A DNA stretch of 64,000 nt, from the sequence record MW825358.1; one strand, written 5' to 3'. This document shows positions 1 to 64,000 of the stretch, piece by piece. Numbering within the stretch: the stretch's first letter is position 1; each line of letters opens with the position of its first letter. Below the pieces are notes generated by a model. The model was given only the letters and a program-made list of their open reading frames with translations, had not been told where the DNA came from and searched no databases. A program made the position numbers and the translations under genes.

Positions 1-41
1 ACCGCAAACTCTCCCGGCATCACTAACCCCTCCCCTGCTAG

Positions 42-79
42 CCCCCTGCCTTCGCGCAGGGGGTTTATAGTGCTTTTTT
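42..79 (+). terminator. GC hairpin + T-tract
   Basis: ccccctgc-cttcgc-gcaggggg then tttatagtgctttttt. Confidence 0.65.
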
Positions 80-120
80 TACCCCATCGGCTTATTTAGT
101 GTCCAAAGGAAATATAAACC

Positions 121-139
121 TACACTATCTAAGTGTAGT
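121..139 (+). promoter_or_regulatory. early-promoter-like motif TACACTAT-N4-GTGTAGT
   Basis: Same motif and spacing at 35620 and 53423; resembles the phiKZ early consensus TATATTAC. Confidence 0.5.
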
Positions 140-159
140 CCATTAACACTGAGACATTT

Positions 160-2421
160 ATGGCCGCCACTCACGAACAGTACTTGGCTCTGCGCACGCA
201 AGTGCAGCAAGCCCAGGTCGATTATCACACCCATGATGCACCCACGATCTCTGATGCCGACTACGATGCCTTACTGGCCTCGCTGCGGCAATTAGAGGCG
301 GATCATCCAGAATGGGTGGAAGGTCAGTCTGTGACCGAACAGGTCGGTGCGCATATCAAGCGCGGTTTGTATCCGGTCACCCACCGCACTCCAATGCTTT
401 CGCTGGACAACGTCTTTGACCTGCCCGAGCTGGCAGAGAAGTACTTGCGACTGTGGAAGACGCCGGACTTTCATACCTCTTTTAAGTACGACGGGCTGGC
501 ATGTGAGCTGACCTATGTCAATCGCGTGCTGTTCGAAGCTGCTACCCGCGGTGATCGCTATACTGGCGAGAGCATCTTGCATAACGTGCAAGGCTTTGAC
601 ACGATTCCTAAGGGTCTGCCGCGCGGCGCGCCCGATGACCTGCGCGTGCGGGGCGAACTGGTCATGTTCAATGATGAGTTCGAGCGCTACAACCAGGCCT
701 TGATCGCCGCTGGGGAAACACCCAAGGTCAATCCACGCAACGCCGCCTCAGGGATTGCCAGACGCCTGCGCAGTGACAAACACATCGGGGCGCAGTTGGT
801 GTTCTTTCCCTACGATGTCCTGTTCCCAGATGGCGAAGGTCCCAAGACCTACGGGGAGAAACTCGAGCTAATCAGCACGTGGGGTTTTCAGTTCCCTTGG
901 CTGCCGGAGCAATCCAAACCCTCCTACCCGCTGAACCATTACCTCAACGATCGTCAAGCCGAACGGGCCACCTTGCCCTTTGGGATCGACGGGCTGGTCT
1001 TGCGTATCAACGACCTGGCCCACTGCGAGCGTTTGGGCTATACCTCGCGCGCCCCGCGCTTTGCAGTGGCCTACAAGTTCCCGCCTGAGGAAAAGACCAC
1101 GGTGGTGCGCAAGATCCGTCTGCAGATCGGACGCACTGGCAACGCCACGCCTGTAGCAGAGGTCGATCCGGTGGTCGTAGGTGGTGTCACGGTGACCAAT
1201 GCGACCTTGCACAACGAAGATCACATCAAGCGTTTGGATCTGGCCATTGGCGATACGGTCATGATTCGCCGCGCCGGTGACGTAGTGCCAGAGATCTCGG
1301 CGGTGGTCAAGCGCCCGATTGATCGGCAAGAGTGGTTCTTCCCGCAGTTTTGCGAATGCGGTGGTGAGCTGGTGCGTCCTGCCGGCCAGGCCAATCACGT
1401 GTGCATCGGGGAAGGGTGTATCTTCCAGACCCAGCGGGCCTTAGAGCATTTCGTATCCCGCAACGCCATGGACATTGAAGGACTGGGTGAGGAGCTGTTG
1501 GCCAAACTGATCTTGGTGGGCAAGGTGCGGTGGTTTCCAGATATCTACAAGCTCGATGAGAAAGACATCTTGGAAGTCACCAGTGACACCTCGACCCGCT
1601 ATGCCGAGGTGATCATCCAGGCCATTAACAAGAGCCGTAACACGACCGTGCAGCGCTTCTTAAATGCATTGGGTATTCCCATGTCCGGAGAAGGAACCTC
1701 CAAGCGTTTGTATGAGTGGTTCGGCTCTATCGAACTGATCCGCAAGGCCTCAGTTCGGATGTTGATGGCCGTCCCGGATATTGGTCCGACGGTAGCCCGC
1801 AGTATCCATGACTATCTGCACGGCACGCGCAATACCCAGTGGTTGGATGAGTTCTTGGTGCGAGACCAGGCGTTGGTCTTTACCGATGCCATGGGTCCGT
1901 GCGCGGACTTTGCCAAGTACATTGATCTGGAGCAGTTGCTGGATCTGTCAGGGATCAAGGGGATCAATGGAAAGAAGCGCCCCCAGGTCGTGCAGTGGTT
2001 GGAGATGCTGGGCTACCCGCAAGGTCACGCAACGATCCATCAGGTGGATGATCCTAAGTACCAACGGGCGCAGGAGTTTTACAACAACCATGCCACCGAG
2101 CTGTGGTCCTTGCAAAAGGATTGGCAGTTGATCCACAGTCACCTAGATCAGGTGCGTCAGATCCAGGGCAATCAACCCTTGGCTGGAAACACCTACGTGC
2201 TGACCGGCTCCTTTGATGAGACCATCGGCTCACGTGGGATGATCGGTAAGCTGTTGGAATCTTTGGGTGCCAAGGTCACCGGTTCGGTCTCTGCCAAGAC
2301 CACCGCTGTGTTCGTAGGTGATTCTCCAGGGGCCAACAAAGTGGACAAAGCCACCGAACTGGGAATTCCGCAACTGAACGACCAAGATCTGCAAGTGCTC
2401 CTGTCCAAACACTCGCAGTGA
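160..2421 (+). CDS. ligA: NAD-dependent DNA ligase
   Basis: HRTPMLSLDN, KYDG adenylation motif, NPRNAASG, DGLV, APRFAVAYKF, RAGDVVPEI, Cys4 zinc finger, HhH repeats and C-terminal BRCT (VTGSVSAKT..GDSPG..KVDKATELGI). Confidence 0.97.
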   Translation: MAATHEQYLALRTQVQQAQVDYHTHDAPTISDADYDALLASLRQLEADHPEWVEGQSVTEQVGAHIKRGLYPVTHRTPMLSLDNVFDLPELAEKYLRLWKTPDFHTSFKYDGLACELTYVNRVLFEAATRGDRYTGESILHNVQGFDTIPKGLPRGAPDDLRVRGELVMFNDEFERYNQALIAAGETPKVNPRNAASGIARRLRSDKHIGAQLVFFPYDVLFPDGEGPKTYGEKLELISTWGFQFPWLPEQSKPSYPLNHYLNDRQAERATLPFGIDGLVLRINDLAHCERLGYTSRAPRFAVAYKFPPEEKTTVVRKIRLQIGRTGNATPVAEVDPVVVGGVTVTNATLHNEDHIKRLDLAIGDTVMIRRAGDVVPEISAVVKRPIDRQEWFFPQFCECGGELVRPAGQANHVCIGEGCIFQTQRALEHFVSRNAMDIEGLGEELLAKLILVGKVRWFPDIYKLDEKDILEVTSDTSTRYAEVIIQAINKSRNTTVQRFLNALGIPMSGEGTSKRLYEWFGSIELIRKASVRMLMAVPDIGPTVARSIHDYLHGTRNTQWLDEFLVRDQALVFTDAMGPCADFAKYIDLEQLLDLSGIKGINGKKRPQVVQWLEMLGYPQGHATIHQVDDPKYQRAQEFYNNHATELWSLQKDWQLIHSHLDQVRQIQGNQPLAGNTYVLTGSFDETIGSRGMIGKLLESLGAKVTGSVSAKTTAVFVGDSPGANKVDKATELGIPQLNDQDLQVLLSKHSQ

Positions 2422-2426
2422 ATCAT

Positions 2427-2449
2427 ACCCCCGGTCTTCGGACCGGGGT
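2427..2449 (+). terminator. hairpin after ligA
   Basis: ccccggtc-ttcg-gaccgggg. Confidence 0.6.
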
Positions 2450-2472
2450 CTTAAAATCGAGAGATCAGACCC

Positions 2473-3246
2473 ATGACGTTGATTGCAGTAGTAGAAGGGT
2501 TGGTGATCGCCGACTCGGCCCGGATGACCAGCGCCGGAATGCAGTACAGTTCAGGTAAGATCTTTCCTTACCCCAAAGCGAGCAAGATGTGGTCGCGTCG
2601 TTTGAAATTCGTCGACCACTTCTTCGGCTTTGCCGGAACAGGTGAGGACGAGGCGATCCAAGCGGCCGGAGATATTGTGTTGTGTGGTGCGTTGGACCTG
2701 GTCACCGACCGCTATCGTGCTATGGACGATCTGCGTCTGATCAATGACTGGAATCAGTTCTCACTGCTTTTGTTTGGACTGCAGGGTGTGGCCGTACTGC
2801 ACATGCAAAGCGGAAAGGTCGAACTGGAGTATGAGCGCTATGACGTGCTGTCTTCAGTCTCCGTCGGTTCTGGGCATGCGGCTTTTAAACGCCTGTATTC
2901 CACAGACTACAAAACCAAGATCTGCCCGGTCCGGGCCTTTTATGGCACCTTTGCTTTAGAGCCCACATGTGGAGGAGAGATAGAGGTGTGGCGTATGCCG
3001 CTACACCGGCGCGATAAGCTCACTAAACTGGCGCAAATGCGCCAACGTACTTTGCCTGAAATCTTTCAGTTCATGGCAACTCCCACCAAGTACCATTTCA
3101 AAGAGGTTTCCACGACATGGCGATCCACCATTACCCAGCTCTCAGCAAAAAGGTCCAGCGCAAGATCACCCCGCAAAGCGCCGACAAAGACCTCCAGGCC
3201 GCAGCAGAAGCTGCAGGGATCAGCCGAGAGCAGTTCAACAAGCTGA
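2473..3246 (+). CDS. Ntn-hydrolase / HslV-proteasome-beta-like protein (putative)
   Basis: N-terminal M-T-LIA..ADS, later VGSG and xxxPTCGG, matching the proteasome beta/HslV layout; a similar gene lies at 42243. Confidence 0.55.
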   Translation: MTLIAVVEGLVIADSARMTSAGMQYSSGKIFPYPKASKMWSRRLKFVDHFFGFAGTGEDEAIQAAGDIVLCGALDLVTDRYRAMDDLRLINDWNQFSLLLFGLQGVAVLHMQSGKVELEYERYDVLSSVSVGSGHAAFKRLYSTDYKTKICPVRAFYGTFALEPTCGGEIEVWRMPLHRRDKLTKLAQMRQRTLPEIFQFMATPTKYHFKEVSTTWRSTITQLSAKRSSARSPRKAPTKTSRPQQKLQGSAESSSTS

Positions 3247-3431
3247 TGGCAGGTGAGTACCTGCCCGGTCTGGTCGAGCTGCGCAACCTGGCCTTGCACC
3301 TGGGCATGCGACCCAACACCCTGGTCGATGCGGCCATGGACGATATGGCCGGGCACAACGACGACAAGCCGGCAGCGCCGCCCAAAACCGAGTCGCGCAC
3401 CTCCCCGCTCAAGGCCGCTAATAAGTGGTAA
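3117..3431 (+). CDS. XRE-family helix-turn-helix protein
   Basis: AAAEAAGISREQFNKLMAGEYLPGLVELRNLALHLGMRPNTLV fits the HTH_3 pattern; AGAGG SD upstream; overlaps the previous ORF by 130 nt. Confidence 0.6.
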   Translation: MAIHHYPALSKKVQRKITPQSADKDLQAAAEAAGISREQFNKLMAGEYLPGLVELRNLALHLGMRPNTLVDAAMDDMAGHNDDKPAAPPKTESRTSPLKAANKW

Positions 3432-3435
3432 GTCC

Positions 3436-3618
3436 ATGGAGGCGCACACCGGCCCTCTAGCTGTACTCCAGGTGATCTTGTACAAACGCAACATTCAAGG
3501 TGACTTGGAGTCAGCGTCCACGGTCTTTGAATGTCGGGCAGCTGATATTGTCCGGGCCATTGAAAAGGCTGAGCAAACCTTCCCCCGTTGTCTTGTCCAA
3601 GCCGTTATTCGTCTCTAA
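3436..3618 (+). CDS. hypothetical protein (60 aa)
   Basis: ATG just after the HTH stop; tight operon packing. Confidence 0.45.
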   Translation: MEAHTGPLAVLQVILYKRNIQGDLESASTVFECRAADIVRAIEKAEQTFPRCLVQAVIRL

Positions 3619-3631
3619 AGGAGTTTTTCAG

Positions 3632-3958
3632 ATGTCACTCTTGCAAGCCATTAGGATGGATTGTGCTCAATTGGGCGAGCTGTCGGTGGCCGATCCGTTC
3701 TTCACACCCACGATGTTCGTGCACCTCATTATCCCTAACGATAACGAGGCCGCCGAGCTGAAGCTACATCTCCACACCACCAAAAAGCCCACTAATCGGC
3801 AATTGATGGACCGGGACTTTCTCAACCAAATTGTCCATGAGGTGGAGAATTTCTTCAGAGCCCTAGAGCAGTTCCAGAGCTTTGGCGAATACGTACCTTG
3901 GTGTCTGGAGTTCTTCGATAAGCCTGCCACCCGCGTCCCACTCGGCCCGCGCAACTAA
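3632..3958 (+). CDS. hypothetical protein
   Basis: AAGGAG SD before ATG 3632 (track start 3500 is probably too long). Confidence 0.6.
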   Translation: MSLLQAIRMDCAQLGELSVADPFFTPTMFVHLIIPNDNEAAELKLHLHTTKKPTNRQLMDRDFLNQIVHEVENFFRALEQFQSFGEYVPWCLEFFDKPATRVPLGPRN

Positions 3959-3979
3959 CCTTTCCTGGAAACACGAACC

Positions 3980-4408
3980 ATGTCTGAAGAATCGAACGAC
4001 CAGACCTTCTTTATCCTCCACGCCGAAAACCCTTTCTCCTCTACCTTCGGAAATTATCTAGTCGATTCGATCGAGGCCCCAGATGTGGCCACCGCCCGCG
4101 CCAACACCGGGATCGATCACAGCGAAATCCTGGACGTGTTGGATCTTGAGCAGGCCCATGCGCTCATGCGGGGTAACTACTATCAGTTGCCGGACAACCA
4201 GTTTGTGACCTCTGGCCGTTGGGGCTGGAATTGGGTCACCCACTCGCTGGTGCTGATCGATACGGACTATGAACTGGATGATGAGGTGCTGCTGGCCAAG
4301 GTCAACCAGGAAGGACCTTACGAGGGGGAAATCAACTTCGTATTGAACTTCCCCGACATTGCCGTGTTGCTCACGCAACTGCACATGGAATTGGATCTTC
4401 TCAAATAA
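3980..4408 (+). CDS. hypothetical acidic protein
   Basis: 142-aa ORF in operon context. Confidence 0.65.
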   Translation: MSEESNDQTFFILHAENPFSSTFGNYLVDSIEAPDVATARANTGIDHSEILDVLDLEQAHALMRGNYYQLPDNQFVTSGRWGWNWVTHSLVLIDTDYELDDEVLLAKVNQEGPYEGEINFVLNFPDIAVLLTQLHMELDLLK

Positions 4409-4427
4409 GGCCTATGCTATAGAACAC

Positions 4428-4630
4428 ATGTCACGCATCGGACATGGGCCTGGAAAACCAGTTCTCAAACTCAGTCTTGCCCTCGCGGCTTCGATGTAAC
4501 CCTTCTCTTAAGTGCAGTAACCCGTCGTGAGACGGCCGAAGATCTTCTAAGAGCGCAAGGGAAATGGTGGGCCAGCAACGTCCCCTACCGCATATCTCAG
4601 TCCCCTGCTTTCGGGCAGGGGACTTTATGC
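4428..4630 (+). ncRNA. candidate structured RNA in a 390-nt intergenic region
   Basis: Several stems, including ccctt-ctctta/taagag-aaggg enclosing a ccgtc-GTGA-gacgg GNRA hairpin; closed by a terminator-like hairpin. Confidence 0.3.
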
Positions 4631-4795
4631 CCTTGAGGTGGTAGGATTTGACATCACCACCTTATTGTAAGGATCTACGGTGAGACAGTAGGTTCGTTGA
4701 GTCAACGTCTAGAATTGTGAAGTCAAGAAGGCTGTCGCAAACCATGGCGTGTTGTACCTTTTTTGTAGTTTAACCCAACTTGAGGTTATTTACCC

Positions 4796-5797
4796 ATGAC
4801 TGAATCAGATAATTCCGTTCGCCAGCGCCTCCCGAGGGATTTCCATAGCCACGTCACACGCACGCGCGATGGGCTGTCTTTTCTTACGTCTCCTGTTTTT
4901 CCTGAAAGCCAGGAAACGGTACGCCAGAAATTGCACGCAGTTACTGGCAACGAAGCGATCTTACACACCCTGCCTTTTCAACGTGAGTGGCTGCACTTCG
5001 GTACGTTCGACCCGAGGTACTTTGAAGCATGGTGTATGCAGTACTTAGGGCAAGGCGAAAAGTGTCGAGGCACCGTCTCCTACGCCGATTACGTCGATCA
5101 CTTCCACGTTTTTCCGCGCAATATCACAGGTCACTTTGCAGTAAAGCGCGGTCGAGACCACATCCTGGCGATAATTGAGTTTGCAGGGACATTTGTGGAA
5201 ATCGTGGCAGGACACTGCTATATCTACAAGTCCAGTGTGTATCGGCGAGATCTAAACAGCTGGGACCAACTGGAATCCCTCAAGCCAATTGCCCTTAACG
5301 AGGATCGTTTTGATCTGGTGTTTTGTAAACTCGCCAAACAGCGCACCGGGGTAGGTGAGATCGGCTGGCAAAACGAATATGTGCGCCAGATCAATGTCAC
5401 CCACCATGGGGCCGATATGGATTTGCGTCCTGCCCTGCAAGGAGATCACTTGCGCTGGCTGGAACTTAAAGTGGGGCAATTGATGGAGCAATTGCGACCT
5501 AAAGATGCACAAACAGGCCGTCATCTGCGTGGTCCCTCTTTCAGTTGGGATGTTTTTACCCACGCGTATCTTCTGGCCGGAACAGGTACTGCTGGGTACC
5601 GATTCCGTAGTGGTCCTGAGGCTTACGATTTGGTTTATCCTGCCTGGGAGCAGTTTGAATCTTGGCTTGAGGCCAATGAGGAAGAACTGCGCCACTCGAG
5701 CGAGGAGTTCGTACGTCAGAAAGTGAGCGATAAAATCGTAGAGACCATTGCGCTCCTTGAACAACAGGCGCCGCGCGAGAAAACCCGGCCTCGCTGA
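4796..5797 (+). CDS. hypothetical protein
   Basis: 333-aa ORF with GAGGT SD, followed by a hairpin. Confidence 0.75.
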   Translation: MTESDNSVRQRLPRDFHSHVTRTRDGLSFLTSPVFPESQETVRQKLHAVTGNEAILHTLPFQREWLHFGTFDPRYFEAWCMQYLGQGEKCRGTVSYADYVDHFHVFPRNITGHFAVKRGRDHILAIIEFAGTFVEIVAGHCYIYKSSVYRRDLNSWDQLESLKPIALNEDRFDLVFCKLAKQRTGVGEIGWQNEYVRQINVTHHGADMDLRPALQGDHLRWLELKVGQLMEQLRPKDAQTGRHLRGPSFSWDVFTHAYLLAGTGTAGYRFRSGPEAYDLVYPAWEQFESWLEANEEELRHSSEEFVRQKVSDKIVETIALLEQQAPREKTRPR

Positions 5798-5910
5798 TTG
5801 ATTCAGCTATCCAGCCCTCCCACCTGTGGGTGGGAGGGTCTATGCCGTCAGTTGATTTTTACCTACCTGCCTGATTGTACGTATCCCATAACCCGTGTGG
5901 AAAACCTGGT

Positions 5911-7737
5911 ATGTCCTTGAAGATTGAAAAGCGCTTGGTACCGCCGTTTGAGAGCGCTGATTGGCCCTCTTCAGTACCGCCAGTGATCCAGCGCATCTAT
6001 GCTGCCCGCGGAGTCACCAAGCCTGAATCGGTAGAGCACGTGCTCTCCAAGATGATCCACTGGAAAGAACTAGGTGGGATTGTCGAGGCTGCCAAACTCA
6101 TTGCCCAGGCCATCCGTGAGAACTGGTGGATTACGATCTCCGGTGACTATGACTGCGATGGTGCCACCGGAACTTCCGTGGCTGTGCGTGGTCTTAAACT
6201 CCTAGGGGCTCAGAACGTCAAGTTCGTCGTACCCAACCGCTTTACCCATGGCTACGGCCTGTCGCCGGCGTTGGTTGATGACATGGATGATCGCACCCAG
6301 CTGGTGATCACCGTTGACTCAGGGACTTCTAACGTCGATGGGGTGGCCCGGGCCAATGAACTCGGGCGCAAGGTGGTCATTACCGATCACCACTTGCAAG
6401 GCGAGCGCTTGCCTGATGCGGCGGCCATTGTCAATCCCAATGTCATTGGCGATCCCTTCCCCTCCAAGGCCCTGGCTGGGGTGGGGGTGATGTTCTACGT
6501 CCTGCTGGCTACCCGGCATGTACTGCGCACCAGCGAAGTGCCTGGCATGCCAGAGCCTGATCTTTCCTCCCTGCTGGATCTGGTAGCGCTAGGAACCATT
6601 GCCGATCTGGTCCCGCTGGATCAGAACAACCGGATCTTAGTGGCCGCCGGTCTGAGGCGTATTCGCAGTGGTAAGGTCAGTCCGGGTCTGCGCGCTTTGA
6701 TTGAAAAGGCCGGTAAGGACATCTACAACCTGACTGCCACCGACTTTGCCTTTGCCGTGGGTCCGCGCTTGAACGCGGCAGGGCGAATGGAAGACATGAC
6801 CATCGGGATCACCGCACTGATCAGTGAGGACCCCGGACAGATCGAGCAGTATATCGACATGCTCGAAGACATTAACGACGTCCGTAAGGAACGTCAACAG
6901 GAGATGATCGCAGATGCCGAACGAATCCTTGCCAACGTACAAAGCGTTTCAGGAACTGGCCCGGCGGATGAGAGCGCTGACGCAGGCCTCACCGGTGATA
7001 ATGGTCCACGCAACCTATCCTCCGAAGGCTCCGGTGGTAAGGCCCGACGAGGTGTTGTCCTTTACGATCCCAGCTGGCACTCGGGAATCGTCGGTCTTGT
7101 CGCTTCGAAAGTCAAAGAGTCGCTCTACCGGCCGGTCATCGCCCTTGCTCCAGCTGAGCCCGGAAGCACAGAGCTACGTGGATCGGCACGTTCAGTCCCA
7201 GGCTTCCATTTAAGAGACGCCTTGGCGTTGGTAGACACACGCCATCCTAAACTGATGAAGAAGTTTGGTGGTCACGCCATGGCCGCTGGACTTAGTCTGG
7301 ATATCACCAAGGTGGAGAAATTCACTAAGGCCTTTGAAGAAGTCGCCGATGAACTTTTGACCGATGACTTACTCAATGCGGTGGTGTTCACCGATGGTGA
7401 GTTGCCAGAAGGGGCCTTTAGCTACGAGTTCGCTCAGTTGATCGTGGCCTGTGGTCCTTGGGGTCAAGGCTTTCCTGCGCCGATGTTTGAAAACGAGTTT
7501 GTTATTGACGGTGAGTTCTGCCGGGTTCTCAATAACAAACAAACCGGCAAGCCTGCCCACTTAAAGCTGGCATTGATCGATCCTCGCGATGGCGCCTTTG
7601 TTGAAGGCATTCAGTTCAACTCCGAGTACCTGGAGTCCATACCCCATCGGGCCCGGATCGTGTTTGAGCTGGAACCGAAAGTGTGGAACGGACGTACCTC
7701 AGCCCAACTGATGGTACGACATATCACCCCCTTGTAA
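5911..7737 (+). CDS. recJ: single-stranded DNA exonuclease RecJ (DHH family)
   Basis: GDYDCDGATG, PNRFTHGYG, ITVDSG, TDHH, LGTIADLVPL, GPRLNAAGR, HSGIVGLVAS, RGSARS, FGGHAMAAG; alternative TTG start at 5875. Confidence 0.95.
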   Translation: MSLKIEKRLVPPFESADWPSSVPPVIQRIYAARGVTKPESVEHVLSKMIHWKELGGIVEAAKLIAQAIRENWWITISGDYDCDGATGTSVAVRGLKLLGAQNVKFVVPNRFTHGYGLSPALVDDMDDRTQLVITVDSGTSNVDGVARANELGRKVVITDHHLQGERLPDAAAIVNPNVIGDPFPSKALAGVGVMFYVLLATRHVLRTSEVPGMPEPDLSSLLDLVALGTIADLVPLDQNNRILVAAGLRRIRSGKVSPGLRALIEKAGKDIYNLTATDFAFAVGPRLNAAGRMEDMTIGITALISEDPGQIEQYIDMLEDINDVRKERQQEMIADAERILANVQSVSGTGPADESADAGLTGDNGPRNLSSEGSGGKARRGVVLYDPSWHSGIVGLVASKVKESLYRPVIALAPAEPGSTELRGSARSVPGFHLRDALALVDTRHPKLMKKFGGHAMAAGLSLDITKVEKFTKAFEEVADELLTDDLLNAVVFTDGELPEGAFSYEFAQLIVACGPWGQGFPAPMFENEFVIDGEFCRVLNNKQTGKPAHLKLALIDPRDGAFVEGIQFNSEYLESIPHRARIVFELEPKVWNGRTSAQLMVRHITPL

Positions 7738-7747
7738 AGGAACTTGT

Positions 7748-8173
7748 GTGGACATCACGATCAATGATCGCCCTTCGATTCGCCAGGCACTTGGCGCGTG
7801 GATGGCGCTGGCAGAAGGAGATCCTATTCTCAATGCTCCTTTACAAAGGAACGCGATAATTCATTGCCTGTTTAGTCCCAACATCCAAGGCATGGCCTCA
7901 GGTCTGGAGCAGATCCCTGAGGACAGACGTGCTCAGGCAAAGGAGTGGTCCCAACGTTCGTTGCGTGGGCATTTTGTCCATCAACACAAACGCACCAAAC
8001 GCAGGAACCATCGCACCGGTGTTGTGCGTACTTATCTGATCGATTCGGTCCAGTTGACAGGCGTGGCGCCTGCTTCGATCGATCTGATCAGAGAGATTAC
8101 CGAGTTGCCGGAAGGTACGCTTACTTTCGATCATCGCTTCAGCCAGACCCCAAAACCCACTGACATCACATGA
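7748..8173 (+). CDS. hypothetical protein
   Basis: AAGGA SD, GTG start, ATGA overlap with the next gene. Confidence 0.6.
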   Translation: MDITINDRPSIRQALGAWMALAEGDPILNAPLQRNAIIHCLFSPNIQGMASGLEQIPEDRRAQAKEWSQRSLRGHFVHQHKRTKRRNHRTGVVRTYLIDSVQLTGVAPASIDLIREITELPEGTLTFDHRFSQTPKPTDIT

Positions 8174-8448
8174 AACCCAAACACCTGTTGCTGGTCATTA
8201 TCTTGGTGGCACTCACCAGCTGTTCCCAGAAACATAAATACGAATCTGATACGGTCACGGTGCAAGAAGAGACCGCTGTCACTAAACCCGCCAGCAAAGC
8301 CCAGTTCTATCGGGAAGAGATTCAAGTCAACGGCTCGACCGTGTTTCGCTACACGGATCGACAGCGCGGAGTGACGTGTTATCGTACCTCACGTAGTGGA
8401 TATGAGCCGCACGAATATCCATTGTCATGCGTTGACCGGGGCGATTAG
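8170..8448 (+). CDS. putative lipoprotein
   Basis: MKPKH + hydrophobic stretch + lipobox LTSC; C-terminal RYxD..GVTCY..C domain. Confidence 0.75.
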   Translation: MKPKHLLLVIILVALTSCSQKHKYESDTVTVQEETAVTKPASKAQFYREEIQVNGSTVFRYTDRQRGVTCYRTSRSGYEPHEYPLSCVDRGD

Positions 8449-8519
8449 TGACGCGGCTAAGAGTATGTGATAGCTACTGGTATCCTGCCGTTAGCGTCTA
8501 TACCGCGTTGGAGTATGCA

Positions 8520-8846
8520 ATGAAATACCTGGTAGTGATCCTGACGGTCTTGGTGCTGACTGGTCTGGTAGGTGGTGCGTTTTATCTGGGCACTGTGGTC
8601 TCAACAGGTCCGTTTCTGACGGAGCCGGTCGATACCAAAGGTGCAACCCCTGAGCAGCAAAAGCTCATTGATGCCTCCCCGATTATCCGTGAGGATTTTC
8701 TGGTGGCCAAGGACGTCAAGGTCGTGCGTTACTACGACCAGCAGTTCGGAACCTTGTGTTATCGGCGCAAGCGTGATAACGAGGTAGGTCAAAACTTAGG
8801 CTGCACCACCATCGGTGGGTTGGCCGTTGGAACAGGAAGCCCTTGA
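8520..8846 (+). CDS. membrane-anchored protein, paralog of the upstream lipoprotein
   Basis: GGAG SD; N-terminal TM helix; RYYD..GTLCY..C domain. Confidence 0.7.
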   Translation: MKYLVVILTVLVLTGLVGGAFYLGTVVSTGPFLTEPVDTKGATPEQQKLIDASPIIREDFLVAKDVKVVRYYDQQFGTLCYRRKRDNEVGQNLGCTTIGGLAVGTGSP

Positions 8847-9673
8847 TGAGTCTGTACGTCTGTGCAGGCACCGCGCACGACCTTGCACGCCGGGCCCTTG
8901 CGGCCCGGCTGTATGTTCCCACAGGGGCGCTGGTGCACTGTCTTGAAGAGATTGCCGATGAATATCGACTGGGTTGTACGGTGGGTTTGCTCACCGATGG
9001 AACCCATGATTTTGGCGTGGGGTTGGTAAATAATGACGGCCAAGTCAGTGTCTATGTAGCTTCAGATGCACGTGGAAAAGGCTGGGGTGAAAAGCTGGTC
9101 CAACTGGTCAAGATCGCCCACCCTGACCAGTCTTTGGAGTGGTTCGCTCTACCCAGCGATAACGCCACCGCAGGCGCCCGTTTCTGGAAGCGCTGTGGAA
9201 TCCCGTTGCGCTCACACGGCCTGGCCCCGCCCATGACGGCGGCCGAGCGCAAGCGCTTTACCAAAGACCGGCGTGTCTTGATAGACCGGCAAAGCGATAA
9301 CGTGACCATGGACGTGTACGAAACACTGTACATCGAACAGCTCTATGGGGATGACTATTCAGAGCTGCATGATGGCATTCGGGGTAAGCTGCATTATATC
9401 TTCGAAGAGAACATCGCCCCCTTTGATCATCTCCTGTTCCACTATGCACAGGGCTATGAAAGTTGCGCCATGCTCACTGAGCGCGGCGATGGTCGCGTTG
9501 AGCTGCAGTTGTATGTCCGCCCTGAATACCGCCGCAAGGGACTAGGTCAGCAGATTATCGACCGTGCCAAGGAACTGTATCCTGAGCAGCCCTTGTACGG
9601 TTATCACACCGAGACCTCCACCCATCTGCTCACCCGCAATGAGATCTTAGATCTGAAACGGACACCAGAATGA
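8843..9673 (+). CDS. tandem GNAT-like acetyltransferase
   Basis: Two acetyl-CoA-binding motif A copies: VYVASDARGKGWGEKL and LYVRPEYRRKGLGQQII. Confidence 0.65.
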   Translation: MMSLYVCAGTAHDLARRALAARLYVPTGALVHCLEEIADEYRLGCTVGLLTDGTHDFGVGLVNNDGQVSVYVASDARGKGWGEKLVQLVKIAHPDQSLEWFALPSDNATAGARFWKRCGIPLRSHGLAPPMTAAERKRFTKDRRVLIDRQSDNVTMDVYETLYIEQLYGDDYSELHDGIRGKLHYIFEENIAPFDHLLFHYAQGYESCAMLTERGDGRVELQLYVRPEYRRKGLGQQIIDRAKELYPEQPLYGYHTETSTHLLTRNEILDLKRTPE

Positions 9674-10074
9674 GTCAAGACATCGAACAACGCAAGACTG
9701 AAATCTTCAGTAAGATCCTGCAAGCCTTAACCGCCATGGCCACGGCCGCCAAGACCTTAGAGCCAGGCAAGATCTTCCAAGGTAGCTTACCAGGCCTTCA
9801 AGTCTTGCTGGCTGAGCAAGACCAAGTGCGCTTTAATGAGGACATGGTCCAGTGTGTGACCATGACCAGTGAGTACCGCTACTTGCTGGAGCCTTCAGTG
9901 GTGGCTACCGGGATGCTGGTGCACTATGCCCAGTTTCTTGCCACTCAGTTGGGAAAGGGGTTGGAGCACTACGATCCGGCCGGTGTACCTACGCAGTTGA
10001 TGTTTGAGATCGATCACCAATACATGGCGGTGGCGCAGATCACCTGGGCCTATTCGGTCAAAGGCGCCATATAA
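9670..10074 (+). CDS. hypothetical protein
   Basis: ATGA overlap, 134 aa, followed by a hairpin. Confidence 0.65.
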   Translation: MSQDIEQRKTEIFSKILQALTAMATAAKTLEPGKIFQGSLPGLQVLLAEQDQVRFNEDMVQCVTMTSEYRYLLEPSVVATGMLVHYAQFLATQLGKGLEHYDPAGVPTQLMFEIDHQYMAVAQITWAYSVKGAI

Positions 10075-10149
10075 GTCCTACCGGGCCACCCAGTAGGACT
10101 ATCGAAATGAAATTTTAACAATTGGCCTTTTCGAATCGAGAGAGAAGAC

Positions 10150-10650
10150 ATGCAAACCGTTTTTGTCACGCTAACTCCCAAGGCAGGCTGGAGCTTGATG
10201 AGTCTGTTTCACGCTTGGGTCTTTGATCACTACGCCGAACCGAATGATCCTGAGATCCTGCAAGACGTCTCGAATCTACACTTCATCGTGCAAGGCGATG
10301 GGCACAGCTACGGACATATCGTGGACTTCCTCGACAGAGCCGGGGCGATTGCCACCGCAGCGCATATGGGGCAGTTGTCCTTGGACTACACCCGGGAACC
10401 CTTTAAAGGCATGGGGCAGTTGAATCGCGACCTGATCCGTGTCATGCGCACGATGGAAGGTCCCAACAAATTTGTGGAGATCAGTAGCGACAGCGTCCTG
10501 TCCAAGGCCTGTGTGGTGGACCTGATCCGCGCCCAGCACGAACGTATCCTTGAGCTGGAGGCTGAAATACAGAGCCGACCCTTAGAGATTGAGAAGAACC
10601 GTACCGCCATTACCCACACCTCCGCCCTACTACCAAAAGAACACCCATGA
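10150..10650 (+). CDS. hypothetical protein
   Basis: 166-aa ORF, ATGA overlap with the next gene. Confidence 0.65.
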   Translation: MQTVFVTLTPKAGWSLMSLFHAWVFDHYAEPNDPEILQDVSNLHFIVQGDGHSYGHIVDFLDRAGAIATAAHMGQLSLDYTREPFKGMGQLNRDLIRVMRTMEGPNKFVEISSDSVLSKACVVDLIRAQHERILELEAEIQSRPLEIEKNRTAITHTSALLPKEHP

Positions 10651-11501
10651 ATCGATACCACGAATCAGACAACGAAATCAACATTTTCGTGTCCAAGCCC
10701 GCCATTGCCATTTACGCGCTGATCGTCCTCTTGCTGGCCACTTGGATCTTTGGTCCATTCAAGCGAGTCAAGACTGAAGTCGGTAACCAGACAGTGGTGG
10801 TGGACACGCCGCTGATCTTCGGCGCCGGTGGTGTGCGTGATAAAGCTCTGGAGCCGGGTGCCGAATGGATCTGGAGTACCACCAAGCTTTACTCGGTCAA
10901 CCCTAAGCCGTTCATTATTTCCCGCGCTATCGATGACTTTGTCTCGGTGGACAACATCTTGCTGGACTTTGAATCCACAGTCACCGTGCAGGTCACCGAC
11001 TGGCCGCGCATGATGAAGGAGTTCGGTCCGGAATGGTGGAAGAACAATCTGGAACGTCCTTACTTTTCCTTCGTACGTGAGGAAATCAAGGTCCGTTCGA
11101 TGAAAGAGATGATGTCCTCCACCACCGTGTCCAAGGAAGTCGATGACAGCCTGACCACAGCGTTGACCAACAAGGTCAAGGAGTTGAATCTGCCGGTGCG
11201 GATTGTGGAGATCAACTTAGGGCGTGCCAAGCCCAACGCCAAGATCCTGGAGCAGATGAACGATACGGCCGCCGAGCAGCAACGTTTGCTGACACTGGAG
11301 CAGTCACGCCTGGCTGAAATCAAGCGTGCCCAGCAGCAAGAGGCCAAGGCCATTGCCGATAACGCCTACCGTAACAAGATCGGTCTGAATGTCAGTGAGT
11401 TTGTCCAGCTACAGTTGGCCGATAAACAGATTGAAGCCTGTAAGGGTGCCAAGGAGTGTGTGTTCTTGCCGGTGGGTACACCCGCTGTGGTCGGTCGTTG
11501 A
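10647..11501 (+). CDS. SPFH/band-7 (prohibitin-like) membrane protein
   Basis: N-terminal TM helix, LEPGAEW, DNILLDFESTV, coiled-coil C-terminus AEQQR..AKAIADNAY. Confidence 0.85.
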   Translation: MNRYHESDNEINIFVSKPAIAIYALIVLLLATWIFGPFKRVKTEVGNQTVVVDTPLIFGAGGVRDKALEPGAEWIWSTTKLYSVNPKPFIISRAIDDFVSVDNILLDFESTVTVQVTDWPRMMKEFGPEWWKNNLERPYFSFVREEIKVRSMKEMMSSTTVSKEVDDSLTTALTNKVKELNLPVRIVEINLGRAKPNAKILEQMNDTAAEQQRLLTLEQSRLAEIKRAQQQEAKAIADNAYRNKIGLNVSEFVQLQLADKQIEACKGAKECVFLPVGTPAVVGR

Positions 11502-11549
11502 TTGAACGAGGGGTCTTTACAGACCCCTCCCCTAACGAAGGACATACCC

Positions 11550-11984
11550 ATGTTTGTTCTGAAGAAAGACGGCTCTAAGGAACCGTTTGATCTGTCCAAG
11601 ATCCCGTCTGTGATCATGACTGCATGTGATCCCGGCGCACCAAGCGGTGATCAAACAGCATTTAGCTGGCAGCTTGATCTGTCCCGTATCACCTGGCGTA
11701 TGCGTGTGCGGATCTTGCCAGATTTCTATCGACCCGCCTTTCTCACGCATGGTCCGGAGACACCCCACACCGGCACGTCCTTGGCCGAGATCTTAGAGCA
11801 AATCCGGCAACTGCACACCAAGCACCTGGGAAAGGTCGCCTTGAGCTTTACCCGTGATCACGAAGAGTTCTATTCCCTAGGGACTCATCGTGAGGAAAGT
11901 CAGGACGAGTTTATCACTAAGTGTGGCGAACGCATTACTTGGTTCTGTGAACGCCATCAGATCCCGTTGTCCCGTGGAGGGTAA
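11550..11984 (+). CDS. protein with an ATP-cone-like N-terminus
   Basis: AAGGA SD; MFVLKKDGSKEPFDLSKI matches the ATP-cone start (compare NrdA IIKRDGTVEPFEADKI). Confidence 0.6.
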   Translation: MFVLKKDGSKEPFDLSKIPSVIMTACDPGAPSGDQTAFSWQLDLSRITWRMRVRILPDFYRPAFLTHGPETPHTGTSLAEILEQIRQLHTKHLGKVALSFTRDHEEFYSLGTHREESQDEFITKCGERITWFCERHQIPLSRGG

Positions 11985-12034
11985 CTCCCGTTAACGCAGG
12001 CACGTCAGTCCTGCACCCAAGCCTAGGAAACATA

Positions 12035-12880
12035 ATGGACCATACTAAAGGATTCCAGATCCCACCCGGGATTCTGCCTGAGGTCACTATGCTCGCACCT
12101 GGATTGGCCTTGTTGTTCCACAGTACGCGACTTGATGTGCGCACCTTGGAGAAAGGTCTCCAGTTTCTCATCGATGGACTCTATCCACTCGGAGTCTATC
12201 CGGCCTTTGTTGAAATCGACACCTCCAAAGAAAAATTGGAGTACGTTTTAGGTCGACTGGACAGGATGCGGAAAGAAGCTCTGGAAAACAACCGAGTGAT
12301 CTTTGCTTGCACACCCTTGTTTGAACCACGCCGAACCACGTTAAGCGAACAGGCCGAACATGTGTTCCACTTGCTGGACCATCTCGGCGGTGCGTGTTTA
12401 ATCACCGACAAGTGCAATGGCCAACCAATGGGCTCGCCATTGCCGGGCCTGCGCACCTTCTTGTACCTACCCCCGCCTCGTATGGCACCGCCAGCCCGTA
12501 AGGTCGTGGGGATGGCCTTGCCGGTGGGGATGACCCCTGAGGTCGCGCAAGAGGTCCTTGAGCGTTATCAGGAAGAGCAAGATCGCAAGAAGAATGCAAG
12601 GTTGTTTGGTTACATCTTCCGCGGTAACCACACCACACGGTTGCTGGATGATATCGACTTTACTCGAGGACATCAAGCCATTGCCGAGATCTTAGAGGTC
12701 GTCGACAAAGAACTGATGGACTACGGTCACGATCTGACGGTGGGATTCAAGAAGTCTGGCGAGGAGATCTTTGCCTACGTCTCTGAGTACGAGCAACCGT
12801 ACGAAGAATACCTCAGCAACTTGCGTACCAAACTCACTACGTTCTTCACTCAACAAGGCCTGATCCATGAATCCGCTTAA
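12035..12880 (+). CDS. hypothetical protein
   Basis: 281 aa, AGGA SD. Confidence 0.7.
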   Translation: MDHTKGFQIPPGILPEVTMLAPGLALLFHSTRLDVRTLEKGLQFLIDGLYPLGVYPAFVEIDTSKEKLEYVLGRLDRMRKEALENNRVIFACTPLFEPRRTTLSEQAEHVFHLLDHLGGACLITDKCNGQPMGSPLPGLRTFLYLPPPRMAPPARKVVGMALPVGMTPEVAQEVLERYQEEQDRKKNARLFGYIFRGNHTTRLLDDIDFTRGHQAIAEILEVVDKELMDYGHDLTVGFKKSGEEIFAYVSEYEQPYEEYLSNLRTKLTTFFTQQGLIHESA

Positions 12881-13472
12881 TACTCTTGGCGAAATCGCCG
12901 ACGCTGTAGGTGGTAAACTCACTGAGGTGGGAATGCATCCAGATGGAGAAAGTGGCTTTGCCATGCTCTCCATGCCCCTGCCCGCCGACCATTGGCTCTA
13001 TGAGACCACCGAGGATGGCTATACGCCCCCGCCTCAGTTCCCGCTGCTGGCTGGTAAAGACTCTAAGGCTCGAGACTACCTGAGTCGGATCATCGATGAG
13101 GGAGTGCGCCACGGGTTTAAGTCAGCCAGTGACAACGGCCGTCTAGAGGATATCGACCCAGATGCGCTGCTGCAAAACACCGGCGTCGGTTTGTTTGGCT
13201 ACCATACACCCAATGGCCTGTCCTACAACCTCGATGGTACCCCCGACATCGACAATCCCAAATTACCCGGCGATCTGGGTGAGGTTGTGCTGGAAACCTT
13301 GAAGCTGTTGATCTTAGACGGCCTGGTTTCGGTCAACGAAGTCCACAAGGCGGTGGAAGATCCGTCAATCGCGCAGGCCCTGACCGAATGGCGGACACGA
13401 CAAGACCAGCGCCAACGTGAGTATGAACGTTGGCGCGAAAAGCACGGTGTCGCCCAGGACGTTCCAGGCTGA
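12867..13472 (+). CDS. hypothetical phage protein
   Basis: 201 aa; SMPLPADHWLY motif recalled from other phage hypotheticals. Confidence 0.7.
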   Translation: MNPLNTLGEIADAVGGKLTEVGMHPDGESGFAMLSMPLPADHWLYETTEDGYTPPPQFPLLAGKDSKARDYLSRIIDEGVRHGFKSASDNGRLEDIDPDALLQNTGVGLFGYHTPNGLSYNLDGTPDIDNPKLPGDLGEVVLETLKLLILDGLVSVNEVHKAVEDPSIAQALTEWRTRQDQRQREYERWREKHGVAQDVPG

Positions 13473-13596
13473 TTGGACCGACTGACCACGACAGGCCTAG
13501 GGTTTCCTAGGCCTGTCTGTAAAACCTAATTTGTTTTGCCCTAAGGTATATGAGCCACAACTCATCTACCTACTTCGTTTACTCAAGGAACTAGCA

Positions 13597-13947
13597 ATGC
13601 AACTGCTTAGCGCAACCAGCGTCGATCATTTTAACCAGATGACGAGCGAAAACGATCAAGTCCTAGCCATCTTTAGCCGCAATAACTGCCCGGCTTGCGA
13701 TGCGCTCTCCAAAGCCCTGGACACCAATGCTGAGCTGCAAGCTGCGCTCGCGGGTGTGACGGTGGTCAAGGTCAAGATGGAAGAAGTTGGTTCTGCCATG
13801 TTCGCGACCTTTGGTCTGCGGATGGCCCCTTCGATGTTGCTGTTTAAGTGTGATGATGAGGTTGCCCGCCTCGCCGGTTTTACTGCTGTCGGTCCGCTAC
13901 TGGACAAACTCAATACCAATTTCAGCGCATTGGCCCAAGCGGCCTAA
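13597..13947 (+). CDS. trxA: thioredoxin-like protein
   Basis: CPAC active-site CxxC and cis-Pro motif (RMAPSMLLFK); AAGGA SD before ATG 13597. Confidence 0.85.
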   Translation: MQLLSATSVDHFNQMTSENDQVLAIFSRNNCPACDALSKALDTNAELQAALAGVTVVKVKMEEVGSAMFATFGLRMAPSMLLFKCDDEVARLAGFTAVGPLLDKLNTNFSALAQAA

Positions 13948-13994
13948 CGCGCCGTAGCGTCCGCCTTCTCCCCAAGCGGGAGGGGCGGGCGTAT

Positions 13995-14489
13995 ATGCCG
14001 TCGATTTATTTTTTACCGCACTTTGTGAAGGGTATGTATCCTCTATTCGCCAACACCATGAACACCACCTACGTCGACGCTAACCTCACCCTGCGCCCCA
14101 CTGCCACCCCCTTTATGCGTCAGGTGTTGCGGTCTATGGCTCAGCCGGATAACCCCAATGTGGCACTGATCGATCCGGCGCGCCTGCCTGTCCACCCGCT
14201 GTTTCACGATCAGCGCTGGACGCACATCTTCTGCAAGGTCCTAAAGTTGAGCACCACCAGTGCCGGTGTGCTCAAGATCCGTCTGTTGGGCGATATGGAC
14301 GGAGATGAGCAAGACGTGTGGCGCCTGCTGGACTGGCTCTTGCCTGCGACCTCCGTGGTCAGACAGTCGCGCTTTCGCAGGACCACCCTGGCCCGGGTCC
14401 GGCACTGCAACCGACCTGTTGGACATGAGGTGGTCTACTATCGACGCAACAATATGATCGATATGGATTACGTCACTCCTGGGAGTTAA
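13995..14489 (+). CDS. hypothetical protein (start uncertain; 14034 or 14058 more likely)
   Basis: Open ORF; the track ATG is the TATG of the upstream hairpin element. Confidence 0.55.
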   Translation: MPSIYFLPHFVKGMYPLFANTMNTTYVDANLTLRPTATPFMRQVLRSMAQPDNPNVALIDPARLPVHPLFHDQRWTHIFCKVLKLSTTSAGVLKIRLLGDMDGDEQDVWRLLDWLLPATSVVRQSRFRRTTLARVRHCNRPVGHEVVYYRRNNMIDMDYVTPGS

Positions 14490-14490
14490 G

Positions 14491-14781
14491 ATGAACGTGG
14501 TAAACAAAGCCCTGACGATCTACGATCGCATGGGCAATATCAACCTGTACCCCTTGGCCAGCAAAGACGCCACGCTGCGTGTGCGCCTGTTGAAAGATGG
14601 CAGCCTAGAAGCGGTCGGGCGTGCGGTAGGCGGGGCCTGGAGCGCCACTGAGGTGCTTGTGTGTGCCAAGTTCCTTGACGCTCTGCGCCAGTATCTGACC
14701 AAGACCCAGAACTACGGGTATCACTACCTGGTTGAGGCCAATATCAAACTGGTCAACCAGCGCTACACTCGTTCCAAGTAA
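14491..14781 (+). CDS. hypothetical protein
   Basis: GGGAG SD, tight packing. Confidence 0.55.
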   Translation: MNVVNKALTIYDRMGNINLYPLASKDATLRVRLLKDGSLEAVGRAVGGAWSATEVLVCAKFLDALRQYLTKTQNYGYHYLVEANIKLVNQRYTRSK

Positions 14782-14887
14782 ACGCACTGTGGAAACGTTT
14801 TGACGTTGTAAGTTCCATTGTATGGAGAGAGAACTCCAAATGCCCCCACGCACGGGGATCAGCTAAAAACCACACAGGGTCACTCCC

Positions 14888-15673
14888 ATGGCAAAGCCGA
14901 AAAAGTCCAGCCGTCGTTCGAGCCGCGAGGAAATTCAAGAGTTGGAGGCCACTGGCCGTCAACCCCTTCGCTCGTCGAAAACATCCAAGTCTGCCCAGCG
15001 TCGGGCAGATGAAGCTTGGAACCGGTCCTCCAATAAACCGCTGACATGCAAGAACGAGGCTCAGAAGAACTATCTGGCCACCATTCGTTCGAACATGCTT
15101 ACCATCGGTGTTGGACCCGCGGGTACTGGTAAGACCTATGTGTGCACCAAGTTTGCTGCAATTGAGTTAGACGAAGGGCGAGCGGACGGCATTGTGGTCG
15201 TCCGGCCGATCGTCGAGGCTGGTGGTGGTATCGGTTTCCTGCCCGGTGATGTGGCAGACAAGACCGCCCCCTACCAGGTCCCGTTCATGGAGGTGCTCGA
15301 AGAGCACTACGGTAAGTCGCATCTGGAAAACCTGGTCAACGGCACCTACCCCAAGGTGGTGTTCATTGCCCCGGAGTTCATTCGTGGTCGCACCTTTGCA
15401 AACAAGGTGGTGATCTTGGATGAAGCCCAGAACATGACCCCGCTCCAGATGAAGACCTTCCTGACCCGTATCGGTGAAGGCTCCAAAGTCATCATCAACG
15501 GCGACATTGATCAGGTGGATATCACAGGTCCTTCGGGCCTGAAAGATGCCATGGACAAGCTGCAAGGACTGACTGATGTCGGCATTGCAGAGTTCACCGA
15601 AGACGACATCGTGCGTTCGGGCCTGGTCAAGGATATCCTCAAGCGCTATCGCAGCCACAACGCCTTTGCCTAA
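14888..15673 (+). CDS. phoH: PhoH-family ATPase
   Basis: GPAGTGKT, RPIVEAG..IGFLPGD, IRGRTF, ILDEAQN, LTRIGEGSK, GDIDQVD, DIVRSGLV. Confidence 0.96.
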   Translation: MAKPKKSSRRSSREEIQELEATGRQPLRSSKTSKSAQRRADEAWNRSSNKPLTCKNEAQKNYLATIRSNMLTIGVGPAGTGKTYVCTKFAAIELDEGRADGIVVVRPIVEAGGGIGFLPGDVADKTAPYQVPFMEVLEEHYGKSHLENLVNGTYPKVVFIAPEFIRGRTFANKVVILDEAQNMTPLQMKTFLTRIGEGSKVIINGDIDQVDITGPSGLKDAMDKLQGLTDVGIAEFTEDDIVRSGLVKDILKRYRSHNAFA

Positions 15674-15779
15674 TTCCGTTTAGGTCAGGCTCTAACACAA
15701 CTTAGTTAAGTCCATGGAAGCCCCTCCCACCCAGCCCGGTGGGAGGGGATGTGTTTTGCTTGTTTAGGAATTAACGGCC

Positions 15780-16052
15780 ATGAGCCAGTATGCCTGCTCC
15801 AAAATCCGAACCATCACCCATTGCACCCACTGTGCTTGGTGTCAGGACATCGGACGCACGTTCCGTAAGAAGCACAAGTTCCTCAAGGCGCCCAAGCGCT
15901 GTCCGTTGTGTGACCATGCCCTTAAGCGCACCATTGGCCAATTTATCTACCGGCAGATCACCTCGTTGCTGGGGTTGGGGCATCGCTGGCAGGTCAAAGG
16001 CTTTGTGGAGCCTGAGCAGATCACCCAATTTGGGGTCTTGACCACCGTTTAA
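15780..16052 (+). CDS. small Cys-rich (zinc-ribbon-like) basic protein
   Basis: CTHCAWC and CPLC motifs. Confidence 0.5.
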   Translation: MSQYACSKIRTITHCTHCAWCQDIGRTFRKKHKFLKAPKRCPLCDHALKRTIGQFIYRQITSLLGLGHRWQVKGFVEPEQITQFGVLTTV

Positions 16053-16349
16053 AAGACATTCCTACCCTCCTGAGACGGCCTTTGTTAGGGCTGCCTCAGG
16101 AGGGTGTATGTTGTCGATTTGTTTTGTGCCTATTGGTATGTGCAAACTCTTTTCTTGTCCTGCATACATCGCTGAACGACCTTCACGAACCGGTCTTCAG
16201 CAACAAGGTTTGTGCCCTCTAGTACCGAGTGTAAAAAATTCTCAGGTCCCACTAGGGTATGCAGTGAGTCTGTCTAGACCACACATGGTTCGCTTTTCAT
16301 CAGTTGGCTCAAGCCCTGCCCGCTGACGCCTTTCTCCTTAGGAAACACA

Positions 16350-18971
16350 ATGATCAACCTTATTATCAAGCGCGATGGCACCGTAGAACCCTTTGAAGCC
16401 GACAAGATCAACGGTTGGGGTGAGTGGGCCGCAGAATCCCTGGGTGGGATGGTCGATTGGACCTCGGTGGTCATGGAGACGGTGAAAGAACTGCCCGAAA
16501 CGTGCAGCAGTCGTGACCTGCAAAACGCGCTGATTAAGAACTGCCTGAATAAGAACAGCTGGTCCAACAACCGCATGGCCGGGCGCCTGTACGCCGCTGT
16601 GCTGCACAAGGACCTCTACGGTAAGGGTGAGCTGCCCACGATCCGTCAGGTCCACAGTAACTTGCAAGAGGCTGGGTTCATGACCACCTTGACTTACTCA
16701 GAAGAAGAGTATGCCAAGATTGAGAAGTTCATTAAGCACAAGCGTGACTTTGGCTATGCCCATTTCCAGCTCTACCATATCCGTTACAAGTACGCCTTGC
16801 GCAACCGCGTGAACGCCACGGAAATGGAAAGCCCGCAGTTTGTGTTCATGCGCATGGCCATGGCCTTGGCAGAGAACCGACCGGTGACCACCCGCCTGAC
16901 TGATGTCAAGGCCTTCTATGATCTGTTCTCCTTGAACGTGATCAATGCACCGACCCCCAATTACGTCAATCTGGGCACCAAGCACAACGGCTTTGCCAGC
17001 TGCTGCCTGATTACCAACTACGACACGGCCGAATCGATCGGTGTGGCAGACCACATTGCCTACACCATGACCTATATGTCCGCAGGTATCGGCCATAGCC
17101 TGCAAACGCGCTCGATCAAAGACCCGGTCCGGGGTGGTCTGATTGCCCACCAAGGTAAGTTCTTCTATCTGGATCGCCTGAAGGGCTCGATCAAGGCCAA
17201 CTTGCAAAACGGACGTGGTGGTGCCTGTACGGTCTACTACAACGCCTTTGATCCTGAAGCGGACATGCTGGCCCGCCTGAAGAATCCGATGACCCCGGCT
17301 GCCAAGCAGATTCGCGGTATGGATTACAACATGGTCGGCAACAAGTTCTTCGGACGCATGGCCGCCCGTGGCGAGCAGATGTTCACCTTCAACTGCTTTA
17401 CCGCTCCGGATCTGTACGATGCCTTCTATTCGGACGATGATGCGCTCTTTGCACGTTTGTACGCCAAGTATGAGGCTGATCCGAACTTCAAGAAGAACTA
17501 CGTCTCGGCCCGTGAAGTGGCCTTGGTGGGTTTGAACGAAGGTTATGAGACCGGGCGTGCATATCTGGCCTTTGCCGATGAGATCAATCGCCATACCCCC
17601 TACAAGGACCCGATCTACTCGTCCAACCTGTGTGCAGAGATCGTTGAGCCCACCCGGGGCTATGAGTACATGATTGATCTGTACCAGACCCAGGACGTGG
17701 GGTACAACAAGTTCATCACCACCGAAGGGGCTGAGTTCACCCTGACCGCCTCCCATCCTATCTTGCTCGATAACGGCAAGTACGGCTCAGGTCTGGACGC
17801 CAAGGCCGGTGTGCGCTTTATGGACAGCGAGGGGGCCTGGCACACAGTGCAAGAAACCTTGGAGTTCAAGCACGAGCCAGAAGTGGCCCTGTGCTCGCTG
17901 GCCGGGCTGGTGGTGTCTAATATCAAGAACGATGAAGAGTACGAGCGTGCGATGTACTACGCCCTGCTCATGATCGATATCTGCATCCACAAGTCCACCT
18001 ACGCCCTGCCGCATATCGGTCACACCGCCAAGGCGCGAATGGCCGCCGCTGTGGGTATGATGGATCTGGCGCATTACCTGGCCCGCAAGAAGCTCAAGTA
18101 CTCCACCAAGGCCGGTAAGGAAGAGATTCACCGGGTGGCAGAGCGGCACATGTACTTTGCCATCAAGTGCTCGCTGCGCTTGGGTAAGGAACTGGGTAAT
18201 GCCCCGTGGATTCACCGCACCAAGTACGCCGATGGTTGGCTGCCGATTGACACCTATCAAAAGGCGGTCGATAAGATCGTGCAGGTCCCGCTCCAGTACG
18301 ACTGGGAAGCCCTGCGTGGTGAGGTCAAGGCCAACGGCGGTATCCGCAACTCCTCGCTGGTGGCGTACATGCCAGGTGAGTCGTCCTCCAAGGCCTCCGG
18401 TACGGTCAATTCGATCTACCCGGCCCGTGAGCTGACGATCATGAAGACCGACGGCAATCTGACCACTTACTGGGCAGCGCCGAATTCGGACAAGCTGGGT
18501 CGTTTCTACGAACTGGCCTGGGATATCCCCACCCGCGATATGATCGAGGTCTACGGGATCTTCCAGAAGTTCACCGACCAGGCCATCTCGGCGGACCTGT
18601 TCCGCAAGATCGAAGGTTCAGAGAAGATCACCACCGATGAAATGCTGGAAGACTATTTCCACATGATGCGTGTGGGTATGAAGACCCGCTACTACATGAA
18701 CACCCACACTGCCAAGGCCGTCCAATTGGAAGGTGATCAGAAGGCAGTAGATGGTGTCGAAGAGCGTGCGCGTGAGATTGCCTACTACCGCTGGTTGCGG
18801 GACACAGGCGTGACCCACGGCTCTGAGGAAGCCAAGCTGTATCGTGCTTCTTTGGGGATCTACGTTGAATCTGATTACCTGCTGCATCTGTACCCCGAAG
18901 CCCTGCAAGAAGCCACCCAGGCACTTGAAGAGGATGCTTCTGGGTGCGGCTCGGGTGGTTGCACCCTGTAA
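16350..18971 (+). CDS. nrdA: ribonucleotide reductase class Ia alpha subunit
   Basis: N-terminal ATP cone, PTPNY, ASCCL, SSNLCAE, ALCSL, YMPGESSS, KTRYY, C-terminal CGSGGCTL. Confidence 0.95.
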   Translation: MINLIIKRDGTVEPFEADKINGWGEWAAESLGGMVDWTSVVMETVKELPETCSSRDLQNALIKNCLNKNSWSNNRMAGRLYAAVLHKDLYGKGELPTIRQVHSNLQEAGFMTTLTYSEEEYAKIEKFIKHKRDFGYAHFQLYHIRYKYALRNRVNATEMESPQFVFMRMAMALAENRPVTTRLTDVKAFYDLFSLNVINAPTPNYVNLGTKHNGFASCCLITNYDTAESIGVADHIAYTMTYMSAGIGHSLQTRSIKDPVRGGLIAHQGKFFYLDRLKGSIKANLQNGRGGACTVYYNAFDPEADMLARLKNPMTPAAKQIRGMDYNMVGNKFFGRMAARGEQMFTFNCFTAPDLYDAFYSDDDALFARLYAKYEADPNFKKNYVSAREVALVGLNEGYETGRAYLAFADEINRHTPYKDPIYSSNLCAEIVEPTRGYEYMIDLYQTQDVGYNKFITTEGAEFTLTASHPILLDNGKYGSGLDAKAGVRFMDSEGAWHTVQETLEFKHEPEVALCSLAGLVVSNIKNDEEYERAMYYALLMIDICIHKSTYALPHIGHTAKARMAAAVGMMDLAHYLARKKLKYSTKAGKEEIHRVAERHMYFAIKCSLRLGKELGNAPWIHRTKYADGWLPIDTYQKAVDKIVQVPLQYDWEALRGEVKANGGIRNSSLVAYMPGESSSKASGTVNSIYPARELTIMKTDGNLTTYWAAPNSDKLGRFYELAWDIPTRDMIEVYGIFQKFTDQAISADLFRKIEGSEKITTDEMLEDYFHMMRVGMKTRYYMNTHTAKAVQLEGDQKAVDGVEERAREIAYYRWLRDTGVTHGSEEAKLYRASLGIYVESDYLLHLYPEALQEATQALEEDASGCGSGGCTL

Positions 18972-19040
18972 GCATTGTTTCAGGACCCCGCCAGGCTCAA
19001 CCCCTGGCGGGACTGTTTCCTTCTTTAAGTCTATTGCCCC

Positions 19041-20201
19041 ATGACCGAACTCAAAACCCCCGTTGCCGCGCCGCTGGCAGCGGCCGTTGCGGTAGCCCTG
19101 CCGCAGAACATCTTTAACACTGCCAAGTCCGATTATGCCGGTACGGTGGATCAAAGTCTGTTCCTGGGTGAAGACCCGGGTCTGTTTGATACCGTTCATC
19201 GTAACTTTCCCAAGATCTGGGAACTGTACAAGACCATGAAGTCCTTAGACTGGGATGAACTGGAATTTGATTTCTCCAGCTGCAACCTGGAGTTCAAGAC
19301 TGCCTCTAAGGCCGTGGCCCAGTGCATGATCCGCACCCTGGCCTGGCAGTGGGAAGCTGACTCAGTGGCCGCCAACACCCTGTTGGTGGTGATGGCCCCG
19401 TTTATCTCCGCACCGGAGCTGCAAGCTGCCTACGGCCGCATCACCGATAACGAGGTTCTGCACGCCTCAACGTACTCTGAGATCGTGCGCTCTTCCTTTG
19501 ATGATCCCAACACCGTGCTCAATGAAGTGTTGCAGGTCAAAGAAGCCATGCAGCGTCTGCGTACCGTGGCTGAGGTGCTCTCCAAGGCCAAGCGCATTTC
19601 CTCAGAGCTGAGCTTGGGCCTGCGCAGTAAGGATGACCCGGAAGTCTATGACGCGATCCTCATGGCCGAGGTGGCGTTCTTGGTGCTGGAGCGCATTCAG
19701 TTCATGGCGTCCTTTGCGGTGACCTTTGCCATCGGTGAGACCGGTCTGTTCATGCCCATTGCCAAGGCAGTGCAGAAGATCTGTCAGGACGAGTACGAGA
19801 TCCACGTGCAGACCCATAAGGAAGTCTTGCTCCACGAACTGCGCCTGCCCCGCGGTAAGGAAGCCTTTGGTCGCCTGCGCCCGTTGATCAAGAAGTTGAT
19901 CGATGAGGTCACTCTGTCGGAGCTGACGTGGACGGAGTATGCGTTGGACGGTAATCCGTTGGTGGGCTTGACTGCGGCCAAGCTTAAGGAATGGGTGCTG
20001 TTCTCGGCCAAGGACGTCTATGAGTTCTTTGCCATCGGGGCGGAGTTTACCTTCCCCAAGGCCAACCCGCTGCCGTATATGGAGCGCTGGATGGATATGT
20101 CCAAGACTCAGGCCAGCCCGCAGGAACAGCAGAACGGCCAGTACAAGGTCAATGTGATTCAGCGCACCGACGAAGGTAAAGTGTTTCAGGTCGACTGGTA
20201 A
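19041..20201 (+). CDS. nrdB: ribonucleotide reductase class Ia beta subunit
   Basis: WDELEFD, QWEADS, NEVLH..TY, LERIQFMASF, QDEYEIH, SPQE di-iron/tyrosyl radical pattern; adjacent to nrdA. Confidence 0.95.
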   Translation: MTELKTPVAAPLAAAVAVALPQNIFNTAKSDYAGTVDQSLFLGEDPGLFDTVHRNFPKIWELYKTMKSLDWDELEFDFSSCNLEFKTASKAVAQCMIRTLAWQWEADSVAANTLLVVMAPFISAPELQAAYGRITDNEVLHASTYSEIVRSSFDDPNTVLNEVLQVKEAMQRLRTVAEVLSKAKRISSELSLGLRSKDDPEVYDAILMAEVAFLVLERIQFMASFAVTFAIGETGLFMPIAKAVQKICQDEYEIHVQTHKEVLLHELRLPRGKEAFGRLRPLIKKLIDEVTLSELTWTEYALDGNPLVGLTAAKLKEWVLFSAKDVYEFFAIGAEFTFPKANPLPYMERWMDMSKTQASPQEQQNGQYKVNVIQRTDEGKVFQVDW

Positions 20202-20235
20202 TGAAGCAACATTTCTAACCGATTAGGGTTCAACC

Positions 20236-20598
20236 ATGCTGTGCTACACGCTTTCGGGATACCGTATCCCGCTTTCAGCTGCAGGATACGGGGAAGTCCC
20301 CGATCATGTCCACATTGGCGATTTTGAATCAGCCTATGAGGCCATTAACGCATGCTTGAATCCAAGCCAAGCGGTGGGAGCAATGCCGAGCTATGTGGTG
20401 GTCCATTACCGCAATGGCACAGGCAGCTTTGCCACCATCGATCCCAAAGAAGCTTGGGGCTCGTGGGAGAAGTTTGCAGAACTCTTGCAAACCCACATTC
20501 TCGCCACACAGATCCAGTTGAACTTTGAGATGAGCCAAGATCGGGCCACTGAAGAGTTGATCGTTCGAGCCGTGGACAATAAACGGCTTAGTCACTAA
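20236..20598 (+). CDS. hypothetical protein
   Basis: 120-aa ORF followed by a hairpin element. Confidence 0.6.
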   Translation: MLCYTLSGYRIPLSAAGYGEVPDHVHIGDFESAYEAINACLNPSQAVGAMPSYVVVHYRNGTGSFATIDPKEAWGSWEKFAELLQTHILATQIQLNFEMSQDRATEELIVRAVDNKRLSH

Positions 20599-20603
20599 CG
20601 ACA

Positions 20604-20637
20604 GCATAACCCCCACCCTTCGGGGTGGGGTTTATGG
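20604..20637. terminator. CATA-hairpin-TATG element
   Basis: gcataa-cccccaccc-ttcg-gggtgggg-tttatgg. Confidence 0.65.
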
Positions 20638-20642
20638 CGGCC

Positions 20643-20652
20643 TAATTTATGA
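20643..20652 (+). promoter_or_regulatory. late-promoter candidate TAATTTATGA
   Basis: Identical 10-mer at 26790 before the paralogous structural gene; the phiKZ late consensus is TATG. Confidence 0.4.
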
Positions 20653-20679
20653 GCACTCTTTGACAACAGGAATAGGACC

Positions 20680-23600
20680 GTGTCTCAAATTCCATCTGAT
20701 GTATTGCAATATCTACTCGATGAGTTAAACGAACGCCAAGGGTTAGCACTGACCAAGGCCGACGTCACATTGAGTAGCCCGGCCGCTTATGCGGGAGGGG
20801 TTCGAAACACGGAAGTACGACTGACTGCGGCCACGAACAGTGGCGCTGCGCTCACCGTCTTGATTCATTACACTCGTCTGGACCTTGAGGTCCTGTTTGA
20901 CGAGCTGTCATTGACCTTTGAAGATTTCGGAGCCACCTCCACGCATGGACTGCTGCAGACCCTTGGGGATCTGCGCGGGGTGACGTTGGACCCGGCTGAG
21001 TTTATCGACTCACCTATCGAGCGTCCAGAAGATGCCGATACCTTGCTGGTGACCTTACAGCCACGCCCTGGGTCTTTGACCTTTACAGGCAGCTTACCGG
21101 TCACCTTGAACCTGTTCCCCTCCAATACGGTACCTCTGGCTTCGCTGATCGATCCGGTCAGTCCCAAGCTCATTGCCACCGCAGGGGTCAGTACTACTCA
21201 GGAGCTGGCTGCCTGGCTCAACACCACGTACGATTTGAATATCGAAGTGGCTGAGATTCAAAATGAACCCCTGGTGTCTAGCTACACCGAAGGCTATAAC
21301 CACCAGGTGACCCTGGCGGCCAAGGCCGGTTCTAAGTTCTACACCGGCGATGCTGATGTGACTTACCGCGAAGGCTATCAGTTGATTCGTGGTGTGACCT
21401 TGATTCCCTCCACCGGTGCCTCAGCTTATTCCACTGTTCCGCAGACCCGTTTCCAAGGTTCCACAAGTCGGGGTGTGGAAAACGTCAATACCAATACCGG
21501 TAAGACGGACGTGGTGGTTTCACTGGAGCAACTGAGTGAATCTTTGCCCTTGTGCGAAACCGTTTCGGTGGTAATTGCCTGGTTTGGCGATGATCAGCGC
21601 GCTGGTGTGTGCACGATCACACCACGTCTGGGCGTACAAGGGACAGAGAACCTGACCTTGCGCTATGAACCTGATGACTGGTCAGTGGCCGGTGTCACCC
21701 CTGCCAATGCGCTCAAGACCTCGGTGGTAGCTGGTTCGAACGTCTATGGCTCAACCCCTTCTGATGCTTCGATCATTCAGGTGATCCAACATCTGAAGTC
21801 GCTGGGCAAGCGGGTGGTGTTCTATCCGTTCTTGATGATGGATATCCAGTCCAACAACACCAAGCCCAATCCTTACTGGGATGGGTATCAGTCACCCAAC
21901 GTCTGGCGTGGCCGCGTTTCGTGCTACCCCGCACCGGGTGTGACCATCAAGGGTGTAAGCTCCCCTGATGGAACTGCCGAAGCTGGCAATCAGATTGATA
22001 CCTTCTTCAACAGCGAGTGGGGCTTTAAGCGCTATATCAACCACTATCGGGATCTGTGCGTCCAGGCCGGTGGTGTGGATGCGTTCTTGATTGGCTCTGA
22101 GATGATTGGTATTACGCACGTGCGTAGTGCGGCCAACACCTTTGCCGCAGCTGCCCACTTGAAGGAGCTGGCCGCAGGTGTTAAGGCGGCGATGCCCAAC
22201 TGTAAGGTCTCCTATGCCGCAGACTGGTCTGAGTACCATTCCAAGCAGTACAGCAATGGTGATCTGAAGTTCCCGCTGGATGAGGTGTGGGCTGATCCGA
22301 ACATCGACTTTATCGGCATTGACAATTACTTGCCCATCGCAGATTGCCGAGCCGATCAGGATCCTGCCCTGTGTCATGACATTGACTACCTGAAGAGTCA
22401 CATCGAAGGGGGCGAGTACTACGACTACTACTACATCGACCGGACCGCCGGTACGACTGGTGCGATCACCGATGGTGGGGGTAAACCGTGGGTGTATCGT
22501 CAAAAGGACATCCGTGGTTGGTGGAGTAATCGCCACTACCCGCGCAATGCCTATAATGAAACCAGCACTCCCACGGCGTGGCTGGCCGGCTCCAAGCCGG
22601 TATGGTTTACTGAGTTTGGTTGTGCGGCAGTGGACCGTGGTCCTAACCAGCCTAACGTGTTTTTAGATCCGAAGTCCTTTGAATCTGCTCTGCCTTACTT
22701 TTCCACCGGTGAGGTGGACATGCTGGCACAGCAGGCCTATATCACCGCGATGGTGGAATACTGGACCGAGCACGGCGGGGCGATGATCTCACCTGAGAAC
22801 ATGATTGCCTGGACCTGGGATGCACGACCCTTCCCGCAGTTCCCGCAACTCACCACCGTGTGGGGCGATGGCGGGAACTATCTGGGTGGTCACTGGGTGC
22901 AAGGGCGTTTGCCCGATTCCATTCCGGTGATGACCATTGCCGCAGGCAGTGACGGGGTGGCCGGTAGTCCGGTGAACTACACCTTGACTTTGGATAAGCC
23001 TTCGCTGATTGATCTGATTGTCAATCTGGGTTATGGCGGCACGGCAGTGTCGGGTACGGATTTCACCCCGCGTACGACTGTGACCGTTCCAGCAGGGCAG
23101 ACCAGCTTTAACTTCACTATCGCCACGATCGATACCGGTTTTGGTGAGGATGTCCACACCTTGCGTGTGTCAGTGGTTAAGGGCTTTGGTTACAAGTTGG
23201 GTGTGCCCAAAGATGCCACCTTGTCCATTACCGATAAGCCCTGGCCAGAAGTTCCGCCTGTCCCGTCAATCACCTTGGTGGGCGTGGGTGGTAACCGTAA
23301 CGAGAATGCCGGTACCAAGCAGTTCACGATTGTGCTCTCTGAGCGCACCACGATTGATCTGGTGGTCCCGATTGCCTATAACACCGGTGCTGCGGTTAGC
23401 TCGACCTATGGTGATGACTACACAGGTCCTGCCACCGTCACCGTGCCGGCCAATACGTTGCAGCAGAACTTCAACGTGTCCATCGTCGATGACAATATCT
23501 ACGAAGGGAATGAATCGGCACGCACCACCATCCAGGCAGGTACTGGGTACACGTTAGGTAGTACGGTCTCGGTGGTCTGGACGATTCTGGACAACGATGC

Positions 23601-26600
23601 CAAGCCGACCATGACCATTGCCAAGTTGAGTGATGGTACAGAAGGTAGCACGGGTCCTGGCTTTAGACTGACGGCCAACCGTCTGTCCAAGACCGCCACT
23701 AATGTGATCTTGGCTTACAGCGGTACAGCCACGGCAGGTACGGACTATACGGCACAAACCACAGTCACCTTGCCGGCTATGGCCAACAACGTGGACTTCT
23801 ACCTCTCGGTAGTGGATGACATGGTCAATGAAGGCAATGAGACCGTCATTGTCACGATCCAGCCGGATAATGCCTACACCGTGGGCGGTATGTCAAGTGC
23901 CACAGCCACGATCATTGATCGACACATCAATCCGAAGATTACGATCGCAGCTGCGGCTGCGCAGGTCACCGAAGGCGGTACGTTGAATGTCCGTATCAGT
24001 GCCGATCGTGCTCCGACCTCGGATCTGACTGTACAGCTGCAGTACGGCGGCACTGCGGTGCGGGGAACCGACTACACGCTCAGTTCTTCCACACCAACGG
24101 CAATGGTCCTACCAGCTGGCAGTACTACGTTGGATTTCACCATCACTGCCACGGCAGATCAGCTGGTGGAGCCAGAAGAGTCCATCGTCATCACAGTCGT
24201 CTCGGCCTCCGGTTACGACGTGGGTGATCCGGCTAGTACCACGATCCGCTTGCTGGATAATGATGGTACACCGACCGTCTCCATTGCGCGTAGCGGGCAG
24301 GAGAATGTCAATGAAGGTGACCGTGTAAACTTCACAGTAAGCACCACTAAGGCTTGGTCTACGGCGCGGCAGGTCAACCTGACCTTTGCAGGTACGGCCA
24401 CCAAGGGGACAGACTACACCTTGGTCAATGACTACGTCACAATCCCGGCAGGTCAAACCAGTGTTCAGGCGTATGTGGATATCGTCGATGACACGGCGGT
24501 GGAAGCAGATGAGACAATCATCTTGGGCATTGCGACCAATGCGGCCTACACGGTCAGTTCCACCAATGGCTCGATTCAGTACACGATCCTCAATACCGAT
24601 TCCTACCAGCGTCCGGTGGCTTCAATCACCAACCTCAGTAGCCAGTCGGTGGATGAGTCTCGCACTGAACCGCTGACCATGACGGTGGGCATTGGCTCTG
24701 TCCAAGGCACGGATACGACGGTCTATATCGCCTACAGTGGCACAGCGACTAAGGGTACCGATTACACGGCACCTGATTCGGTGGTGGTCCCGGCAGGACA
24801 GATCTCTGTCACTGCACAGATCCAGATCATCAACGATACGACCTACGAGTCCAGCGAGACGATCATCATCAATGTTCAGGCCAACGCCGCATATGACATT
24901 GCAGGTTCGCAAACGCCCATCACGATCACGATCGTGGATGATGACGGTCCTACGCAGGCGACCTTCAGTAGCTCCACGTATAAGGCGCCCACGCAGACCT
25001 TGTCTGACTCGAACCGTCGCACGACAGCCAACACCGATGTGGCAGGCTTTGTCTTGACAGACACTGTCAAGCGCACTGGTAAGTACTACGTAGAGTTGAC
25101 GTATATGGCCCAAGCCACAACCTCCTCCACCTCGTGTGCGGCAGGTATTGTGGTGGGTGCACCGGTGAATCTGACAGCTTACCTGGGCTCGCACAGCAAC
25201 GCCTACGGTACCTGGGCAGAAGGTACGGGTATCGACCGTCGTTGTAGCTACAACAACGCCTCGGCGACCAATGCCACCACAGGCAACGGTGCCCCGGCGG
25301 TGGGTCAGGTCTTCCGTATTGCGGTGGACATCGACGCCGGTCGAGTGTGGTTGGGTCGCTTGGGTAGTTCGGCTTGGTTAGGCGGTGGTGATCCTGCCAC
25401 TAACACCAGTCCGACCTACACCTTCACACCTAACTCAGTGGTGCGCTTTGGTGCTAACCCGCGTGGTGTGGACGGTTCGGTCTCGATTCGCGCCTACAAC
25501 GCATGGGTGTATGCGGCACCGGCAGGTTTTGGTATCTGGGACAATGTCTCGCAAGAGAATTGGCCGCGTGTGTCTACGGTCAACTACGGTTCGGTCCAGG
25601 AAGGCAATCCGATGACCTTCCAGCTGACGCTGGACAAGGCTGCTGCCGCAGACTTGCCGGTGAACTTGAGTTACGGTGGCACGGCAGTGAGGGGTACAGA
25701 TTACACCGCACCGACCTCACGCACTGTCACGGCAGGTAACTTGACCCAGCAATGGTCCATCAATACAGTCCCAGACAACAGCGCCTCCACCAACAAGACC
25801 TTGACTGTGACGGTCAACCCCGGCCCTGGTTACATCGTCGGTTCGCCGGCCACCGGTTCAGGTACGATCACCAACAACGCTGCGGAAAATCCGTTTGTCA
25901 ACACGGTGGCTCCGGCAGTGTCGGGTAATACGACCCCAGGCAGTACGTTGACAGTGTCTAACGGTACTTGGACAGGCGGTACGATCACCAGCTACGGGTA
26001 TGAGTGGTACCGCAATGGTTTCTTAACTGCGGTGAAAACACAGACCTACGTGATCGCTGCTAATGACGATATCGATACGGAGTTCTTCGCTCGGGTCTAT
26101 GCGAAGAGCGCTCGTCAGAACGTCCCGGCACAGTCTAACACGGTCAAGGTGACCGCACCGCCGGCTTCACTGCCGATGACGGCCACCTTTGTGGGCGCTG
26201 ACAACACGGATGTGACCACTCACGACTCGCGTCTGTCGTATATGGGCGATGTCTCCCCGATCTCGCTGATTATCGAGAATAATCAGATGGCCCCGGGTAA
26301 TGATGTCGGCGGTGCACAGTGTGTCTTCTTCAACAATGCGAAGATGACCCAAGGTGCACGCTCGTCTAAGATCACCATCGGTGGGACGGACAACAGCAGC
26401 TTCTTCTTGATCACGCTGATGACCGATGGCACGATGAGCCGTTACATCCAGTGGTATGGTACCAGCGGCTTTGCGGCGATCTACTGCCGCACCGGTGGTG
26501 AGGAAATGGAAGTGCCCAGCTCGGCACACTACCCGACCATTGTGGCCGGTGACGTGCTGGAGTTGAGTATCAATGCGGCCAATGATCAGCTGACCTTTAA

Positions 26601-26745
26601 GGTCAATGACGTGGTGGCTTGGACTGGTGCAATTCCGTCTAATATGGTTCCGGTGGGCGAGTACAGTGGCGCTGGTTACTACAGCGCTTCTCCGTACGAA
26701 GCTGCTCGAATTGTGGACATCACCATTAACGGTACGTTGAAGTAA
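20680..26745 (+). CDS. giant virion fibre/appendage protein: anchor domain + GTA-type TIM barrel + Calx-beta repeats + SPRY + Ig + lectin-like
   Basis: N-terminal domain shared with 26824 and the 49-52 kb paralogs; GTA TIM motifs (GSTPSDAS, YPFLMMD, FLIGSEM, YAADWSEY, IGIDNYLP, WFTEFGC, PNVFLDPKS.ES); ~7 GTDYT-type Calx-beta units; GKYYVEL SPRY motif. Confidence 0.85.
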   Translation: MSQIPSDVLQYLLDELNERQGLALTKADVTLSSPAAYAGGVRNTEVRLTAATNSGAALTVLIHYTRLDLEVLFDELSLTFEDFGATSTHGLLQTLGDLRGVTLDPAEFIDSPIERPEDADTLLVTLQPRPGSLTFTGSLPVTLNLFPSNTVPLASLIDPVSPKLIATAGVSTTQELAAWLNTTYDLNIEVAEIQNEPLVSSYTEGYNHQVTLAAKAGSKFYTGDADVTYREGYQLIRGVTLIPSTGASAYSTVPQTRFQGSTSRGVENVNTNTGKTDVVVSLEQLSESLPLCETVSVVIAWFGDDQRAGVCTITPRLGVQGTENLTLRYEPDDWSVAGVTPANALKTSVVAGSNVYGSTPSDASIIQVIQHLKSLGKRVVFYPFLMMDIQSNNTKPNPYWDGYQSPNVWRGRVSCYPAPGVTIKGVSSPDGTAEAGNQIDTFFNSEWGFKRYINHYRDLCVQAGGVDAFLIGSEMIGITHVRSAANTFAAAAHLKELAAGVKAAMPNCKVSYAADWSEYHSKQYSNGDLKFPLDEVWADPNIDFIGIDNYLPIADCRADQDPALCHDIDYLKSHIEGGEYYDYYYIDRTAGTTGAITDGGGKPWVYRQKDIRGWWSNRHYPRNAYNETSTPTAWLAGSKPVWFTEFGCAAVDRGPNQPNVFLDPKSFESALPYFSTGEVDMLAQQAYITAMVEYWTEHGGAMISPENMIAWTWDARPFPQFPQLTTVWGDGGNYLGGHWVQGRLPDSIPVMTIAAGSDGVAGSPVNYTLTLDKPSLIDLIVNLGYGGTAVSGTDFTPRTTVTVPAGQTSFNFTIATIDTGFGEDVHTLRVSVVKGFGYKLGVPKDATLSITDKPWPEVPPVPSITLVGVGGNRNENAGTKQFTIVLSERTTIDLVVPIAYNTGAAVSSTYGDDYTGPATVTVPANTLQQNFNVSIVDDNIYEGNESARTTIQAGTGYTLGSTVSVVWTILDNDAKPTMTIAKLSDGTEGSTGPGFRLTANRLSKTATNVILAYSGTATAGTDYTAQTTVTLPAMANNVDFYLSVVDDMVNEGNETVIVTIQPDNAYTVGGMSSATATIIDRHINPKITIAAAAAQVTEGGTLNVRISADRAPTSDLTVQLQYGGTAVRGTDYTLSSSTPTAMVLPAGSTTLDFTITATADQLVEPEESIVITVVSASGYDVGDPASTTIRLLDNDGTPTVSIARSGQENVNEGDRVNFTVSTTKAWSTARQVNLTFAGTATKGTDYTLVNDYVTIPAGQTSVQAYVDIVDDTAVEADETIILGIATNAAYTVSSTNGSIQYTILNTDSYQRPVASITNLSSQSVDESRTEPLTMTVGIGSVQGTDTTVYIAYSGTATKGTDYTAPDSVVVPAGQISVTAQIQIINDTTYESSETIIINVQANAAYDIAGSQTPITITIVDDDGPTQATFSSSTYKAPTQTLSDSNRRTTANTDVAGFVLTDTVKRTGKYYVELTYMAQATTSSTSCAAGIVVGAPVNLTAYLGSHSNAYGTWAEGTGIDRRCSYNNASATNATTGNGAPAVGQVFRIAVDIDAGRVWLGRLGSSAWLGGGDPATNTSPTYTFTPNSVVRFGANPRGVDGSVSIRAYNAWVYAAPAGFGIWDNVSQENWPRVSTVNYGSVQEGNPMTFQLTLDKAAAADLPVNLSYGGTAVRGTDYTAPTSRTVTAGNLTQQWSINTVPDNSASTNKTLTVTVNPGPGYIVGSPATGSGTITNNAAENPFVNTVAPAVSGNTTPGSTLTVSNGTWTGGTITSYGYEWYRNGFLTAVKTQTYVIAANDDIDTEFFARVYAKSARQNVPAQSNTVKVTAPPASLPMTATFVGADNTDVTTHDSRLSYMGDVSPISLIIENNQMAPGNDVGGAQCVFFNNAKMTQGARSSKITIGGTDNSSFFLITLMTDGTMSRYIQWYGTSGFAAIYCRTGGEEMEVPSSAHYPTIVAGDVLELSINAANDQLTFKVNDVVAWTGAIPSNMVPVGEYSGAGYYSASPYEAARIVDITINGTLK

Positions 26746-26748
26746 CAG

Positions 26749-26786
26749 AACAGAGCCCCTCCGAAAGGAGGGGCTCTGTTTTATGG
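26749..26786 (+). terminator. hairpin-TATG element after the 2021-aa gene
   Basis: aacagagcccctcc-gaaa-ggaggggctctgtt-ttatgg. Confidence 0.7.
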
Positions 26787-26789
26787 CGT

Positions 26790-26799
26790 TAATTTATGA
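26790..26799 (+). promoter_or_regulatory. late-promoter candidate TAATTTATGA
   Basis: Identical to 20643. Confidence 0.4.
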
Positions 26800-26823
26800 T
26801 GTAACCCTTTAATAGGAGTCCTT

Positions 26824-27336
26824 GTGTCTAACCTACCATCTGATGTGATACAGACTTTGTTGGACGGGATCAACCGCGAGTGTGCCTTGAGCCTGACCAA
26901 AGATCAGGTGGTGTTTGGCACACCCGAGCCTTCCACCCAACAAGGTCGTAATACCAAAGTCCGGGTTGAAGCTGCCTCGGTACATCTTGTCATCTCAGCT
27001 TACTACTACCGTTTGGAACTGTCGAGGTTGCTGAGCGATATCAGCAGGACCTTTCCAGATGAAGGCCAGGCCAATACTCTGGATTTAATTCCTCAGATTG
27101 CGGCCCGTCGTCAATTGAGTTTCAATGTTGATGACTTTGTTTCCACTCCGATCGAGCGTACCGAAGGTCAGCCCACGTTGGTGACCCTACAAGCCCGCGC
27201 GGATTCTTTGACGTTGTTAGGTGCAGTCGAGATTACGCTGGGCGCAGTTAACACGGTTCCTGATAATGCTTTGCTGACACGAGAAGGCGACCCCATCTAT
27301 ACGCGGGAAGGCGACTTCCTATTTGTTTCGGAGTGA
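26824..27336 (+). CDS. stand-alone anchor/adaptor protein (paralog family)
   Basis: AGGAG SD, GTG start; same domain as the N-terminus of 20680; ends LLTREGDPIYTREGDFLFVSE. Confidence 0.8.
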   Translation: MSNLPSDVIQTLLDGINRECALSLTKDQVVFGTPEPSTQQGRNTKVRVEAASVHLVISAYYYRLELSRLLSDISRTFPDEGQANTLDLIPQIAARRQLSFNVDDFVSTPIERTEGQPTLVTLQARADSLTLLGAVEITLGAVNTVPDNALLTREGDPIYTREGDFLFVSE

Positions 27337-27339
27337 TGT

Positions 27340-30300
27340 ATGCCACACGTACACGAGCTACCGTCTGTTTCACCCCAGACCGTAGCCGATTTGCGCAATG
27401 TCACAGGGATTGTGCTGCTGGAGCAAACCGTACAGCAAGTACAAACGGATTTGGGTGAAGCCCAGGATCTGGCCCAAGCAGCATCAACTGCTGCCTCTAC
27501 GGCCACCACTACGGCTAACACCGCCAAGACCACGGCCGATACGGCCAAGACCACCGCTGATACCGCAGCCGGCAATGCCAGTACTGCTTTACAAGCTGCC
27601 AACGTAGCGGTTGCCGCAGCTGCTGAGGCCAGCACTGCGGTGGAGGAGGCTCAAGATCAGATCGATACTGCTGTGGCCGATGCAGCAACAGCTAAGACCT
27701 TGGCGACCTCAGCCAATACGGCGGCCAGCGCTGCTGACACCAAAGCCACCAATGCAGGCACAGCTGCCAGTAATGCGCAGACCACAGCCACTGCAGCGCA
27801 GACCGCAGCAGGTAACGCACAGACGGCGGCCAACACTGCTCAAGCAAAGGCCGATGCTGCCGATACCAAGGCCAATAACCTGCGTACCGATTTGGATTCT
27901 CTGACCGATACGGTCCAGGCGATCCAAGATCAGATCGGTGGTGTCAACCAAGTCCCGGTGGCCACACCCATCACCATTGATGTGGATGAGGACACAGTCA
28001 ACTACCAAGGTAGCGTGTTCGACCACGTAGTGGACCCTGACGGTGATGACATGGTGGTGGTGGAATCCACCTACAACAGCACCAAGTTCAATGCCGGCAC
28101 CCAGTTCAATACTGTCTACGGCACGATGCTGGTGGCAGTCAACGGTAACTACACTTTCACCCCCAACGCCACCGCGCAAGCTTTGAATGACGGAGAGACC
28201 GGTACGGTTGCCTTTGCCATTCTCGTGCGTGATGCCCGCGGTGGTACGGCGACGTGGAACCTCACCATTCGTGTGATCGGTTCAACGGATGAGGCCGGCG
28301 GTGGAGATGATGATAACACCACCTTTGATGCCCTGTATGACCCCAGCTTCAAACTGATTGAAAATCAGAACTTCTACTCGCGCCCGACAATGTCCAAGCC
28401 GAGTAAGATGACCAGCTACACACAGCCGAGCTATACCGATCCGGTGTTTGGAACCAAGATCTTTGGTCTGACCCGCGTCAATGATACCTCGGACAATATC
28501 ACCAACTTGCGCCACGTCTATTCGCGTCAAACGGCGATCAATGCCGATAACACGCGCTCGATCGTGCGTGCCGGTAACGGTTGGTGGCATTTGTATAACC
28601 TGCAAACCGGTCAGCGTATTTTGGGTGGACGTACCCAAACGCCAGGCTTTGGTGCGCTGGTGGATTTCATCAACGAATGCGAATGCGTCTGGCATCCGAC
28701 CAACCCCAAGAAGCTGTGGCGTACCGGTAACCAAGGTGCGGGGTGCATCTGGTATGAATACGACATCGATACGATGACCACCACGGTCCTGTTTGACCTC
28801 AACCCGCTGCTGCAAGCGCTGGGTGGGGCTTGGGCCAATGCTGGGCGTGCCTGGTTCAAGGGCGAAGGTCGTCCTTCGAACGATGGTCGCTGGTGGGGCT
28901 TCCAGGTGGAAACGGCCAGCTATGGAATGATCGGCTTGATCATGTACGATCGCCAGACCAACACCATCGTCGGCAGTGCACTGACCACCAACCGTCCCGA
29001 CCACGTTTCAACCTCACCGCTGGGTAACTATATCGTGCCATCTTGGTACGGTGGTACGACCGAAACGCTGGCGTCCTCGGCCACCCGTCCGATGAATGAA
29101 GCCAACGGTGCACGTGCTTACTCGCGTGACTTCTCTTCCTTTACGCAGCTGTCCTCGTTGGGTGAGCACTCAGACTTGGCCATCGATGCGCAAGGTAATG
29201 AAGTGTTTGTCTCGGTGTCCTACCGTGGCGGCACCTCAGGTCAAGAACCTGACGTGGCTGACGGTGGCATCTACTATCGCCGGATGGATAACGGTGTGGC
29301 CTACTCGCTGCCGGGTAATGCCTACCAAGACTCCTCTGACGGTGGTGTGCACTTGTCAGGCCTTGCCACCAAGAAGCCTGGTTGGGCGGTGGTATCCTGG
29401 TATGGCGGTACGCCTAAGACGTGGAAGGACGGTGTGGTCTATGCGGTGGAGCTGACCCCGGATAACCCCAAGACCTTACGTATCTGTCACCACCAGACGG
29501 TGGCCCAAGGTGCTGAGGCGTATATCGCCGAATCCCACGCAGTGCCCTCGCCTGATATGTCCATGATCCTGTTTGCCTCCAACTATGGTGGCAGCGTGGT
29601 GGAAGACTACTACGTGGGTCTGCCTTCGTGGGCCTTTGGTGTGGCAGGCGCAGGTCGCCCGCCGGTAAACCAAACCCTGCCGGCAGTCTCAGGACAAGTC
29701 ACCCCCAATGCGGTGTTGACCTGTACGGCGGGCATGTGGTCCGGTGTGGGGATTACCTACAGCTACCAATGGTACCGTGACTCTGGTACGATCATCAGTG
29801 GTCAGACCACCAACAGCTTCACCATCCCTTCAGGGGCAGCGGCAGGTACGCAGTACTACTGCCGTGTGACAGCCACCAATGCCACCGATACGGTTTACGC
29901 TGAGTCCAACAAGATCACCGTGCAGGTTCCTTCTGCGCCGGTCAACACGGCCAAGCCCACCATCACCGGTGGTTCGGCAGTGGGTAGCTTGCTCACAGCG
30001 CAGCCGGGTACGTGGTCGGGTCTGCCGACGCCGGACTTTACCTATGCTTGGTATCGTAACGGGACAGCGCTGGGTGTCACCACGCGCACCTATACGGCCA
30101 ATGATCTGGGTGACTACACGGTCCAAGTCCGGGCCGAGAACACCCAAGGTTTTGCAACGGAGATGTCCACGGTCAAGACGATCGTGGCCGCCGCAGATCC
30201 CAAGGCTGCGGTGGGTTCGCCGGTGAACACCACTAATACATGGCAGTCCTCCGGCAGTATTGCCGTACCGTCAGTGGCAGTGGGTGATTCGATTCTGTTG

Positions 30301-30858
30301 GTGGTGAGCCTGGATGAGGGCAGTGGTGATGGTAACTTGAACTCGATCACGGCCACCGTGCTCGGCAAGCCCTTGAACCTGCTCTACTCCACTCCGTTGA
30401 TCACTCTGTCCTCTGGTCGTATGGTGCGTCAGCACTACTACGTGGCAGATAAGGTGACCGCGGCCGGTACAGCCACGATCAATGTGACCTTTGAGGCCAA
30501 CACGCATTACGCTATGCAGGCCCAGCGCTTCACCGGTGGTATTGCCACGGTGGATGTCACAGCGCCGGGTGGCTTTAATGCCACAGCGTTTGCCACACCA
30601 CATCCGACCGGTACGGTCAGTGCGACCATCGCCAACTCCGTTGAGGTCATCAGCTTGGTCGGCGCCACGGACATGTCCAATGCGGCATTGACTTTGCCCT
30701 CTGGCTTTACCTCGATGGGTGCAGACAACGTGGGTCCGTTGGTGGCGATCACTGGCTATCGCGTGCGCACCACAATCGGCAACATCGGCGGTACGATTAC
30801 CTCGATGAATGGCGGTTATGGTTCGGGCTGGGCAGCTTCTGCCTTGAACTTGTACTAA
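27340..30858 (+). CDS. fibre protein: Ala/Thr coiled coil + VCBS/cadherin-like Ig + propeller-like domain + Ig repeats
   Basis: A/T-rich heptads, GTMLVAVNGNYTFTP (VCBS-like), Trp-rich ~440-aa domain, two PVN..P..SG..LT...G.WSG..Y.WYR Ig-like repeats. Confidence 0.75.
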   Translation: MPHVHELPSVSPQTVADLRNVTGIVLLEQTVQQVQTDLGEAQDLAQAASTAASTATTTANTAKTTADTAKTTADTAAGNASTALQAANVAVAAAAEASTAVEEAQDQIDTAVADAATAKTLATSANTAASAADTKATNAGTAASNAQTTATAAQTAAGNAQTAANTAQAKADAADTKANNLRTDLDSLTDTVQAIQDQIGGVNQVPVATPITIDVDEDTVNYQGSVFDHVVDPDGDDMVVVESTYNSTKFNAGTQFNTVYGTMLVAVNGNYTFTPNATAQALNDGETGTVAFAILVRDARGGTATWNLTIRVIGSTDEAGGGDDDNTTFDALYDPSFKLIENQNFYSRPTMSKPSKMTSYTQPSYTDPVFGTKIFGLTRVNDTSDNITNLRHVYSRQTAINADNTRSIVRAGNGWWHLYNLQTGQRILGGRTQTPGFGALVDFINECECVWHPTNPKKLWRTGNQGAGCIWYEYDIDTMTTTVLFDLNPLLQALGGAWANAGRAWFKGEGRPSNDGRWWGFQVETASYGMIGLIMYDRQTNTIVGSALTTNRPDHVSTSPLGNYIVPSWYGGTTETLASSATRPMNEANGARAYSRDFSSFTQLSSLGEHSDLAIDAQGNEVFVSVSYRGGTSGQEPDVADGGIYYRRMDNGVAYSLPGNAYQDSSDGGVHLSGLATKKPGWAVVSWYGGTPKTWKDGVVYAVELTPDNPKTLRICHHQTVAQGAEAYIAESHAVPSPDMSMILFASNYGGSVVEDYYVGLPSWAFGVAGAGRPPVNQTLPAVSGQVTPNAVLTCTAGMWSGVGITYSYQWYRDSGTIISGQTTNSFTIPSGAAAGTQYYCRVTATNATDTVYAESNKITVQVPSAPVNTAKPTITGGSAVGSLLTAQPGTWSGLPTPDFTYAWYRNGTALGVTTRTYTANDLGDYTVQVRAENTQGFATEMSTVKTIVAAADPKAAVGSPVNTTNTWQSSGSIAVPSVAVGDSILLVVSLDEGSGDGNLNSITATVLGKPLNLLYSTPLITLSSGRMVRQHYYVADKVTAAGTATINVTFEANTHYAMQAQRFTGGIATVDVTAPGGFNATAFATPHPTGTVSATIANSVEVISLVGATDMSNAALTLPSGFTSMGADNVGPLVAITGYRVRTTIGNIGGTITSMNGGYGSGWAASALNLY

Positions 30859-30891
30859 GCATATTGCCCCTGCTTCGGCAGGGGCTTTATG
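30859..30891. terminator. CATA-hairpin-TATG element
   Basis: gcatatt-gcccctgc-ttcg-gcaggggc-tttatg. Confidence 0.65.
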
Positions 30892-30991
30892 TTGTTTTCT
30901 ATTTTTACCCCCTATTAGATGTGATTTCACACACCTCAGTGGAATCAATGCAGAGCCCTCTACAACCCCCCTTATTAGAAAGGCGAGAATA

Positions 30992-33121
30992 ATGACTGCA
31001 TATGAACGTGGCGTTGCCCTGTCAGGAATGGAGAATCGAAGCTCCACGCTGCCAGGCAAAGCCAACACCGACTACCTGGTGCCACGCGAAAAGGATTTTG
31101 CGTATTTCTCAAGCAAGGGATTTACTCTGATTCGACTGGCGATCACCTGGGAGCGCATGCAGCCTTCGCTCTTTGGCCCGTTGGACCCGGCCTTTAAGAA
31201 GCACGTTGATGCGTGTATCGAATTGGCCAAAAAGTACAACATGCGCATCTTGCTCGAACCGCATAACTACGGCGGGCGACGCGTCAACGGGGTCGGATAC
31301 AAGATCGGCACTCCGCAAGTGACGGTAGAGGCCTTTGCCGATTTCTGGGGGAAGGTGGCCATGGCCTACTCAGATGAGGAAGGCATCTACGGCTATGACC
31401 TGATGAATGAGCCACACACCATGCCAGTGGGCTGTACGCCGCTGACCTACCATCCCTCCAAGTTTGACTACATCACCAATCCGCGCTTTGAAGATGGAAA
31501 GTCCGGTTGGAGTATGGACAGCGTCTTTAAGATCGGCGATCAATGCGCCGAGTTTGACATCACTGGAGGTTGGGCCAATCTGACCTCGTACAATGCCAAG
31601 GGTGGCGGTATCCCGGTCGTGCCGGGGGCGACAGTGACCATCGAGTTTGACTACGAGTTGGAGATCACCTCAGGAAACGGTCCGCGCTTTCGCATTAGCT
31701 ACGGTGATAATGCCGCCTACGGAACGGAGATCTCAGGCACAGGTAAGACCTTAGGCAAAACCGTGGGCAAGGCCACCCACAAGGTCACCTTTACCGTGCC
31801 AGATAAAGCTGACATGGTCTGGCTGCGTTTCCAGAACCAGGGCGGTAATGTCAAGGGTAAGGTGTCTAATTTCCGCTACAGTGCCAGCTCCCTACCCAAG
31901 CGCCAGGTCGCCACCACCACCTTGATGAACCAAGCGGCCATTGACGCCATTCGCGCTGTGGATTTGAAGCATTGGATTGTGTTGGAGTTTGACCGTTACA
32001 CCGGCCTGGCTTCTTTCGGTGCCAACTTTGGTACGAACCCGGAAGTGTGGTGGTCTGATCCGGTCAACAAGACCATGCCTTCGTTCCACTACTACCAAGA
32101 CAGTGATTACAGCGGCTCTTACACCAAGGCTTGGACGCAAGGGTTGCGCGATCGCATGGAAGCTCAAGTGCGGTTGGTGTTTGACTGGGCCAAGCGTAAC
32201 AAGGTGACGGTGTTTATGGGCGAGTACGGCGTGCCTAACACTGAGGACAGTTCAGGCGAGAACTACCGCCAAGATCTGGATGCGTTTTTGACGCTGATGG
32301 ATGAGTACGCCATTCCGGGTACGTACTGGTCCGCAGGCTGGGGTTATACCTCACCGACTACGATCCACCCCACCGAGAACTATACTGTCGATCGCAAGGT
32401 TTTGGCCACGGTCCTGAAGCATCTGGGAAAGAAGGACACCCCGCCCACACCACAGCCGATTCCCTATGACCCGGAAACTGATCCGGCACTGTGGAAGGTG
32501 GATGATCTGGTGCGCCTGTCCTTTGGTGCTTCGTATAAGCGCCCAGAGGCCAATGCCAATGCATTCGTTTTTGAATGCAAGAACGTCAAGGTAGGCGATG
32601 TCCTCTCGCCCAACCTTAAGTGCACCCAAGGTCAGTTGATCGGGGCACGTTTGTCAATGGCTTCGATCTCTCTGCCGTATCGTAACTTTGCCTCTGGCAA
32701 GAACGGTCCGAATGATCGTCACCTTCCGCCGCATGCCTTGGGCGAGGAGACACGTGAGTTCTGGTATGGTAAGGGTAGCGTGCCGATGATCTTCCGGTTG
32801 GACAATGTTCCACCTGGGGTCTATGAGGTGGTCGTGGGTGGCGCTGCCCCCAGTACGGGTGTTTCAGATCTGTTCAAGGCCACGGTGAGCTTCCCGGCCG
32901 GGAAAGGAACAGGCGGTGTGTATGATGCCGATGGAGCCAAACCTGCCGGCAGTGATCAATGGTATTTCATCAGCAGTGACGTTGAACCTGTCAATGGTAT
33001 CTTGGACGTTAGTGTCGTGGCCGCCGTGGCAGGCGGACAGGCGTGTGTGAGTTTCATCACCCTGCGGCGCTTAAGTGCTCCGGTGCAGTATGAGACCTAT
33101 TTGCGGGAATTAGCAGCATAA
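30992..33121 (+). CDS. GH5 endoglucanase with inserted CBM4/9-like module and C-terminal beta-sandwich
   Basis: IRLAITWERMQP, EPHNY, YDLMNEP (acid/base Glu), HYY, GEYG (nucleophile Glu), YWSAG; insert YITNPRFEDGKSGW. Confidence 0.85.
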   Translation: MTAYERGVALSGMENRSSTLPGKANTDYLVPREKDFAYFSSKGFTLIRLAITWERMQPSLFGPLDPAFKKHVDACIELAKKYNMRILLEPHNYGGRRVNGVGYKIGTPQVTVEAFADFWGKVAMAYSDEEGIYGYDLMNEPHTMPVGCTPLTYHPSKFDYITNPRFEDGKSGWSMDSVFKIGDQCAEFDITGGWANLTSYNAKGGGIPVVPGATVTIEFDYELEITSGNGPRFRISYGDNAAYGTEISGTGKTLGKTVGKATHKVTFTVPDKADMVWLRFQNQGGNVKGKVSNFRYSASSLPKRQVATTTLMNQAAIDAIRAVDLKHWIVLEFDRYTGLASFGANFGTNPEVWWSDPVNKTMPSFHYYQDSDYSGSYTKAWTQGLRDRMEAQVRLVFDWAKRNKVTVFMGEYGVPNTEDSSGENYRQDLDAFLTLMDEYAIPGTYWSAGWGYTSPTTIHPTENYTVDRKVLATVLKHLGKKDTPPTPQPIPYDPETDPALWKVDDLVRLSFGASYKRPEANANAFVFECKNVKVGDVLSPNLKCTQGQLIGARLSMASISLPYRNFASGKNGPNDRHLPPHALGEETREFWYGKGSVPMIFRLDNVPPGVYEVVVGGAAPSTGVSDLFKATVSFPAGKGTGGVYDADGAKPAGSDQWYFISSDVEPVNGILDVSVVAAVAGGQACVSFITLRRLSAPVQYETYLRELAA

Positions 33122-33285
33122 ACCAGCAGCCCCTTCCGTCAGGGAGGGGCTGCTATGTTCTCGATTAAAATAAATCTCAAACGCAAACTATCTAGGTGAG
33201 CACCAGTGGTAAAAATCGAACTGCGCTGGTGATTCGAAAGTTGTCTATATCCATAAACCATCCTCACCATTTAAGGAGCTAATAA

Positions 33286-33633
33286 ATGTCCGTACCCGCC
33301 AACAAGATTCGCAAACCCCGCAAGGCCATCACCCGTATCAACCCCAACGTCAGCGAGATCGAAGAGCAGATCCTGGAGCGCGAGCGCTTCCGTGTGATCC
33401 TGCGTCTGCCGACGTTCCTGGCCGCCGCCCATTCCCCGGACGGCTATCACTACAAGCGCGCCTTGGGTGATGAACAGACCATCGCCCACCTGTACGAGCG
33501 CCTGTATCGGGTCTTCGGTGAAGCTGTGTCTTTCGTGGTCATCTACAACGATGGCCGCGTGATCAATGTGGTGCCTGGCAAGATGGCCCACATGTCCGTC
33601 GAACTGGGTCGGGTGCGTAAAGTCCCCGAGTAA
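33286..33633 (+). CDS. hypothetical basic protein
   Basis: AAGGAG SD, AT-rich upstream region, strong C-ending codon bias. Confidence 0.7.
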   Translation: MSVPANKIRKPRKAITRINPNVSEIEEQILERERFRVILRLPTFLAAAHSPDGYHYKRALGDEQTIAHLYERLYRVFGEAVSFVVIYNDGRVINVVPGKMAHMSVELGRVRKVPE

Positions 33634-33746
33634 GTCCCTGCAAGTGCAAGTCCGCAAGAACCTACCTCTCACGTATTCACGCCCAGTGTGAGAGGTAGGC
33701 GTAGTGCCCGTAACAAACCCCTTCAACTCTAGCCCAAAGTCTTAAC

Positions 33747-35174
33747 ATGAAATCCCGTAACACTGCTTTGCTGTTCTTGATCTCTGTTTTGAGCTTCACT
33801 TCTCCCGCATTCGGTCAGCAGGCCCAGCCCTGTCCCGAAGGCGTGACCAGTTGTACGGTCTCCAACCAGAACCAAGGTGATGTGGACAATTCGTCCTCGG
33901 CCAACGGTTCGCAGTCGGAAGCCTCGCAGTCCAACAACAGTACCAATGCCATCCAGGCCGGCAACTCGCAGAACGCCAACTACGACAACTCGGCCCAGAC
34001 CACCCAAAACGCCACCAACACCACCACCGGTACCATCAGTGGCGGTAACACCTCCTCCACGGCAACCGGCGGAGCGGCAACGGGTGGGGCAGCCATCGGC
34101 AATACCAGTGACAATGACAACCGTTCTTCGGTTGGCAACGTCTCGGCCAGCACCGGTCCTTCCACCTCCAACTCAGGCGGTAACGTCCTGGGTTCGAACT
34201 CGGGTGGGAACGATCTGTCCAATGGTGTGCAGATTGGCGATACCAAAACTGGTGATGTGAAAAACACCATCGGTAATTTGACCACTGGTCCTTCCACAGC
34301 CACGGTAGGCAATACCAGCGCTGCGGGTGGCAGTGTAGGAAACACCACCGCCTCTGGTGGTAATTCCTCGGTAGGCAATCTGTCCAACGGTTCAAATTCC
34401 ACCATCGGTGATACCGATTCGTCCTCGCGTTCGAATTCCTCGGTGGGTAACACCTCCTCCGGTTCGACCTCCAGTGCGAATGGGACCAACACCAGTCGAA
34501 ACGACAACTCCATTGCCGGAGGTAACACAACCAGTAACACCGGCGGTAATAGCCTGAGTAATGGCTCGCGTTCCAGCAGCGGCGGCAACACCATGACAGG
34601 TGGTGCCACCAACTCCGGTGCCGCAGCCAACAACTCCGGTGGCAACAACGCAGTCACTGTCGATAGCTCCAGTCACAGCAACTACAAGGCGATTTTCATC
34701 CCCTCGGTCGTGCCGGTCACCCCACCTTCGCAGGTGCAGATCGGCAATATCGTCAAGGAGACTTCGGCCTGTGGTCCGCTGCAATCGGTGGTCAAGACCC
34801 CGATTGAAGGTACGGTCATCAGCTTCTGGCGTAAGGTGAAGGTCAACCAGGGTTACACCTATGACCTGGCTCCTAACTACGATGCCAAGGGTGATTTCCA
34901 GCCGTATCTGATGGTGCCAATTGGCGACCGCCCGGGCATGCGTATGTTTGGTCACCAGAAGGTGATCTTTGCATCGATGGCCGGTATTTCCTCCAACAAG
35001 AACTTCGCCCTTGGCGGGGGCGGTAACGAAGGCGGTTGGGGTCAGGCGGGTATGGGCAGTTCTTCTGCCAATACTCAGCTGGTGACCAACATCCAACTGC
35101 TGCTGTGTGAGATCGGCACGATCGAGCCGGAGATCCAGTACATCGAGCGCCCCTACCAGGGCGGTCTGAGGTAA
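33747..35174 (+). CDS. secreted Ser/Asn/Gly/Thr-rich repeat protein
   Basis: Sec signal peptide (..SPAFG|QQ); ~270 aa of (V/I)G(N/D)xS and SGGN repeats; folded C-terminal domain. Confidence 0.8.
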   Translation: MKSRNTALLFLISVLSFTSPAFGQQAQPCPEGVTSCTVSNQNQGDVDNSSSANGSQSEASQSNNSTNAIQAGNSQNANYDNSAQTTQNATNTTTGTISGGNTSSTATGGAATGGAAIGNTSDNDNRSSVGNVSASTGPSTSNSGGNVLGSNSGGNDLSNGVQIGDTKTGDVKNTIGNLTTGPSTATVGNTSAAGGSVGNTTASGGNSSVGNLSNGSNSTIGDTDSSSRSNSSVGNTSSGSTSSANGTNTSRNDNSIAGGNTTSNTGGNSLSNGSRSSSGGNTMTGGATNSGAAANNSGGNNAVTVDSSSHSNYKAIFIPSVVPVTPPSQVQIGNIVKETSACGPLQSVVKTPIEGTVISFWRKVKVNQGYTYDLAPNYDAKGDFQPYLMVPIGDRPGMRMFGHQKVIFASMAGISSNKNFALGGGGNEGGWGQAGMGSSSANTQLVTNIQLLLCEIGTIEPEIQYIERPYQGGLR

Positions 35175-35177
35175 TCC

Positions 35178-35528
35178 ATGGAGCCCATCACCGTCTTTAT
35201 CGGTAAGGCACTGCTGTGCATGGGGATGAGCTGCCAGCCTGTGCTGGTCGGTCCCAATACCCATCCTGGCCAATACCAGATGCATGTGCTGCATACCCAG
35301 CAGCCGGGCTATGGTGGCGATGTGTTGATGTATGATAGCGACCAGAAACATTGGTTTGCCATTCATCGCACCTACACGTTGGATAAGCGCCGCAATCGTG
35401 CCAAGCTTTATCACGGCACCAGTGCCAAGCAGCGTAAGGTGACCAGCGGGTGCATCAATGTGGAACCGTGGCTGTATGAACAGCTGCGCGAAAACCACCG
35501 CACTCGACCCTTGGTGATCCTGCCGTAG
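35178..35528 (+). CDS. minimal L,D-transpeptidase (YkuD-like) protein
   Basis: FAIHRT ... VTSGCINV catalytic His/Cys pattern. Confidence 0.7.
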   Translation: MEPITVFIGKALLCMGMSCQPVLVGPNTHPGQYQMHVLHTQQPGYGGDVLMYDSDQKHWFAIHRTYTLDKRRNRAKLYHGTSAKQRKVTSGCINVEPWLYEQLRENHRTRPLVILP

Positions 35529-35619
35529 TCCGTAGCATAGACAGCCTCCTACCCTTGGCGGGGTAGGAGGCTGTCTTTCTATGCCTTTTCTTTTGGCCTA
35601 ACCTAAAAATTCATGCAAA

Positions 35620-35638
35620 TATACTATCGCTGTGTAGT
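35620..35638 (+). promoter_or_regulatory. early-promoter-like motif TATACTAT-N4-GTGTAGT
   Basis: AT-rich upstream tract; precedes 35689. Confidence 0.55.
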
Positions 35639-35688
35639 CACGTCCACTGGGACCATGCGCACTACACTTAAGAAACCATCTATTCCTA

Positions 35689-36936
35689 ATGAGGACATGT
35701 GAGATGATCGAGCGGGCATTTGAAATACAAATCGAGAACTGGCTGAACGGACCGACCTTTGATGCTGAAGTCTACGAACGACAGACTCAGTCAAGTACAG
35801 ACAAAAAGCGCACGCCCATTGCCAAGATCAGCTATACGATCCAGGTAGGGCGGCCGGCTAAGATGCAAGTCATCGAAACCGATGGTGCGCGTGATACTTT
35901 CTTAGAGCAAGAGGACATCGACGTCCCCTTGCTGTTCCTACTGCGTTGCATCGGCGCGATCAGTAAGATGTACAACATTGCTCCAGAGCAGGTGAGCTTT
36001 GGTGATCCGGGTAGTGTGCTCGAAACTGCATTTACTAGACCCTGGCGTAACTGGGGTCCTGAGCAACAAGCTCGCGCCGATGCGAAGTGGGAGTTCTTTG
36101 GCACCAACTTCATGATGGCCGACCCGAACCTGGTGGAATACCGCCCGGAGTGGGAAGGCGAACATGGCGCCATGACCTATGCCATCTTTTGGTTGAACGA
36201 GCATTGGAAATCTCCCATGAATGCCCAAGGGATGATCTCTCATCCTGACGGGCGCATTGACCTGTGGAACTACTCTGCGGCCACTGGGATGTTGTATCAC
36301 CGTAACCGTCAAGGGGCCAGGGCTGAGATCACAATCGACAAGATGATGATCATCAAAGAAGGTGACCGCGAAAACGCCACGATCTATCGTCCTTTCTATC
36401 GGGAAAAAGACGGGGAGATGAAGATGCAGTGGTTGGCCACGCGTGAGGTCAAGATCGTCTCAAACCATTGGGAAGACGAAGCCCCGATGAATTTGCGGGA
36501 ACTCCTGCGCCGACTCCGTGAGCGTCTTGAAAATCATCCTTTCGCAGAGTTTCCCGACTTGCGCCTGTGTGGGTCGAAGGATCTGATTGATACATCTAAC
36601 ATCACCAAGAACCAAACGACCACACTTGAGCAGGCCAAGATCTATCAGGACCTTCTCATTTACTTCCAACGGTTCAAGACCCATCGCCCTTATCGCCGAG
36701 CACATTTTGCCGAGTACATGGCATTTTCCAAACTGATCATTCAACTGATGCAGCTGGTCTTGAAGATCGATGCACCCAGCGCGGTGAGTAAGTGGCGAGA
36801 TTTCATCGTCAATGTCTCGGCAGGCTATATCAATCGCACTAGGACCCCCGACCTTGAAGCTGTGAAAATGCTTCGCAATATGTCTGAGGTGGGTAGTTCC
36901 TGGAAAAAGAATAAGGAGGAATCTTCCGATGAGTGA
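35689..36936 (+). CDS. hypothetical protein
   Basis: 415-aa ORF downstream of an early-promoter-like motif. Confidence 0.75.
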   Translation: MRTCEMIERAFEIQIENWLNGPTFDAEVYERQTQSSTDKKRTPIAKISYTIQVGRPAKMQVIETDGARDTFLEQEDIDVPLLFLLRCIGAISKMYNIAPEQVSFGDPGSVLETAFTRPWRNWGPEQQARADAKWEFFGTNFMMADPNLVEYRPEWEGEHGAMTYAIFWLNEHWKSPMNAQGMISHPDGRIDLWNYSAATGMLYHRNRQGARAEITIDKMMIIKEGDRENATIYRPFYREKDGEMKMQWLATREVKIVSNHWEDEAPMNLRELLRRLRERLENHPFAEFPDLRLCGSKDLIDTSNITKNQTTTLEQAKIYQDLLIYFQRFKTHRPYRRAHFAEYMAFSKLIIQLMQLVLKIDAPSAVSKWRDFIVNVSAGYINRTRTPDLEAVKMLRNMSEVGSSWKKNKEESSDE

Positions 36937-37522
36937 AGCACTATACAAGCGTCCGTATCTGATCCAGCGCATGCAGGCGCGCTCTAAGAACAATCAGGTC
37001 CGCCTGGGAGAGCGTTACAGTAATGAGTACATGGGCGCTTCTGAGTTTGAGCGCGGCACGATGGCCCAGACTTTAAAGTCCATGCACGGCTTTGTCGATC
37101 ACGGCCAGTTCCAAGTCGGGGAGCTGACCATCTACGCGGCCTGGGATCATCGCAACTACAACAGTGCCGGCGTCCAGCTGGTCTTGGACGGTCTGTGGAA
37201 TGGACAGTTCCGTACCAAAGAGTGGTTGAACTTCTCCCTGAAGAAATATGTCGAGCAGCAACGGGCGGTGAAGGAGATGCGTCTATCCCCCATGGCGCGC
37301 TCTGCCGATTATACCGATGCCTGGTTTGATATCGACCATGGTCTGTTTTGGACCTGGCAGAAGATCAACCTCAAGGACATCGTGCTGAATATCGCCAAGT
37401 CCCACGCTTGGATGAGCTTGTCTGAAGGAGAGCGCCGGGCCGCGCAGTTTGAAACGCACGGCAGGGCGACCTTGCAAGGGGCACTGGGTCCGATTGCCGA
37501 TCAGCTCCGCAATCGGGGTTAG
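36929..37522 (+). CDS. hypothetical protein
   Basis: AAGGAGG SD; 197 aa. Confidence 0.75.
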   Translation: MSEALYKRPYLIQRMQARSKNNQVRLGERYSNEYMGASEFERGTMAQTLKSMHGFVDHGQFQVGELTIYAAWDHRNYNSAGVQLVLDGLWNGQFRTKEWLNFSLKKYVEQQRAVKEMRLSPMARSADYTDAWFDIDHGLFWTWQKINLKDIVLNIAKSHAWMSLSEGERRAAQFETHGRATLQGALGPIADQLRNRG

Positions 37523-37572
37523 TGCGCCAAGTAAGCGGTATTGTATAACAGGGGACCACCAGGAACGCAACC

Positions 37573-37851
37573 ATGGGGCTAGCAGTAAAACTCGAGCTGA
37601 CTCGCAAGAGCCGCACCGAGATCAAACCGATCAACCGCCAGCAAGCTTACTACTTGCTCTTCAACGTTTACAGTGCTCGCTACGGTACCGCAATCCGTTA
37701 CGAGAACCCGCGCACGATGCGTGTGAAGATCTTGGAGTTGCAAGCTCATCTTGACACTGTTCGCCTTAGTATGCCGGCGGTCTATCAAGCACTTGCTCGA
37801 CAGATCACCGACTACGAGCGGATTTGCGCCATCCTGGAAATGCTTGGTTAA
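37573..37851 (+). CDS. hypothetical protein
   Basis: CAGGA SD; followed by a hairpin element. Confidence 0.65.
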   Translation: MGLAVKLELTRKSRTEIKPINRQQAYYLLFNVYSARYGTAIRYENPRTMRVKILELQAHLDTVRLSMPAVYQALARQITDYERICAILEMLG

Positions 37852-37964
37852 CCCATTGACCCCACCTGCCCTTAAAGCGGGTGGGGTTTATGCCGGTGAT
37901 TAGGTAAATCCTTATTCCACCTTTAGATAGTTTGAACCACTCAAAGTACAACGAAGGAATCGAG

Positions 37965-39653
37965 ATGTCCGAACAAATGCAGCCCGTCGGCACCAGCGTG
38001 CAGATGGCGTCGAAAATCAACTACCGCTTTGACCCGTTCTTACTTTCCTTGCACGTAGCCAGCAGTAAGGCGCTGAACGCCAGCGTGATAGGGCGTGACC
38101 AGCGGGCTCGAATTGGCTATGCCGCCGATATCTCAGGACGCGATATCTACGCGCTGTATCTGGCGTCTTTCCCCGAGGGTCCTGACCGTCTGGAGCACAC
38201 TTGCCGGTGCTGTCAAGACTTCTTTCGCCTCTACGGCAATCTGTTGCTGATCAATGAAGCCGGCGAGACCGTGTCGGCTTTGTTCTCCGATGACGGCCGC
38301 ACGCCTCAAGAGTATCGGGCATTTGTGGAAGCTGCCTCCCAGAAACTGGCTGGTGCCAAGGTCGGTTTACTGGAAGTCTCGCAACGCCCCGATGGTTACC
38401 TTCTCATCGGTAAGGCCCAGGCCGGTGGGTTCCATCATTTCCATTACGCCCTGCCGAAGGTGATGAATCGTCCCGACCTGACGCTCTCGGCAAAGCAGAA
38501 TGCGAAAGAGTACCGCGAGGATGCGCGCCTGCTGACCGAGTCGCTCTCGCGATGGAGAGAAGAAACGCTCCAACAGGCCATGGCCGCTTTCCAGAATGAT
38601 GAACATCTCTCCCGGACCATCCACGCCGAACACCTGACCAATTTCATGGCCATCCGGGCACAGAACCGGATCATCGCGGACCGGCGCCAGCGCCTCAACC
38701 ATCTGACTGTTGCCACTACCTTGTACTCCAAGGGTGTGGTGCGTATCGGACAGACGGTGTTGGGAGAATTCTTGGATCGTTTGGAAGTGACCAATTCTCT
38801 GCAATCTGCCAAGTCTCGCTTTTTGGTCATGATCGATCCGAAGGACTATCTGCGTCCTAAGGCCGCTCCGGCGCAGCAGACCATCGATCGGGCCGAGAAG
38901 ATCTTTGAGCAACTGGATCTGGCTCGCTCCTTGGACATGCGCTCGGTAACCCGTCCTGAGATCCTACCGCATGCGTTCTGGCGCCCGCCGCAGGTGTCTT
39001 CGGCACCGGCCAGTGGCGGGATTTTCTCAGGGATCAAGGCCAGGGACGCTTCTCCTGAGCGTGGAAAGCTCTTCGTTCAAGGCCCCACGATGTCCTGGCG
39101 CGGCTTTGTCCGTAAGATCTTGATGCGTCCGGCAGGTCAGGGACAGATCATGCGGTTGTCGGTTAATATCCCCCAGGCCCAATACACCGACCTGGTCACT
39201 GTGGCCACGATGCTCGATCCGAGCGGTGCGCCGTTGATGGGATGGGACAAACCTGAGCGCCGCAACCCTGCGGTGATCTACGGCTACGTCCAACCCACGC
39301 TTCCCCGGGACTGGGGTCTGCAGCCTGGTTGGCAGGACGTAGTGGGCATTGTCCCCAATGTCCCCGAGTGGTTCACTGAGGCAGATGTGGAGCTGGATCG
39401 CCACTTCCTGGTCCTTGCCCAGGGCTATGACAGCCGCGCACACGGCGGGCTGCCGTTGTTTCCGGTCAACTTGCGCCCTGAGTTGCATGAGGTGCGTTCG
39501 GTGATCGAGGCCTATGCCAAGACCAAGTCCATTCAATTCATCGAACAGGGATTGGTGATGAAGGCCTTGCACGGAGGCAGCTGCAGCATGCAGGTACAGA
39601 CCGAGTCCGACGACGGGGCGGTCACCACCTACCTGATCAATTCGTTCGAATAA
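37965..39653 (+). CDS. hypothetical protein with an HxCxCC motif
   Basis: YLASFPEG..EHTCRCCQDF; AAGGA SD before ATG 37965. Confidence 0.75.
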   Translation: MSEQMQPVGTSVQMASKINYRFDPFLLSLHVASSKALNASVIGRDQRARIGYAADISGRDIYALYLASFPEGPDRLEHTCRCCQDFFRLYGNLLLINEAGETVSALFSDDGRTPQEYRAFVEAASQKLAGAKVGLLEVSQRPDGYLLIGKAQAGGFHHFHYALPKVMNRPDLTLSAKQNAKEYREDARLLTESLSRWREETLQQAMAAFQNDEHLSRTIHAEHLTNFMAIRAQNRIIADRRQRLNHLTVATTLYSKGVVRIGQTVLGEFLDRLEVTNSLQSAKSRFLVMIDPKDYLRPKAAPAQQTIDRAEKIFEQLDLARSLDMRSVTRPEILPHAFWRPPQVSSAPASGGIFSGIKARDASPERGKLFVQGPTMSWRGFVRKILMRPAGQGQIMRLSVNIPQAQYTDLVTVATMLDPSGAPLMGWDKPERRNPAVIYGYVQPTLPRDWGLQPGWQDVVGIVPNVPEWFTEADVELDRHFLVLAQGYDSRAHGGLPLFPVNLRPELHEVRSVIEAYAKTKSIQFIEQGLVMKALHGGSCSMQVQTESDDGAVTTYLINSFE

Positions 39654-39754
39654 GTCTGGTTAAGTCCCCACCCTTCGGGGTGGGGACGTATGCTGTTCGT
39701 GTAAAACTAAACGTTGAAGGGGAATTTATTGAAACCTGTCTTCACGTGAATCTC

Positions 39755-40408
39755 ATGTCCGACCACACCACCCGTACTTTACAGCTGTTGATGGATCTGT
39801 TCACCCGCGGTCCGTGGGGACAGGGTTATGCAATGGAAGCCATCGTCGATCGCGCCCAGTGGTTGACCTTGGGTAAGACCTACCAATTTCGAATGGACGC
39901 CGAAGGGCGTTTGTACTATCACGATGATCTGGATTTACCTCAGTTCGTCCATCCTCAGACTCTGGAAGACTTCAAGCCGATTGTATCGGATGAGACCTAC
40001 CAGCGTCGCCTGCAAGAAAACCGGCTGGAAAGCATCCGCGCGGTAGCCGCTGAAATCCCAAAAGCTGCCAAGGCCTACGTGTTAGACAATGTGCCGTTGA
40101 TGCCAGGGGATGTCGTGATGGATCGTGAAAACTGGGAGGACGAAGAAACACTCGCCCGTCCGGTGATCGTCACCCGCATGCTCACGCGTGAGGAAGGTAT
40201 CGAAACAGCCCGGCGGACCAACAGCTTGGTGCTCCCTGACGTGCTGTGCTACCACATCAGCCCTCACTCCGGGTCCTTATCGTTTTTCACTTCCTTCTCT
40301 ACCCGCCTTGTCAAAGTAGGCACCAGTGAGGAGTGGGGTCTTCCCAAGATCGATCCGCGTTTGGTGGAACGGTTAACTATCTACAGCATGCCCAAGGAGG
40401 AGTCATGA
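39755..40408 (+). CDS. hypothetical protein (start uncertain)
   Basis: Track start 39680 lies inside a hairpin; next ATG at 39755. Confidence 0.6.
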   Translation: MSDHTTRTLQLLMDLFTRGPWGQGYAMEAIVDRAQWLTLGKTYQFRMDAEGRLYYHDDLDLPQFVHPQTLEDFKPIVSDETYQRRLQENRLESIRAVAAEIPKAAKAYVLDNVPLMPGDVVMDRENWEDEETLARPVIVTRMLTREEGIETARRTNSLVLPDVLCYHISPHSGSLSFFTSFSTRLVKVGTSEEWGLPKIDPRLVERLTIYSMPKEES

Positions 40409-40737
40409 GCAAGTCCAAATACGTGGTCGGTCTGAGTCGTGAGTCCAGGTACCCGGTCGCGGTGATTTTTCCTGATGCCCTCACTCATGCGTTGATCGCC
40501 CGTGCGGTGTTTGACGACAAGCACAGCGTGCTCAGTGCCGGGTTTTGTTACTACGACGCCAAAGCCGAGTCCATGGTGCCCTTCGGGCGCTCTACTTCGT
40601 TAGACTTAAAGGCCCGTGAGGAAGACAAGTTCTACCTCCAGCAGGCCACCGGGGGCTTGGAGTATGTCCCGCGGGAGATCCTGCGTGCCGATGTGGCCAC
40701 CTTAGAGCTGGCCGCGCGTCTGGCCGGGGACGACTGA
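40405..40737 (+). CDS. hypothetical protein
   Basis: AAGGAGGAG SD, ATGA overlap. Confidence 0.7.
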   Translation: MSKSKYVVGLSRESRYPVAVIFPDALTHALIARAVFDDKHSVLSAGFCYYDAKAESMVPFGRSTSLDLKAREEDKFYLQQATGGLEYVPREILRADVATLELAARLAGDD

Positions 40738-40991
40738 TGTCCAAAAACGGTCAGCGCAGAGATACGATCTTTGCTGAAGGCAAGCGTTGGGCGCTGTTAG
40801 GGTGGAGCATCGAGCAAAACCCCTATCTGCACCCACGGGCTCGAGCGGTCTGGCGAGAGGGCTGGGAGAAAGGTCATACCGAACTGCTCAAGCGTCGACG
40901 GGAGGGTCGTCGCCGGCTGCGTACAACCTCAACTTTGTTAGGCTGGTTCTGGCGTCCGGTCTATGGGGCGCTGGCCACCTTTCACTTGTAA
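40737..40991 (+). CDS. Rmf/CrpP-like small protein
   Basis: FAEGKRWALLG.SIEQNPY......VWREGW resembles the ribosome modulation factor G..A...G....PY.....W..GW pattern. Confidence 0.45.
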   Translation: MSKNGQRRDTIFAEGKRWALLGWSIEQNPYLHPRARAVWREGWEKGHTELLKRRREGRRRLRTTSTLLGWFWRPVYGALATFHL

Positions 40992-41000
40992 GGGACGTCT

Positions 41001-41222
41001 ATGAAAGTGATTCGTGTCTGGTCAACCGGGATATGGTCCAATCGTCGCTACCGCTTGGCATTTATCCGTGCAAATTTCTTTGAGCGACGCGCCATTCGTA
41101 AGAAGATAGCTGCCGCTGGACCCCGCAGGTTACACATCATCGACGCACCCCACGGGGCTGGGATGAAAGTCCATGGGGCGACGTTCTTACTCTCTGCACG
41201 GCATAGACCCACCCCGCGTTAA
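41001..41222 (+). CDS. hypothetical basic protein
   Basis: AAGGGA SD; 73 aa. Confidence 0.45.
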   Translation: MKVIRVWSTGIWSNRRYRLAFIRANFFERRAIRKKIAAAGPRRLHIIDAPHGAGMKVHGATFLLSARHRPTPR

Positions 41223-41241
41223 GCAGGGTGGGTAGTGATGC

Positions 41242-41523
41242 TTACTTAGCCTTCGGATCAGACATGTAATCGTCCAGCGAGGTCGGCAGACCTTGGGCTG
41301 CGCCGGCTTGCTTGACCAGGCGCGCAATGGCACCGGCCGCGGCGATCAGCTTGATGCCCTTGTCGAACATGGCCGGCAGATCCGTTCCATCAAACAGACC
41401 GGCGGCCACCAACAGATTGTAGATGTCCGGGGACAGACCCACGATCAGGTAGAACCACATGGAATAGAACTTCCAGGCCTGACGCCAATCTTCAATCAGG
41501 AACTTGTCAAAAAACTTGCTCAT
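41242..41523 (-). CDS. holin-like small membrane protein
   Basis: FLIEDWRQAWKFYSMWF N-terminus plus hydrophobic helices; AAGGTGGAG SD. Confidence 0.55.
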   Translation of the reverse strand: MSKFFDKFLIEDWRQAWKFYSMWFYLIVGLSPDIYNLLVAAGLFDGTDLPAMFDKGIKLIAAAGAIARLVKQAGAAQGLPTSLDDYMSDPKAK

Positions 41524-41580
41524 AACCGCTCCACCTTAAACTGACTTGCTTCTCTCCATAAACTTAAGGGTTAGAAACAG

Positions 41581-41886
41581 ATGTGTGAGTGCATCCATGC
41601 TGATAGGGATCTGAAGTTTCCGGTGTTCGCACCGCAACCGATCGGACCCCGGGAGAATTGGCCTGTTTACTTTGTGCCCTCTACCACCGAGCGTGGTGCA
41701 GGACACTACTACTGTCCGCGTTGTCGCAAAGGCCTGGAGGAGGCCCGCGTACAAGCCGGACTGGTGGAGCGTACCGAGATTTCACAACTACCGCGTACGG
41801 GGTGGTTGGCGCGCCTGAAGGGCTTTCTGGCGCGTGTGCTGGCGGTTAATCCCAGCCCGCATTTGCCTGCTCACCACGGCAGGTAA
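41581..41886 (+). CDS. small zinc-finger-like protein
   Basis: CEC ... YCPRC. Confidence 0.45.
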   Translation: MCECIHADRDLKFPVFAPQPIGPRENWPVYFVPSTTERGAGHYYCPRCRKGLEEARVQAGLVERTEISQLPRTGWLARLKGFLARVLAVNPSPHLPAHHGR

Positions 41887-41947
41887 ATCTCAGTAGTAAA
41901 ATCCCTTTCCTACTGAGTAGTGTCAACAGGTGGACTAGGAGTGTTCC

Positions 41948-42178
41948 ATGAGTGAGTCGCAACGCACCCAGGCTCATGGACCCTACCGTATCGTGCGCAA
42001 TCCCGATGGTCCCGACAAAGCGTACTTTGCGGGGCACTACGAGAACGGACAGATACGCTGGGTCTCAAGTAGCAAGGACGGTGTCCCTTACCCTTCAGCA
42101 GGGTTAGCGGCCGCAGTCCAACGTTCCTTGGAGTCAGACCACGCCGGAAACCTGCGCGTTATCCGCATCACGAGCTGA
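41948..42178 (+). CDS. hypothetical protein
   Basis: AGGAG SD; followed by a perfect hairpin at 42190-42213. Confidence 0.6.
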   Translation: MSESQRTQAHGPYRIVRNPDGPDKAYFAGHYENGQIRWVSSSKDGVPYPSAGLAAAVQRSLESDHAGNLRVIRITS

Positions 42179-42242
42179 TGCAACCCAAAGAGGGGGTGGC
42201 ATGCCACCCCCTCGACTTATTTCGCATTCAAGGCAAGTGACA

Positions 42243-43004
42243 ATGACAACGATCGTTTATGACGGCCAGTGCCGCACCCTGTACACCGATTCCATGGTCA
42301 CCACCTCGGGCAAGAACGTGCGCACCCGTGTGGAGGCCACCTTTAAGGTGGAAGCGTTTGAACACCTGAAGATCAAGACCACACAGGGTGAGACGATCCT
42401 TGGGGCGACCTTTGCAGGGAGCATTGCGCATATGGAGCGTGCCTTGAAGTTCATCTTGCTCAATATGTACAAGTGGCAAGAGGGACTGAAACAAATCAAC
42501 GACAATGGCGGGACCTTGGAACTGGGTGGGGTCTCGGTGATGTTGATCACCACCAAGCGTTTGTATTGTTTCACCTTCTCCTACAATGCGGTCACGGTCA
42601 ACGAGCACGAGTTGGATGAGACCATCACCTTTGGCAGCGGTGGGGCATACGCGGCGTGTGCGATGGAGGTCTATGGAGGTGACGGCTTTGATGCGATCAT
42701 GGCTGCCTCCATCTGCGATCCAGGCACCGGCCAGCTGATCCATGCCTACAAGCTCCACAAAGACCGTCTGGAGCCGTTGGAGCCGCGGGTGATGCCTGAC
42801 ACCCAGGCCAACCGCAAAGCCATGCGCAGGCGCGCAGGACAGTCCAAGCGTGAGGTGAAGGTCTACTCATTCACCGCTGAGGCACCGCGTGGGGTGTTCA
42901 CCAACTTCGATGAGGTCCATCCGGTGGTGAAGACATTGAAACAGCGACATAGTGAAGCCCAGGTTGCAAAGAAGGCCGCTCGTGTGAAGAAAGCGTCTAC
43001 GTAA
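42243..43004 (+). CDS. Ntn-hydrolase / HslV-proteasome-beta-like protein
   Basis: M-TTIVYD..LYTDS, FAGS, TFGSGGAYA, SICDPGTG; the track start at 42201 lies in a hairpin loop. Confidence 0.65.
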   Translation: MTTIVYDGQCRTLYTDSMVTTSGKNVRTRVEATFKVEAFEHLKIKTTQGETILGATFAGSIAHMERALKFILLNMYKWQEGLKQINDNGGTLELGGVSVMLITTKRLYCFTFSYNAVTVNEHELDETITFGSGGAYAACAMEVYGGDGFDAIMAASICDPGTGQLIHAYKLHKDRLEPLEPRVMPDTQANRKAMRRRAGQSKREVKVYSFTAEAPRGVFTNFDEVHPVVKTLKQRHSEAQVAKKAARVKKAST

Positions 43005-43183
43005 TTTTTCGCACAGCTTTCACTATTGTATACGAACTGGTGTCGCCTCCTCTCTTATCCCTGCATCCTAAGGGTAAGTGAGCGAGCAACCTGTATTTTG
43101 TCGAGTTCCCTGCCGGTCATAGCCGCGTTGAGACACCGGTGATTGCATCCGGCAGGGTCTGTTTCTTTTAGAGCGTTACCCTC

Positions 43184-43810
43184 ATGTTCAAGTCCTTCTC
43201 TGTCAAGGTGGTCGTCGCCAGCCTGCTGGCTCTTACCTTGAGCGCCTGCACCTCCCTGGGTGTTTTTAGCTCCGCGCCGGTCTCCCCGGTGCAGATCCAA
43301 CCCATCCAAGTCGAAGCGCTGTCCTTGGCCGTTGAGGCCGAGAAAATCGACATCACCCCTTTCCAGATTGAAGTACCAGAAATTCGATATGCCCAGCTTT
43401 CCGATCGCGCCTATGTAGATGCTACGGCCTCGGAAGTCCACTGTATGGCCCTGGCCATCTACCACGAAGCTAAAGGAGAATCTGAAGTTGGACAAGCCGC
43501 GGTTGGCTATGTCATCTTAAACCGTATTGCAGATGGGCGCTTTGGCAGCACCGTCTGTTCCACCGTCTACCAAAAGCAGAAGGGTCGTTGTCAGTTTAGT
43601 TGGTATTGTACCAAAGCCGTGGTAAAGAACCGTGTGTCCTTTGATCGAGCCAAGCGCATGGCGCTACAGGTCATCGACCGCGAGGTCTCCAATCCCATCG
43701 GCAGTAGTCTGTTCTTCCACGCCACCTATGTGCGGAAGCAGCATAAACGTTACGCAAACGAGTACCGTATCGGAGGCCATCGCTTCTACGGCTCGGTTGC
43801 CCAAATTTAA
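43184..43810 (+). CDS. cell wall hydrolase (SleB/Hydrolase_2-like), lipoprotein
   Basis: Lipobox LSAC; CMALAIYHEAKGE, GQAAVGYVILNR, VCSTVYQ, CQFSW, FFHATYV, IGGHRFY. Confidence 0.9.
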   Translation: MFKSFSVKVVVASLLALTLSACTSLGVFSSAPVSPVQIQPIQVEALSLAVEAEKIDITPFQIEVPEIRYAQLSDRAYVDATASEVHCMALAIYHEAKGESEVGQAAVGYVILNRIADGRFGSTVCSTVYQKQKGRCQFSWYCTKAVVKNRVSFDRAKRMALQVIDREVSNPIGSSLFFHATYVRKQHKRYANEYRIGGHRFYGSVAQI

Positions 43811-44019
43811 TAGGAGGAAAGTGTGGTCGGCTTCATGGGTGTTCCCCGCTATCGTCGATAGCCTTCACTTCAACACATAAGACCCCGCCTCTAAAGGCGG
43901 GGCTTATGCCCAATCAAGATTTAAACAAGTAACTAAAGCTCAAACCTATACCATCGAAGAGATAGGGTTGTGTAAATTTTCATCTTCACGCCACATGCTG
44001 TAACACCAGGAGACATGTG

Positions 44020-44433
44020 ATGTCTAATAAGTTCTACGGATTGGTGAGCGAGGACTTCTCGATCATCGAAATGGAAGGCGAGTATTCTTCCACGGCCTTG
44101 CACAATTACGAGCACGCAGCCAAGGACGCTGGGGTCGAACCCAAGGATCTGATCTTGATCTTCAGTGAGTTCGAATACACCCGGATTCTCTCGTCGGTGG
44201 AAGCAGAGCTGACCGACGCTGATGGCGATGGACTCATTCCGGTTTACGTGGGTGTGGCCTTTTCCACCCAGTTGCCGGTCTTCCCGCACGCCAGTGTCGA
44301 TACCGAAGAAGAAGCTGCCGAGTTCAAAGCCAATTTCCCTGATGAGCTGGCCGGTCCGTTCAAGATCGAACTGACCAAGGCCTGGCCGCGACCGGTGGAA
44401 GTACTGGCTGAGCAAACCCCGAGCGCAGCGTAA
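44020..44433 (+). CDS. highly acidic hypothetical protein
   Basis: AGGAG SD; Asp/Glu-rich 137 aa. Confidence 0.7.
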   Translation: MSNKFYGLVSEDFSIIEMEGEYSSTALHNYEHAAKDAGVEPKDLILIFSEFEYTRILSSVEAELTDADGDGLIPVYVGVAFSTQLPVFPHASVDTEEEAAEFKANFPDELAGPFKIELTKAWPRPVEVLAEQTPSAA

Positions 44434-44443
44434 GTTGCGCTCT

Positions 44444-44635
44444 TTAGGACGTCCCTCCCCAGGGCGTCCTAAGCCTGACTGCTGATCATCCCCGTGACGC
44501 AGTAAAGTCAATCAGGCCGCCGTGAGGCAACCCTGCGATTGACACGCGCGGAGGGCTCGTAACCCTCCCACTTATTTCTGAACTAAGTTCCCCAGCTCTC
44601 TTACTGTCAACAGCGCAGTAAGAGGGTGTTATGCC
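44444..44635 (+). ncRNA. candidate structured RNA (four consecutive stems)
   Basis: Stems taggacgtccct/agggcgtccta, gtcaatc/gattgac enclosing gcc-GTGA-ggc, ggaggg/ccctcc and ctcttactg/cagtaagag. Confidence 0.3.
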
Positions 44636-44737
44636 CTGCTGTTCATTTAAATCCGTTGTCAAAGATCTGACACTATCGGCAACGTAGTGTTAGGTTGTTG
44701 GACCCTGTTGTCATCTCAACTAACCTAAGGAACTTTT

Positions 44738-45748
44738 ATGAGTCTTTTGCCTGCCGAAGAAAACACCAGTCAACGTCTGCGCTGGACCAACATCTTAAGT
44801 CGCTATATGCTCCACGGTAAGCCTGGCATTTTTGACGGGCTCAATAACGAGGTCAAGTGGGCCATTGGGCGACTCAATCCATTCTTCCTGGTCTCACTGG
44901 CCCCCTGGATCAATCAGACCAACCGTTACATGCTCAGTATCGGGGAAGATGGGTTGGGTCAGTATTTTGCCCTCTACGATCGGGACGCATGTCGAGAAGT
45001 GTTGCGAATGACGCAGATCCGGGACTGGGCCACCCGCTACGCGAAAATGAACGATGGTGGCGTCATGGCCGATGACGCCCTGTGTCTCAAGGAGGATCGT
45101 TACAGCAATCCGGTGGATCAGTTGATGACAGATCTGGCATTGCTGGAGCACCACGGAAGTGATGCGCATGAGGATTGGCGTTACCAGGGGACCTGGTTTA
45201 GCGAACCGGCCAGCGCACATACACGTTTCCGGACCGGACTGGATTCGATCAAATCGCGTCGAATTCATTTGTATCGCAATGGCGTGCATCGTTGGGAGCT
45301 GACCTTCGACACCCCGTTCAAGGTCCCAGTCTCAGGACCTGTATACGAAATCTGTCATCACTTCTGGGAAAATCAGAAGTTTCGAGAGAACTTTCGAATG
45401 ATTGTGCGGGATCGTCAATTCTACATCTTCGATCATCGCCCTGGCGGGATCCAGAGTGAATATAGCTTTCAAGACGACCCGATGCTGTCTTTGAGTTACA
45501 CGGCTGTCAAGGTCCCCAAGGATAGCCAAAAGGTCCATGCTGAAGCCTTGGATAAATACAAGGCATTGGACTTGGGGTATTTCCTGATCAAGGACGCGGT
45601 AGGTGTGCTGGAACAAAACGGCCGGATCAAAACGCTGGTCGATGCGCGCGACGAAGGACATCAGATCGTGTTGGAATTCACAACACGTAGCTCTGGTCTT
45701 GATCGCTTTGGCCTATTGCATCTGTATACCCTGAAAATGCATAAGTAG
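44738..45748 (+). CDS. hypothetical protein
   Basis: AAGGA SD; 336 aa. Confidence 0.75.
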   Translation: MSLLPAEENTSQRLRWTNILSRYMLHGKPGIFDGLNNEVKWAIGRLNPFFLVSLAPWINQTNRYMLSIGEDGLGQYFALYDRDACREVLRMTQIRDWATRYAKMNDGGVMADDALCLKEDRYSNPVDQLMTDLALLEHHGSDAHEDWRYQGTWFSEPASAHTRFRTGLDSIKSRRIHLYRNGVHRWELTFDTPFKVPVSGPVYEICHHFWENQKFRENFRMIVRDRQFYIFDHRPGGIQSEYSFQDDPMLSLSYTAVKVPKDSQKVHAEALDKYKALDLGYFLIKDAVGVLEQNGRIKTLVDARDEGHQIVLEFTTRSSGLDRFGLLHLYTLKMHK

Positions 45749-45929
45749 TACTTTTTCACACAGGCGCTTAAGCTTGTGGCAACACCCATCTGTTCTGTGA
45801 ACGAGGCAGGTGGTTTTTAAGCGTGCGCACACTTTGTGCAAACGCCACCATAGGCGACGGCCTATACCGCGCCAGCCTGGGCCCTCCAGGCTGGCTTCTA
45901 TGCTCCCTAGCATCTAACAAGGACCCACC

Positions 45930-47057
45930 ATGAACGACACCAACCACAAGACCAACATCCCCTTCAACCTGGTCATCGCCAACTCCCGCGAGGAAGCCAA
46001 AGCCCTGCTCAAGCGTTTCGACCTGAGCCAGCCGGCATACCTGGACGACCTGCGCCTGGGCAAGGACGGCGTGCCCGTACTCACCACCGGTACCCAGTCC
46101 AACCTGCGTGAACTGCCCAAGTCTGGCGCAGCCCGCGGGGAGATGCTGCAGAAGTTCCTCAACACCAGCGAAGCCACCTGGACGTTCGTGGTGCTGCTGG
46201 AATCGGTGTGGATCGGGGCACTGGCCGGCAATATGCCGAAGATGGCCGCCAATGTCTGGCGTGGGATCGAGTCGAGCCTGGTGGGTCACCACACGCGCAA
46301 TCAGCGCAACCTGATCGTGCTGCAGAACGGTAAGGACGTGCAGTCCCTCACCCAGGGTCAGCCCCTGCCCTCCAACTGGGTCATGCGTACCAACACCGAC
46401 AAGCCGGCCAAACAAGCCGTAGCTGACAAGCCGGTGCAGTCGCCTTCCCGCAAGCCCGAGCAGAACGCCGACAAGCGTCGTGAAGCCAAGAAGCAGGTCG
46501 CCGAGCAGCCCCAGTTGCGCGAGAAGATCCGGCGCGCCACAGGCCATGGTCCGGCCCAGGACGAGGTCAGGATTGCCCGCCCCAAGGCAGGAGGTAACAA
46601 CTCGCGTCTGATCGATGACCTGTATCTGCTGTGCAAGGGTCACTACGGCGACACCACCATCTCGGCGGTGCGCACCAATGGCGAGAAGATCGTCCAGTAC
46701 CACACCGGCGGGACGGGCAAGATCGAAGACCAGGCGTTGATCAAGCACCTGTTCCAGACCCTGATCGGCAAGTCCAGCCGGGGGTATTGGGGTGGGTTCA
46801 ACACCCTGGCCTCGTTGGTGGCAGCCGGTGCTGATTCGCGTCAGCAGCTGCTGCGTGAGATGATCAGTTGGATCGGCGGTATTCCTACCCTGGGTGCCAA
46901 GGGTGAGCAGGTGGCGCTGCCCAAGGTCAACGTGCAGCTGAAGGAACTGCTGGAAAAGTCGCGCAATGCGGCGCTGCCGGAATGGGCCCAGGAGAACTTC
47001 CGCGACAATAAGGCCTTCGGTGCCAACGGTCCGGGTAAAGAGACTGCCACTGCGTAA
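45930..47057 (+). CDS. hypothetical protein, strongly codon-biased
   Basis: AAGGA SD; 375 aa; G/C-ending codon bias comparable to the capsid gene. Confidence 0.8.
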   Translation: MNDTNHKTNIPFNLVIANSREEAKALLKRFDLSQPAYLDDLRLGKDGVPVLTTGTQSNLRELPKSGAARGEMLQKFLNTSEATWTFVVLLESVWIGALAGNMPKMAANVWRGIESSLVGHHTRNQRNLIVLQNGKDVQSLTQGQPLPSNWVMRTNTDKPAKQAVADKPVQSPSRKPEQNADKRREAKKQVAEQPQLREKIRRATGHGPAQDEVRIARPKAGGNNSRLIDDLYLLCKGHYGDTTISAVRTNGEKIVQYHTGGTGKIEDQALIKHLFQTLIGKSSRGYWGGFNTLASLVAAGADSRQQLLREMISWIGGIPTLGAKGEQVALPKVNVQLKELLEKSRNAALPEWAQENFRDNKAFGANGPGKETATA

Positions 47058-47093
47058 GCTGCATTATGTGACAACGCTTTTAGGGAAAGACCC

Positions 47094-47720
47094 GTGAGAG
47101 ACAAGACCGTGATTGGGCGCTTTCTGGCCCTGAGTATGGAAGCTGCTGCCGACGGGCAGACCCGTACAGAAAAAGAGATCGTCACCTTTGGTAAGATCGT
47201 TGATTTTGACGAGCTGAAAAAGGCCGATCGCCGCGAAGACCAGGAGCAGTGGGAAATTCGCTCCAAGGATGAGAACAACCAGTACGCCGGTTGTGTGCGC
47301 ATCCGCTGTATTGACAACAAGCAATACATCCTAACGACCAAGACCTTCAGGCCCGATCGTGGAGATCTGTCGGAAACGGAAGTAGAGCTTGATCCGGAAA
47401 TCGGTGCCAACATGCTCAAGGAGTTTGCCAAGCTCTCTACCGGCGGCATGATCAAAACCCGTTACTTCTTCAATGTGCCAGACAGCGATCTGGTCTATGA
47501 GGTTGACGTCTACTACGACGAAGACAAGAAGCCGCGGGCCTGGTGCAAGATCGATCTGGAAGTCAAGGACATGCGCACCGCTCGCCCTGAGCTGCCTATC
47601 CAACTGGAAGATGCACGGGAGATCCCTCCTAAGAATCGGACAGAGGAACAGCAGCGCTTTGTGGAACGGTTGATGTCCAAAGAGTTCGTCACGCCCAATC
47701 CCCATTTGCGTTCTGCATAA
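47094..47720 (+). CDS. CYTH (triphosphate tunnel metalloenzyme) domain protein
   Basis: TEKE motif near the N-terminus, VRIR, ETEVE, IKTRY, YEVDVY, IDLE. Confidence 0.7.
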   Translation: MRDKTVIGRFLALSMEAAADGQTRTEKEIVTFGKIVDFDELKKADRREDQEQWEIRSKDENNQYAGCVRIRCIDNKQYILTTKTFRPDRGDLSETEVELDPEIGANMLKEFAKLSTGGMIKTRYFFNVPDSDLVYEVDVYYDEDKKPRAWCKIDLEVKDMRTARPELPIQLEDAREIPPKNRTEEQQRFVERLMSKEFVTPNPHLRSA

Positions 47721-47778
47721 TGCCCATAGCTCCCCTCCCGTTTGGGAGGGGAGTCTATGCGCTCAACTGAGAACCCCC

Positions 47779-48201
47779 ATGAACGACAATCTTGATGAAT
47801 ACCGCCTGCAGTATATCCCGCTGAAATGGGATGCAGAGACAGACGACTTTGATGAAATCAAAGCACGTAGTGCTAACCAGATGGTCCTGATCCATGAGGA
47901 CGTTGAAAGTGAGATGTGTCATCGTCATCTGCGCTATGGTTCCTTTGGTCATGTGATTCTCCTGAAGGGATCATTCGATCGTTTCCGCAGTGCGATGGAC
48001 CCGCAATACGTCGATGCAAGCGGGACCTCCAGAATCTACGTAGACACGCTGGATCAGGCTATCGCTACTGCAGCCCAGCTAAGATCGCTAATTAAGCTCA
48101 GCAGCGGGGTGACGGTAAACCTAGTAGTGGTCGATGCAGCGAGCACCGATTTGATCGGGCAGTTGCGCGAGCTGGGTTACGCACCCAAAGAATCCAACTA
48201 A
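47779..48201 (+). CDS. hypothetical protein
   Basis: 140-aa ORF after a hairpin element. Confidence 0.6.
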   Translation: MNDNLDEYRLQYIPLKWDAETDDFDEIKARSANQMVLIHEDVESEMCHRHLRYGSFGHVILLKGSFDRFRSAMDPQYVDASGTSRIYVDTLDQAIATAAQLRSLIKLSSGVTVNLVVVDAASTDLIGQLRELGYAPKESN

Positions 48202-48220
48202 GAATCAAAAAGGAGGTCAA

Positions 48221-48493
48221 ATGCGTTCTCAAAACACAGGATGCCTCCTACCAACCCTGAAGTTCCTAGGGTGGGCTGGCATCACAGGCTGGCTCCTCAG
48301 TCACAGCCTGGCCTACGTTGAAGCACTGGCGTATGCCACCCGCGCAGCTGCACGCAGCAACGGGTATAGTCCGATCTTTGCCGATCTGATTATGCTCGGC
48401 GGCGGCGGGCTTGTCTTGGTCATTGTTCCCACTCTGACCTATCTTCCCTTTTACTACTTACGCAATCGCAAGAAGGTACCACATGTCCCATAA
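48221..48493 (+). CDS. small two-TM membrane protein
   Basis: AAGGAGG SD; two hydrophobic segments. Confidence 0.65.
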   Translation: MRSQNTGCLLPTLKFLGWAGITGWLLSHSLAYVEALAYATRAAARSNGYSPIFADLIMLGGGGLVLVIVPTLTYLPFYYLRNRKKVPHVP

Positions 48494-48683
48494 CCAAATC
48501 CGCGACGAGATGTCCAACGGCTTTAACCAGCACCTGGAGCACTGCGATCACTGCAAGGACCACCCGTTCAGTCCGTGCGATACGGGCAGCCGGGCTATCC
48601 ACGAAGCTGTGGAAAACGGCACGGCCGGTGAGTACGAGCGCACGATGGATTCGGAGCTGCGCAAGGATGGCGACTGGCCATGA
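48483..48683 (+). CDS. small Cys/His-rich protein
   Basis: HLEHCDHCKDHPFSPC; ATGA overlap with DHFR. Confidence 0.55.
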   Translation: MSHNQIRDEMSNGFNQHLEHCDHCKDHPFSPCDTGSRAIHEAVENGTAGEYERTMDSELRKDGDWP

Positions 48684-49231
48684 TTAAGATCGTTCTGGTA
48701 GCGGCGTGTGATGTGCGCCAAGCGATCGGCAAGGACAATGGCCTACCCTGGCGCCATCGCGGTGATATGCGGCACTTCAAGAAGCTCACTACCGGCCATA
48801 CGGTGGTGATGGGCTCTAAGACGTTCGAGAGCATGGGCAGTAAGTGCCTGCCAAATCGCCGCAACATCGTACTGTCTCGCAATCCAGGGGGTGTCAAGCG
48901 TCCAGAAGTCCCCATGGGTCACTCCCCGGTTTTCAGCGAGAAAAAGTCCACTGAAGAGCTGGTGGTGGTCGATTCGGTGATCGAGACACTGAAGCAGTGC
49001 GAGGGTGAAATGTTGTTCGTCATTGGCGGACAACAGATCTACGAACTGTTTCTGCCTCACGCAGATGAGATCCAGCTGTCCTTGCTGGATCTTGCCGTGG
49101 ACAAGCCGGATGCATTCTTTCCCAATATCTCTGCGCGGAGTTGGCTCTGCTTTAGTAACAAGCGACATCCGGATGGAGAAGTTCATGAGGACGATGTGGC
49201 CTGGAACCACCTCGTGTTCAACCGCCCGTAA
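48680..49231 (+). CDS. folA: dihydrofolate reductase
   Basis: AIGKDNGLPW..DMRHFKKLT..VVMGSKTFES..LPNRRNIVLSR, VIGGQQIY, DAFFP. Confidence 0.96.
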   Translation: MIKIVLVAACDVRQAIGKDNGLPWRHRGDMRHFKKLTTGHTVVMGSKTFESMGSKCLPNRRNIVLSRNPGGVKRPEVPMGHSPVFSEKKSTEELVVVDSVIETLKQCEGEMLFVIGGQQIYELFLPHADEIQLSLLDLAVDKPDAFFPNISARSWLCFSNKRHPDGEVHEDDVAWNHLVFNRP

Positions 49232-49234
49232 CCG

Positions 49235-49272
49235 GCATAAGCCCCTCCCCAAACGGGGAGGGGCTGTTATGC
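49235..49272. terminator. bidirectional CATA-hairpin-TATG element between convergent genes
   Basis: gcataa-gcccctcccc-aaac-ggggaggggc-tgttatgc. Confidence 0.7.
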
Positions 49273-49309
49273 TGTCTTTTCTTTTGGCCTACCAACAACC
49301 AACGTCTAG

Positions 49310-49813
49310 TTATTGATAAGGATACCCTAAACCCTGAAGGTAAACCGAGGGTTCAGGATCTTCTGGCATATCGGCACTTAAGGTCAATGTCACGCTTCCA
49401 AACAAACCTAAGGAACCAGATTTAGCCGTCAAGGTAAAAGCCGGCTCCTCACCGCTGCGATCGATACTTGAATCTTCCACATCGGCACTGGTGATGTATC
49501 CGCCCAGACGTATGCTGAGTTTAGCAAGTAAGTCATGGACTGAGGTCTCACCGCCATCAGCAAAGATCTTGTTGCGATATTCAAACAGCTTGGTCAGCGA
49601 TAAGCGATTGTAGTTGATGTTCAGCGACAGATCTGTCCCAATGGCCGTCAGTCCCAGGCGGCTATTGCGCTGGGAACTGGTCATGTCGATGATCGATGGA
49701 TTCACCAAAATGGGCGCATCCCAGGTGACATCCGTTTTAGTCAGTGACAAACCCTGTTGGGCATTAATGTCATCCAGCAGGCTTTGCCGGACGTCGAGCA
49801 AATCATTGGACAT
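49310..49813 (-). CDS. virion structural paralog (anchor domain) ending in VYLQGLGYPYQ
   Basis: GGAG SD before ATG 49813; RNS..YNRLSL..SLGLFG family motifs. Confidence 0.8.
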   Translation of the reverse strand: MSNDLLDVRQSLLDDINAQQGLSLTKTDVTWDAPILVNPSIIDMTSSQRNSRLGLTAIGTDLSLNINYNRLSLTKLFEYRNKIFADGGETSVHDLLAKLSIRLGGYITSADVEDSSIDRSGEEPAFTLTAKSGSLGLFGSVTLTLSADMPEDPEPSVYLQGLGYPYQ

Positions 49814-49985
49814 TTCTGCTCCAAGGTAATTGTTGTAAATCTCATAGGATACCGATGGCGCCATAAGCCCGGGACTTCGGTCCCGGGCATGGCGAGTGCG
49901 CGTTGGTCATCCCATTGGACTCAAAATACAAATGGATTGGTCAATGAATTCGTGCGTCGCGTGCTCGAGTCATTGAATCTCTCCA

Positions 49986-50468
49986 TTAGCCCTCAGGCTC
50001 TCCGCCACTGCTTTCACCGAAGCTGATTTCGATCTCTCCAAAGACATAGAGAGAATCTGGATCTGCTTCCAGTGACATCGGACCTTCCACCACGATCGCA
50101 TCGATGATGTCCTCAGCCACCAAACGGGTGCCCAGGCGTGCATTGATCTGATTCAGCATGGAGCTAAGCATCACCCCATCACCAGGATAGGGAAACTCGG
50201 TGGAACGCAGGTTGAAGAGTTTAGCCATGGACAGGCGGTTGTAAACCACCGTAACGTCCACTGCCGGACCATTGCCATCGGCAGGTCGGGTCAGCTGTAC
50301 GGAAGAATTACGCTTGGCCGGATCACTGAAATCCACCACAGTGGCATCCAGCAAAGCCGGCGGTGCAAAGGTGACCTCATCTGGATCCAGACTCAGACCG
50401 GCCTTGGCATTGGCACGGGCAACCAGGAACTCGGCTACCGATGCTGCGGTATTGATGTCATCGGACAT
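49986..50468 (-). CDS. virion structural paralog (anchor domain)
   Basis: RNSSV..YNRLSM..SLYVFG. Confidence 0.8.
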   Translation of the reverse strand: MSDDINTAASVAEFLVARANAKAGLSLDPDEVTFAPPALLDATVVDFSDPAKRNSSVQLTRPADGNGPAVDVTVVYNRLSMAKLFNLRSTEFPYPGDGVMLSSMLNQINARLGTRLVAEDIIDAIVVEGPMSLEADPDSLYVFGEIEISFGESSGGEPEG

Positions 50469-50557
50469 CTGGGGGTCCTCTTAGGAATTGAAAAGAAATC
50501 AACTGAATGAAAAGTACCCCGGATTGCTCCGGGGTACTGAACACTCAATATTGAGGA

Positions 50558-51049
50558 TTAACCAGCTTCCGGATCGGGCTTGGTCATGGTCATCTCAGCC
50601 GCACCAAACAGCCCCAGCGATTCGGGCTTGGCGGTGAGCACGACCGTATCGGTGGTCGCATTGACCGGCTCCAGGGCCACATCTTCCAGGTCAGAGCCCG
50701 TCAGATCCAGCTTCAGCTTCTCGGCAATTTCCTCGAGCAGGTCGTAGGTGGAAACCTGGGAACCGTCGCCTTCAAGGTCATCACCCATCACGCTCACCAG
50801 CTGCGCCAGCGACAGACGGTTGTAATGCAGGGTGTAGGACACTTCCACCTCATCATCACCCACGGCGGTGATGGCAATGCGCGAGTTGCGCGCAGTGGGG
50901 TTGGTCAGGTCAATCGTATCTTCGTCATACAGCTCAGGCTCGCCGAAGGTCAGCTGGTTCACCGTGTAGACGGTGTCCAGATTCTGAGCGGCCAGCTGCT
51001 CATTGAGCAACTCGGTCAGCTGCTCGGGAAAAGACTTGGGGTTAGACAT
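50558..51049 (-). CDS. virion structural paralog (anchor domain)
   Basis: RNSRI..YNRLSL..TYDLL..SLGLFG. Confidence 0.8.
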   Translation of the reverse strand: MSNPKSFPEQLTELLNEQLAAQNLDTVYTVNQLTFGEPELYDEDTIDLTNPTARNSRIAITAVGDDEVEVSYTLHYNRLSLAQLVSVMGDDLEGDGSQVSTYDLLEEIAEKLKLDLTGSDLEDVALEPVNATTDTVVLTAKPESLGLFGAAEMTMTKPDPEAG

Positions 51050-51078
51050 CTGATGTTCTCACTTTAGAGAGTCAATAC

Positions 51079-51555
51079 TCAAGGACCGCTCAAGGTCAGA
51101 TTGATCTGACCAAACAGCAGCAAGGAGGCAGGATCTGCCACCAGCATTACGGTCAACGGATACGTGCCGCCTTCGATCTGGTGTCCCACAATGTCCTCTT
51201 CCCTTACGGTGAATCCGAACTTGGTGGTCAACACCGGCAACAGGTCGTACGTATGAGTTATATCGCCAGCAATAGTCGTGCTACCGCTTTCAAATAGCCC
51301 CGTCAAAGACAGGCGATTAAACCACAATGTCGTGGCGAACTCATATGGTTCGCCTGGCGCGTTGGTGATTTCCACTTTGCTATTGCGCGAAGGCAATGCA
51401 GGAGGTGCAGGATCGGTAATATCTACCACGGTAGGATCGACTAAGACCGGAACACCAAATGACACACGACTTAGGTCCAGGTGGGTTTTGTACTGAGCAT
51501 TGAGCGCATCGAGCAACTGCTGCTGAGGCGTCAATACAGGATCAGGAACAGGCAT
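51079..51555 (-). CDS. virion structural paralog (anchor domain)
   Basis: RNSKV..FNRLSL..TYDLL..SLLLFG. Confidence 0.8.
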   Translation of the reverse strand: MPVPDPVLTPQQQLLDALNAQYKTHLDLSRVSFGVPVLVDPTVVDITDPAPPALPSRNSKVEITNAPGEPYEFATTLWFNRLSLTGLFESGSTTIAGDITHTYDLLPVLTTKFGFTVREEDIVGHQIEGGTYPLTVMLVADPASLLLFGQINLTLSGP

Positions 51556-51637
51556 AAACGACTCCAGCTAGACAGAGTAAAAACCCTACCCTCCTTTGCA
51601 AGAGGGTAGGGCACGCTGCAACGCGTAGGAAACAGAC

Positions 51638-52729
51638 TTACTCAGCCAGACCCTTGACCTTGGCGGTGAACGCCAGGGTGAGGGTGTTGCTGGCATCGGC
51701 CAGATCCACCGCCTTGAACTCGATCTGGAAATCTCCGTAGGGAGAACCGGCCGGATTCAAGGTCAGCGAACCGAACTTGCGCTTGACGTGGTTGATATAC
51801 AGCACATCGGTGTACAGGCTCTGATCGGCATTGGTGGCCTCTTCGTGATGCTGTTCGATCTGGTTGGCCGTATCGATCAGATAAAGACGACCGAACTTGC
51901 GGGTCAGGGCCAGATTGATCACGCCCCCACCTTGGGCAGCGGTGATCTTCAAGGACACCGCATAGCGATCGGTCAGACGCTTGCTGTTGGTCTTCTTCAG
52001 CAAGGCCGCGCCAAAGGGGATGTTCCACTCGCCTTGATCGGAGATATCCAGCACCACCTCATCATTGCGCGAACCCACCGCGTAGTCCACCTTACCCAGG
52101 CGTGCACCGACAAACAACTCCACCTCACCATTGGAGGCGACAAACAGCTTCTCAGCCGATTGGTTGTTGGCCAGCAGCGTGCCGTGCTCCGGCGAGCGCA
52201 GGATCTGGCTAGGGGTGGCATTGGGAGTGATGACCGGCTCGGTGATGAAGCTATCGTCCACCGCCTTAGCTTCGAGCAGGTCAATGGAGAACTGACCGGT
52301 AAAGCGCAGGGACATCGGGTTGGCCTTGAGCACCACCGCACGTGGGTAGTCGCCCGTGGGAAGGTTGGCCTGGACCAGATCGGTCGACTCAAACACTACA
52401 CGGGCCTCAGTGGCCAGCGGCGCGAGCAGATCGGCCACCGTGGTGTAGTTGTTATTGACAATCTCAATGCTGCGATTGGCAAACAGACGGGCCAGGTCAA
52501 AGCGGTGGTAATGGTACTCCACCGTCACCGGTGTGGGTTGGCCGTCGTCGGGGGTGACGGTGTGGGTCACTTCGATGTCAGTGTTATACTTCTCATCGGC
52601 AGACACACTCGGGGCGCCGATCACGACATCGCTGGCTTCAAAGCTGGTGGCATTAGCGGCGTTGATCAGGTCGACCACAAACTGCTCGCCCGAGGTTGTC
52701 AGGTCAGCGGTCTTGTTGGAATCGGACAT
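51638..52729 (-). CDS. anchor domain + ~210-aa passenger domain
   Basis: YNT..YHRFDL..TVADLL..SLRFTG followed by an unrelated C-terminal region; start 52729 preferred. Confidence 0.8.
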   Translation of the reverse strand: MSDSNKTADLTTSGEQFVVDLINAANATSFEASDVVIGAPSVSADEKYNTDIEVTHTVTPDDGQPTPVTVEYHYHRFDLARLFANRSIEIVNNNYTTVADLLAPLATEARVVFESTDLVQANLPTGDYPRAVVLKANPMSLRFTGQFSIDLLEAKAVDDSFITEPVITPNATPSQILRSPEHGTLLANNQSAEKLFVASNGEVELFVGARLGKVDYAVGSRNDEVVLDISDQGEWNIPFGAALLKKTNSKRLTDRYAVSLKITAAQGGGVINLALTRKFGRLYLIDTANQIEQHHEEATNADQSLYTDVLYINHVKRKFGSLTLNPAGSPYGDFQIEFKAVDLADASNTLTLAFTAKVKGLAE

Positions 52730-52859
52730 AAAGAGGGAATCCTTGCAAGGAAAGAAAATACAGTAGATCACAGGTGTGCGCATCACCTATGCATAAAATG
52801 AGTCTGCACCTGAATTTTTACTAGCAGAGCTACATGTATAAACCGCCCCGGAGATCGCC

Positions 52860-53396
52860 GTGACAACGATCCATGCACAGTTTTGTGCCCCTACCCACGC
52901 TATGCCAATGAGTGAAACCGAACGCCTCACGGTCAGTCGCTCCTTGTCCCATCTTAGTCATGAACACGACTTTCCCTTCAGTCGTTTGTATGAGTGCCTA
53001 GGACAATCGGTCTTAGAATTTCCTCTTGAGGAAGTCCAGCTGAAAGACCTGGCACCTAAAGGCTGGGTGTTTGTGGCCATCAATCCCAACTACCGACTGC
53101 GCTGGGTCTTTCGCATCTTTGAATTGCAAGTGCTGCCATGTGGATTTGTAATGGCACTGCCTGAGGTCGAAGAAAGGGGCGGGAACTACTGCGCTGAGCG
53201 CGGGGTGTCTCGACAGGCCATGCGCTTTCCCATCCGGTTTATGTCTCAGCTAAAAGAGACCCTCCACATCAGTGACATGCGCATTGATTCAGACTTTTTC
53301 GATCTAGAGATTGAAGGCTTGATTAAGGCAGATCACTTAGGACTCACCGGTGACCGGCCGCGCTACCCGTTTGTCCTCTCAGGTACACGCTACTAA
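52860..53396 (+). CDS. hypothetical protein
   Basis: GGAG SD, GTG start. Confidence 0.6.
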   Translation: MTTIHAQFCAPTHAMPMSETERLTVSRSLSHLSHEHDFPFSRLYECLGQSVLEFPLEEVQLKDLAPKGWVFVAINPNYRLRWVFRIFELQVLPCGFVMALPEVEERGGNYCAERGVSRQAMRFPIRFMSQLKETLHISDMRIDSDFFDLEIEGLIKADHLGLTGDRPRYPFVLSGTRY

Positions 53397-53422
53397 AAGC
53401 TTAATGAAAAAACCCTGAGAAC

Positions 53423-53441
53423 TATATTACCTTGGTGTAGT
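53423..53441 (+). promoter_or_regulatory. early-promoter-like motif TATATTAC-N4-GTGTAGT
   Basis: Exact phiKZ early consensus TATATTAC with an A-tract upstream. Confidence 0.6.
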
Positions 53442-53477
53442 ACCACACAACAAAATAACCTCACCAAGGTCAAATCG

Positions 53478-54044
53478 ATGAAACTCTCCATTGCTGCAAA
53501 GATCCGCCGTGAACTGAAGTCCACGATGATCCTGATCTCCCTGTTGATGTCGGGTCTGGCCCAGTTTCGAGAACTGCTGGGACACTGGTTCTTTCACCAC
53601 ACCTCCTATCGCCGCCGTCCGGGCTATGTGGAGTTCAACGTGGAAGAAGAACTGGCCGATGGCCTGATCCGCTTTCGTGTGTTCGATGAGTACAAGACCC
53701 AGCATATCCATGCCATCCCGTTCCGGGTCAGCAACCGCTGGTTGGTGCGCAATCCCAAGCGCATCCCCAACCTGGTGCTGTGGCACATCAAGGCCGCTGC
53801 CGAAACGCAGGAAGGCTTGAAGGCGGTCAATGTGCTGTGGGGTCAGTACAACTGGAACCGTCAGTGCCTGGAAACGTTCAACCTCAACCAGCTGCCCAGC
53901 TGGGAAGAAATCGAACGTCGCCATGCGTTCCGCAACAAGGTCCATGCCTTGCTGGTGCGGTGGTTCCCGGCACGTGATACCACCCCGCGCCTGTCCATGG
54001 CCGATGTGGCAGATGACATCATCATTCGTCACATCAAGGTCTAA
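53478..54044 (+). CDS. hypothetical protein (likely early)
   Basis: Downstream of a TATATTAC motif; strong codon bias. Confidence 0.75.
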   Translation: MKLSIAAKIRRELKSTMILISLLMSGLAQFRELLGHWFFHHTSYRRRPGYVEFNVEEELADGLIRFRVFDEYKTQHIHAIPFRVSNRWLVRNPKRIPNLVLWHIKAAAETQEGLKAVNVLWGQYNWNRQCLETFNLNQLPSWEEIERRHAFRNKVHALLVRWFPARDTTPRLSMADVADDIIIRHIKV

Positions 54045-54115
54045 GTACCATACCACCCCCAGGGGCCTTCGGGTCCCTGGGGCTTATCCTGCTTTTTTCA
54101 TAGGTCCATTCTACA

Positions 54116-55012
54116 ATGCATCAGTCCCCTGAATTTATCGCCCTGCTGAGCACCACCAAACTCCATGTGCACGAACAAGGCGTGTTCGGTGAAGACGTCA
54201 AGATCGGCTACACCGAAGGCCTGCTGGGCCCGCTGGGGTATGAACTGGTGGCCGCCGGATATGAGATCAAGTTGGAGGATCTGATTCATCAGGCCCTGCT
54301 CTTGCTCAACCCCGATCCGACCGCATACCTGGCCATTCCCCTGCCCGATGAAATCCTGGAAAGTTTGGACTTGCAGGATGATGACCTGCGCCAGTTCGCC
54401 TTTCGCGTGGAGACCGAAGGTAAGGTCCACCTGGAGTGGGCCGGTGGGGTGGCCCTGATTCCCGACGACCTGATCGGCGATGCACTGCAAGGCGCCGTCA
54501 AAGTGGCCGAGGATGAAATCCGGGCCAAACTCGATGTCCATCGCACACAGGTCAAACAGCGCATTGCCAGTCATGGCTTTGCGGTGATCGCCACGGACAA
54601 TGGTGGTGAGGAACCTTCGTTTGCTTATTCGGTCGGTCTTTCCAATATCGGCTTTCCGGAACTGCTGTTCATTGCGAACTTGGGTGCTGAAACCTTAGGG
54701 CAGCTGACGCAGTATATCAGTGAGTATCTGCTGGATCTGCACAAGCAGGGTAAGTCCTTTGCGACCCTGGAGATCCCGGAGATGATCCAGGCCAGCAACG
54801 GCGAGCAGGAAGTGGCCCTGTCTGTGCGTGTACGGCTCGTCGATGCCAACCAAGCACAAGCCTACATCTTGCAAGCCGAGCCCATTCTGGGCAAGCCTGT
54901 GGGCGCTGTGGCCCAGATCGTGCTCTCCGATGCGCAAGCTCGGTTCCCTGATGATGACGGGTTTGAGAACCTGTACAATCAGGTTCTGTTGACCAAACAT
55001 TCTGTTAATTGA
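54116..55012 (+). CDS. protein with a C-terminal DUF4262-like domain
   Basis: RIASHGFAVI..PSFAYSVGL..GFPELLFI..QIVLSDAQARFP. Confidence 0.6.
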   Translation: MHQSPEFIALLSTTKLHVHEQGVFGEDVKIGYTEGLLGPLGYELVAAGYEIKLEDLIHQALLLLNPDPTAYLAIPLPDEILESLDLQDDDLRQFAFRVETEGKVHLEWAGGVALIPDDLIGDALQGAVKVAEDEIRAKLDVHRTQVKQRIASHGFAVIATDNGGEEPSFAYSVGLSNIGFPELLFIANLGAETLGQLTQYISEYLLDLHKQGKSFATLEIPEMIQASNGEQEVALSVRVRLVDANQAQAYILQAEPILGKPVGAVAQIVLSDAQARFPDDDGFENLYNQVLLTKHSVN

Positions 55013-55019
55013 GGACATT

Positions 55020-55202
55020 ATGGACACTGAGCAACGTACTTACGTGGCCACGTTCTACTTTGGTAACCGGGGCCAGGGTATATCCAGTAGTTGGGAAGAA
55101 GAAACCCAGGCGATGAGTTTGGAGCATGCGCAAGAGTGGGCGCGCAAGCAAGCGGCCGGTCATCCAGACAAGCATCTGGACAGCGTAAGGCTGAAAGACT
55201 AA
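55020..55202 (+). CDS. hypothetical protein
   Basis: GAGGA SD; 60 aa. Confidence 0.55.
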   Translation: MDTEQRTYVATFYFGNRGQGISSSWEEETQAMSLEHAQEWARKQAAGHPDKHLDSVRLKD

Positions 55203-55227
55203 TCAGCCACTTAGGTAACAACGACAA

Positions 55228-55266
55228 CATAAGCCCCCTGCCCATTACGGGCAGGGGGCAATATGC
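55228..55266. terminator. bidirectional CATA-hairpin-TATG element between convergent genes
   Basis: cataa-gccccctgccc-attac-gggcagggggc-aatatgc. Confidence 0.7.
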
Positions 55267-55287
55267 TGCTGATCTTTTCTTTTTTGT

Positions 55288-55638
55288 TTACGTCAACCAA
55301 ACTAGGTAACTCACGACAAACACATACACCAACAGCATCAATCCTTCGCACTGCAGATGCCTGCTTAGAAGTTTGCGCAACGGCGCCTCTCGTTCCAACA
55401 TTGTTGTCGGGATCAAGCCAGCCAGCTCGATCAGCAAAGCCACCAGCGCCACGTTCAGTGGATACTTGCTTAGCACATAAAGAGACCCCGCCATCTCTGC
55501 CAAACATTGACATAGCAAGGCGAACAGCCAAAATCGATAATTACCGCGCCGGGAGGCGCTGTAACCAAAGTCGATTACGTGGGCCAACAATCCATGCTTA
55601 AGCAAGAGGAGACCTAGCAATCCAGCCCCTGTCATCAC
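55288..55638 (-). CDS. small multi-TM membrane protein
   Basis: AGGAG SD; 3-4 hydrophobic helices; LLLLKH..DF weakly DUF3307-like. Confidence 0.55.
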   Translation of the reverse strand: MMTGAGLLGLLLLKHGLLAHVIDFGYSASRRGNYRFWLFALLCQCLAEMAGSLYVLSKYPLNVALVALLIELAGLIPTTMLEREAPLRKLLSRHLQCEGLMLLVYVFVVSYLVWLT

Positions 55639-55742
55639 TAGCTCCTAGTAGATCATTGGCCAATCGGGAGGATGGGCACTCTAGCTATCAATCTACATAG
55701 AATGAGCGGCATAACGAGGGGGACCGATGGTCCCCCTCGGGT

Positions 55743-57341
55743 TTATGACGGCAGACCCAACTCGCTCCCGCTGGGGGCAAACCAGGGGTTCTCATCTTCA
55801 CTACCCACCGGACCACCACCGGGTGTCTTGCGTGAACTATCGGCCTTGCCCAAGTCATCGCGCACCGCACCTGCCGGATAGAACGGCAACACGGTATAAC
55901 GGTACTTGATGGGCGTGTCCTTAGGTTTACGATGTTTACCGCGTTGGATGGTCAAGAACGAATCGCCATTGACCACTTCCTTGTGGATGAAGATTTCCAG
56001 ATCCACTTCCTGGTCGATCGTACCGCAGCTATCGTAGTAACCCTTACCCTCCAGATGCTTGACAAATTCATTCACACCCGCACGGGTCATCTTCTTTGCA
56101 TCGGTAGACAACTGTGCCGGGGTGATAAAGGTCACACCACGCGGGGCCATGAAGTTACGCACACGGCGGAACAGATCACGCACCTCAGAGCCGGTGGGAC
56201 CACCTTGTAAGCAACCGACCTTGGAGATCATGTTCAAATAGTCAAAGACAATGGCATGGATCTCATAGCCCTGTGCCTCGTACTGAGTGACCATGTCGCA
56301 GATGGACTGGTAGGTCGTGTTGGACGGATCGCAACGTCCCATCTCCACGTGGTAGCCATTGACCGACATACGCGTGGCGATGTATTCCTGCGCCCGGGCG
56401 ATATTGGCCTTGCGCACGTCCTCGGGGATATTGGGATCTTTGAACTGGCTGTCATCCACTTCCTGAAGGGTCTCGTTCTCCTTCAGCGAAATGTACAGCT
56501 GCACGATGTTCATGTGCAGTTCGTTTTCTGCCGAGATATGCAAGAGCAAGGGCTTCTTGGTGGGATCTCGCATATGTGGCTTGTTATACAGCGCCAGGTG
56601 CTTGAAGATGTTCAGCGTAAAGCCGGTCTTCCATTGGTGCTGCAGAGCGCCGATCAAGACAAACTCACCGCGACGGAATCCACCGTGATCGCCGAGCATC
56701 CGGTTGATGGCCTGGTAGCCAGTCTTCAAGATACCATCTAGCGAGGTTTCCTCAGCCGCTCGTTGGAACATGTACTGCACCCCTTCCACATCAGAGAGGC
56801 TGACCATGTTCAACATACCCGCTACTTTGAACTCCTCAGAGGCGGAGTTGCGGTAGGGTTCGAGCTTGTTATTCATCTCATTGATGATGTTGCGCCAGTC
56901 CACCTGCTCGGGTCGAAAGTTCACCTGAGAGGAGTACTGCTTCAGAATCTCCTTAATCTGAGTCTGATTGATATGATCACGCAACTCGCAGCGCAGCTGA
57001 ATGCACTGCCTCTTAAGGACAGGCAGTTCGACGTTCTCATCGACTGCTTGCTCGAAGGCATAGTACAAGCCTTCTTCATCCGCCGTGTTGATTCGTACAC
57101 GCTGCAAGATGCTGCTACGATCGATCTCCTCACCCGGTGGGGTATCAGACATCCACAGCACCGTCGTGCGCAACGTTTGAAGGACTTCTCGGGTATTGTC
57201 AAAGCCGCCTGAAGATTCCGGCACCTTGATTGTCTCGATCAGTTCTTTAACGAGATTGGCGGAGTGGACCGTGGGGTCTTTGAGCTGCCCTTCTTTGAAG
57301 AGCAGCGTTGCCATCTTGACCAAAAGCAGTTTCGGGTCCAT
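55743..57341 (-). CDS. dnaB: DnaB-like replicative helicase (phiKZ gp118-like)
   Basis: TGYQAINRMLG..GFRRGEFVLIGALQHQWKT, ISAEN, FDYLNM, TPAQL, DQEVDL, QRGKHR; lies next to the capsid gene as in phiKZ. Confidence 0.85.
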   Translation of the reverse strand: MDPKLLLVKMATLLFKEGQLKDPTVHSANLVKELIETIKVPESSGGFDNTREVLQTLRTTVLWMSDTPPGEEIDRSSILQRVRINTADEEGLYYAFEQAVDENVELPVLKRQCIQLRCELRDHINQTQIKEILKQYSSQVNFRPEQVDWRNIINEMNNKLEPYRNSASEEFKVAGMLNMVSLSDVEGVQYMFQRAAEETSLDGILKTGYQAINRMLGDHGGFRRGEFVLIGALQHQWKTGFTLNIFKHLALYNKPHMRDPTKKPLLLHISAENELHMNIVQLYISLKENETLQEVDDSQFKDPNIPEDVRKANIARAQEYIATRMSVNGYHVEMGRCDPSNTTYQSICDMVTQYEAQGYEIHAIVFDYLNMISKVGCLQGGPTGSEVRDLFRRVRNFMAPRGVTFITPAQLSTDAKKMTRAGVNEFVKHLEGKGYYDSCGTIDQEVDLEIFIHKEVVNGDSFLTIQRGKHRKPKDTPIKYRYTVLPFYPAGAVRDDLGKADSSRKTPGGGPVGSEDENPWFAPSGSELGLPS

Positions 57342-57372
57342 TTCTTATCCAAACCAAAATAGGGTTTTCATT

Positions 57373-57903
57373 ATGAAAATTGTCTACATCCCTCAGCAGT
57401 TGTACCCTGCGCTCAAGAAGGCGGACCTTCGTTCGCAAGACTTGTGCAACGTTGATAAGCTGATGGGCACACTATCTGCGGACGACGTAGCTTTTTATTT
57501 CTGGGCTAATGACAAGGCCAACTGCCCCATTCCCAAGCCGCTGCAAGAATTCCTGCCCAACCTGATCTTCGGCGGAGTGATGCCCTTTACCGATACCGCG
57601 GCCTCCAAGTCGCTGCTGGGGAAGTTCAATCACTTGAAAATTCACGGTGCCGCTGCTGCACTGTATGAGAATGATGCAATCCTTACCAGTGATTGTATGG
57701 AAGAAGATCTGCTTATCATCACTCACACAGCCGCGTCCGACGCTGTCGCGGGTGAAAAGTCAGCCAAAGAGAGTACGGTATTCTATGACCGTATTATCCA
57801 GCAGCTGCTGGTTTTCCTTCCTGCCTCTGTCGTCCTGGGTTCGCCCGTTCTGCTGGGTTGGATGAAGTCGGTACAAACTGACGCGAAGCTCCCCAACGCG
57901 TAG
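57373..57903 (+). CDS. hypothetical protein between helicase and capsid gene
   Basis: Divergent from dnaB with a 31-bp gap; track start 57196 overlaps dnaB. Confidence 0.7.
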   Translation: MKIVYIPQQLYPALKKADLRSQDLCNVDKLMGTLSADDVAFYFWANDKANCPIPKPLQEFLPNLIFGGVMPFTDTAASKSLLGKFNHLKIHGAAAALYENDAILTSDCMEEDLLIITHTAASDAVAGEKSAKESTVFYDRIIQQLLVFLPASVVLGSPVLLGWMKSVQTDAKLPNA

Positions 57904-58152
57904 GTTTTAAAATTTGCCGTAAAACAATGCCTAATGATTTGGTAGTATTTTCTACCGGGGTTGAGCCCGAGCTGTCTATGAATACTTACTTGAGTACGTA
58001 TTTACGCACTTGCGCACTCCCCTCATTAGAGAGTGGTGGTCTAACGACTGCTCGCCCCGGTGGGCGGCAAGCCTAGGACCCCATCATTAGTTTAGCGGTG
58101 GGGAATAGGCTACTACTGCTGCCCTTACAAAACACACTCAAGGAACAAAGAA

Positions 58153-60420
58153 ATGGCTCTTCGTCTGAAAGCTGCCAAGTCGGCCCCGCTGTCCCAGCTG
58201 GCTGCCAACCTGCGCACCACCATCCTGGCCTCGGGTTCTGACCTGATTTCGGCCGGCACCACCAAGAACCTGCTGGCCTCGATGGAATCCATCGGTCAGA
58301 TGGAAGCTGCAAACCTGCAGAACGAGTTTGAGGCTGTTCGCGATAACCTGCGTTCGCAGATCCAGGGCATCAAGGGTCTGTCCCGTTCGTTCGGTCTGGA
58401 GTCGGAAGGCTCGGCTGAAGAGCGCGAAGAGGCCCAGGCCCGCTTCGAGACCGCGCTGGACGCTGGCGCGATGGCTGCCATGGCTGCCGGTAATCCGGAA
58501 GCCTACGCGCAGGCCGCTTACCTGGGTCAGGCCCAGGCCGCCCCGGGCGTGACCATCGTCGACACGATGGCCTCCGACAGCGCCGCTGCCATGGACTACC
58601 GTCCGGCCGTGGCCATGGAAGCCTTCAACGACAAGGAACTGCGCGATCACCTGCCGTTCTCGATCCTGTTCAACATCTTCGCTTCGCGTCAGGACGACTT
58701 CTCCGAGATGTTCTTCCCGACGACCGTTGTCGCCCCGGACCAGGCTGGTCTGGACGTCACCGTTGCTCGCATGCAGGTCTTCAATGAAGTCCGTCACGCC
58801 GCTTCGGGTGCCAAGGTTGATTTCGGCAAGCGCAACCTGATCGACGCCGCTGTCGACTACACCATCCTGGCCGACGAGCACACCCGTCTGATCCCGGTCG
58901 TGCAGCCGGACGGTTCGAGCGACGACAAGTTCGTTGCCGACACCATCGTTGCCCCCTTCATGGAGAAGGTTGGTAAGTACGAAGTCCCGACCAGCGCTCT
59001 GGCCCTGGACAAGGACATCGACCTGATCGGTATTTCGCAGTACCAGCCGCTGCTGGGCGCTGGCGTGATCGATCACTCCGACGATGTGGACGCTCGCGTC
59101 TCCCTCGACAAGCTGTACCTCCAGGCCGGTTCCGGCGTGGCCGTGGCGTTCAACGTCAACCGTCTGGCCCGTAGCCAGTTCAACAAGACCGTGGAAGGCA
59201 ACAGCCGTCTGCTGGGTCTGCAGTTCACCTCGACCGATCTGGTCATCGACAAGGACAGCAAGGCGATCGACGGCTCGGCCGTGACCGCGTTCGCTGGTAT
59301 CGTCTCGGGCAAGTACACCGTGCGTCTGTCGGTGAACGTCTCGGGTGAGCTGAACGTTGAGTTCGGTAACGTCAAGGTGTGGGCTGCCTCGGTTTCCGTG
59401 GCTTCCATCCAGGACGAGAACGGCAACAGCGTTCCGACCTCCGGTGGCGCTGGCGCCGCTGTGGTCACCGCTCTGGCCGGTCTGAAGATCGTCGGTTACA
59501 CCCTGCGTGCCAACCGCACCAACGCCAACCGTCGTACCCGTGGCCACCTGCTGGACACCGTGTATGAAACCCAGCGTTACACCATCCCGCTCGGCTCGCC
59601 GCTGTCGATCACCTCGCCGGTCACCGGTGACGGTTCGCGCGACGCTGCTGACCAGAAGGCCCTGATCGCTGCCGCTCGTATGCGCAACAGCAACAACGCG
59701 GTCACCGCGCTGTTCGCCATTGCCGACCAGCTGCGTGAAGCGACCCGTGGTCCGAAGCTGCCGGCGGGTGAAGTGTCCGGTGTGGGCGGCCTGGGCCGCT
59801 TCCTGGTCGATCCGTTCTTCGAAGAGCACGATCTGGATCTGGTCGAGAGCATCAACTCGATCAAGTCGCAGGACCGCGCCTACGACATCTCGGCCGTGCT
59901 GGTTTCGGCGATCCGTGATATCGCCTACCGCATGTACCAGAGCACCAAGATCCAGCCTGCGATCGATGCGCTGACCGGCGTTGCCGGCGAAGCCCCGGTC
60001 CTGCTGGTGGGTACCGACCAGGTCCTGATCCGTCACCTGCTGGTGAACGGTGACAGCCGTACCTTCGGCACCGTGTTCGACAAGGCCATCGTCAAGGCTT
60101 CCGTTGACCGTCGCGTCTACAACAAGATCTTCATCTCGTTGAGCCGTGCTGGTGCGGAAGGTCCGGACCCGCTGACCTTCGGTACCCATGGTTGGATGTC
60201 CGAGCTGATCGCGACCATGCCGATCAGCCGCAACGGCCAGACCTCGAAGGAAGCGACTGTCCAGCCGCGTACCCTGCACATCAACAACATGCCGGTCCTG
60301 GCGATCATCAACGTCAAGGGTCTGTCGAAGGTTCTGGTCGATAAGACCGCGACCCCGGCTCTGACCAGCGCTGGTGTGGCCAACGTGTACCTGGACGGCC
60401 TGAAGTACCCGACCCCGTAA
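58153..60420 (+). CDS. major capsid protein precursor (phiKZ gp120-like)
   Basis: 755 aa, AMEAFNDKELR..ASRQDDFSEMFFPT motif of phiKZ-like capsid proteins; strongest codon bias in the window; dnaB-capsid-RNAP synteny; two downstream hairpins. Confidence 0.88.
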   Translation: MALRLKAAKSAPLSQLAANLRTTILASGSDLISAGTTKNLLASMESIGQMEAANLQNEFEAVRDNLRSQIQGIKGLSRSFGLESEGSAEEREEAQARFETALDAGAMAAMAAGNPEAYAQAAYLGQAQAAPGVTIVDTMASDSAAAMDYRPAVAMEAFNDKELRDHLPFSILFNIFASRQDDFSEMFFPTTVVAPDQAGLDVTVARMQVFNEVRHAASGAKVDFGKRNLIDAAVDYTILADEHTRLIPVVQPDGSSDDKFVADTIVAPFMEKVGKYEVPTSALALDKDIDLIGISQYQPLLGAGVIDHSDDVDARVSLDKLYLQAGSGVAVAFNVNRLARSQFNKTVEGNSRLLGLQFTSTDLVIDKDSKAIDGSAVTAFAGIVSGKYTVRLSVNVSGELNVEFGNVKVWAASVSVASIQDENGNSVPTSGGAGAAVVTALAGLKIVGYTLRANRTNANRRTRGHLLDTVYETQRYTIPLGSPLSITSPVTGDGSRDAADQKALIAAARMRNSNNAVTALFAIADQLREATRGPKLPAGEVSGVGGLGRFLVDPFFEEHDLDLVESINSIKSQDRAYDISAVLVSAIRDIAYRMYQSTKIQPAIDALTGVAGEAPVLLVGTDQVLIRHLLVNGDSRTFGTVFDKAIVKASVDRRVYNKIFISLSRAGAEGPDPLTFGTHGWMSELIATMPISRNGQTSKEATVQPRTLHINNMPVLAIINVKGLSKVLVDKTATPALTSAGVANVYLDGLKYPTP

Positions 60421-60474
60421 TTGGGGCAGGTGCTTAGCGCAAAGCGTTAAAACAGTAGTAGCCTACTGTTCAGA

Positions 60475-60561
60475 AGCTGCCCCGCCTTCGGGCGGGGCAG
60501 TGGTTTTGCGTGGCATAACAGATTAGGCCAGACCGCTTTCGGGCGGTCTGGCTTTTATGCC
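60475..60561 (+). terminator. double hairpin after the major capsid gene
   Basis: ctgccccgcc-ttcg-ggcggggcag, then ggcataa..gccagaccgct-ttcg-ggcggtctggc-ttttatgcc. Confidence 0.7.
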
Positions 60562-60658
60562 GCCTAGTCGGTTCAAAGATAAATCAAACGCATACCATCT
60601 AAGAGTACACCCGTCAACGGATGTGCTTTCCTTACCACCCAGAGAACCAGTAATTTCA

Positions 60659-61864
60659 ATGGGCCATCATACTCAACAACGACCACGCATCTTTCGAACC
60701 GAGGTCGTCCCCGTCCAGGCAGGAGGGGAGATCCTCGACCCCCGCTCGGCGGAGTTGGGGTTTCAGTTCATCAACCATCTGCACCGTCCAGTGACTGTGG
60801 TCACACGAACCGGCTTTCGGATCGTGATACCGCACTCTGGTCCTCCTCGTTTCCAAACGCTTAAGGACAAGCGACGTGTCCCGGGTGATCCGTACTTTAT
60901 CATCCGTACCCGGCTGACGGCACAGCCTGAGGTAATTCTTGACACAAGCGAGCTATCCAATGATGCAGGACATCAGTCTACTATTGAGTCTCAGGCCTAC
61001 CTGAACTCAGTGGTCATCATGGAAAATGCCCGCCGTCTGGGTCCTTCCCACACAGCCTGTGTGGAGTACCGGATTCCAGCGGAGGACTTTGATAGCAACG
61101 GAGGAGTCCTGCATCTGCAGAACATTGACCTGCTGGTCAGTATTCTCGATCAGGCCACCACCCCGCCACACCCCTACTCCTTACTCGGAGTGCGAAATCG
61201 AGACGCCGATGAGTTTCAACAGGAGCAGGAAAAAGTTGGGGTCTTTTATGGCGTTTATATCCGTGATAAGGACGGTGGCTTTGGCCAGCGTTACTTAAAC
61301 ATCAATGGTGAGGTCTTCGGCGTTCCTGTCCGTAACGAACCAAGTGATGAGCGAGATGGCGTCTATCGCGTGTGTAATGGCAAGGCCAATTCAGGGTACA
61401 TCCACCGTCGCACGATTGTGGAGTATTACAACTTTGAAGAGGCCGATGAGAAGCTGGGGTTGTACCAGACCTATCGTGATGCCTTTGCACTAGGGAATCC
61501 TCAGGAGAAATCCAAGCGCGATTATGAAGAGCGCAGCCAGCAACTCAAGCTCGATGAACTTGAGTACCGCAATCAAAAGGCTGCCTCGGAGGCAAGAGTC
61601 GATGCAGAGAAAGAACGCATGCGCATGGAGATGCTGCACTTTGAACAGCAGCAGCGCAAGATTGATCACTTAAACCGAATGATCGGAGCTGAACTTGATC
61701 GCCGTGACCAACACCATCGTCGAGAGATGCAGGTGCTGAAGGAGATCTTGGAGGCGCGCGGACACGAGCGCCGTGAGGCTGGGGAATTGATCAAACTCAT
61801 TCCCTCTGTGGTCACGACCGTTGCCCTGTACGTGGCAGCGATCAAGAAACTGAAATCGTTATAA
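60659..61864 (+). CDS. conserved phiKZ-like hypothetical protein with C-terminal coiled coil
   Basis: Lies between the capsid and RNAP genes; the track start 60557 is the TATG of a hairpin element. Confidence 0.7.
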   Translation: MGHHTQQRPRIFRTEVVPVQAGGEILDPRSAELGFQFINHLHRPVTVVTRTGFRIVIPHSGPPRFQTLKDKRRVPGDPYFIIRTRLTAQPEVILDTSELSNDAGHQSTIESQAYLNSVVIMENARRLGPSHTACVEYRIPAEDFDSNGGVLHLQNIDLLVSILDQATTPPHPYSLLGVRNRDADEFQQEQEKVGVFYGVYIRDKDGGFGQRYLNINGEVFGVPVRNEPSDERDGVYRVCNGKANSGYIHRRTIVEYYNFEEADEKLGLYQTYRDAFALGNPQEKSKRDYEERSQQLKLDELEYRNQKAASEARVDAEKERMRMEMLHFEQQQRKIDHLNRMIGAELDRRDQHHRREMQVLKEILEARGHERREAGELIKLIPSVVTTVALYVAAIKKLKSL

Positions 61865-61883
61865 CTCCTAAAACGAGGATTCA

Positions 61884-63545
61884 ATGGACAAGTACTTGTT
61901 CGATCTGGTTGACCAGCGCATTCCCAAATTCAATCGAAGGATTGTGGAAGGTCTGGCCACGGAAGAGATGCGCCATGTCGAGGCGTATATTGACCAGATT
62001 TGCCGGACCGCTACCGCCGAGCTGGCGCCGGAGCTGATCTACAAAGGACTGGTGCGTTGCACCCCCAAGGAAGAGTACCAAGAAGTGGTTCGCCGCTTTG
62101 GTGCACGCAACACCATCGAACATGCCCGCAGTGACATGTACATGGTCAAGCTGATGTTTGACCTGCACGGAGAACCCCTCCCGCCCAGGCCCATCTATCT
62201 GCCATTCGTCCAACGGGGCGGGCTGATGGAAATGCGCGGCAGTATGTTCGCCATCTCCCCAGTCATGGCTGATAAGGCAATCTCGGTAGGACAGAACTTC
62301 ATCTTTATCCCGATGGCTTGGGACCGGATGAACTTCTACCGGGAAACGCAATACTTCTACGCCAACGAAGTCCAAGAAGTGGTGCAGGTGGTGTGGTCCA
62401 AGACCCATCACTACGATCGCAAGACGCGTCGGACCAATTCGAAACTGGACGTCAAGGCCAAGACCGTACTGCCCCATCACCTGTTTGCCAAATACGGTCT
62501 GACCCGCACCTTTGCGGAGATGGCCAATTCTCAGGTGGTGGTAGGCAGTGCTGCGGAAATCACCCCGGAACATTACCCGCCCAGCGAATGGGTGATCTGT
62601 CATTCCAATGCGGTCAAGCCGCGTGGCGTGCGCAATACTGCGTATGTGGCCTCGGACATCCGCATGGCGGTGCCCAAGGACAAGTGGACGGTACCCGACG
62701 AACGGGAAGGTAATAAAGGCAAGATGCGTCCCAATGAAGCCCTGCGCACGTTGGTGGCAGGATTCTTCTATATCGTCGATCACTTCCCCGAGCGCGTCAC
62801 GCCCGATGAAGTCGACGAGCCGCGCCTGTGGCGTGTGCTGATGGGCTATGTCATCTTCGGACCGGGGCAAAGCGAAGGTAAGTTGGCCGAGCAAGTCTCA
62901 GAGCACCTGGGCTCGCTGGACAACTATATCGAAACCCAAACGCGCAAGCGTCTGGAAGAGGTGGGTGTGTTTGTGGAGGACATCTATCAGCTGTTCATGC
63001 ATCTGATTGATAACTTCGATGAGCTGATCAAGGACAGCTACACCACCTTGCCCAGCAGCTACGGCAAGCGCTTGACGTGCCTGCCCTACACGCTGTCGGA
63101 CCTGACCTGGTCCATCCACCGCTTCATGTTCATGATCGATGCCCAGCGCAAGCGCAAGGCCCTCACCAAGGACGATGTCAACAAGACCTTCAACAAAACC
63201 TTAAAGACCAACACTGTGTTCAAGATGAACAAGCAGCACGGTGAAGTCAACCCGATTGCCATTTCGGGTGACAACATGTTCTTTAAGGGCACCTCCCATG
63301 TGGTGTTGCAAGAGTCTTCCTCTGCCGGCCGCACCAAGACCCGTACCTCCACGGATGATCCATCCAAGGTGCTGGATATCTCGGTGGCCGAAGCAGGCAG
63401 CTACAACACGATGTCCAAGGCCGAACCCACCGGTCGGTCCAAGATCAATCCGTGCACCCCGCTGTCTGCGGACAATGAGATCCAGGAGAACCCACTGCTG
63501 ATCGAGTTGACCCGCAGAGTCCAGTCCATGATTCAGCGTACTTAA
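61884..63545 (+). CDS. non-virion RNA polymerase beta-like subunit (phiKZ gp123-like)
   Basis: IPKFN..IVEGLA..YID, IYLPFV, LFAKYG, KRLTCLPY, PTGRSKINP; position after the capsid gene as in phiKZ. Confidence 0.75.
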   Translation: MDKYLFDLVDQRIPKFNRRIVEGLATEEMRHVEAYIDQICRTATAELAPELIYKGLVRCTPKEEYQEVVRRFGARNTIEHARSDMYMVKLMFDLHGEPLPPRPIYLPFVQRGGLMEMRGSMFAISPVMADKAISVGQNFIFIPMAWDRMNFYRETQYFYANEVQEVVQVVWSKTHHYDRKTRRTNSKLDVKAKTVLPHHLFAKYGLTRTFAEMANSQVVVGSAAEITPEHYPPSEWVICHSNAVKPRGVRNTAYVASDIRMAVPKDKWTVPDEREGNKGKMRPNEALRTLVAGFFYIVDHFPERVTPDEVDEPRLWRVLMGYVIFGPGQSEGKLAEQVSEHLGSLDNYIETQTRKRLEEVGVFVEDIYQLFMHLIDNFDELIKDSYTTLPSSYGKRLTCLPYTLSDLTWSIHRFMFMIDAQRKRKALTKDDVNKTFNKTLKTNTVFKMNKQHGEVNPIAISGDNMFFKGTSHVVLQESSSAGRTKTRTSTDDPSKVLDISVAEAGSYNTMSKAEPTGRSKINPCTPLSADNEIQENPLLIELTRRVQSMIQRT

Positions 63546-63605
63546 AATTCCTATCACCCGCCTGAAGGTGCCAAAGAGCACCGCCGCCTACGGAGACCTA
63601 GAAGA

Positions 63606-64000
63606 ATGTCCCGCAATGATTTGATCAACAACCCACCCACGGTATTCCGTGTGGATATCGACCCGGAACTGGCTGAGCTGACGCCGCTGTTCACCGGCTA
63701 TGTCATGGACATGGTCGCCAATATGTCCCAGCGCAATGCCGCGCGCAACATGTTCTACGAGCTGGCACAGTCAGACAACTCGATTCTGCCGGAAATGGCG
63801 CAGGATCTGGCCACCCTGACTGAATTCTGCGTGTTCACGGAAAACACCCGTCCCAACCAAATCCATTCACTCCTGCACGAGCTGGTCCAAGTCGTGGTCA
63901 ACGGCTATTTGGTGATGGCGGTGGAGAAGTTCCCCGAGCAGTTCAACCCCACTATCTCCCAGGACATGGTCAATGACCTGGAAGGTTATCTGAGCAAATA
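63606..64000 (+). CDS. hypothetical protein, truncated by the window end
   Basis: GGAG upstream; open from ATG 63606 to the end (MSRNDLINNPP..). Confidence 0.6.
   Translation, partial: MSRNDLINNPPTVFRVDIDPELAELTPLFTGYVMDMVANMSQRNAARNMFYELAQSDNSILPEMAQDLATLTEFCVFTENTRPNQIHSLLHELVQVVVNGYLVMAVEKFPEQFNPTISQDMVNDLEGYLSK

Follow-up and report, generated by a model that had tools for sequence, protein, structure and literature searches.

The quasi-palindromic elements of the form (G)CATA-[GC hairpin]-TATG(C) in the genome of Xanthomonas phage vB_XciM_LucasX, a phiKZ-like jumbo phage, are very probably intrinsic-type transcription terminators of the kind used by such phages, as homology and position indicate, and most of them are mirrored. 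The motif represents neither a new kind of promoter nor an RNA tag, but the stop signal that is already known from phiKZ and 201phi2-1. The window analysed here is a stretch of 64,000 nucleotides (186001-250000 of MW825358.1). In the LucasX record, several split RNAP-beta-like genes are annotated, as belongs to a split virion/non-virion multisubunit RNA polymerase, and the capsid protein shares 30-48% identity with chimallivirus capsids.

Elements and flanks

An earlier note on this DNA had listed eleven complete copies and eight with TATG only. All of these were found again (Table 1), with one of the TATG-only copies being ambiguous, because the following gene starts with an ATG that is part of its TATG (13994-13997). 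In the window, the copies are intergenic and placed 3' of stop codons. RNA folding resulted in z-scores of -4.5 to -7.9 for all 11 complete copies, and the MFE structure includes a CAUA:UAUG basal helix in 10 of them. Element limits were set by hand, as the helices of a sliding-fold MFE overran the flanks and gave wrong flank calls. A UUCG hairpin without flanks (60477-60500) is found just ahead of the last copy.

Table 1. Elements of the window and the polymerase gene referred to in the text (window positions)
Position	Strand	Feature	Remarks
42..70	+	hairpin CCCCCTGC-cttcgc-GCAGGGGG then TTTATAG	variant 3' box (TATA for TATG), without 5' CATA
2424..2455	+	CATA + UUCG-loop hairpin + TCTTAAAA	5' (mirror) half only; tandem + genes
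4590..4630	+	complete copy, GCATA-hairpin-TATGC	z -5.8
5815..5845	+	hairpin + TCTATGC	3' half only
13961..13997	+	imperfect hairpin + TATATG	ambiguous (see text)
16063..16110	+	long hairpin + G-TATG-TTGTC	3' half only
20604..20637	+	complete copy, UUCG loop	phiKZ-trained model match, E=9e-5
26749..26785	+	14-bp hairpin + TTTTATG, 3' half	GenBank ARNold terminator; phiKZ-trained model match
30859..30891	+	complete copy, UUCG loop	top phiKZ-trained model match, 38.3 bits, E=8e-8; ARNold-annotated
33116..33157	+	complete copy	upstream gene ends with the TAA of GCATAA; MFE without basal helix
35535..35584	+	complete copy, 16-bp stem	z -7.9
37859..37892	+	imperfect hairpin + TTTATGCC	3' half only
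39664..39692	+	UUCG-loop hairpin + G-TATG-CTGT, 3' half	phiKZ-trained model match, E=0.03
43876..43909	+	complete copy	ARNold annotation on both strands; phiKZ-trained model match, E=2.5e-4
44595..44633	+	hairpin + TGT-TATG-CC	3' half only
45871..45902	+	hairpin + TTC-TATG-C, 3' half	within minus-strand 50-aa ORF LUCX_266
47725..47760	+	complete copy	z -7.4
49235..49272	.	complete copy, AAAC loop	convergent junction; phiKZ-trained model matches on both strands
49862..49888	-	hairpin + TTATGG read leftward	between two minus-strand genes; stop box on sense side
54049..54090	+	CATA + imperfect UUCG-loop hairpin + CTTATCC	degenerate 3' box
55228..55266	.	complete copy	convergent junction; ARNold annotation on minus strand
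55708..55747	-	complete copy	between two minus-strand genes
60512..60561	+	complete copy	3' of major capsid gene; ARNold-annotated
61884..63545	+	phiKZ gp123 homologue, nvRNAP beta-like subunit	mechanism context, outside the element

In the whole LucasX genome there are 123 strong hairpins, defined by a perfect stem of at least 8 bp. TATG follows within 10 nt in 60 of them (2.7 expected, p~6e-65), CATA precedes within 10 nt in 54 (1.5 expected, p~4e-69), and 36 have both flanks (Fisher p=5.5e-4). On their respective sides, the two words rank first among all 256 tetramers, and about 78 hairpins bear the box. The window itself has 24 intergenic hairpins with perfect stems, 13 with 3' TATG, 11 with 5' CATA, and 9 with both, and intergenic TATG is more frequent there than in shuffled DNA (37 against 21.8 +/- 4.5 in dinucleotide shuffles, none of 500 reaching 37). 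Within genes, TATG and CATA are depleted relative to synonymous-codon shuffles (z -8 and -10) and rank only 51st and 34th of 256. A census of folding energies ahead of every TATG yielded only about 105 half-sites above the background, close to the 114 of the perfect-stem scan; this background is high at 55% GC, where 3-5% of control words reach -18 kcal/mol.

The flanks CATA and TATG are conserved as the earlier note had it, but they are longer than four letters and read about RCATAA and TTATG(C/T)YG. Read outward, the half-site is TTATG(C/T)YG on either side, alike in five phiKZ-like genomes, with a modal spacer of 2 nt to the perfect stem and a G three nt beyond TATG that is conserved to 67-72% in both halves. 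The stems (8-16 bp, with loops of 3-9 nt, mostly 4-6 nt) had been described as freely varying. This holds for their full turnover between LucasX and RTH11, where at orthologous junctions the flanks are kept and the stems replaced, but not for their composition, which is biased towards a C-rich 5' arm and a G-rich 3' arm (CCCCTCCC/GGGAGGGG), like in phiKZ. In the covariation alignment, 98.8% of the cells are paired, and both-sided changes occur at 8 of 8 model pairs (88 cells, as compared to 23.4 after shuffling, with none out of 500 shuffles attaining 88), a count for which the alignment was fitted to the model and palindromic sites were counted on both strands.

A long U-tract is mostly absent, also in agreement with the earlier observation: a run of at least four T after the stem is found in only 11% of the strong hairpins, as compared to 37% of the hairpins in phage XacN1. 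Among the first 8 nt there are on average 3.8 T (runs were scored within 10 nt), and the several consecutive U of a canonical bacterial intrinsic terminator are thus lacking in most cases.

Gene junctions and strand asymmetry

Gene strands were taken from GenBank coordinates for the window, from annotated minus-strand blocks for LucasX, and from a codon-score gene caller for the other genomes, which assigned 2 of 294 calls to the wrong strand. Not used further were a stop-to-stop strand map, which was right for only 86%, and three ad hoc gene callers that under-called or over-called small ORFs.

A flank-bearing hairpin is present at 21 of 25 convergent and at 1 of 25 divergent LucasX junctions. 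All 22 hairpins at convergent junctions have a flank, 15 of them have both, and nearly every copy between convergent genes has the mirror CATAA box. In same-strand arrays, this box occurs at about 40% of the strong hairpins, or about 65% of the flank-bearing ones. Arrays of + genes contain ten copies that have only the upstream, antisense-facing box, which would fit a putative two-way stop, and about 20 copies with the 3' box alone, for which the helix partner is missing.

These positions also speak against the view that the elements are cassettes of a terminator and a promoter, in which the hairpin would end the upstream transcript and the adjacent TATG would be the late (nvRNAP) promoter of the next gene. 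The phiKZ late promoter is indeed 5'-TATG-3' with G as +1 (PMC4666361, PMC12809450), the word being bound on the non-template strand by a beta-lobe pocket of gp123, and the LucasX homologue of gp123 has kept most of the stacking residues of this pocket. In the compared part of the phiKZ transcript map, some late starts follow a terminator at a distance of 6-49 nt. A phiKZ late promoter is, however, placed upstream of the gene to be expressed and faces it, whereas the TATGs at the 21 convergent junctions face the 3' end of the gene on the other side and could fire only antisense, divergent regions, which need promoters only, are nearly devoid of the element, and the mirror box in + arrays would drive antisense RNA. 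In addition, the LucasX box is conserved past TATG (C/T-Y-G), whereas the phiKZ late-promoter logo shows no conservation beyond TATG (PMC4666361). In the stretch of the phiKZ map that was compared, which covers 59 of the 149 starts, none of the 59 comes as close as 2 nt to one of the 32 hairpin-TATG sites. Such cassettes are therefore improbable, and the hairpin-assisted promoter melting that the earlier note had offered as an option found no backing. Also hairpin promoters of the N4 type, which have a 5-7 bp stem with a 3-nt loop and lie upstream of the start, do not match stems of 8-16 bp with loops of mostly 4-6 nt at gene ends.

The elements are near-perfect inverted repeats with outer arms that are conserved on both strands, and this would also suit a function at the DNA level, be it as a cruciform, as the site of a dimeric protein in replication, recombination or packaging, or as a mobile palindromic repeat. 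Yet the elements are not strand-symmetric in detail. In tandem contexts, UUCG loops outnumber CGAA loops in the sense direction by 18:1 in LucasX, 36:1 in RTH11, 14:0 in phiKZ and 16:0 in Xoo-sp14, and where the pairing beyond the stem first departs from Watson-Crick, the pair is, pooled, G-U rather than A-C in a ratio of 45:20. Both biases point to a property of the RNA and thus speak against a palindrome that acts as DNA. The distance between the half-sites changes with the lengths of stem and loop, which does not suit a fixed dimer on B-DNA, and the sites follow stop codons and prefer convergent over divergent junctions. Copies of a mobile element, such as dispersed repeats of the REP or MITE type, are not to be expected either, because only the flanks are shared, with stems changing from copy to copy and from one orthologous site to another. 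A role as a DNA palindrome is for these reasons the most improbable of the alternatives.

Relatives and control phages

The flanks are present in five phiKZ-like phages of 37-58% GC, namely LucasX, RTH11, Xoo-sp14, phiKZ, and 201phi2-1. Among 68 hairpins of 201phi2-1, 23 have TATG and 29 CATA, and in phiKZ the upstream RCATAA mirror is found at 36 of 84 hairpins, being visible also within the published -60..+40 sequences as far as these were compared. XacN1, a jumbo phage which infects the same host genus as LucasX but is not phiKZ-like, has TATG at 2 and CATA at 7 of 108 hairpins and possesses ordinary A-tract/T-tract terminators instead. The assumption that the signal belongs to the phage lineage and not to the host is thus supported.

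The covariance-model scan that had been proposed was run on LucasX. A model built with given structure from 11 in-register phiKZ copies replaced an earlier one in which MAFFT had misregistered the stems and which contained only 5 pairs. With this phiKZ-trained model, LucasX copies were recovered, with 7 elements of the window reaching E<=0.16, the best of them 8e-8, and 53 strand-matches at E<=1 across 295,651 bp of LucasX (without 250001-260000 of the record), with E-values that are rough due to a short calibration.

Goslar is another chimallivirus, and it forms a phage nucleus. In this phage, TATG is not enriched at hairpins (1 of 28), and because a chimallivirus can do without the box, the box is a habit of the clade rather than something that this type of polymerase requires. 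The same result argues against the nuclear-export tag that had been suggested, at least as a universal one, and it bears on the wider idea that the CAUA/UAUG basal helix mainly serves to process or stabilise RNA or to export it from the phage nucleus, with termination being secondary. The helix forms in the MFE structure of 35 of the 36 two-sided elements, the preference of G-U over A-C is seen in the sense direction, and the sequence is conserved beyond what mere pairing demands, all of which would be in line with such a function. Against it stand the + array copies with a 3' box alone, which have no partner for a helix, the lack of flanks in Goslar, and the conserved G beyond TATG, which falls just past the RNA 3' end in the compared part of the phiKZ maps; moreover, in the window no Rfam family was detected at its gathering score and no known processing site was matched. 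A mainly post-transcriptional role is thus even less probable than a promoter cassette.

RNA ends and the proposed two-way stop

That the elements are terminators agrees best with the published RNA maps of relatives, in which RNA 3' ends map to the motif (PMC10914365, PMC11512511). For phiKZ, the terminator motif BCCYCCCCHWWDGGGRRGGBYTTATKYYGT, a hairpin followed by YTTATKYYGT, was derived from 61 ARNold-predicted intrinsic terminator regions with 3' ends determined by ONT-cappable-seq (Putzeys et al. 2024, Microlife, PMC10914365). On the phiKZ genome, 25 hand-picked ends from the compared part of the map, good to about 2 nt, lie between -3 and +2 from the G of TATG, with a mode of +2. The earlier note had included termination among its options, and the 3' ends of the relatives together with the convergent placement in LucasX make this the likely one. 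Its contrast to a rho-independent terminator of the host was overstated, as the elements are structurally intrinsic terminators, several of them have been annotated as such with ARNold by the depositors, and all eight 201phi2-1 terminators examined in a terminator-trap assay were strong in P. chlororaphis (PMC11512511).

The terminator would function as follows. The GC-rich stem-loop, which usually begins with the C-rich arm and in many copies has a UUCG loop, is followed about 2 nt later by the box TTATG(C/T)YG, which would take the place of the long U-tract. phiKZ RNA ends at the G of TATG or 1-2 nt beyond, at a distance of about 8 nt from the stem. UUAUG must therefore be transcribed, and by the standard geometry of intrinsic termination it would be part of the RNA-DNA hybrid at the moment of hairpin formation. 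The upstream CATAA can be regarded as the same box on the other strand, and transcription would thus be stopped from both directions. The two-sided nature of the signal that had been proposed is borne out insofar as both flanks carry the same outward box. After release, the sense RNA could form pairs between its upstream CAUAA and the 3'-terminal UUAUG, resulting in a fully paired 3' end that should resist 3' exonucleases.

Two-way stopping has not been the interpretation for 201phi2-1. In the text of that study, a motif A is described as resembling the phiKZ motif, motifs A and B together form an elongated hairpin at 21 of 132 terminators, and the long stem is seen as a means of resistance to antitermination (PMC11512511). 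The elongated hairpin fits the CATAA:TTATG basal helix of LucasX, and motif B, as far as it is described there, probably corresponds to the CATAA half. In six phages including phiKZ, only 9% of the mapped terminators were antisense to genes (PMC10914365).

The polymerase pocket and significance

A point of wider interest is whether the TATG pocket of the polymerase also reads the stop box. When the elongating polymerase exposes TATG right after the hairpin, the pocket could re-engage, and the resulting pause would place the RNA end at or just past the G. It would make one four-letter word both start and stop for this polymerase family, and it would explain why the word has persisted over a GC range of 37% to 58%, why it occurs in mirrored form, and why it is absent from XacN1, a phage of the same host genus that relies on the host polymerase. 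A comparison of the gp123 pocket residues did not separate the box-bearing phages from Goslar, which has no box, and lends weight to neither side. A polymerase-specific stop signal that is more than a short U-tract is a tentative idea that we consider rather unlikely.

For annotation, the findings are of direct use. The terminators of the LucasX record are ARNold predictions only, and the box-bearing hairpins allow a fuller annotation of gene ends, as is likewise possible in RTH11 and Xoo-sp14. The range of the phiKZ terminator motif now includes Xanthomonas phages with a GC content of 55-58%, and in each of the five phiKZ-like genomes that were tested the mirror half is a general feature. As putative compact two-way terminators, the elements may serve as parts for work with Xanthomonas.

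Comparison with known systems

LucasX, a phiKZ-like phage, has several hallmarks of phiKZ-type terminators, namely the arms of the stem-loop, the 3' box, the position at gene ends, and recognition by the phiKZ-trained model. Like the phiKZ motif, the elements consist of a C-rich/G-rich stem-loop and the 3' box TTATG(C/T)YG after a spacer of about 2 nt, and they are intergenic and follow stop codons. LucasX differs from phiKZ in its stems, which are longer and vary more, in the base next to TATG, which is mostly C rather than mostly T, and in a genome of 55% rather than 37% GC. With the bacterial bidirectional intrinsic terminators they share the palindromic build, the location between convergent genes, and the pairing of the upstream arm with the 3' tract, but where those have an A-tract and a U-tract, the LucasX flanks are not homopolymers but the specific word CATAA/TTATG. 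The phiKZ late promoter, finally, has the same four letters TATG, the same phage lineage and the same polymerase, whereas in LucasX the TATG comes after a hairpin, is mirrored, and is found at gene ends and convergent junctions.

Occurrence and anatomy of the element

The window is 100% identical to positions 186001-250000 of MW825358.1, the genome of the Xanthomonas phage vB_XciM_LucasX (LucasX; 305,651 bp, 54.9% GC). LucasX is a phiKZ-like phage with several split RNA-polymerase-beta-like genes; capsid protein identity is 76% with RTH11, 48% with Xoo-sp14 and about 31% with phiKZ and 201phi2-1. The LucasX paper reports "47 Rho-independent terminators" by ARNold and contains no promoter analysis (PMC9009655).

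All eleven complete copies of (G)CATA-[GC hairpin]-TATG(C) and all eight copies with only the TATG flank were found where the earlier note had placed them. The complete copies have folding z-scores of -4.5 to -7.9, and ten of the eleven include the CAUA:UAUG helix in the MFE structure. The whole LucasX genome (from the record) and those of RTH11, Xoo-sp14, phiKZ, 201phi2-1, Goslar and XacN1 were scanned for perfect inverted repeats with stems of at least 8 bp (strong hairpins; imperfect ones are missed), strand contexts in the relatives being taken from our own gene caller. Among 123 strong hairpins of LucasX, 60 have TATG within 10 nt 3' (2.7 expected), 54 have CATA within 10 nt 5' (1.5 expected) and 36 have both, and no tetramer is more enriched than these two on their respective sides. 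Also against shuffled intergenic DNA the excess holds, with 37 intergenic TATG in the window versus 21.8 +/- 4.5 in dinucleotide shuffles (0/500 reach 37), and long U-tracts are indeed mostly absent, at least four T in a row following the stem in only 11% of hairpins. On the mostly coding + strand of the whole genome, TATG occurs 753 times versus 414 for its complement CATA; in a synonymous-codon shuffle of LucasX genes, both are depleted and neither is an outlier among tetramers.

Read outward on its own strand, either side shows the identical box, a modal 2-nt spacer, (T)TATG, C/T, Y and G, and judged from the sequence the element is thus one half-site arranged as a palindrome, roughly RCATAA-hairpin-TTATGYYG. 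Stems do not vary freely, as the earlier note had claimed, since the first arm is biased to C-rich sequence; at orthologous LucasX/RTH11 junctions, stems are nonetheless fully replaced and flanks kept. A TAA stop is often found 3-6 nt ahead of CATA in phiKZ and LucasX (TAAC-R-R-CATAA), so that the element starts right at the gene end; in one LucasX copy the half-site itself supplies the stop codon.

Coordinates of individual features (window or record MW825358.1)
Position	Feature	Remark
Window 13994-13997	TATG of a TATG-only copy	overlaps start codon
Window 30855-30897	best match of phiKZ-trained covariance model	E=8e-8
Window 33116-33121	upstream GCATAA half-site	TAA is stop codon of LUCX_247
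Window 38248-38290	ARNold "terminator" in GenBank	inside LUCX_254 coding region
Window 45768-45920 (-)	LUCX_266	50-aa ORF alone in + array
Window 45871-45902	terminator element	overlapped by LUCX_266
Window 60477-60500	hairpin, UUCG loop	without TATG/CATA flanks
Window 60512-60561	complete copy	in tandem with preceding hairpin
Window 61884-63545 (+)	gp123 homologue	
Record 166783-166803	flank-bearing hairpin in divergent region	outside window; about 45 nt upstream of LUCX_180 start
Window 124, 33187, 35623, 43950, 44672	second motif	first base of ACyATC core
Record 25503, 58902, 64167, 70124	second motif	first base of ACyATC core

Probable termination rather than promotion

Four lines of evidence point to the LucasX elements being terminators and not promoters. 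Hairpins with at least one flank occupy 21/25 convergent versus 1/25 divergent junctions, and all 22 hairpins at convergent junctions are flank-bearing, 15 of them on both sides. A promoter, which the earlier note had also considered, would yield only antisense RNA at convergent junctions. For phiKZ, starts and RNA 3' ends from supplement parts 7 and 13 of bioRxiv 10.1101/2023.10.13.562163 were placed on the genome, and of the 59 starts in these parts none lies within 2 nt of any of the 32 hairpin-TATGs in the same stretch, while seven lie 6-49 nt beyond one. The 3' ends in these parts span positions -3 to +2 relative to the G of TATG (mode +2, about 8 nt past the stem), which indicates that the box is transcribed and occupies the U-tract position. 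In same-strand arrays, sense loops are UUCG versus CGAA at 18:1, 36:1, 14:0 and 16:0 in four genomes, and beyond the stem, the first non-Watson-Crick pair is G-U versus A-C at 45:20 (pooled). The observation of the earlier note is confirmed and its interpretation supported in part: termination fits, and position and phiKZ starts speak against a promoter.

The sole flank-bearing hairpin in a divergent region reads leftward as hairpin plus TTTATGCC; possible roles are attenuation in a leader or stopping antisense RNA of LUCX_181.

The mirror half

Same-strand arrays of LucasX carry the sense-side box at about 35 hairpins and the mirror box (upstream CATAA, the same box on the other strand) at about 30. 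The G three nt beyond TATG is present in 67-72% in both halves, mirror included, and since by the phiKZ maps used here it falls just beyond the RNA 3' end, retention for pairing with that end is unlikely. Ten copies carry the mirror box alone, and their loop is UUCG in the sense direction. The shared G and these ten copies fit a mirror half that would act as an independent stop for antisense transcription, and in phiKZ, 3' ends in opposite directions occur as pairs at such hairpins between convergent genes (PMC10914365; bioRxiv 10.1101/2023.10.13.562163). The CAUAA:UUAUG helix forms in 35/36 two-sided copies and may give the released RNA a 3' end that is base-paired.

Neighbouring signals and annotation

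A second intergenic motif, about AAA-N-AAACCTAyACyATC, often has a short inverted repeat (ACACTATC..GTAGTGT) after it. Its copies stand 36-144 nt ahead of start codons, and a terminator typically precedes them by some tens of nt. The arrangement is reminiscent of phiKZ, whose AT-rich early promoters stand 23-30 nt behind the TTATG box, and the motif may be the early (virion polymerase) promoter of LucasX. LUCX_266 is probably a spurious gene call. The ARNold site within LUCX_254, at which the scans found no CATA/TATG flank, may be no more than a fortuitous hairpin. Two hairpins stand in tandem immediately after the major capsid gene; for 201phi2-1, too, paired terminators near the capsid gene have been reported (PMC11512511).

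Relation to known terminators

The two-sided flank enrichment extends to RTH11, Xoo-sp14, phiKZ and 201phi2-1, whereas XacN1, which shares the host genus but is a jumbo phage outside the phiKZ-like group, has A-tracts and T-tracts in place of the box; TATG enrichment was not found among the strong hairpins of Goslar (1/28).

Flanked strong hairpins in the genomes compared
Phage	TATG 3'	CATA 5'	Strong hairpins
RTH11	57	50	139
Xoo-sp14	29	38	76
phiKZ	32	36	84
201phi2-1	23	29	68
XacN1 (control)	2	7	108
Goslar	1	6	28

Speculatively, the TATG-binding pocket of gp123, the phiKZ nvRNAP beta-like subunit, might also take the box as a signal to pause or stop. This pocket is described as incomplete in the transcribing complex (PMC12809450). 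The LucasX homologue (29% identical) retains S144, F151, H185, K190, H331, S334 and Q466 and is aromatic at 399 and 406; Goslar retains much of the pocket and lacks the box, so that pocket residues do not decide the question.

By its sequence, the LucasX half-site is the motif BCCYCCCCHWWDGGGRRGGBYTTATKYYGT already published for phiKZ terminators, which was derived from 61 terminator regions at RNA 3' ends that ONT-cappable-seq had mapped (PMC10914365). The covariance-model scan that the earlier note had proposed bears this out: a model from 11 phiKZ copies recovers seven window elements at E<=0.16 and, at E<=1, yields 53 strand-matches across 295,651 bp of LucasX. In the alignment, which was fitted to the model and counts palindromic sites on both strands, 98.8% of cells pair and 8/8 pairs show double-sided changes, a count reached by 0/500 shuffles. 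Motif A of 201phi2-1 is the same motif, frequently accompanied by a motif B that makes the hairpin longer, and strong termination was seen for all eight 201phi2-1 terminators assayed with a terminator trap in P. chlororaphis (PMC11512511). The LucasX elements are probably a further instance of this already known terminator type.

Follow-up and report, generated by a model that had tools for sequence, protein, structure and literature searches.

The gene LUCX_247 lies beside the tail genes of a phage and encodes a cellulase-like barrel combined with further all-beta modules, which raises the question of what polysaccharide the phage would cut with such a protein, and at what point of the infection. 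The gene was studied in a stretch of 64,000 nucleotides from sequence record MW825358.1, referred to here as the window. The record belongs to the giant Xanthomonas phage vB_XciM_LucasX, whose host is X. citri 306, a strain of the citrus-canker bacterium. The original prediction for this DNA, made from the letters alone, had hinted at a plant-associated or cellulose- or xanthan-producing host for a phage, and both the phage origin and the host agree with the record. LUCX_247 opens with an ATG and reads through without internal stops. Its GenBank product name is "hypothetical protein," and the gene is not mentioned in the LucasX paper. The features of the locus are collected in Table 1.

Table 1. 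Features of the LUCX_247 locus (feature, position in the window, strand, remarks)
Terminator-like G+C-rich hairpin with T-rich tail, between LUCX_246 and the GH5 gene	30866..30885	+	8-bp stem, 7 G-C pairs
Upstream intergenic region: 10-bp direct repeat CCYTATTAGA, then AAGG-type ribosome-binding site and ATG	30910..30979	+	motif scan
Whole gene LUCX_247 (QVD49317.1)	30992..33121	+	709 aa, intact
GH5 barrel, N-terminal piece, aa 1-145	30992..31426	+	strands 1-4, R48, H91, acid/base motif N139-E140-P141
Nested all-beta CBM_4_9/CBM16-like module with connectors, aa ~146-312	31427..31927	+	beta core ~173-298; conserved W173
GH5 barrel, C-terminal piece, aa ~313-480	31928..32431	+	H366, Y368, nucleophile E411 in GEYG, W446
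Pro/Asp/Thr-rich linker, aa ~481-504	32432..32503	+	low-confidence in model
C-terminal beta-sandwich (domain X), aa ~505-698, and short terminal helix	32504..33118	+	tail-fibre-like fold
Hairpin just 3' of the stop codon, stem AGCAGCCCCT / AGGGGCTGCT, weak T tail	33127..33155	+	read directly; possible 3' terminator

The catalytic part of LUCX_247 matches PF00150 (clan GH-A) with an E-value of 3.8e-38 (132 bits; cutoff 23.5), and the match falls into two stretches. Both catalytic glutamates of the predicted GH5 enzyme are indeed intact, E140 in the NEP motif (residues 139-141) and E411 in the GEYG motif (residues 410-413). All eight canonical GH5 residues are present (R48, H91, N139, E140, H366, Y368, E411, and W446). 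With the exception of W446, they are invariant or nearly so in an alignment of 16 relatives; the position of W446 is occupied by tryptophan in 12 of these and by tyrosine in the other 4. The AF2 model of LUCX_247 shows a (beta/alpha)8 barrel with a pLDDT mostly above 85. A Foldseek search with the full-length model returned GH5 endo-1,4-beta-glucanases as the nearest folds, with TM scores to the target of 0.83-0.88, and these include Xac0029 and Xac0030 from the host species. GH5 enzymes cleave beta-1,4-glucans, among which are bacterial cellulose and the backbone of xanthan. LUCX_247 is an intact GH5 protein and probably an active, retaining endo-beta-1,4-glycanase.

The solved GH5_5 endo-1,4-beta-glucanases P. 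stutzeri Cel5A (Protein Data Bank codes 4lx4 and 6r2j), RBcel1 (4ee9), XacCel5A (4w7u), Xac0029 (5hos), and Xac0030 (5hnn) have the same barrel and the same catalytic residues as LUCX_247. The sequence E-values are 1e-38 to 1e-27, and the identity over the structural alignment is ~20%. RBcel1 has been classified as GH5_5 (PMC8900817), and because it is among the nearest solved structures, we call the barrel of LUCX_247 only GH5_5-like. The solved enzymes are secreted, consist of one domain, and measure ~320 aa, whereas LUCX_247 is of phage origin, has no signal peptide, and carries an extra C-terminal domain as well as ~165 aa nested after NEP. The nesting is evident from the PDB sequence search, in which query residues 6-148 align with residues 14-151 of the P. 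stutzeri Cel5A chain and query residues 314-489 with residues 157-325, so that LUCX_247 has ~165 residues where the solved enzyme has ~5. By description only, LUCX_247 can also be likened to two xanthanases of the same family, MiGH from Microbacterium sp. XT11 and RuGH5a from Ruminococcaceae R.UCG13. These bacterial GH5 xanthanases have extra non-catalytic modules too, with esterase partners in the R.UCG13 locus, but they are secreted (PMC10881899). Nothing in the sequence of LUCX_247 proves that there is room for the side chains of xanthan.

The insert starts a few residues past the acid/base glutamate. The barrel pieces that flank it are contiguous in the solved homologs, and the model folds both into a single barrel. 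When the insert alone was compared with CBM_4_9 (PF02018), the match had an E-value of 6.4e-4 and 20.5 bits, which is under the Pfam cutoff of 25.9 bits. The inserts of 6 of the 16 aligned relatives also match CBM_4_9, the best with 2.5e-13, and precomputed annotations list two relatives, P0006 and P0011, with the domain order "Cellulase, CBM_4_9, Cellulase." A profile made from seven inserts matched the CBM16 entry 2zez in the PDB with an E-value of 7.9e-6 and five more CBM16 entries with 3e-4 to 7e-4. The insert on its own gave a chance match to MazF only when run against the PDB with phmmer, and a word-seeded protein search returned P0002 as the sole sequence. In the AF2 model, the insert is all-beta and confident for residues 173-298 (pLDDT about 80-96); with the full-length model, the fold search yielded GH5 chains only and is therefore uninformative on the fold of the insert. 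Judged by its relatives and by the profile, the insert, with its own sub-threshold match, is most likely a CBM16-like member of the CBM_4_9 superfamily. The CBM4/9-like module of ~150 aa that had been proposed to follow NEP is supported, at a length of ~165 aa.

The CBM16 modules matched by the insert profile (E-values of 7.9e-6 to 7e-4 over ~115 residues) are those of Thermoanaerobacterium/Caldanaerobius ManA (2zew, 2zex, 2zey, and 2zez). The match contains an N-terminal NP.FE..W motif, and both sides belong to the Pfam CBM_4_9 superfamily. The similarity in sequence is remote, however, and in ManA the modules follow one another at the end of a GH5 mannanase/glucanase and are not nested in it. 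W173 of LUCX_247 might match a ligand-stacking tryptophan of CBM16. The entries 2ZEW and 2ZEY are family-16 CBMs (PMC11406892), and CBM16 binds cello-oligosaccharides as well as manno-oligosaccharides (PMC13357471). Because the insert is nested right after the acid/base glutamate, it would be placed on the catalytic face beside the cleft; that it is oriented towards the cleft we infer from the insertion point alone.

Internal CBMs are documented for the GH26-CBM112 enzyme of Bacteroides, the GH13 enzyme SusG, GH10 xylanases, and GH148 (PMC13357471). In these enzymes, a beta-sandwich CBM is encoded within the catalytic module, as is probably the case in LUCX_247. GH5 is not among the families named in that paper, and within a limited search of the literature we came across no GH5 enzyme described with an internal CBM. 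The CBM112 type occurs either nested or appended, and the same holds for the LUCX_247 family, where P0024 has the same type of CBM appended rather than nested. The nested insert has been lost twice in this family and is absent from P0004 and P0007, both of which retain the barrel. LUCX_247 differs from GH26-CBM112 in its catalytic family, in its CBM_4_9/CBM16-like module, and in its phage setting, which takes the place of a Bacteroidota surface utilisome.

Of 57 homologs, 15 carry a CBM-type insert after NEP. Those that were sampled all come from phage or prophage contexts, and the species-representative genomes of cellular organisms yielded no nested form. The homologs with this architecture make up a small family, which we found in phage or prophage contexts only. 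P0014-19 and P0021 (n = 7) were rejected as carriers of an insert at the same site; their ~190-aa insertion is non-homologous and sits in another loop, some 40 residues ahead of NEP. P0050 contains a different domain at the same site after NEP, and P0025 is a tandem GH5 that does not bear the insert. Recent capture of the gene from the host was considered and rejected as well. A search for related loci with 8 closer sequences gave 0 Xanthomonas genomes among the best 80 loci of 179 relatives, the identity to the Xac enzymes is low, and the base composition (GC) of LUCX_247 is that of the phage.

The further beta-sandwich that had been proposed for the C terminus, which we call domain X, is clearly defined in its model (pLDDT 85.4, pTM 0.84). 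It has no Pfam match, and no match to the PDB was found by sequence, either with the single sequence or with a profile. The fold resembles sandwiches of the CBM6/35/36/61 type and also phage tail-fibre proteins, the latter with a TMq of 0.58-0.64. The family is very rare, with 7 matches in 1.84 billion representatives. Domain X also forms the C termini of LUCX_178 and LUCX_179, two LucasX proteins that have a DUF7941 N terminus and tail-fibre PHROG matches. Since it is the distal end of these two tail-fibre proteins, domain X probably binds their host-surface glycan.

That the gene follows the fibre genes, as the original prediction stated, is true by the family matches of its neighbours, although a strong terminator-like hairpin intervenes. 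The preceding tail genes are LUCX_244 (GTA_TIM, DUF7941, and Calx-beta), LUCX_245 (DUF7941), and the fibre-like LUCX_246. GenBank, too, annotates a Rho-independent terminator at 30866..30885. For the hairpin behind the stop codon (33127..33155), there was no call by a consensus terminator scan and there is no annotation in GenBank. From this arrangement, LUCX_247 looks like its own transcription unit between two hairpins. DUF7941, a virion-anchor domain, is present in LUCX_177, LUCX_178, LUCX_179, LUCX_244, and LUCX_245, but it is absent from LUCX_247. A signal peptide is absent as well, in agreement with what had been read before: on direct reading of the N-terminal sequence, the protein opens at barrel strand 1, and the first 30 residues contain no hydrophobic stretch.

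With no signal peptide, no DUF7941 anchor, and an apparent transcription unit of its own, LUCX_247 is most likely synthesized inside the host cell during infection and released upon lysis; another possibility is that the particles carry it, but only loosely. A role as a depolymerase is plausible. We lean, by a small measure, towards a lysis-released, surface-targeted beta-1,4-glucanase, with the xanthan backbone as the first choice of substrate and cellulose as the second. The released enzyme would bind Xanthomonas cells or slime, with domain X probably binding the same host-surface glycan as the LucasX tail fibres, and it would cut the beta-1,4-glucan of the matrix. The nested CBM would most likely hold a beta-1,4-linked chain or feed it into the active site. 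In this way, the matrix around neighbouring cells could be thinned for a virion that is very large and diffuses slowly.

Alternatively, the enzyme could be bound to the virion as a tail or baseplate component of LucasX, docked via the C-terminal domain or a partner, and clear exopolysaccharide on approach. We regard this as possible but doubtful. LUCX_247 comes directly after LUCX_244, LUCX_245, and LUCX_246, and the gene of its closest relative, P0002, has the same position, after a protein with DUF7941 and GTA_TIM. In P0020, the nested GH5 and CBM unit is fused to a tail-fibre N-terminal region, and the related barrels of P0014 and P0019 are fused to tail-spike or tail-fibre parts. The gene of P0010 has a GpJ-type tail tip protein in its vicinity, and that of P0011 is situated between genes for the head and genes for the tail. 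Phage tail-spike and tail-fibre depolymerases are likewise phage-encoded, polysaccharide-cleaving enzymes beside tail genes. However, typical phage depolymerases form beta-helix trimers that are anchored at the N terminus, whereas LUCX_247 is a TIM barrel that starts at strand 1 and lacks the DUF7941 of the five LucasX fibre-type proteins. The hairpin between the gene and the preceding fibre gene also argues against this arrangement, as does the position of domain X, which is the distal and not the docking end in fibres that are anchored N-terminally. In addition, no fibres were visible by TEM in the LucasX paper. Of the two options in the original prediction, virion-associated or released into the lysate, the former is the weaker, because the LucasX fibre proteins have an anchor that LUCX_247 lacks and because the hairpins set the gene apart.

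For the released enzyme, the substrate is a separate matter. Xanthan is the dominant exopolysaccharide of X. citri 306, which favours it over bacterial cellulose and over any other glucan or mannan with beta-1,4 linkages in the envelope or biofilm of the host. A target other than xanthan is conceivable, and we hold it to be unlikely rather than likely. Among solved enzymes, those nearest to LUCX_247 are plain endo-1,4-beta-glucanases, and for two of them a cooperation with bacterial cellulose synthesis has been proposed; RBcel1 and P. stutzeri Cel5A, the closest, are linked to bacterial cellulose and not to xanthan. The family with the insert is spread over metagenomic phages, which are unlikely all to infect xanthan producers, and the family may target other glucans. 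On the other hand, a GDSL/SGNH esterase gene is situated near the GH5 gene in the phage contigs of two relatives, either directly downstream or two genes upstream, and esterases in this position are more in keeping with an acetylated substrate, for instance xanthan, than with cellulose. A further GDSL/SGNH esterase gene is found on a contig that carries a domain-X protein. For LucasX itself, a tblastn search with the relatives' GDSL esterases, which has low sensitivity, covered 86-300 kb of the record and found no esterase partner. Known xanthanases include GH5 enzymes, deacetylation speeds the action of cellulases on xanthan, and ordinary cellulases cut disordered xanthan only (PMC10881899).

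The preferred reading as a released glucanase also has to be set against a function in metabolism or virulence, with LUCX_247 as an auxiliary gene whose cellulase would act on plant cell walls and help infected bacteria to feed on plant tissue or invade it. A virus-encoded GH5 cellulase from the rumen, with demonstrated CMCase activity, has been assigned the role of an auxiliary metabolic gene; the enzyme is plain, measures ~385 aa, and comes from an incomplete viral contig, with neither a nested CBM nor a fibre-type module (PMC10465536). Xanthomonas secretes related GH5 cellulases, with Xac0029 and Xac0030 among the nearest folds. We nevertheless consider this role very unlikely for LUCX_247. 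Without a signal peptide, the protein cannot use the secretion route of the host, and LucasX is described as lytic. Domain X is common to the fibres of the phage itself and points to the bacterial surface, not to plant cellulose, and there are relatives with a fusion to tail fibres. Inactivated enzymes are at times the origin of receptor-binding proteins in phages, but a catalytically dead binding protein with the barrel as a lectin-like scaffold is hardly credible here, being without positive evidence and at odds with eight intact canonical residues that are conserved across the aligned relatives.

The enzyme class of LUCX_247 is ordinary, but its layout is unusual and unannotated. The slime of xanthan that surrounds Xanthomonas is its chief physical barrier, and xanthan is a major industrial polymer. 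LUCX_247 is a concrete candidate for a phage enzyme that cuts the xanthan backbone, in a cultured and published phage of X. citri. Since domain X occurs in two tail fibres as well as in a presumably free enzyme, phages may be able to direct soluble enzymes via their receptor-binding parts. A bolder reading, which we put forward as speculation and think rather improbable, is that of a phage-specific family of "receptor-guided" free glycanases, in which the fibre-tip domain guides the enzyme to the glycan recognized by the fibres and the nested CBM lets the GH5_5-type barrel cut a polymer that is branched and ordered, as native xanthan is. If this were true, LUCX_247 would be the first phage xanthanase, as none is known according to a review (PMC10881899). 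The nesting of the CBM would then have a mechanistic role, unlike in GH26-CBM112, where removal of the CBM changed no kinetic parameter (PMC13357471). Should LUCX_247 prove to be a common cellulase without particular specificity, all that remains of the finding would be a missing annotation. With the putative CBM of LUCX_247, GH5 becomes one of the few glycoside hydrolase families in which internal CBMs occur. In the LUCX_247 family, the CBM is nested in some members and appended or lost in others, and sister proteins have a second insertion site; this makes the family a natural series for studying CBM nesting.

The direct repeat CCYTATTAGA upstream of the gene occurs in two copies that are 60 bp apart (2 matches against 0.07 expected). 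It was considered as a general promoter motif of the phage and rejected, since within the window it is confined to this locus.

The region of the window from 26000 to 38000 is 100% identical to vB_XciM_LucasX (MW825358.1), a jumbo myovirus of 305,651 bp that was recovered from citrus-orchard soil in Brazil with X. citri 306 as the host. Window positions equal record positions minus 186,000. The gene for LUCX_247 has a GC content of 0.552, the same as the window, and its four segments are homogeneous. The paper describing LucasX makes no mention of a cellulase, a depolymerase, plaque halos or virion mass spectrometry (PMC9009655).

Coordinates of LUCX_247, neighboring features and compared loci (window positions unless another record or contig is named)
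Feature	Position	Strand	Description
LUCX_244	20680-26745		2021 aa; DUF7941, GTA_TIM, Calx-beta; 'tail protein' PHROG; upstream of LUCX_247
LUCX_245	26824-27336		DUF7941 only; upstream of LUCX_247
LUCX_246	27340-30858		1172 aa; tail-fibre PHROGs, Ig domains; lacks DUF7941
Hairpin	30866-30885		strong, terminator-like; between LUCX_246 and LUCX_247
Direct repeat CCYTATTAGA	30910-30919, 30970-30979		10 bp, copies 60 bp apart; intergenic, upstream of LUCX_247
LUCX_247 (QVD49317.1)	30992..33121	+	ATG start, intact, 709 aa; annotated 'hypothetical protein'
LUCX_249	33747-35174		signal-peptide-like start, then long Ser/Asn/Gly/Thr-rich region
LUCX_250	35178-35528		weak L,D-transpeptidase (YkuD) match, E=0.008; phrog_38499
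LUCX_177, 178, 179	MW825358.1 156755-164586 (L009 20755-28586)		three successive fibre-type genes with DUF7941 starts; two end in domain X
GDSL/SGNH esterase contexts	L003 4788-6623; L004 11914-13335; L011 11245-end		unrelated phage contigs
AcrF2-like gene	L013 2188-2475		anti-CRISPR type; short contig

LUCX_247 matches the GH5 family of Pfam (PF00150, E=3.8e-38) in two stretches. The top matches in a sequence search of the PDB were P. stutzeri Cel5A (4lx4, E=1.4e-38), the GH5_5 enzyme RBcel1 (4ee9; PMC8900817) and Xanthomonas XacCel5A (4w7u). In all of these, query residues 6-148 align with chain residues ~14-151, and residues ~314-489 with ~157-325. LUCX_247 has an insert of ~165 residues, beginning a few residues past the acid/base motif NEP, where the solved enzymes have ~5. 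The canonical GH5 residues are all present (Arg-48, His-91, Asn-139, Glu-140, His-366, Tyr-368, Glu-411 of GEYG, and Trp-446), which bears out the original prediction of a GH5 enzyme with both motifs intact. In 16 relatives they are invariant or nearly so, except that Trp-446 is a tyrosine in four. Using Foldseek, the barrel is nearest to the bacterial GH5 endo-1,4-beta-glucanases P. stutzeri Cel5A, RBcel1, XacCel5A, Xac0029 and Xac0030 (TM to target 0.83-0.88), followed by fungal GH5 endoglucanases. Direct reading of the sequence also agrees with the predicted lack of a signal peptide, as the protein starts at barrel strand 1 with no hydrophobic leader.

The isolated insert matches CBM_4_9 (PF02018) with E=6.4e-4, under the Pfam cutoff. 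When aligned family members were scanned singly, 6 of 16 matched CBM_4_9 (best 2.5e-13), and the precomputed domain order of the relatives P0006 and P0011 reads 'Cellulase, CBM_4_9, Cellulase'. A search with a profile built from seven inserts gave matches to the solved CBM16 modules of ManA (2zez, E=7.9e-6; five further entries, 3e-4 to 7e-4). The entries 2ZEW and 2ZEY are family-16 CBMs (PMC11406892), and the ligands of CBM16 include both cello- and manno-oligosaccharides (PMC13357471). In an AlphaFold model of full-length LUCX_247 (pLDDT 77.9), residues 173-298 of the insert form a confident all-beta domain (block pLDDT ~80-96). Several lines of homology and predicted secondary structure point to a CBM fold, in keeping with the CBM4/9-like module predicted directly after NEP. 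The insertion site is the loop between strand 4 and helix 4. In clan GH-A enzymes, this loop is part of the catalytic face and adjoins the acid/base residue, so the insert would lie beside the catalytic cleft.

Internal CBMs have been documented in GH26 (CBM112), GH13 (SusG), GH10 and GH148; the kinetics of GH26-CBM112 were unchanged on deletion of the CBM, and the reason for nesting CBMs is unclear (PMC13357471). GH5, the family of LUCX_247, is absent from that list, and a literature search of incomplete coverage turned up no GH5 enzyme described as having an internal CBM. Virus-encoded GH5 enzymes as such are not new; one from a rumen virus has CMCase activity (PMC10465536).

In 15 of 57 homologs, NEP is followed immediately by a homologous CBM-type insert, and P0050 carries a different domain of 177 aa at the same site. 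Seven of the 57 (P0014-P0019 and P0021) have an unrelated insertion of ~190 aa in another loop of the catalytic face, ~40 residues before NEP; among those of the seven that were scanned, P0014 and P0019 have tail-spike-type or K1-lyase-type C-terminal parts. Because these sister proteins carry an unrelated domain in the other loop, the phage GH5 clade has accepted domain insertions at two sites. In P0024, the insert homolog is appended behind the barrel and not nested. P0004 and P0007 have no insert, but separate neighbor-joining trees (drawn without support values) of both barrel pieces place them among proteins that have it, which points to two clean losses of the insert. On a short contig, an AcrF2-like gene adjoins the gene for P0004.

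All relatives whose contig was examined have a phage or prophage setting. P0002 comes after a protein with DUF7941 and GTA_TIM. The contig of P0020 also encodes terminase, portal and capsid proteins, and the N-terminal region of P0020 itself gives matches to tail-fibre families. P0010 has a GpJ-like tail tip nearby, P0011 is flanked by Mu-like head genes on one side and tail genes on the other, and the contigs of P0006 and P0012 are phage-like. A search of 50,697 sequenced phage genomes gave matches only in LucasX and in a single 'Bacteriophage sp.' contig from the gut, and two of the 10 relatives in IMG/VR have the nested form. In 185,579 cellular species-representative genomes, the best 80 of 179 relatives are 23-45% identical, and none of these 80 is from Xanthomonas. 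Those of the 80 loci that cover both barrel pieces are 29-45% identical and span at most ~950 nt, leaving no room for the insert.

The C-terminal domain of LUCX_247 (domain X) has neither a Pfam match nor a PDB sequence match. By exhaustive HMMER search, only seven of 1.84 billion representative proteins have it, namely the GH5 relatives P0002 and P0004 and others with Calx-beta or DUF7941 domains. Within LucasX, it recurs at the C termini of LUCX_178 (31% identity, E=8e-20) and LUCX_179 (29%, E=2e-17), which begin with DUF7941 and match tail-fibre PHROGs. As LUCX_177, LUCX_244 and LUCX_245 also begin with DUF7941, this domain looks like a virion-attachment module for a group of LucasX fibre-type proteins. 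LucasX has at least five DUF7941 proteins, yet tail fibres were not visible by TEM (PMC9009655). The fold of domain X predicted from a seven-sequence alignment is a confident beta-sandwich (pLDDT 85.4, pTM 0.84), as originally proposed. It resembles solved CBM61, CBM35, CBM6, CBM36 and malectin-like domains only distantly (E ~1e-4, TM <=0.55) and is nearer to predicted viral proteins (TMq 0.58-0.64), one of which is a 'Phage tail fibre protein N-terminal domain-containing protein' of Vibrio phage Kuja. We read domain X as a fibre-end module, probably glycan-binding, joined to the enzyme.

The domain calls of the original prediction (GH5, nested CBM-type module and C-terminal beta-sandwich) were right. 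The analysis establishes the architecture and homologies of LUCX_247, from which we infer its activity, its substrate, when it acts and what each binding module does. The reading with the strongest support is a probably active beta-1,4-glucanase. The enzyme would be synthesized during infection and released when the cell lyses, and its two binding modules would direct it to the host surface or slime. There it may cut the xanthan backbone, or cellulose, which in turn would ease the spread of the very large virion. A serious alternative is that LUCX_247 is attached to the virion. The gene follows LUCX_244, LUCX_245 and LUCX_246, which have tail or tail-fibre PHROG matches or DUF7941, confirming the predicted position after fibre genes, and some relatives are fused to fibre parts; LUCX_247 itself, however, has no DUF7941 anchor. 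A role for the glucanase on host slime is plausible.

Known xanthanases are bacterial (GH9, GH5 and DUF1080), and a review of them lists none from a phage; ordinary cellulases cut only disordered xanthan, and deacetylation helps (PMC10881899). In two relatives, a GDSL/SGNH esterase gene is found near the GH5 gene, immediately downstream of it on one contig and separated from it by one gene on the upstream side on the other, and a third esterase gene is on a contig with a domain-X protein. This recurrence in unrelated contigs suggests a deacetylase-glycanase pair. In LucasX, tblastn over 86-300 kb of the record found no GDSL esterase partner.

LUCX_244 itself contains a GTA_TIM barrel (E=9e-107) and has a faint GH113 match, and therefore LUCX_247 may not be the only glycanase-like barrel of the tail module. 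The GTA-like glycoside-hydrolase protein is numbered LUCX_291 in the LucasX paper (PMC9009655) and LUCX_244 in GenBank, where LUCX_291 is another virion protein. LUCX_245 and LUCX_246 are adjacent ORFs in one reading frame with a single stop codon between them, and joined they would have the layout of LUCX_177, 178, 179 and 244; they may represent one gene that has been split, two ORFs linked by read-through or a fibre made in two parts. A second hairpin is situated 3' of the LUCX_247 stop codon. The repeat CCYTATTAGA upstream of the gene has two matches against 0.07 expected, and the rest of the window has no further copy. LUCX_249, for which no family match was found, is apparently a secreted protein of a lytic jumbo phage, encoded just downstream of the glycanase gene.

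Follow-up and report, generated by a model that had tools for sequence, protein, structure and literature searches.

The DNA analysed here (the window) comprises 64,000 nucleotides, corresponding to bases 186001-250000 of Xanthomonas phage vB_XciM_LucasX (MW825358.1), a phiKZ-like jumbo phage. The reading frame of its major capsid protein (MCP) in the window is 100% identical to that of LucasX, and among sequenced phages the nearest relative is Xanthomonas phage RTH11, the two MCPs being 76% identical. Seven proteins encoded in the window, LUCX_244, LUCX_245 and LUCX_273 to LUCX_277, have an N-terminal domain of approximately 150 residues in common, which is found in about 18 proteins genome-wide. 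This domain represents the N-terminal half of Pfam DUF7941 (PF25613) and also matches phrog_1037 and phrog_2935. In LUCX_273 it is followed by a short peptide, referred to below as the plug, for which the domain is the proposed socket. The family members in the window are laid out as follows.

49310..49813, minus strand: LUCX_273, 167 residues, a stand-alone DUF7941 N-terminal domain with a short linker and the plug (PF25613, 55 bits)
49370..49798, minus strand: LUCX_273 residues 6-148, the globular domain at the N-terminus and putative socket (AlphaFold2 model, fold match to 9xqd_0, profile)
49319..49345, minus strand: plug VYLQGLGYP of LUCX_273, residues 157-165, in a predicted disordered tail, two residues before the stop
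49986..50468, minus strand: LUCX_274, DUF7941 N-terminal domain alone, a putative socket without a plug
50558..51049, minus strand: LUCX_275, DUF7941 N-terminal domain alone
51079..51555, minus strand: LUCX_276, DUF7941 N-terminal domain alone
51638..52729, minus strand: LUCX_277, 363 residues, DUF7941 N-terminal domain with a C-terminal passenger and no plug (Pfam, 60.7 bits)
20680..26745, plus strand: LUCX_244, 2021 residues, DUF7941 domain at approximately residues 1-154 and, behind it, GTA TIM-barrel-like and Calx-beta passengers, with no plug
26824..27336, plus strand: LUCX_245, 170 residues, DUF7941 N-terminal domain alone

The LUCX_273 domain is related to an outer baseplate domain of phiKZ

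The domain of LUCX_273 scored well above the curated PF25613 cut-off of 27 bits, and Pfam DUF7941 was likewise matched by LUCX_277, LUCX_244 (96.9 bits), LUCX_174, LUCX_125, LUCX_301 and LUCX_176. A profile was required to reach more remote relatives. With LUCX_273 alone, phmmer found no match among PDB sequences and a word-indexed protein search returned only LUCX_273 itself; the same word-indexed search with a 25-sequence alignment returned mostly Goslar gp23-type proteins, and a profile search with the LUCX_273 family found PHIKZ127 (9xqd chain 0) at E 2e-9. The equivalents of LUCX_273 are gp23 in Goslar and gp160 in SPN3US.

Structure prediction led to the same relative. An AlphaFold2 model built from a 34-sequence alignment reached a mean pLDDT of 86, with values of 84-97 across residues 6-148, while linker residues 150-167 scored 41-56 and are predicted to be disordered; a single-sequence model (pLDDT 40) was set aside in favour of this alignment-based one. 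When the domain was compared with the PDB using Foldseek, the sole significant match was 9xqd_0 (E 3.7e-5, probability 1.00, TM 0.52/0.57). The chain corresponds to the N-terminal domain of gp127, a protein of the outer peripheral baseplate of phiKZ, and no other relative of the LUCX_273 domain has been solved. We also considered a fibre anchor of the phiKZ gp131 type for the LucasX domain and rejected it, because the PDB, searched by profile and by fold, yielded the phiKZ gp127 domain only. The domain showed no likeness to the N-terminal parts of gp131 and gp133-135, the window paralogs matching PF25613 instead, although the copy of the PDB that was searched may not include the gp131 N-terminal chains.

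LUCX_273 and the major capsid protein end in the same peptide

The second carrier of the peptide is the MCP, which is encoded on the opposite strand.

58153..60420, plus strand: LUCX_285, phiKZ-type HK97-fold MCP, 755 residues (Pfam PF25620, precomputed; PDB 11bt, 36za, 8y6v, 8bfl)
60367..60417, plus strand: C-terminal extension of the MCP, 17 residues (739-755), reaching past the end of the Goslar MCP
60385..60411, plus strand: plug VYLDGLKYP of the MCP, residues 745-753

LUCX_285 resembles phiKZ-type MCPs along its entire mature region, matching PDB entry 11bt at E 5e-111, as well as 36za, 8y6v and 8bfl. Its alignment to chain 11bt_Ar stops at query residue 738, which corresponds to position 739 of the 740 residues in that chain, and the plug thus falls within the extension. 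The first-pass annotation had pointed out that LUCX_273 (...PEPS-VYLQGLGYP-YQ-stop) and the MCP (...AN-VYLDGLKYP-TP-stop) share a C-terminal nonapeptide, and this was borne out to the base: seven of the nine residues are identical, and each stretch lies two residues before its stop codon. It had further described the two proteins as otherwise unrelated and their codons as different. BLASTP indeed found no further similarity between LUCX_273 and the MCP. Across the nine codons 16 of 27 nucleotides match, and codons differ at six of the seven identical residues, leaving the same codon at only one; the pair is therefore no recent DNA copy.

Since the motif is short and many proteins had been scanned by eye, the likeness of the two C-termini could in principle have arisen by chance. 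Among the 70 annotated window proteins, however, this was the sole pair with at least seven of nine identities at equal distance from the stop, and when the C-terminal 60 residues were shuffled, any such pair appeared in one of 2000 shuffles. In addition, two independently trained matrices placed the MCP end at the top of genome-wide rankings. The first, trained only on tail repeats of the LucasX and RTH11 baseplate wedge proteins (described below), was used for a six-frame scan of LucasX genome pieces covering 455,232 positions. Its best two non-training hits were the C-termini of the MCP (19.2 bits) and of LUCX_273 (16.5 bits), followed by a third at 13.5 bits in a non-coding frame. The second matrix, for which 22 DUF7941 linker motifs of phages other than LucasX served as the sole training set, ranked the MCP end first genome-wide in LucasX at 19.7 bits. 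Together with the conservation of, and selection on, the MCP copy, which we turn to below, these results leave a chance likeness extremely improbable. The simple pattern L..L.YP is less discriminating: when LucasX is translated in six frames, it yields approximately eight background matches, among them one within the DNA ligase and another in the domain of LUCX_179, all of which we set aside as chance occurrences.

The plug is a linker motif of DUF7941 proteins

We collected 104 distinct DUF7941 domains with at least 12 residues behind them from 80 viral loci and from reference phages, and searched their tails for a hydrophobic residue, any residue, Gly and Leu/Phe/Met, followed by an aromatic residue one position on or Pro two positions on. 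The pattern was present in 25 of the 104 tails, that of LUCX_273 included, and always started 10-19 residues past the domain, compared with 1.9% of control windows (enrichment p = 2.5e-20). The fixed distance between domain and motif is a family feature defined in this analysis, not one taken from the literature. Examples from other phages include NMLAGLNYI, TVMTGLNFP and KELDGLKFF in the linkers of Goslar gp31, gp33 and gp34, respectively, NILTGLKYP in that of Erwinia phage Phobos gp142 and TKLDGLVYP in that of SPN3US gp141. Two further members carry it close to their C-terminus: the Goslar gp23 family ends in ...NVADGFVKP plus six residues, and SPN3US gp160 in NGELDGFV. The plug motif is a genuine conserved module, and LUCX_273 carries the canonical DUF7941 linker motif.

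The individual gene is less well conserved than the motif. The positional counterparts of LUCX_273 in RTH11 and in two metagenomic relatives (L095 and L096) have no plug, and a search for a plug-bearing counterpart in RTH11, L095, L096, L097 and L098 found none.

A function for the linker itself has recently been proposed in phage Goslar. In a preprint (Basu et al., April 2026; bioRxiv 10.64898/2026.04.21.720040), the linker of one protomer is proposed to dock on the N-terminal domain belonging to the next, giving rise to head-to-tail filaments; the proposal draws on AlphaFold 3 models of head-to-tail dimers, and gp22 alone formed filaments in negative stain. Per virion, gp23, which consists of the domain and linker only, was estimated at approximately 2,140 copies and gp22 at approximately 580, and the resulting "fiber cloud" was proposed to be anchored at the peripheral baseplate. 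Because this preprint already proposes linker-to-domain docking, the plug/socket chain of the first-pass annotation, which arrived at essentially this model on its own, is largely described, and the idea of head-to-tail polymerisation can no longer be presented as an undescribed system, as the first-pass annotation had done. The preprint names neither a motif or docking residues nor an MCP or wedge tail. The plug as a definable sequence motif thus appears to have been undescribed so far, and it is probably the short peptide with which DUF7941 virion fibre modules link head-to-tail.

Goslar and LucasX are alike in several respects. Both encode PF25613 proteins in which a globular domain is followed by a disordered linker, with LUCX_273 being of the gp23 type, and in both some members bear glycan-binding or hydrolase passengers; those of Goslar include carbohydrate-binding and leucine-rich-repeat domains. 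The two differ in that the Goslar MCP has no tail, whereas LucasX adds two proteins, the MCP and the wedge protein LUCX_291, that carry the plug with no DUF7941 domain.

Tandem plug copies in the tail of a baseplate wedge protein

The gene for this second plug-only protein lies outside the window.

Record positions 255237-257981: LUCX_291, 914 residues, baseplate wedge protein homologous to phiKZ gp128 (9xqs_C, phrog_3222)

LUCX_291 matched PHIKZ128 (9xqs_C) at E 2.9e-134 over query residues 5-628 of a helical core of approximately 640 residues, and matched phrog_3222, the family of phiKZ gp128 and Goslar gp35, at E 1e-218. Past this core, its tail holds about ten tandem copies of the plug, for example CVLDDLEYP, AVLDDLVYP and VMLDELNYP, and ends in ...SDGLPYPS; the tail of the RTH11 wedge protein resembles it. 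When the DUF7941-linker matrix was applied to 73 distinct wedge tails, it gave 48 hits compared with 2.5 expected from shuffling, and individual tails carried between one copy, close to the end, and about 13. In Goslar gp35, diverged copies lie within approximately 200 residues that are missing from the modelled chain, and the tail of phiKZ gp128 has no plug motif. Plug copies in wedge-protein tails appear to be undescribed.

The presence of the motif on a baseplate protein bears on an earlier proposal that the giant "tail fibres" of LucasX are head fibres. Because LUCX_291 carries about ten motifs and phiKZ gp127 resides in the outer baseplate, where the gp139 spoke holds it at its end (Nat Commun 2026, PMC13250141, PDB 9xqd), there is no need to assign the giant fibre proteins to the head, and the proposal that they are head fibres as opposed to tail fibres is not supported.

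Wedge and DUF7941 genes are closely associated. In nearly all loci DUF7941 genes follow the wedge gene. In one locus (L110) the wedge protein continues at its C-terminus into a fused DUF7941 domain (Pfam, 36.8 bits), and in another (L105) the C-terminal 26 residues of the wedge protein are identical at 23 of 26 positions to those of the adjacent DUF7941 gene product. In a lineage represented by L108 and L149, His replaces the Leu/Phe found in other lineages, and it does so both at the MCP end (...NPYLDGHTYVPPAP) and in the wedge tail (NVLDGHVYTPP and NILDGHNYVAP). This His variant was present in none of the 80 other wedge tails. Its occurrence in both the MCP and the wedge tails of L108 and L149 argues for one reader of both, although it represents a single evolutionary event: a second viral scan for the lineage recovered only a 99% identical copy, and the co-variation between MCP and wedge therefore rests on one lineage. 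A scan of bacterial genome contigs found the relevant clades unrepresented. In most other lineages, wedge tails and DUF7941 linkers showed no clean co-variation in the flavour of their motif.

These observations also bear on the idea that the motif is a signal read by a third factor, such as an assembly chaperone or a sorting factor, and not by the DUF7941 domain. Such a factor would be in keeping with the fact that every carrier is a virion protein and that the motif sits in disordered tails, its binding to the domain being putative. Only three LucasX protein classes carry the motif, however, among roughly 100 or more virion proteins, and ten tandem copies in a single tail are hard to reconcile with a sorting signal. 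Furthermore, the published predictions for Goslar have the linker bound to the N-terminal domain, gp22 forms filaments by itself, and the fusion of wedge and DUF7941 domain points to direct association. We therefore consider a third factor to be improbable.

The plug at the C-terminus of the major capsid protein

Among 120 MCP homologues the plug was present in 55, always 2-7 residues from the C-terminal end, and its distribution followed relatedness: 24 of the 25 close homologues and 31 of the 58 intermediate ones had it, as against none of the 37 distant ones. To judge from this distribution, the conserved plug extension marks a clade of Xanthomonas and Stenotrophomonas phages and appears to be undescribed. 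A second clade has a similar MCP tail, as seen in Salmonella phage SA002, which ends in ...AVLDGLNAQPKP, and Erwinia phage pEa_SNUABM_37, which ends in ...AVLDGLNTQPAP. The MCP ends of Goslar, phiKZ and SPN3US have no plug motif; since this holds for most chimallivirus MCPs, capsid anchoring cannot be the general mode.

We compared codons pairwise between six close, mutually distinct relatives. Within the motif, nine codons long, there were 17 synonymous and 10 non-synonymous differences, the latter at the two variable positions only, while the 12 codons upstream of the motif showed 26 synonymous and 76 non-synonymous differences. By this codon comparison, the MCP plug is conserved and selected, while the preceding linker varies freely.

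Several lines of evidence indicate where the tail is likely to lie. In phiKZ hexamers the C-terminal arm of the MCP (residues 728-747) forms a central six-helix bundle around a 9 Å pore, and in pentamers it binds gp244, a protein of the outer surface (PMC11297242). In Goslar the MCP arms come together as a six-stranded barrel in the middle of the hexon, and a Goslar MCP with C-terminal GFP localised like capsids. One MCP homologue has a PKD domain C-terminal to the arm, and the MCPs of Xoo-sp14, SPN3US and homologues P0045-P0062 have glycine-rich ends. We also considered removal of the tail by the prohead protease. The maturation cleavages quoted for related phages all follow Glu, and the last ~55 residues of the LucasX MCP contain none, which makes such removal unlikely. 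Given the position of the phiKZ and Goslar arms, the GFP fusion, the PKD domain, the glycine-rich ends and the lack of Glu, an exposed and uncleaved tail is likely, and by homology the LucasX MCP arm would lie at the capsomer centre with its tail exposed on the outside. Six tails converging on one hexamer centre may, however, sterically block the binding of six domains.

The same structures admit a different reading, in which the MCP motif is an intrinsic capsid element, either a seal or stabiliser of the hexamer centre or a site for a decoration protein, and its likeness to the linker and wedge motifs reflects convergence, with another partner involved. The barrel and helix bundle formed by the arms and the binding of gp244 at phiKZ pentamers are compatible with this, as is the restriction of the MCP motif to particular clades when DUF7941 is family-wide. 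Against this, two matrices trained without MCP sequences both ranked the MCP end first among non-training hits genome-wide, and one lineage shows the His variant in its MCP tail as well as in its wedge tail. The motif also lies behind a variable linker, past the arm that aligns with Goslar, an arrangement typical of a displayed peptide and not of a packed element. On this evidence, we regard an intrinsic element as rather unlikely.

A probable docking peptide for DUF7941 fibre modules

On balance, we think it probable that the shared peptide is the docking plug of Chimalliviridae DUF7941 fibre modules, displayed on the tails of the MCP and the wedge protein as anchors. In such a system, the N-terminal domain of ~150 residues would act as the socket, and the disordered linker would present the plug 10-19 residues downstream, with LUCX_273 (domain, linker and plug) as the minimal chain unit. 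The wedge protein LUCX_291, with its approximately ten copies, and the MCP, with one copy at the end of its 17-residue extension, would offer plugs on flexible tails. Binding of DUF7941 N-terminal domains to these tails would place modules on the baseplate and, in this clade, on the capsid surface. Plug-bearing modules would then extend chains, and plugless ones, including most of those that bear passengers, would end them.

The gene set of LucasX largely fits a scheme of initiators, extenders and terminators, as put forward in the first-pass annotation. Plug-only proteins (the MCP and LUCX_291) would initiate; four small proteins in which the domain and plug are followed by the stop (LUCX_273, LUCX_174, LUCX_125 and LUCX_301) would extend; and the remaining members mostly consist of the domain alone (LUCX_274 to LUCX_276, LUCX_245, LUCX_175 and LUCX_292) or of the domain and a passenger. 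The part of the scheme in which passenger-bearing members serve as caps is not upheld throughout, since LUCX_176 combines a DUF7941 domain and plug with an esterase-like passenger and would be the exception to chain termination by such members. Among the domain-only proteins, phiKZ gp126 serves as a model for LUCX_274 to LUCX_276 and LUCX_245 as chain ends: it is likewise a domain-only member, and it binds the linker and C-terminal domain of gp127.

Short-peptide polymerisation has a familiar parallel in the chaperone-usher pili, where donor-strand or peptide-in-groove assembly lets a short peptide of one subunit fill the site of the next, with dedicated initiators and terminators. The parallel with DUF7941 is a mechanistic analogy only, as there is no homology and neither a chaperone nor an usher. 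A closer precedent for the capsid side is phiKZ gp244, which establishes the MCP C-terminal arm as a binding site for an outer capsid protein; it differs from the LucasX case in having another partner fold, in being confined to the vertices and in sharing no motif (PMC11297242).

For the place of the modules in the virion, baseplate attachment has direct support, given that phiKZ gp127 has been seen there and wedge tails carry the motif. The homologues of the LucasX DUF7941 proteins in Goslar and SPN3US are virion proteins. phiKZ differs from LucasX in having only about three DUF7941 members and in lacking the motif in both the gp128 tail and the MCP end. Within the phiKZ baseplate, gp127 sits by gp139 and there is no plug-bearing wedge tail, an arrangement that counts against plug-mediated anchoring. 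Two further observations also count against it: the paper describing LucasX reports no visible fibres in micrographs, and the plug of LUCX_273 is absent in RTH11, L095 and L096.

Association with the head has independent support in SPN3US. Paralog family B of this phage is DUF7941 by Pfam and resembles the LucasX family in combining PF25613 with the linker motif, in which gp160 ends. Family B proteins are present in tailless, DNA-filled particles, gp141 and gp160 at more than 300 copies per capsid (PMC5105663, PMC5694885), which provides the DUF7941 family with an experimental precedent for head association. Unlike that of LucasX, the MCP tail of SPN3US is glycine-rich and has no motif, so that head association in SPN3US needs another route.

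The authors of these studies suspected family B of being internal proteins and labelled them "head ejection?" (Thomas 2016, PMC5105663; Ali 2017, PMC5694885). The presence of family B in tailless, DNA-filled heads would suit DUF7941 proteins being ejection proteins inside the head, tethered under the shell by an inward-pointing MCP tail. Their passengers, by contrast, are of kinds directed at the host surface, comprising in LucasX a GTA TIM-barrel-like glycoside hydrolase, Calx-beta and esterase-like domains and in Goslar carbohydrate-binding and leucine-rich-repeat domains. phiKZ gp127 is external, on the baseplate; the phiKZ MCP arm touches an outer protein, and one MCP homologue carries a PKD domain at its C-terminus. 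An internal location thus seems very unlikely to us.

Returning to docking on displayed plugs, we infer that the linker docks through the motif, that the copies on the MCP and the wedge protein are bound by the same domain, and that the tail of the MCP lies outside. The most cautious interpretation is that modules attach at any site displaying a plug, the capsid included in the case of LucasX, and the capsid surface may thus serve, besides the baseplate, as an anchoring site for host-recognition fibres. As a tentative extension, which we would sooner doubt than accept, all of the ~1,600 capsid subunits, each displaying a functional plug, and the multi-plug tails of six wedges would nucleate DUF7941 chains with glycan-binding or hydrolytic passengers to form a modular, peptide-addressed coat, an arrangement that would have arisen independently in the SA002-like clade. 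If true, this would explain both the head location of the 20-member SPN3US family and the ~2,700 copies per Goslar virion.

Accounts of where the very large virion paralog families of giant nucleus-forming phages sit and how they attach differ, with the baseplate proposed for Goslar and tailless heads implicated by genetics for SPN3US, and placement at the Goslar baseplate must assume micron-long filaments emanating from six sites. A docking motif on capsid and wedge proteins would represent a checkable address code that predicts which phages have decorated capsids, and a sequence rule with which putative initiator, extender and terminator proteins could be annotated in hundreds of jumbo-phage genomes. 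It also bears on how such phages, including those considered for use against plant-pathogenic Xanthomonas, first find their host.

Finally, one fibre-like gene adjoins the family in the window.

27340..30858, plus strand: LUCX_246, 1172 residues, fibre-like with Ig-like domains and no DUF7941 (PHROG tail-fibre families, Pfam Ig_2)

LUCX_245 ends 3 bases upstream of the LUCX_246 start, and BLASTP revealed repeats common to LUCX_246 and LUCX_244.

C-termini of wedge proteins and adjoining DUF7941 proteins

The baseplate wedge proteins (phiKZ gp128 homologues) of two further viral loci carry at their C-termini elements that are also found in the DUF7941 fibre-module proteins encoded beside them.

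L105:1606-4236, wedge protein
L105:4237-4830, adjoining DUF7941 protein
L110:10001-12697 (metagenome contig Ga0213828_1000043), wedge homologue with a C-terminal DUF7941 fusion

In L105 the wedge protein and its DUF7941 neighbour agree at 23 of their final 26 residues; at the DNA level 63 of 81 bases match, a long exact run included. This likeness suggests that the tail module was copied recently from one neighbouring gene to the other. In the L110 wedge homologue, a DUF7941 N-terminal domain occupies the C-terminus (residues 778-885), replacing the repeats of the plug, the linker motif that follows the domain, and in all seven DUF7941 proteins adjoining this wedge gene the linker motif is of the F type, TDLNGFMYP and TDLDGFGYP being examples. 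The plug motif was absent from the phiKZ-like wedge tails of L014 (the phiKZ gp128 end), L038, L055, L058, L061 and L091, which instead have in common a different conserved C-terminal pattern, exemplified by ...DNYLGQYKNSDDPNYPDM and ...GGLGQYNNSTDPNWPNLP.

The C-terminus of the major capsid protein

In the major capsid protein (MCP), the C-terminus appears to be a hot spot of lineage-specific display. A PKD domain (residues 757-823) is fused beyond the C-terminal arm in the 829-aa phiKZ-type homologue P0105, whereas glycine-rich tails terminate the MCPs of Xoo-sp14 and SPN3US as well as homologues P0045-P0062. In LucasX, the plug of the DUF7941 protein LUCX_273 (window 49319-49345) is written in A/T-ending codons (GTT, CTT, GGT, TTA, TAT and CCT), whereas the same residues in the MCP plug (window 60385-60411) are encoded by G/C-ending codons, a contrast consistent with unlike expression levels or with a separate origin of the LUCX_273 tail.

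DUF7941 proteins and passenger domains in LucasX

L011:7221-9710, outside the window, LUCX_176, DUF7941 domain, plug LELAGFLPA and alpha/beta-hydrolase or esterase-like passenger
Window 26824-27336, LUCX_245, 170 aa, DUF7941 domain only
Window 27340-30858, LUCX_246, 1172 aa, fibre-like, with Ig-like domains and lacking a DUF7941 domain

LUCX_176, a candidate surface-glycan deacetylase module, is the only LucasX DUF7941 member in which plug and passenger were seen together. Only 3 bases separate the end of LUCX_245 from the start of LUCX_246, which has repeats in common with the passenger-bearing LUCX_244; together the pair looks like a domain-plus-passenger protein in split form, or a two-gene fibre.

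Gene calls

Antisense to the MCP gene lies a 713-aa open frame (window 58138-60279, minus strand). Its translation, in which Arg, Gly and Asp abound, is of low complexity; most likely the frame is a side effect of GC-rich codon usage and does not represent a gene. Upstream of their annotated starts, LUCX_273 (49813) and LUCX_286 (60659) have in-frame ATG codons at 49864 (window 49814-49864) and 60557 (window 60557-60658), respectively; the choice of start leaves the C-terminal finding unaffected.

Follow-up and report, generated by a model that had tools for sequence, protein, structure and literature searches.

DUF7941 modules in fused, split and bare proteins of Xanthomonas phage LucasX, and a conserved adaptor-cargo gene pair

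The domain DUF7941 (Pfam PF25613) has been described recently in the chimallivirus Goslar, which encodes ten paralogues, all found in virions by mass spectrometry, two of them ranking among the most abundant virion proteins (bioRxiv 10.64898/2026.04.21.720040). The same source gives gp22 filaments in negative-stain EM, head-to-tail docking of DUF7941 proteins modelled by AlphaFold, and carbohydrate-binding, hydrolase (GH) or LRR heads on three of the proteins; the filament-cloud model of Goslar, as presented there, is partly speculative. The docking linker is a feature of the gp22/gp23 docking model and does not enter the definition of the Pfam family. The phiKZ member gp127 belongs to the outer peripheral part of the baseplate, where it closes off the gp139 band (PMC13250141; PDB 9XQD); its coordinates come from a predicted model docked into a map at 4.4 Å (PMC13250141). 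The phiKZ tail-fibre paralogues gp131-gp135 offer a parallel, with a common N-terminal anchor and variable distal heads or C-termini (PMC13250141), but their domain is a different one: the profile search of PDB chains reported below gives PHIKZ127 only, and no likeness to the N-termini of gp131, gp133, gp134 or gp135.

The assembly rules of DUF7941 proteins have so far been modelled only. In phages with branched tailspikes or fibres (G7C, CBA120), N-terminal docking modules provide for several enzymatic heads per attachment site; a Klebsiella jumbo phage is said to have hyperbranched fibres, likewise with conserved N-terminal docking modules. The anchor domains of such branched adaptor systems are trimeric, gp10-like or other, and none of them was found in the LucasX proteins. 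Nucleus-forming jumbo phages are studied for the biocontrol of plant pathogens, e.g. Xanthomonas citri; in these phages, contact with the host may depend chiefly on DUF7941 proteins.

The DNA analysed here (the window) is the 64,000-nucleotide stretch from base 186001 to base 250000 of the genome of Xanthomonas phage vB_XciM_LucasX. This jumbo phage is phiKZ-like (Chimalliviridae) and is included in the chimallivirus tree. The chimallivirus markers PhiKZ_MCP (E 1e-224) and divDNAB lie inside the window. Tail fibres are not visible in TEM of LucasX (PMC9009655). A preliminary description had noted one ~150-aa domain in five tandem minus-strand genes and at the N-termini of two plus-strand proteins, LUCX_244 and LUCX_245. 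The array of five genes is as follows (positions are those of the window).

49310-49813, minus strand: LUCX_273, 167 aa, bare module and ~20-aa tail (PF25613, E 1.5e-14)
49986-50468, minus strand: LUCX_274, 160 aa, bare module without linker (Pfam, E 3.8e-11)
50558-51049, minus strand: LUCX_275, 163 aa, bare module without linker (Pfam, E 6.8e-16)
51079-51555, minus strand: LUCX_276, 158 aa, bare module without linker (Pfam, E 1.9e-18)
51638-52729, minus strand: LUCX_277, 363 aa, module, linker and beta-sandwich (Pfam, E 2e-16, aa 10-174)
52265-52729, minus strand: DUF7941 module of LUCX_277, aa 1-155 (Foldseek match to 9xqd_0)
51650-52162, minus strand: C-terminal all-beta domain of LUCX_277, aa 190-360, without Pfam family

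The domain common to the seven proteins is DUF7941, so the observation, though correct, is largely known already. An alignment of ~150 residues spans LUCX_273-277 and the N-termini of LUCX_244 and LUCX_245, all pairs are significant in BLASTP (21/21, 25-39% identity), and each of the seven proteins separately exceeds the gathering score of PF25613 (43-97 bits for a threshold of 27; E 1e-11 to 1e-27). The family as first delimited is thus confirmed, and a six-frame HMM scan of the window retrieves these seven members only, together with a half-copy within LUCX_244. The number seven holds for the window; the whole genome, scanned in its deposited form without alteration, encodes 17 DUF7941 proteins in six loci, versus ten in the Goslar preprint. 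The ten members outside the window score 43-107 bits against PF25613, and passengers among them include esterase and Ig domains.

The module is N-terminal in all seven proteins of the window, with any passengers C-terminal to it. Among the best cluster representatives, 152 in number, 145 have the module in the same position and 49 carry 2-3 tandem copies; bare modules of ~150-180 aa outnumber every other form. The profile of the seven, searched against all PDB chains, matches phiKZ gp127 (PDB 9XQD, E 4e-7). The AF2 model of LUCX_277 is confident (pLDDT 91.5, pTM 0.84), and its module (aa 1-155) is matched by Foldseek to 9xqd_0, the N-terminal domain of gp127 (E 1.3e-6, prob 1.0; target-normalised TM-score 0.71; rmsd 3.7 Å; 146 aligned columns). 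The remaining six modules of the window would, by homology, adopt the same gp127-type fold. The module thus matches gp127 in fold and sequence profile, but identity is 22%, and gp127 (which occurs with gp126) includes a linker and a C-terminal domain in its 290 aa.

Likeness to Goslar gp22/gp23 and their eight paralogues lies in the chimallivirus host genome, the Pfam family, the N-terminal module, the clustering of paralogues and the presence of passengers on some of them (hydrolase, carbohydrate-binding or adhesin). Three points are added here to the account of the preprint. First, LucasX members have the N-terminal module only: their PF25613 matches stop by ~172-174 of 276 positions, so that the gp22-type C-terminal domain is present in none, and LUCX_274, LUCX_275 and LUCX_276 wholly lack the donor linker. 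Second, an adaptor gene is separate from its fibre gene in a conserved pair, LUCX_245/246, an arrangement that the consulted passages of the preprint do not describe. Third, the array locus is kept in relatives while its passengers differ.

The DUF7941 proteins of the window are probably baseplate-periphery modules that form flexible chains bearing host-recognition heads, in three grades: fused, split and bare. The ~150-residue N-terminal module would attach the proteins to the outer peripheral baseplate and to one another; virion location and chaining are extended to LucasX by analogy with its relatives. Fused carriers would be LUCX_244 (glycosidase-like GTA_TIM barrel, Calx-beta and Ig repeats) and LUCX_277 (beta-sandwich). 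The split carrier would be LUCX_245, translationally coupled to the fibre LUCX_246. The bare modules LUCX_273-276 probably accept a neighbour, without a linker to donate. The passengers (GTA_TIM with Calx-beta, beta-sandwich, separate fibre) fit the picture of host-recognition heads. Points against the reading are the TEM of LucasX, in which tail fibres are not visible, the situation of both loci outside the main structural blocks and the PHROG category 'head and packaging'. From the first, the modules had been proposed to be interchangeable sockets that stack or branch and bear different enzymatic or adhesive heads; the baseplate position of gp127, the chaining reported in the Goslar preprint and the passengers of LucasX lend support to this. 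In the prediction of a natural two-copy tandem, the modules are confident and the linker is of low confidence (pTM 0.65), which leaves a rigid stack without support. Eight annotations as 'hypothetical protein' become a coherent system, seven of them being DUF7941 proteins and the eighth the fibre LUCX_246, and 17 members, three grades and a tail-head pair raise concrete structural questions.

The largest fused carrier has the following parts.

20680-26745, plus strand: LUCX_244, 2021 aa, with DUF7941, half-module, GTA_TIM, five Calx-beta and Ig-like C-terminus
20680-21150, plus strand: DUF7941 module of LUCX_244, aa 1-157 (Pfam, E 1.9e-27; alignment; HMM)
21163-21387, plus strand: second module copy, N-terminally truncated, aa 162-236 (DUF7941 positions 87-158, 36.7 bits)

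The half-module has an iE of 0.003 in the HMM scan. GTA_TIM (PF13547) occupies aa 447-722 and is matched over profile positions 1-299 of 299 (E 8.8e-107); Calx-beta is found in five stretches (Pfam, E 2.4e-33). The passenger therefore matches the full-length domain of the 'host specificity protein' of gene transfer agents and phage tails (PF13547, PHROG 4271), but it sits behind DUF7941 and ahead of Calx-beta repeats, not within a siphovirus-type distal tail protein. The second fused carrier, LUCX_277, has at least four relatives by profile search. Its C-terminal domain has homologues in 8 other protein clusters, and a fold search gives generic Ig-like beta-sandwiches only; identity with the gp22-type C-terminal domain or with a Pfam family was rejected, as no Pfam match was obtained. 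A linker-like stretch is found in LUCX_277 and LUCX_244 and, outside the window, in LUCX_125, LUCX_174 and LUCX_176.

The preliminary description had regarded four genes of the array and LUCX_245 as essentially stand-alone, with passengers on LUCX_277 and LUCX_244; domain content agrees (Pfam, AF2). The start of LUCX_273 is most likely 49813, not 49864, because the SD GGAG, the annotation and the paralogues agree on it. The module is followed by 5 residues in LUCX_274, 3 in LUCX_275 and 2 in LUCX_276. With only 2-5 residues past the module, these three proteins cannot be chained by the published donor-acceptor mechanism; it is suggested here that bare modules may end chains, act as spacers or form alternative plugs of the baseplate. 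Alternatively, LUCX_273-276 could be terminators or caps, or decayed carriers that have lost their passengers, with a minor structural role and not as filament links. This is unlikely, although two observations speak for it: the bare modules have 1-5 residues past the module, hence no donor linker, and the genes nearest to LUCX_273 and LUCX_274 in the relatives L013 and L014 encode proteins of 351, 489 and 926 aa with passengers, the closest relative of LUCX_273 in L014 being that of 926 aa. In both relatives the order 277-276-275-274-273 and the flanks are kept, with different passengers; a phage collection searched for close relatives of the array gave LucasX itself alone. This alternative is opposed by the conservation of the bare form (the orthologue of LUCX_276 in L013 has the identical length, 158 aa, and 46% identity), by the predominance of bare modules among the cluster representatives noted above, and by the genes themselves: the ORFs of LUCX_273-276 are all intact, every one of them has an SD, and several also have a terminator of their own.

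Both loci (LUCX_244/245 and LUCX_273-277) lie amid nucleotide-metabolism and replication genes, outside the main structural blocks. Each of the seven proteins matches PHROG 1037/2935, 'virion structural protein'. A location in the capsid, the inner body or the packaging machinery, not in a tail appendage, would accord with the category 'head and packaging' of PHROG 1037, 2935 and 3589 and with the gene for the major capsid protein, which lies at a distance of 5 kb from the array, but it is very improbable: the category is just the one assigned to 'virion structural protein', phiKZ gp127, the sole experimentally located member, belongs to the outer peripheral baseplate, and the glycosidase-like, Calx-beta, Ig and fibre passengers are typical of host recognition.

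The split grade consists of two genes with the following parts.

26824-27336, plus strand: LUCX_245, 170 aa, DUF7941 adaptor (Pfam, E 8.3e-18)
27265-27333, plus strand: duplicated acidic tail of LUCX_245, last ~23 aa, kept in 9/9 adaptor genes on six contigs
27340-30858, plus strand: LUCX_246, 1172-aa fibre-like cargo without DUF7941 (PHROG tail-fibre families, Ig_2)
27340-27414, plus strand: N-terminal head peptide of LUCX_246, ~25 aa, common to 9/9 downstream genes

LUCX_245-246 is a conserved two-gene cassette of adaptor and cargo. Matched tail and head were found in 9/9 adaptor-cargo pairs on six contigs, with no orphans. The LucasX acidic adaptor tail reads NALLTREGDPIYTREGDFLFVSE and the cargo head peptide MPHVHELPSVSPQTVADLRNVTG. 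The cargo proteins have 159-1714 aa. LUCX_246 matches the tail-fibre shaft families PHROG 4242, 13980 and 13173 (E 3e-13 to 8e-8); the match begins at residue ~18-40 of the protein but at profile position ~116-190, and this late entry indicates that LUCX_246 lacks the N-terminal anchor region of those families. An adaptor-based search for related loci in viral and metagenome contigs gave nothing.

The junction is TGA, one codon, ATG. LUCX_245 had been said to abut the fibre in frame, which is literally so for LucasX; the property is not conserved, three of the nine pairs being out of frame. Seven pairs have a spacing of 1-4 nt, with the SD within the last codons of the adaptor, and two a 30-nt spacer. 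LUCX_245 and LUCX_246 might be a single gene, if the TGA is read through or if a sequencing error has produced the split, since the ORFs are in frame with only a stop and one codon between them and since module and passenger are fused in other family members. The chance of this is very small, and the read-through fusion was rejected: the split recurs in all nine pairs with mixed stops (TGA, TAG, TAA) and frames, an ATG and an SD of its own precede or open every cargo ORF, and no fused PF25613-plus-fibre relative occurs among 38 homologues. With two separate proteins, the N-terminal peptide of LUCX_246 most likely docks non-covalently on LUCX_245, an interaction proposed here. Scores for similarity between the cargo head and the module are all <=0.3 bits, and internal occurrences of the head motif in fused family members are none. 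A more general docking code can be put forward tentatively, with slightly less than an even chance: acidic-tailed adaptors would specifically capture separate cargo of any size via its N-terminal head, without covalent attachment; fibres could be swapped as two-gene cassettes with the baseplate untouched; linker-less modules would set the chain ends; and the LucasX appendage would be the most elaborate described.

An action within the infected cell (e.g. against host defences), outside the particle, could be read from the DHFR, ribonucleotide reductase and helicase genes that neighbour both loci, but it is highly improbable, as all ten Goslar paralogues are virion proteins according to the preprint, two of them among the most abundant, and gp127 is part of the phiKZ baseplate.

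The intergenic elements at the two loci are as follows.

51579-51612, minus strand: terminator hairpin after LUCX_277, intrinsic, 13-bp stem then T run
50510-50538, minus strand: terminator hairpin after LUCX_275, intrinsic, 11-bp stem then T run
49862-49888, minus strand: hairpin-TATG between LUCX_274 and LUCX_273
49240-49265, no strand assigned: bidirectional hairpin flanked by TATG on either side, common to LUCX_273 and the convergent DHFR gene
20610-20636, plus strand: hairpin-TATG upstream of LUCX_244
26752-26785, plus strand: hairpin-TATG between LUCX_244 and LUCX_245, annotated terminator

TATG had been taken as a late-type signal of both loci. The motif is present, upstream of LUCX_244, LUCX_245, LUCX_273 and LUCX_277; its reading as a specific late signal was rejected. 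The window contains 8 pairs of the form TATG-N(1-12)-TATG where 10.5 would be expected, which is no enrichment, and TATG is absent within 110 nt upstream of the major capsid and sheath genes. A scan for sigma-70 promoters was uninformative (1 versus 2.6 expected) and has no bearing on LucasX, a phage with RNA polymerases of its own. The hairpin-TATG element occurs genome-wide, at more than 100 sites, some of them gene ends without a downstream gene, and is therefore weak evidence for late promoters: by itself, TATG beside a hairpin is no late-promoter mark in the LucasX genome. Of all strong hairpins, 61% have a TATG after them, frequently on both strands.

The N-terminal regions of seven proteins align over ~150 residues with ten invariant columns. 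These are the products of LUCX_244, LUCX_245 and an array of five tandem minus-strand genes (LUCX_273-277). All 21 pairwise BLASTP comparisons are significant (25-39% identity). Each protein scores above the gathering score of Pfam DUF7941/PF25613 (E 3.8e-11 to 1.9e-27) and matches PHROG 1037 and 2935 ('virion structural protein'). The module shared by these proteins, as proposed in the preliminary description, is thus real and far beyond chance. The interpretation given there is also supported; the family and its proposed role are already described in a 2026 publication. To this family the LucasX genes add new, unannotated members; the deposited annotation is 'hypothetical protein' for the five array genes and 'gene transfer agent host specificity protein' for LUCX_244. 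The additions made here are modest: a count of 17 members, several of them without donor elements; a half-module in LUCX_244; a conserved but variable array locus; and an adaptor-cargo cassette with matched peptides.

Positions 49310-52729 are 100% identical to 235310-238729 of vB_XciM_LucasX (MW825358.1), so the window corresponds to 186001-250000 of this record. LucasX is a jumbo myovirus of Xanthomonas citri (305,651 bp; PMC9009655). It is a chimallivirus, since genes for a PhiKZ-type major capsid protein (E 1e-224) and for a divergent DnaB helicase lie in the window and since the phage is included in a published chimallivirus tree (bioRxiv 10.1101/2024.03.21.585822).

No eighth gene was found in the window with an HMM built from the seven proteins. 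The count of seven holds for the window but not for the genome: ten additional members (LUCX_125, 174-179, 292, 293 and 301), all above the Pfam threshold, were found by scanning the whole deposited sequence, giving 17. Passengers of members outside the window include an alpha/beta-hydrolase (LUCX_176), Calx-beta and LapA-like repeats (LUCX_177) and an Ig domain (LUCX_293). At E ≤ 1e-3 the family profile matches 2379 clusters (50% identity), of which 757 reach E ≤ 1e-10. In 145 of the best 152 clusters, the first module begins no more than 30 residues from the N-terminus, and 49 of the 152 have two or three tandem modules; eleven stretches are matched in one 3796-aa protein. The HMM also picked up a second, N-terminally truncated copy in LUCX_244 (36.7 bits with Pfam):

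21163-21387, plus strand: half-length module copy in LUCX_244 (aa 162-236; Pfam positions 87-158), directly after the first module, giving 1.5 modules in tandem

Two of the seven proteins carry passengers and four array members are essentially stand-alone, as first described. In LUCX_244, the module and half-module precede a complete GTA_TIM barrel (aa 447-722, E 8.8e-107) and five Calx-beta stretches; the C-terminal region is similar to a section of LUCX_246, the 1172-aa fibre-like protein encoded after LUCX_245. Ig-like segments are common to LUCX_244 (aa ~1690-1830) and LUCX_246 (aa ~720-960), with 33-37% identity; the same segments are found in capsid-decoration/whisker proteins of Stenotrophomonas phages. 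In LUCX_277, a linker that includes a predicted strand joins the module to an all-beta domain of 170 residues. This domain matches no Pfam family, is shared by eight other clusters and retrieves only generic Ig-like sandwiches in a fold search. LUCX_273, 274, 275 and 276 are bare modules, with ~20, 5, 3 and 2 residues after the module, respectively.

A single relative, phiKZ gp127 in PDB 9XQD (E 4e-7), was found when the profile of the seven was compared with all PDB chains. The structure of LUCX_277, predicted from a 62-sequence alignment, has a pLDDT of 91.5 and a pTM of 0.84. Its N-terminal 150 residues match the phiKZ gp127 chain of PDB 9XQD (9xqd_0; probability 1.0, target-normalised TM-score 0.71, rmsd 3.7 Å). 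The model also matches predicted structures from many phiKZ-like phages (Eowyn, PhiEaH1, PhiPA3, RAY, Phabio and others). phiKZ gp127 caps the end of the gp139-dimer band in the outer baseplate (PMC13250141). In a natural two-module protein, both modules are predicted confidently with the same topology (pTM 0.65), and the inter-module linker has low confidence (pLDDT <50 at residues 167-171). The predicted picture is one of flexibly strung beads and not of a rigid stack.

According to the Goslar structure preprint (10.64898/2026.04.21.720040), DUF7941 is defined as a chimallivirus family with ten paralogues in Goslar, all detected in virions by mass spectrometry (gp22, ~580 copies; gp23, ~2140 copies). 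In AlphaFold models, the linker (and C-terminal domain) of a protomer docks head-to-tail on the N-terminal domain of the next one. Purified gp22 assembles into filaments. Heads of the carbohydrate-binding, glycoside-hydrolase or LRR type are present on three of the paralogues, and a 'fibre cloud' arising from the peripheral baseplate is proposed by the authors. The interchangeable modules of the preliminary description, stacking and displaying enzymatic or adhesive heads, are in substance this account. By analogy with these relatives, the LucasX members are probably virion-associated and chained. All LucasX matches end by about position 174 of the 276 Pfam positions; the gp22-type C-terminal domain is therefore absent from all LucasX members. 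If the published donor-acceptor model applies, LUCX_274-276 could receive the linker of a neighbour but would have none to donate, which suggests that they are chain ends, spacers or baseplate plugs.

The array locus is found in two ~317-kb metagenomic contigs. An orthologue of LUCX_277 (41% identity) is first in the array. The surroundings are also alike: capsid protein and helicase genes flank the array at one end and convergent DHFR at the other (the latter on L014; the L013 sequence stops inside the array). Orthologues of LUCX_276 (46%, same 158 aa) and LUCX_275 (39%) are followed by modules like those of LUCX_274/273 that, here, carry fused passengers (351, 489 and 926 aa). A glycosyltransferase family 9 gene (204 aa; L013 10484-11098, L014 10479-11093) lies between the DUF7941 genes of these relatives; there is none there in LucasX. 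Locus and module order are kept and heads vary, as expected of a modular kit. On another relative's contig (L009), the fibre cassette itself adjoins DHFR; positions 1-13433 unite this cassette, further DUF7941 carriers and the convergent DHFR gene in one cluster. A common ancestral cluster beside DHFR may therefore have given rise to both LucasX loci.

The LUCX_245 and LUCX_246 ORFs abut in frame, as had been pointed out, with TGA and one codon between them. On jumbo-phage-sized metagenomic contigs, each fibre homologue is directly preceded by a small stand-alone DUF7941 gene; other large adhesin-like genes of these contigs show the same arrangement. With pairs gathered through small proteins with a similar tail, nine pairs from six independent contigs were obtained. 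The abutment is real but its frame is incidental: three of the nine pairs are out of frame and six in frame, and stop codons are mixed. Gaps are 1-4 nt (seven pairs) or 30 nt (two pairs), and a GGAG-type ribosome-binding site lies inside the last codons of the adaptor. The downstream proteins (cargo), otherwise unrelated in length (159-1714 aa), start with the same ~25-residue head, whose conservation weakens past ~30 residues. With LucasX MPHVHELPSVSPQTVADLRNVTG as reference, M1, L7, S11, P12 and G23 are identical in 9/9 and L18 in 8/9. Every upstream module (adaptor) carries a duplicated acidic motif, located at the very C-terminus in eight pairs and internally in the 353-aa adaptor. With LucasX NALLTREGDPIYTREGDFLFVSE as reference, E7, P10 and E15 are identical in 9/9 and A2, T5, G8 and T13 in 8/9. 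Six-frame scans found no unpaired head or tail in the relatives' loci (L009, L011, L013-L017), and LUCX_246 as the sole head in the LucasX genome. No fused relative of LUCX_245/246 was found among 38 homologues. Alignments of LUCX_246 to PHROG tail-fibre families start at residue ~18-40 of the protein, yet at position ~116-190 of the profiles; the N-terminal anchor of ordinary fibres is therefore missing from LUCX_246. These features are most simply read as an adaptor-plus-cargo cassette with translational coupling, where the anchor is provided in trans by the DUF7941 adaptor, presumably through physical docking. This arrangement was not found in the consulted passages of the Goslar preprint (10.64898/2026.04.21.720040). 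The next gene, LUCX_247 (30992-33121, plus strand; 709 aa), encodes a GH5 cellulase-type domain (E 3.8e-38), with neither DUF7941 module nor head peptide; a further virion protein for polysaccharide degradation may thus be encoded at this locus.

The module may not be exclusive to chimalliviruses, since DUF7941 was reported in Spaid-like surface proteins of Spiroplasma in a 2026 paper (PMC13375240). Weak, below-cut-off matches to the Pfam Spiralin domain recur in LUCX_174 (record 153136-153648) and 4 of 62 aligned family members. Spiralin (best E 0.001) is the sole secondary family recurring; a remote module-spiralin link is possible.

The array is split by hairpins into at least four transcription units; some hairpins are associated with TATG, here and elsewhere in the window:

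51579-51612: hairpin after LUCX_277
50510-50538: hairpin after LUCX_275
49862-49888: hairpin-TATG between LUCX_274 and LUCX_273
49240-49265: hairpin-TATG after LUCX_273, common to the convergent DHFR gene
20610-20636, 26752-26785, 30866-30891: examples of hairpin-TATG elsewhere in the window

LUCX_273 probably starts at 49813, as annotated; this start has a GGAG Shine-Dalgarno sequence and gives an N-terminus like those of the paralogues. The longest ORF of LUCX_273 would extend further upstream (49814-49864, minus strand), and its ATG is part of the hairpin-TATG element. TATG is the consensus of phiKZ late promoters, with transcription starting at G; it is necessary, not sufficient, and frequent in the phiKZ genome (PMC4666361). 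The TATG signals described at both loci do exist (upstream of LUCX_244, 245, 273 and 277), but they are not specific evidence for late expression, because TATG lies directly 3' of GC-rich hairpins at these genes and genome-wide (107 sites with one set of criteria), including convergent gene ends with nothing downstream, and overlaps annotated terminators. In a control set of 111 perfect hairpins, 68 have TATG no more than 8 nt away on one or both sides, and 33 have it on both; TATG is by far the commonest flanking 4-mer (101/222 flanks; ~1% expected). The extended preference is TATG-C-Y-G-Y-Y, and a single hairpin often has the element on its two strands. As TATG is the phiKZ late-promoter and start-site motif, the element may signal termination to the phage RNA polymerase, mark a junction of terminator and promoter, or do both. 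Conserved terminator motifs were reported for phiKZ and 201phi2-1 (PMC11512511).
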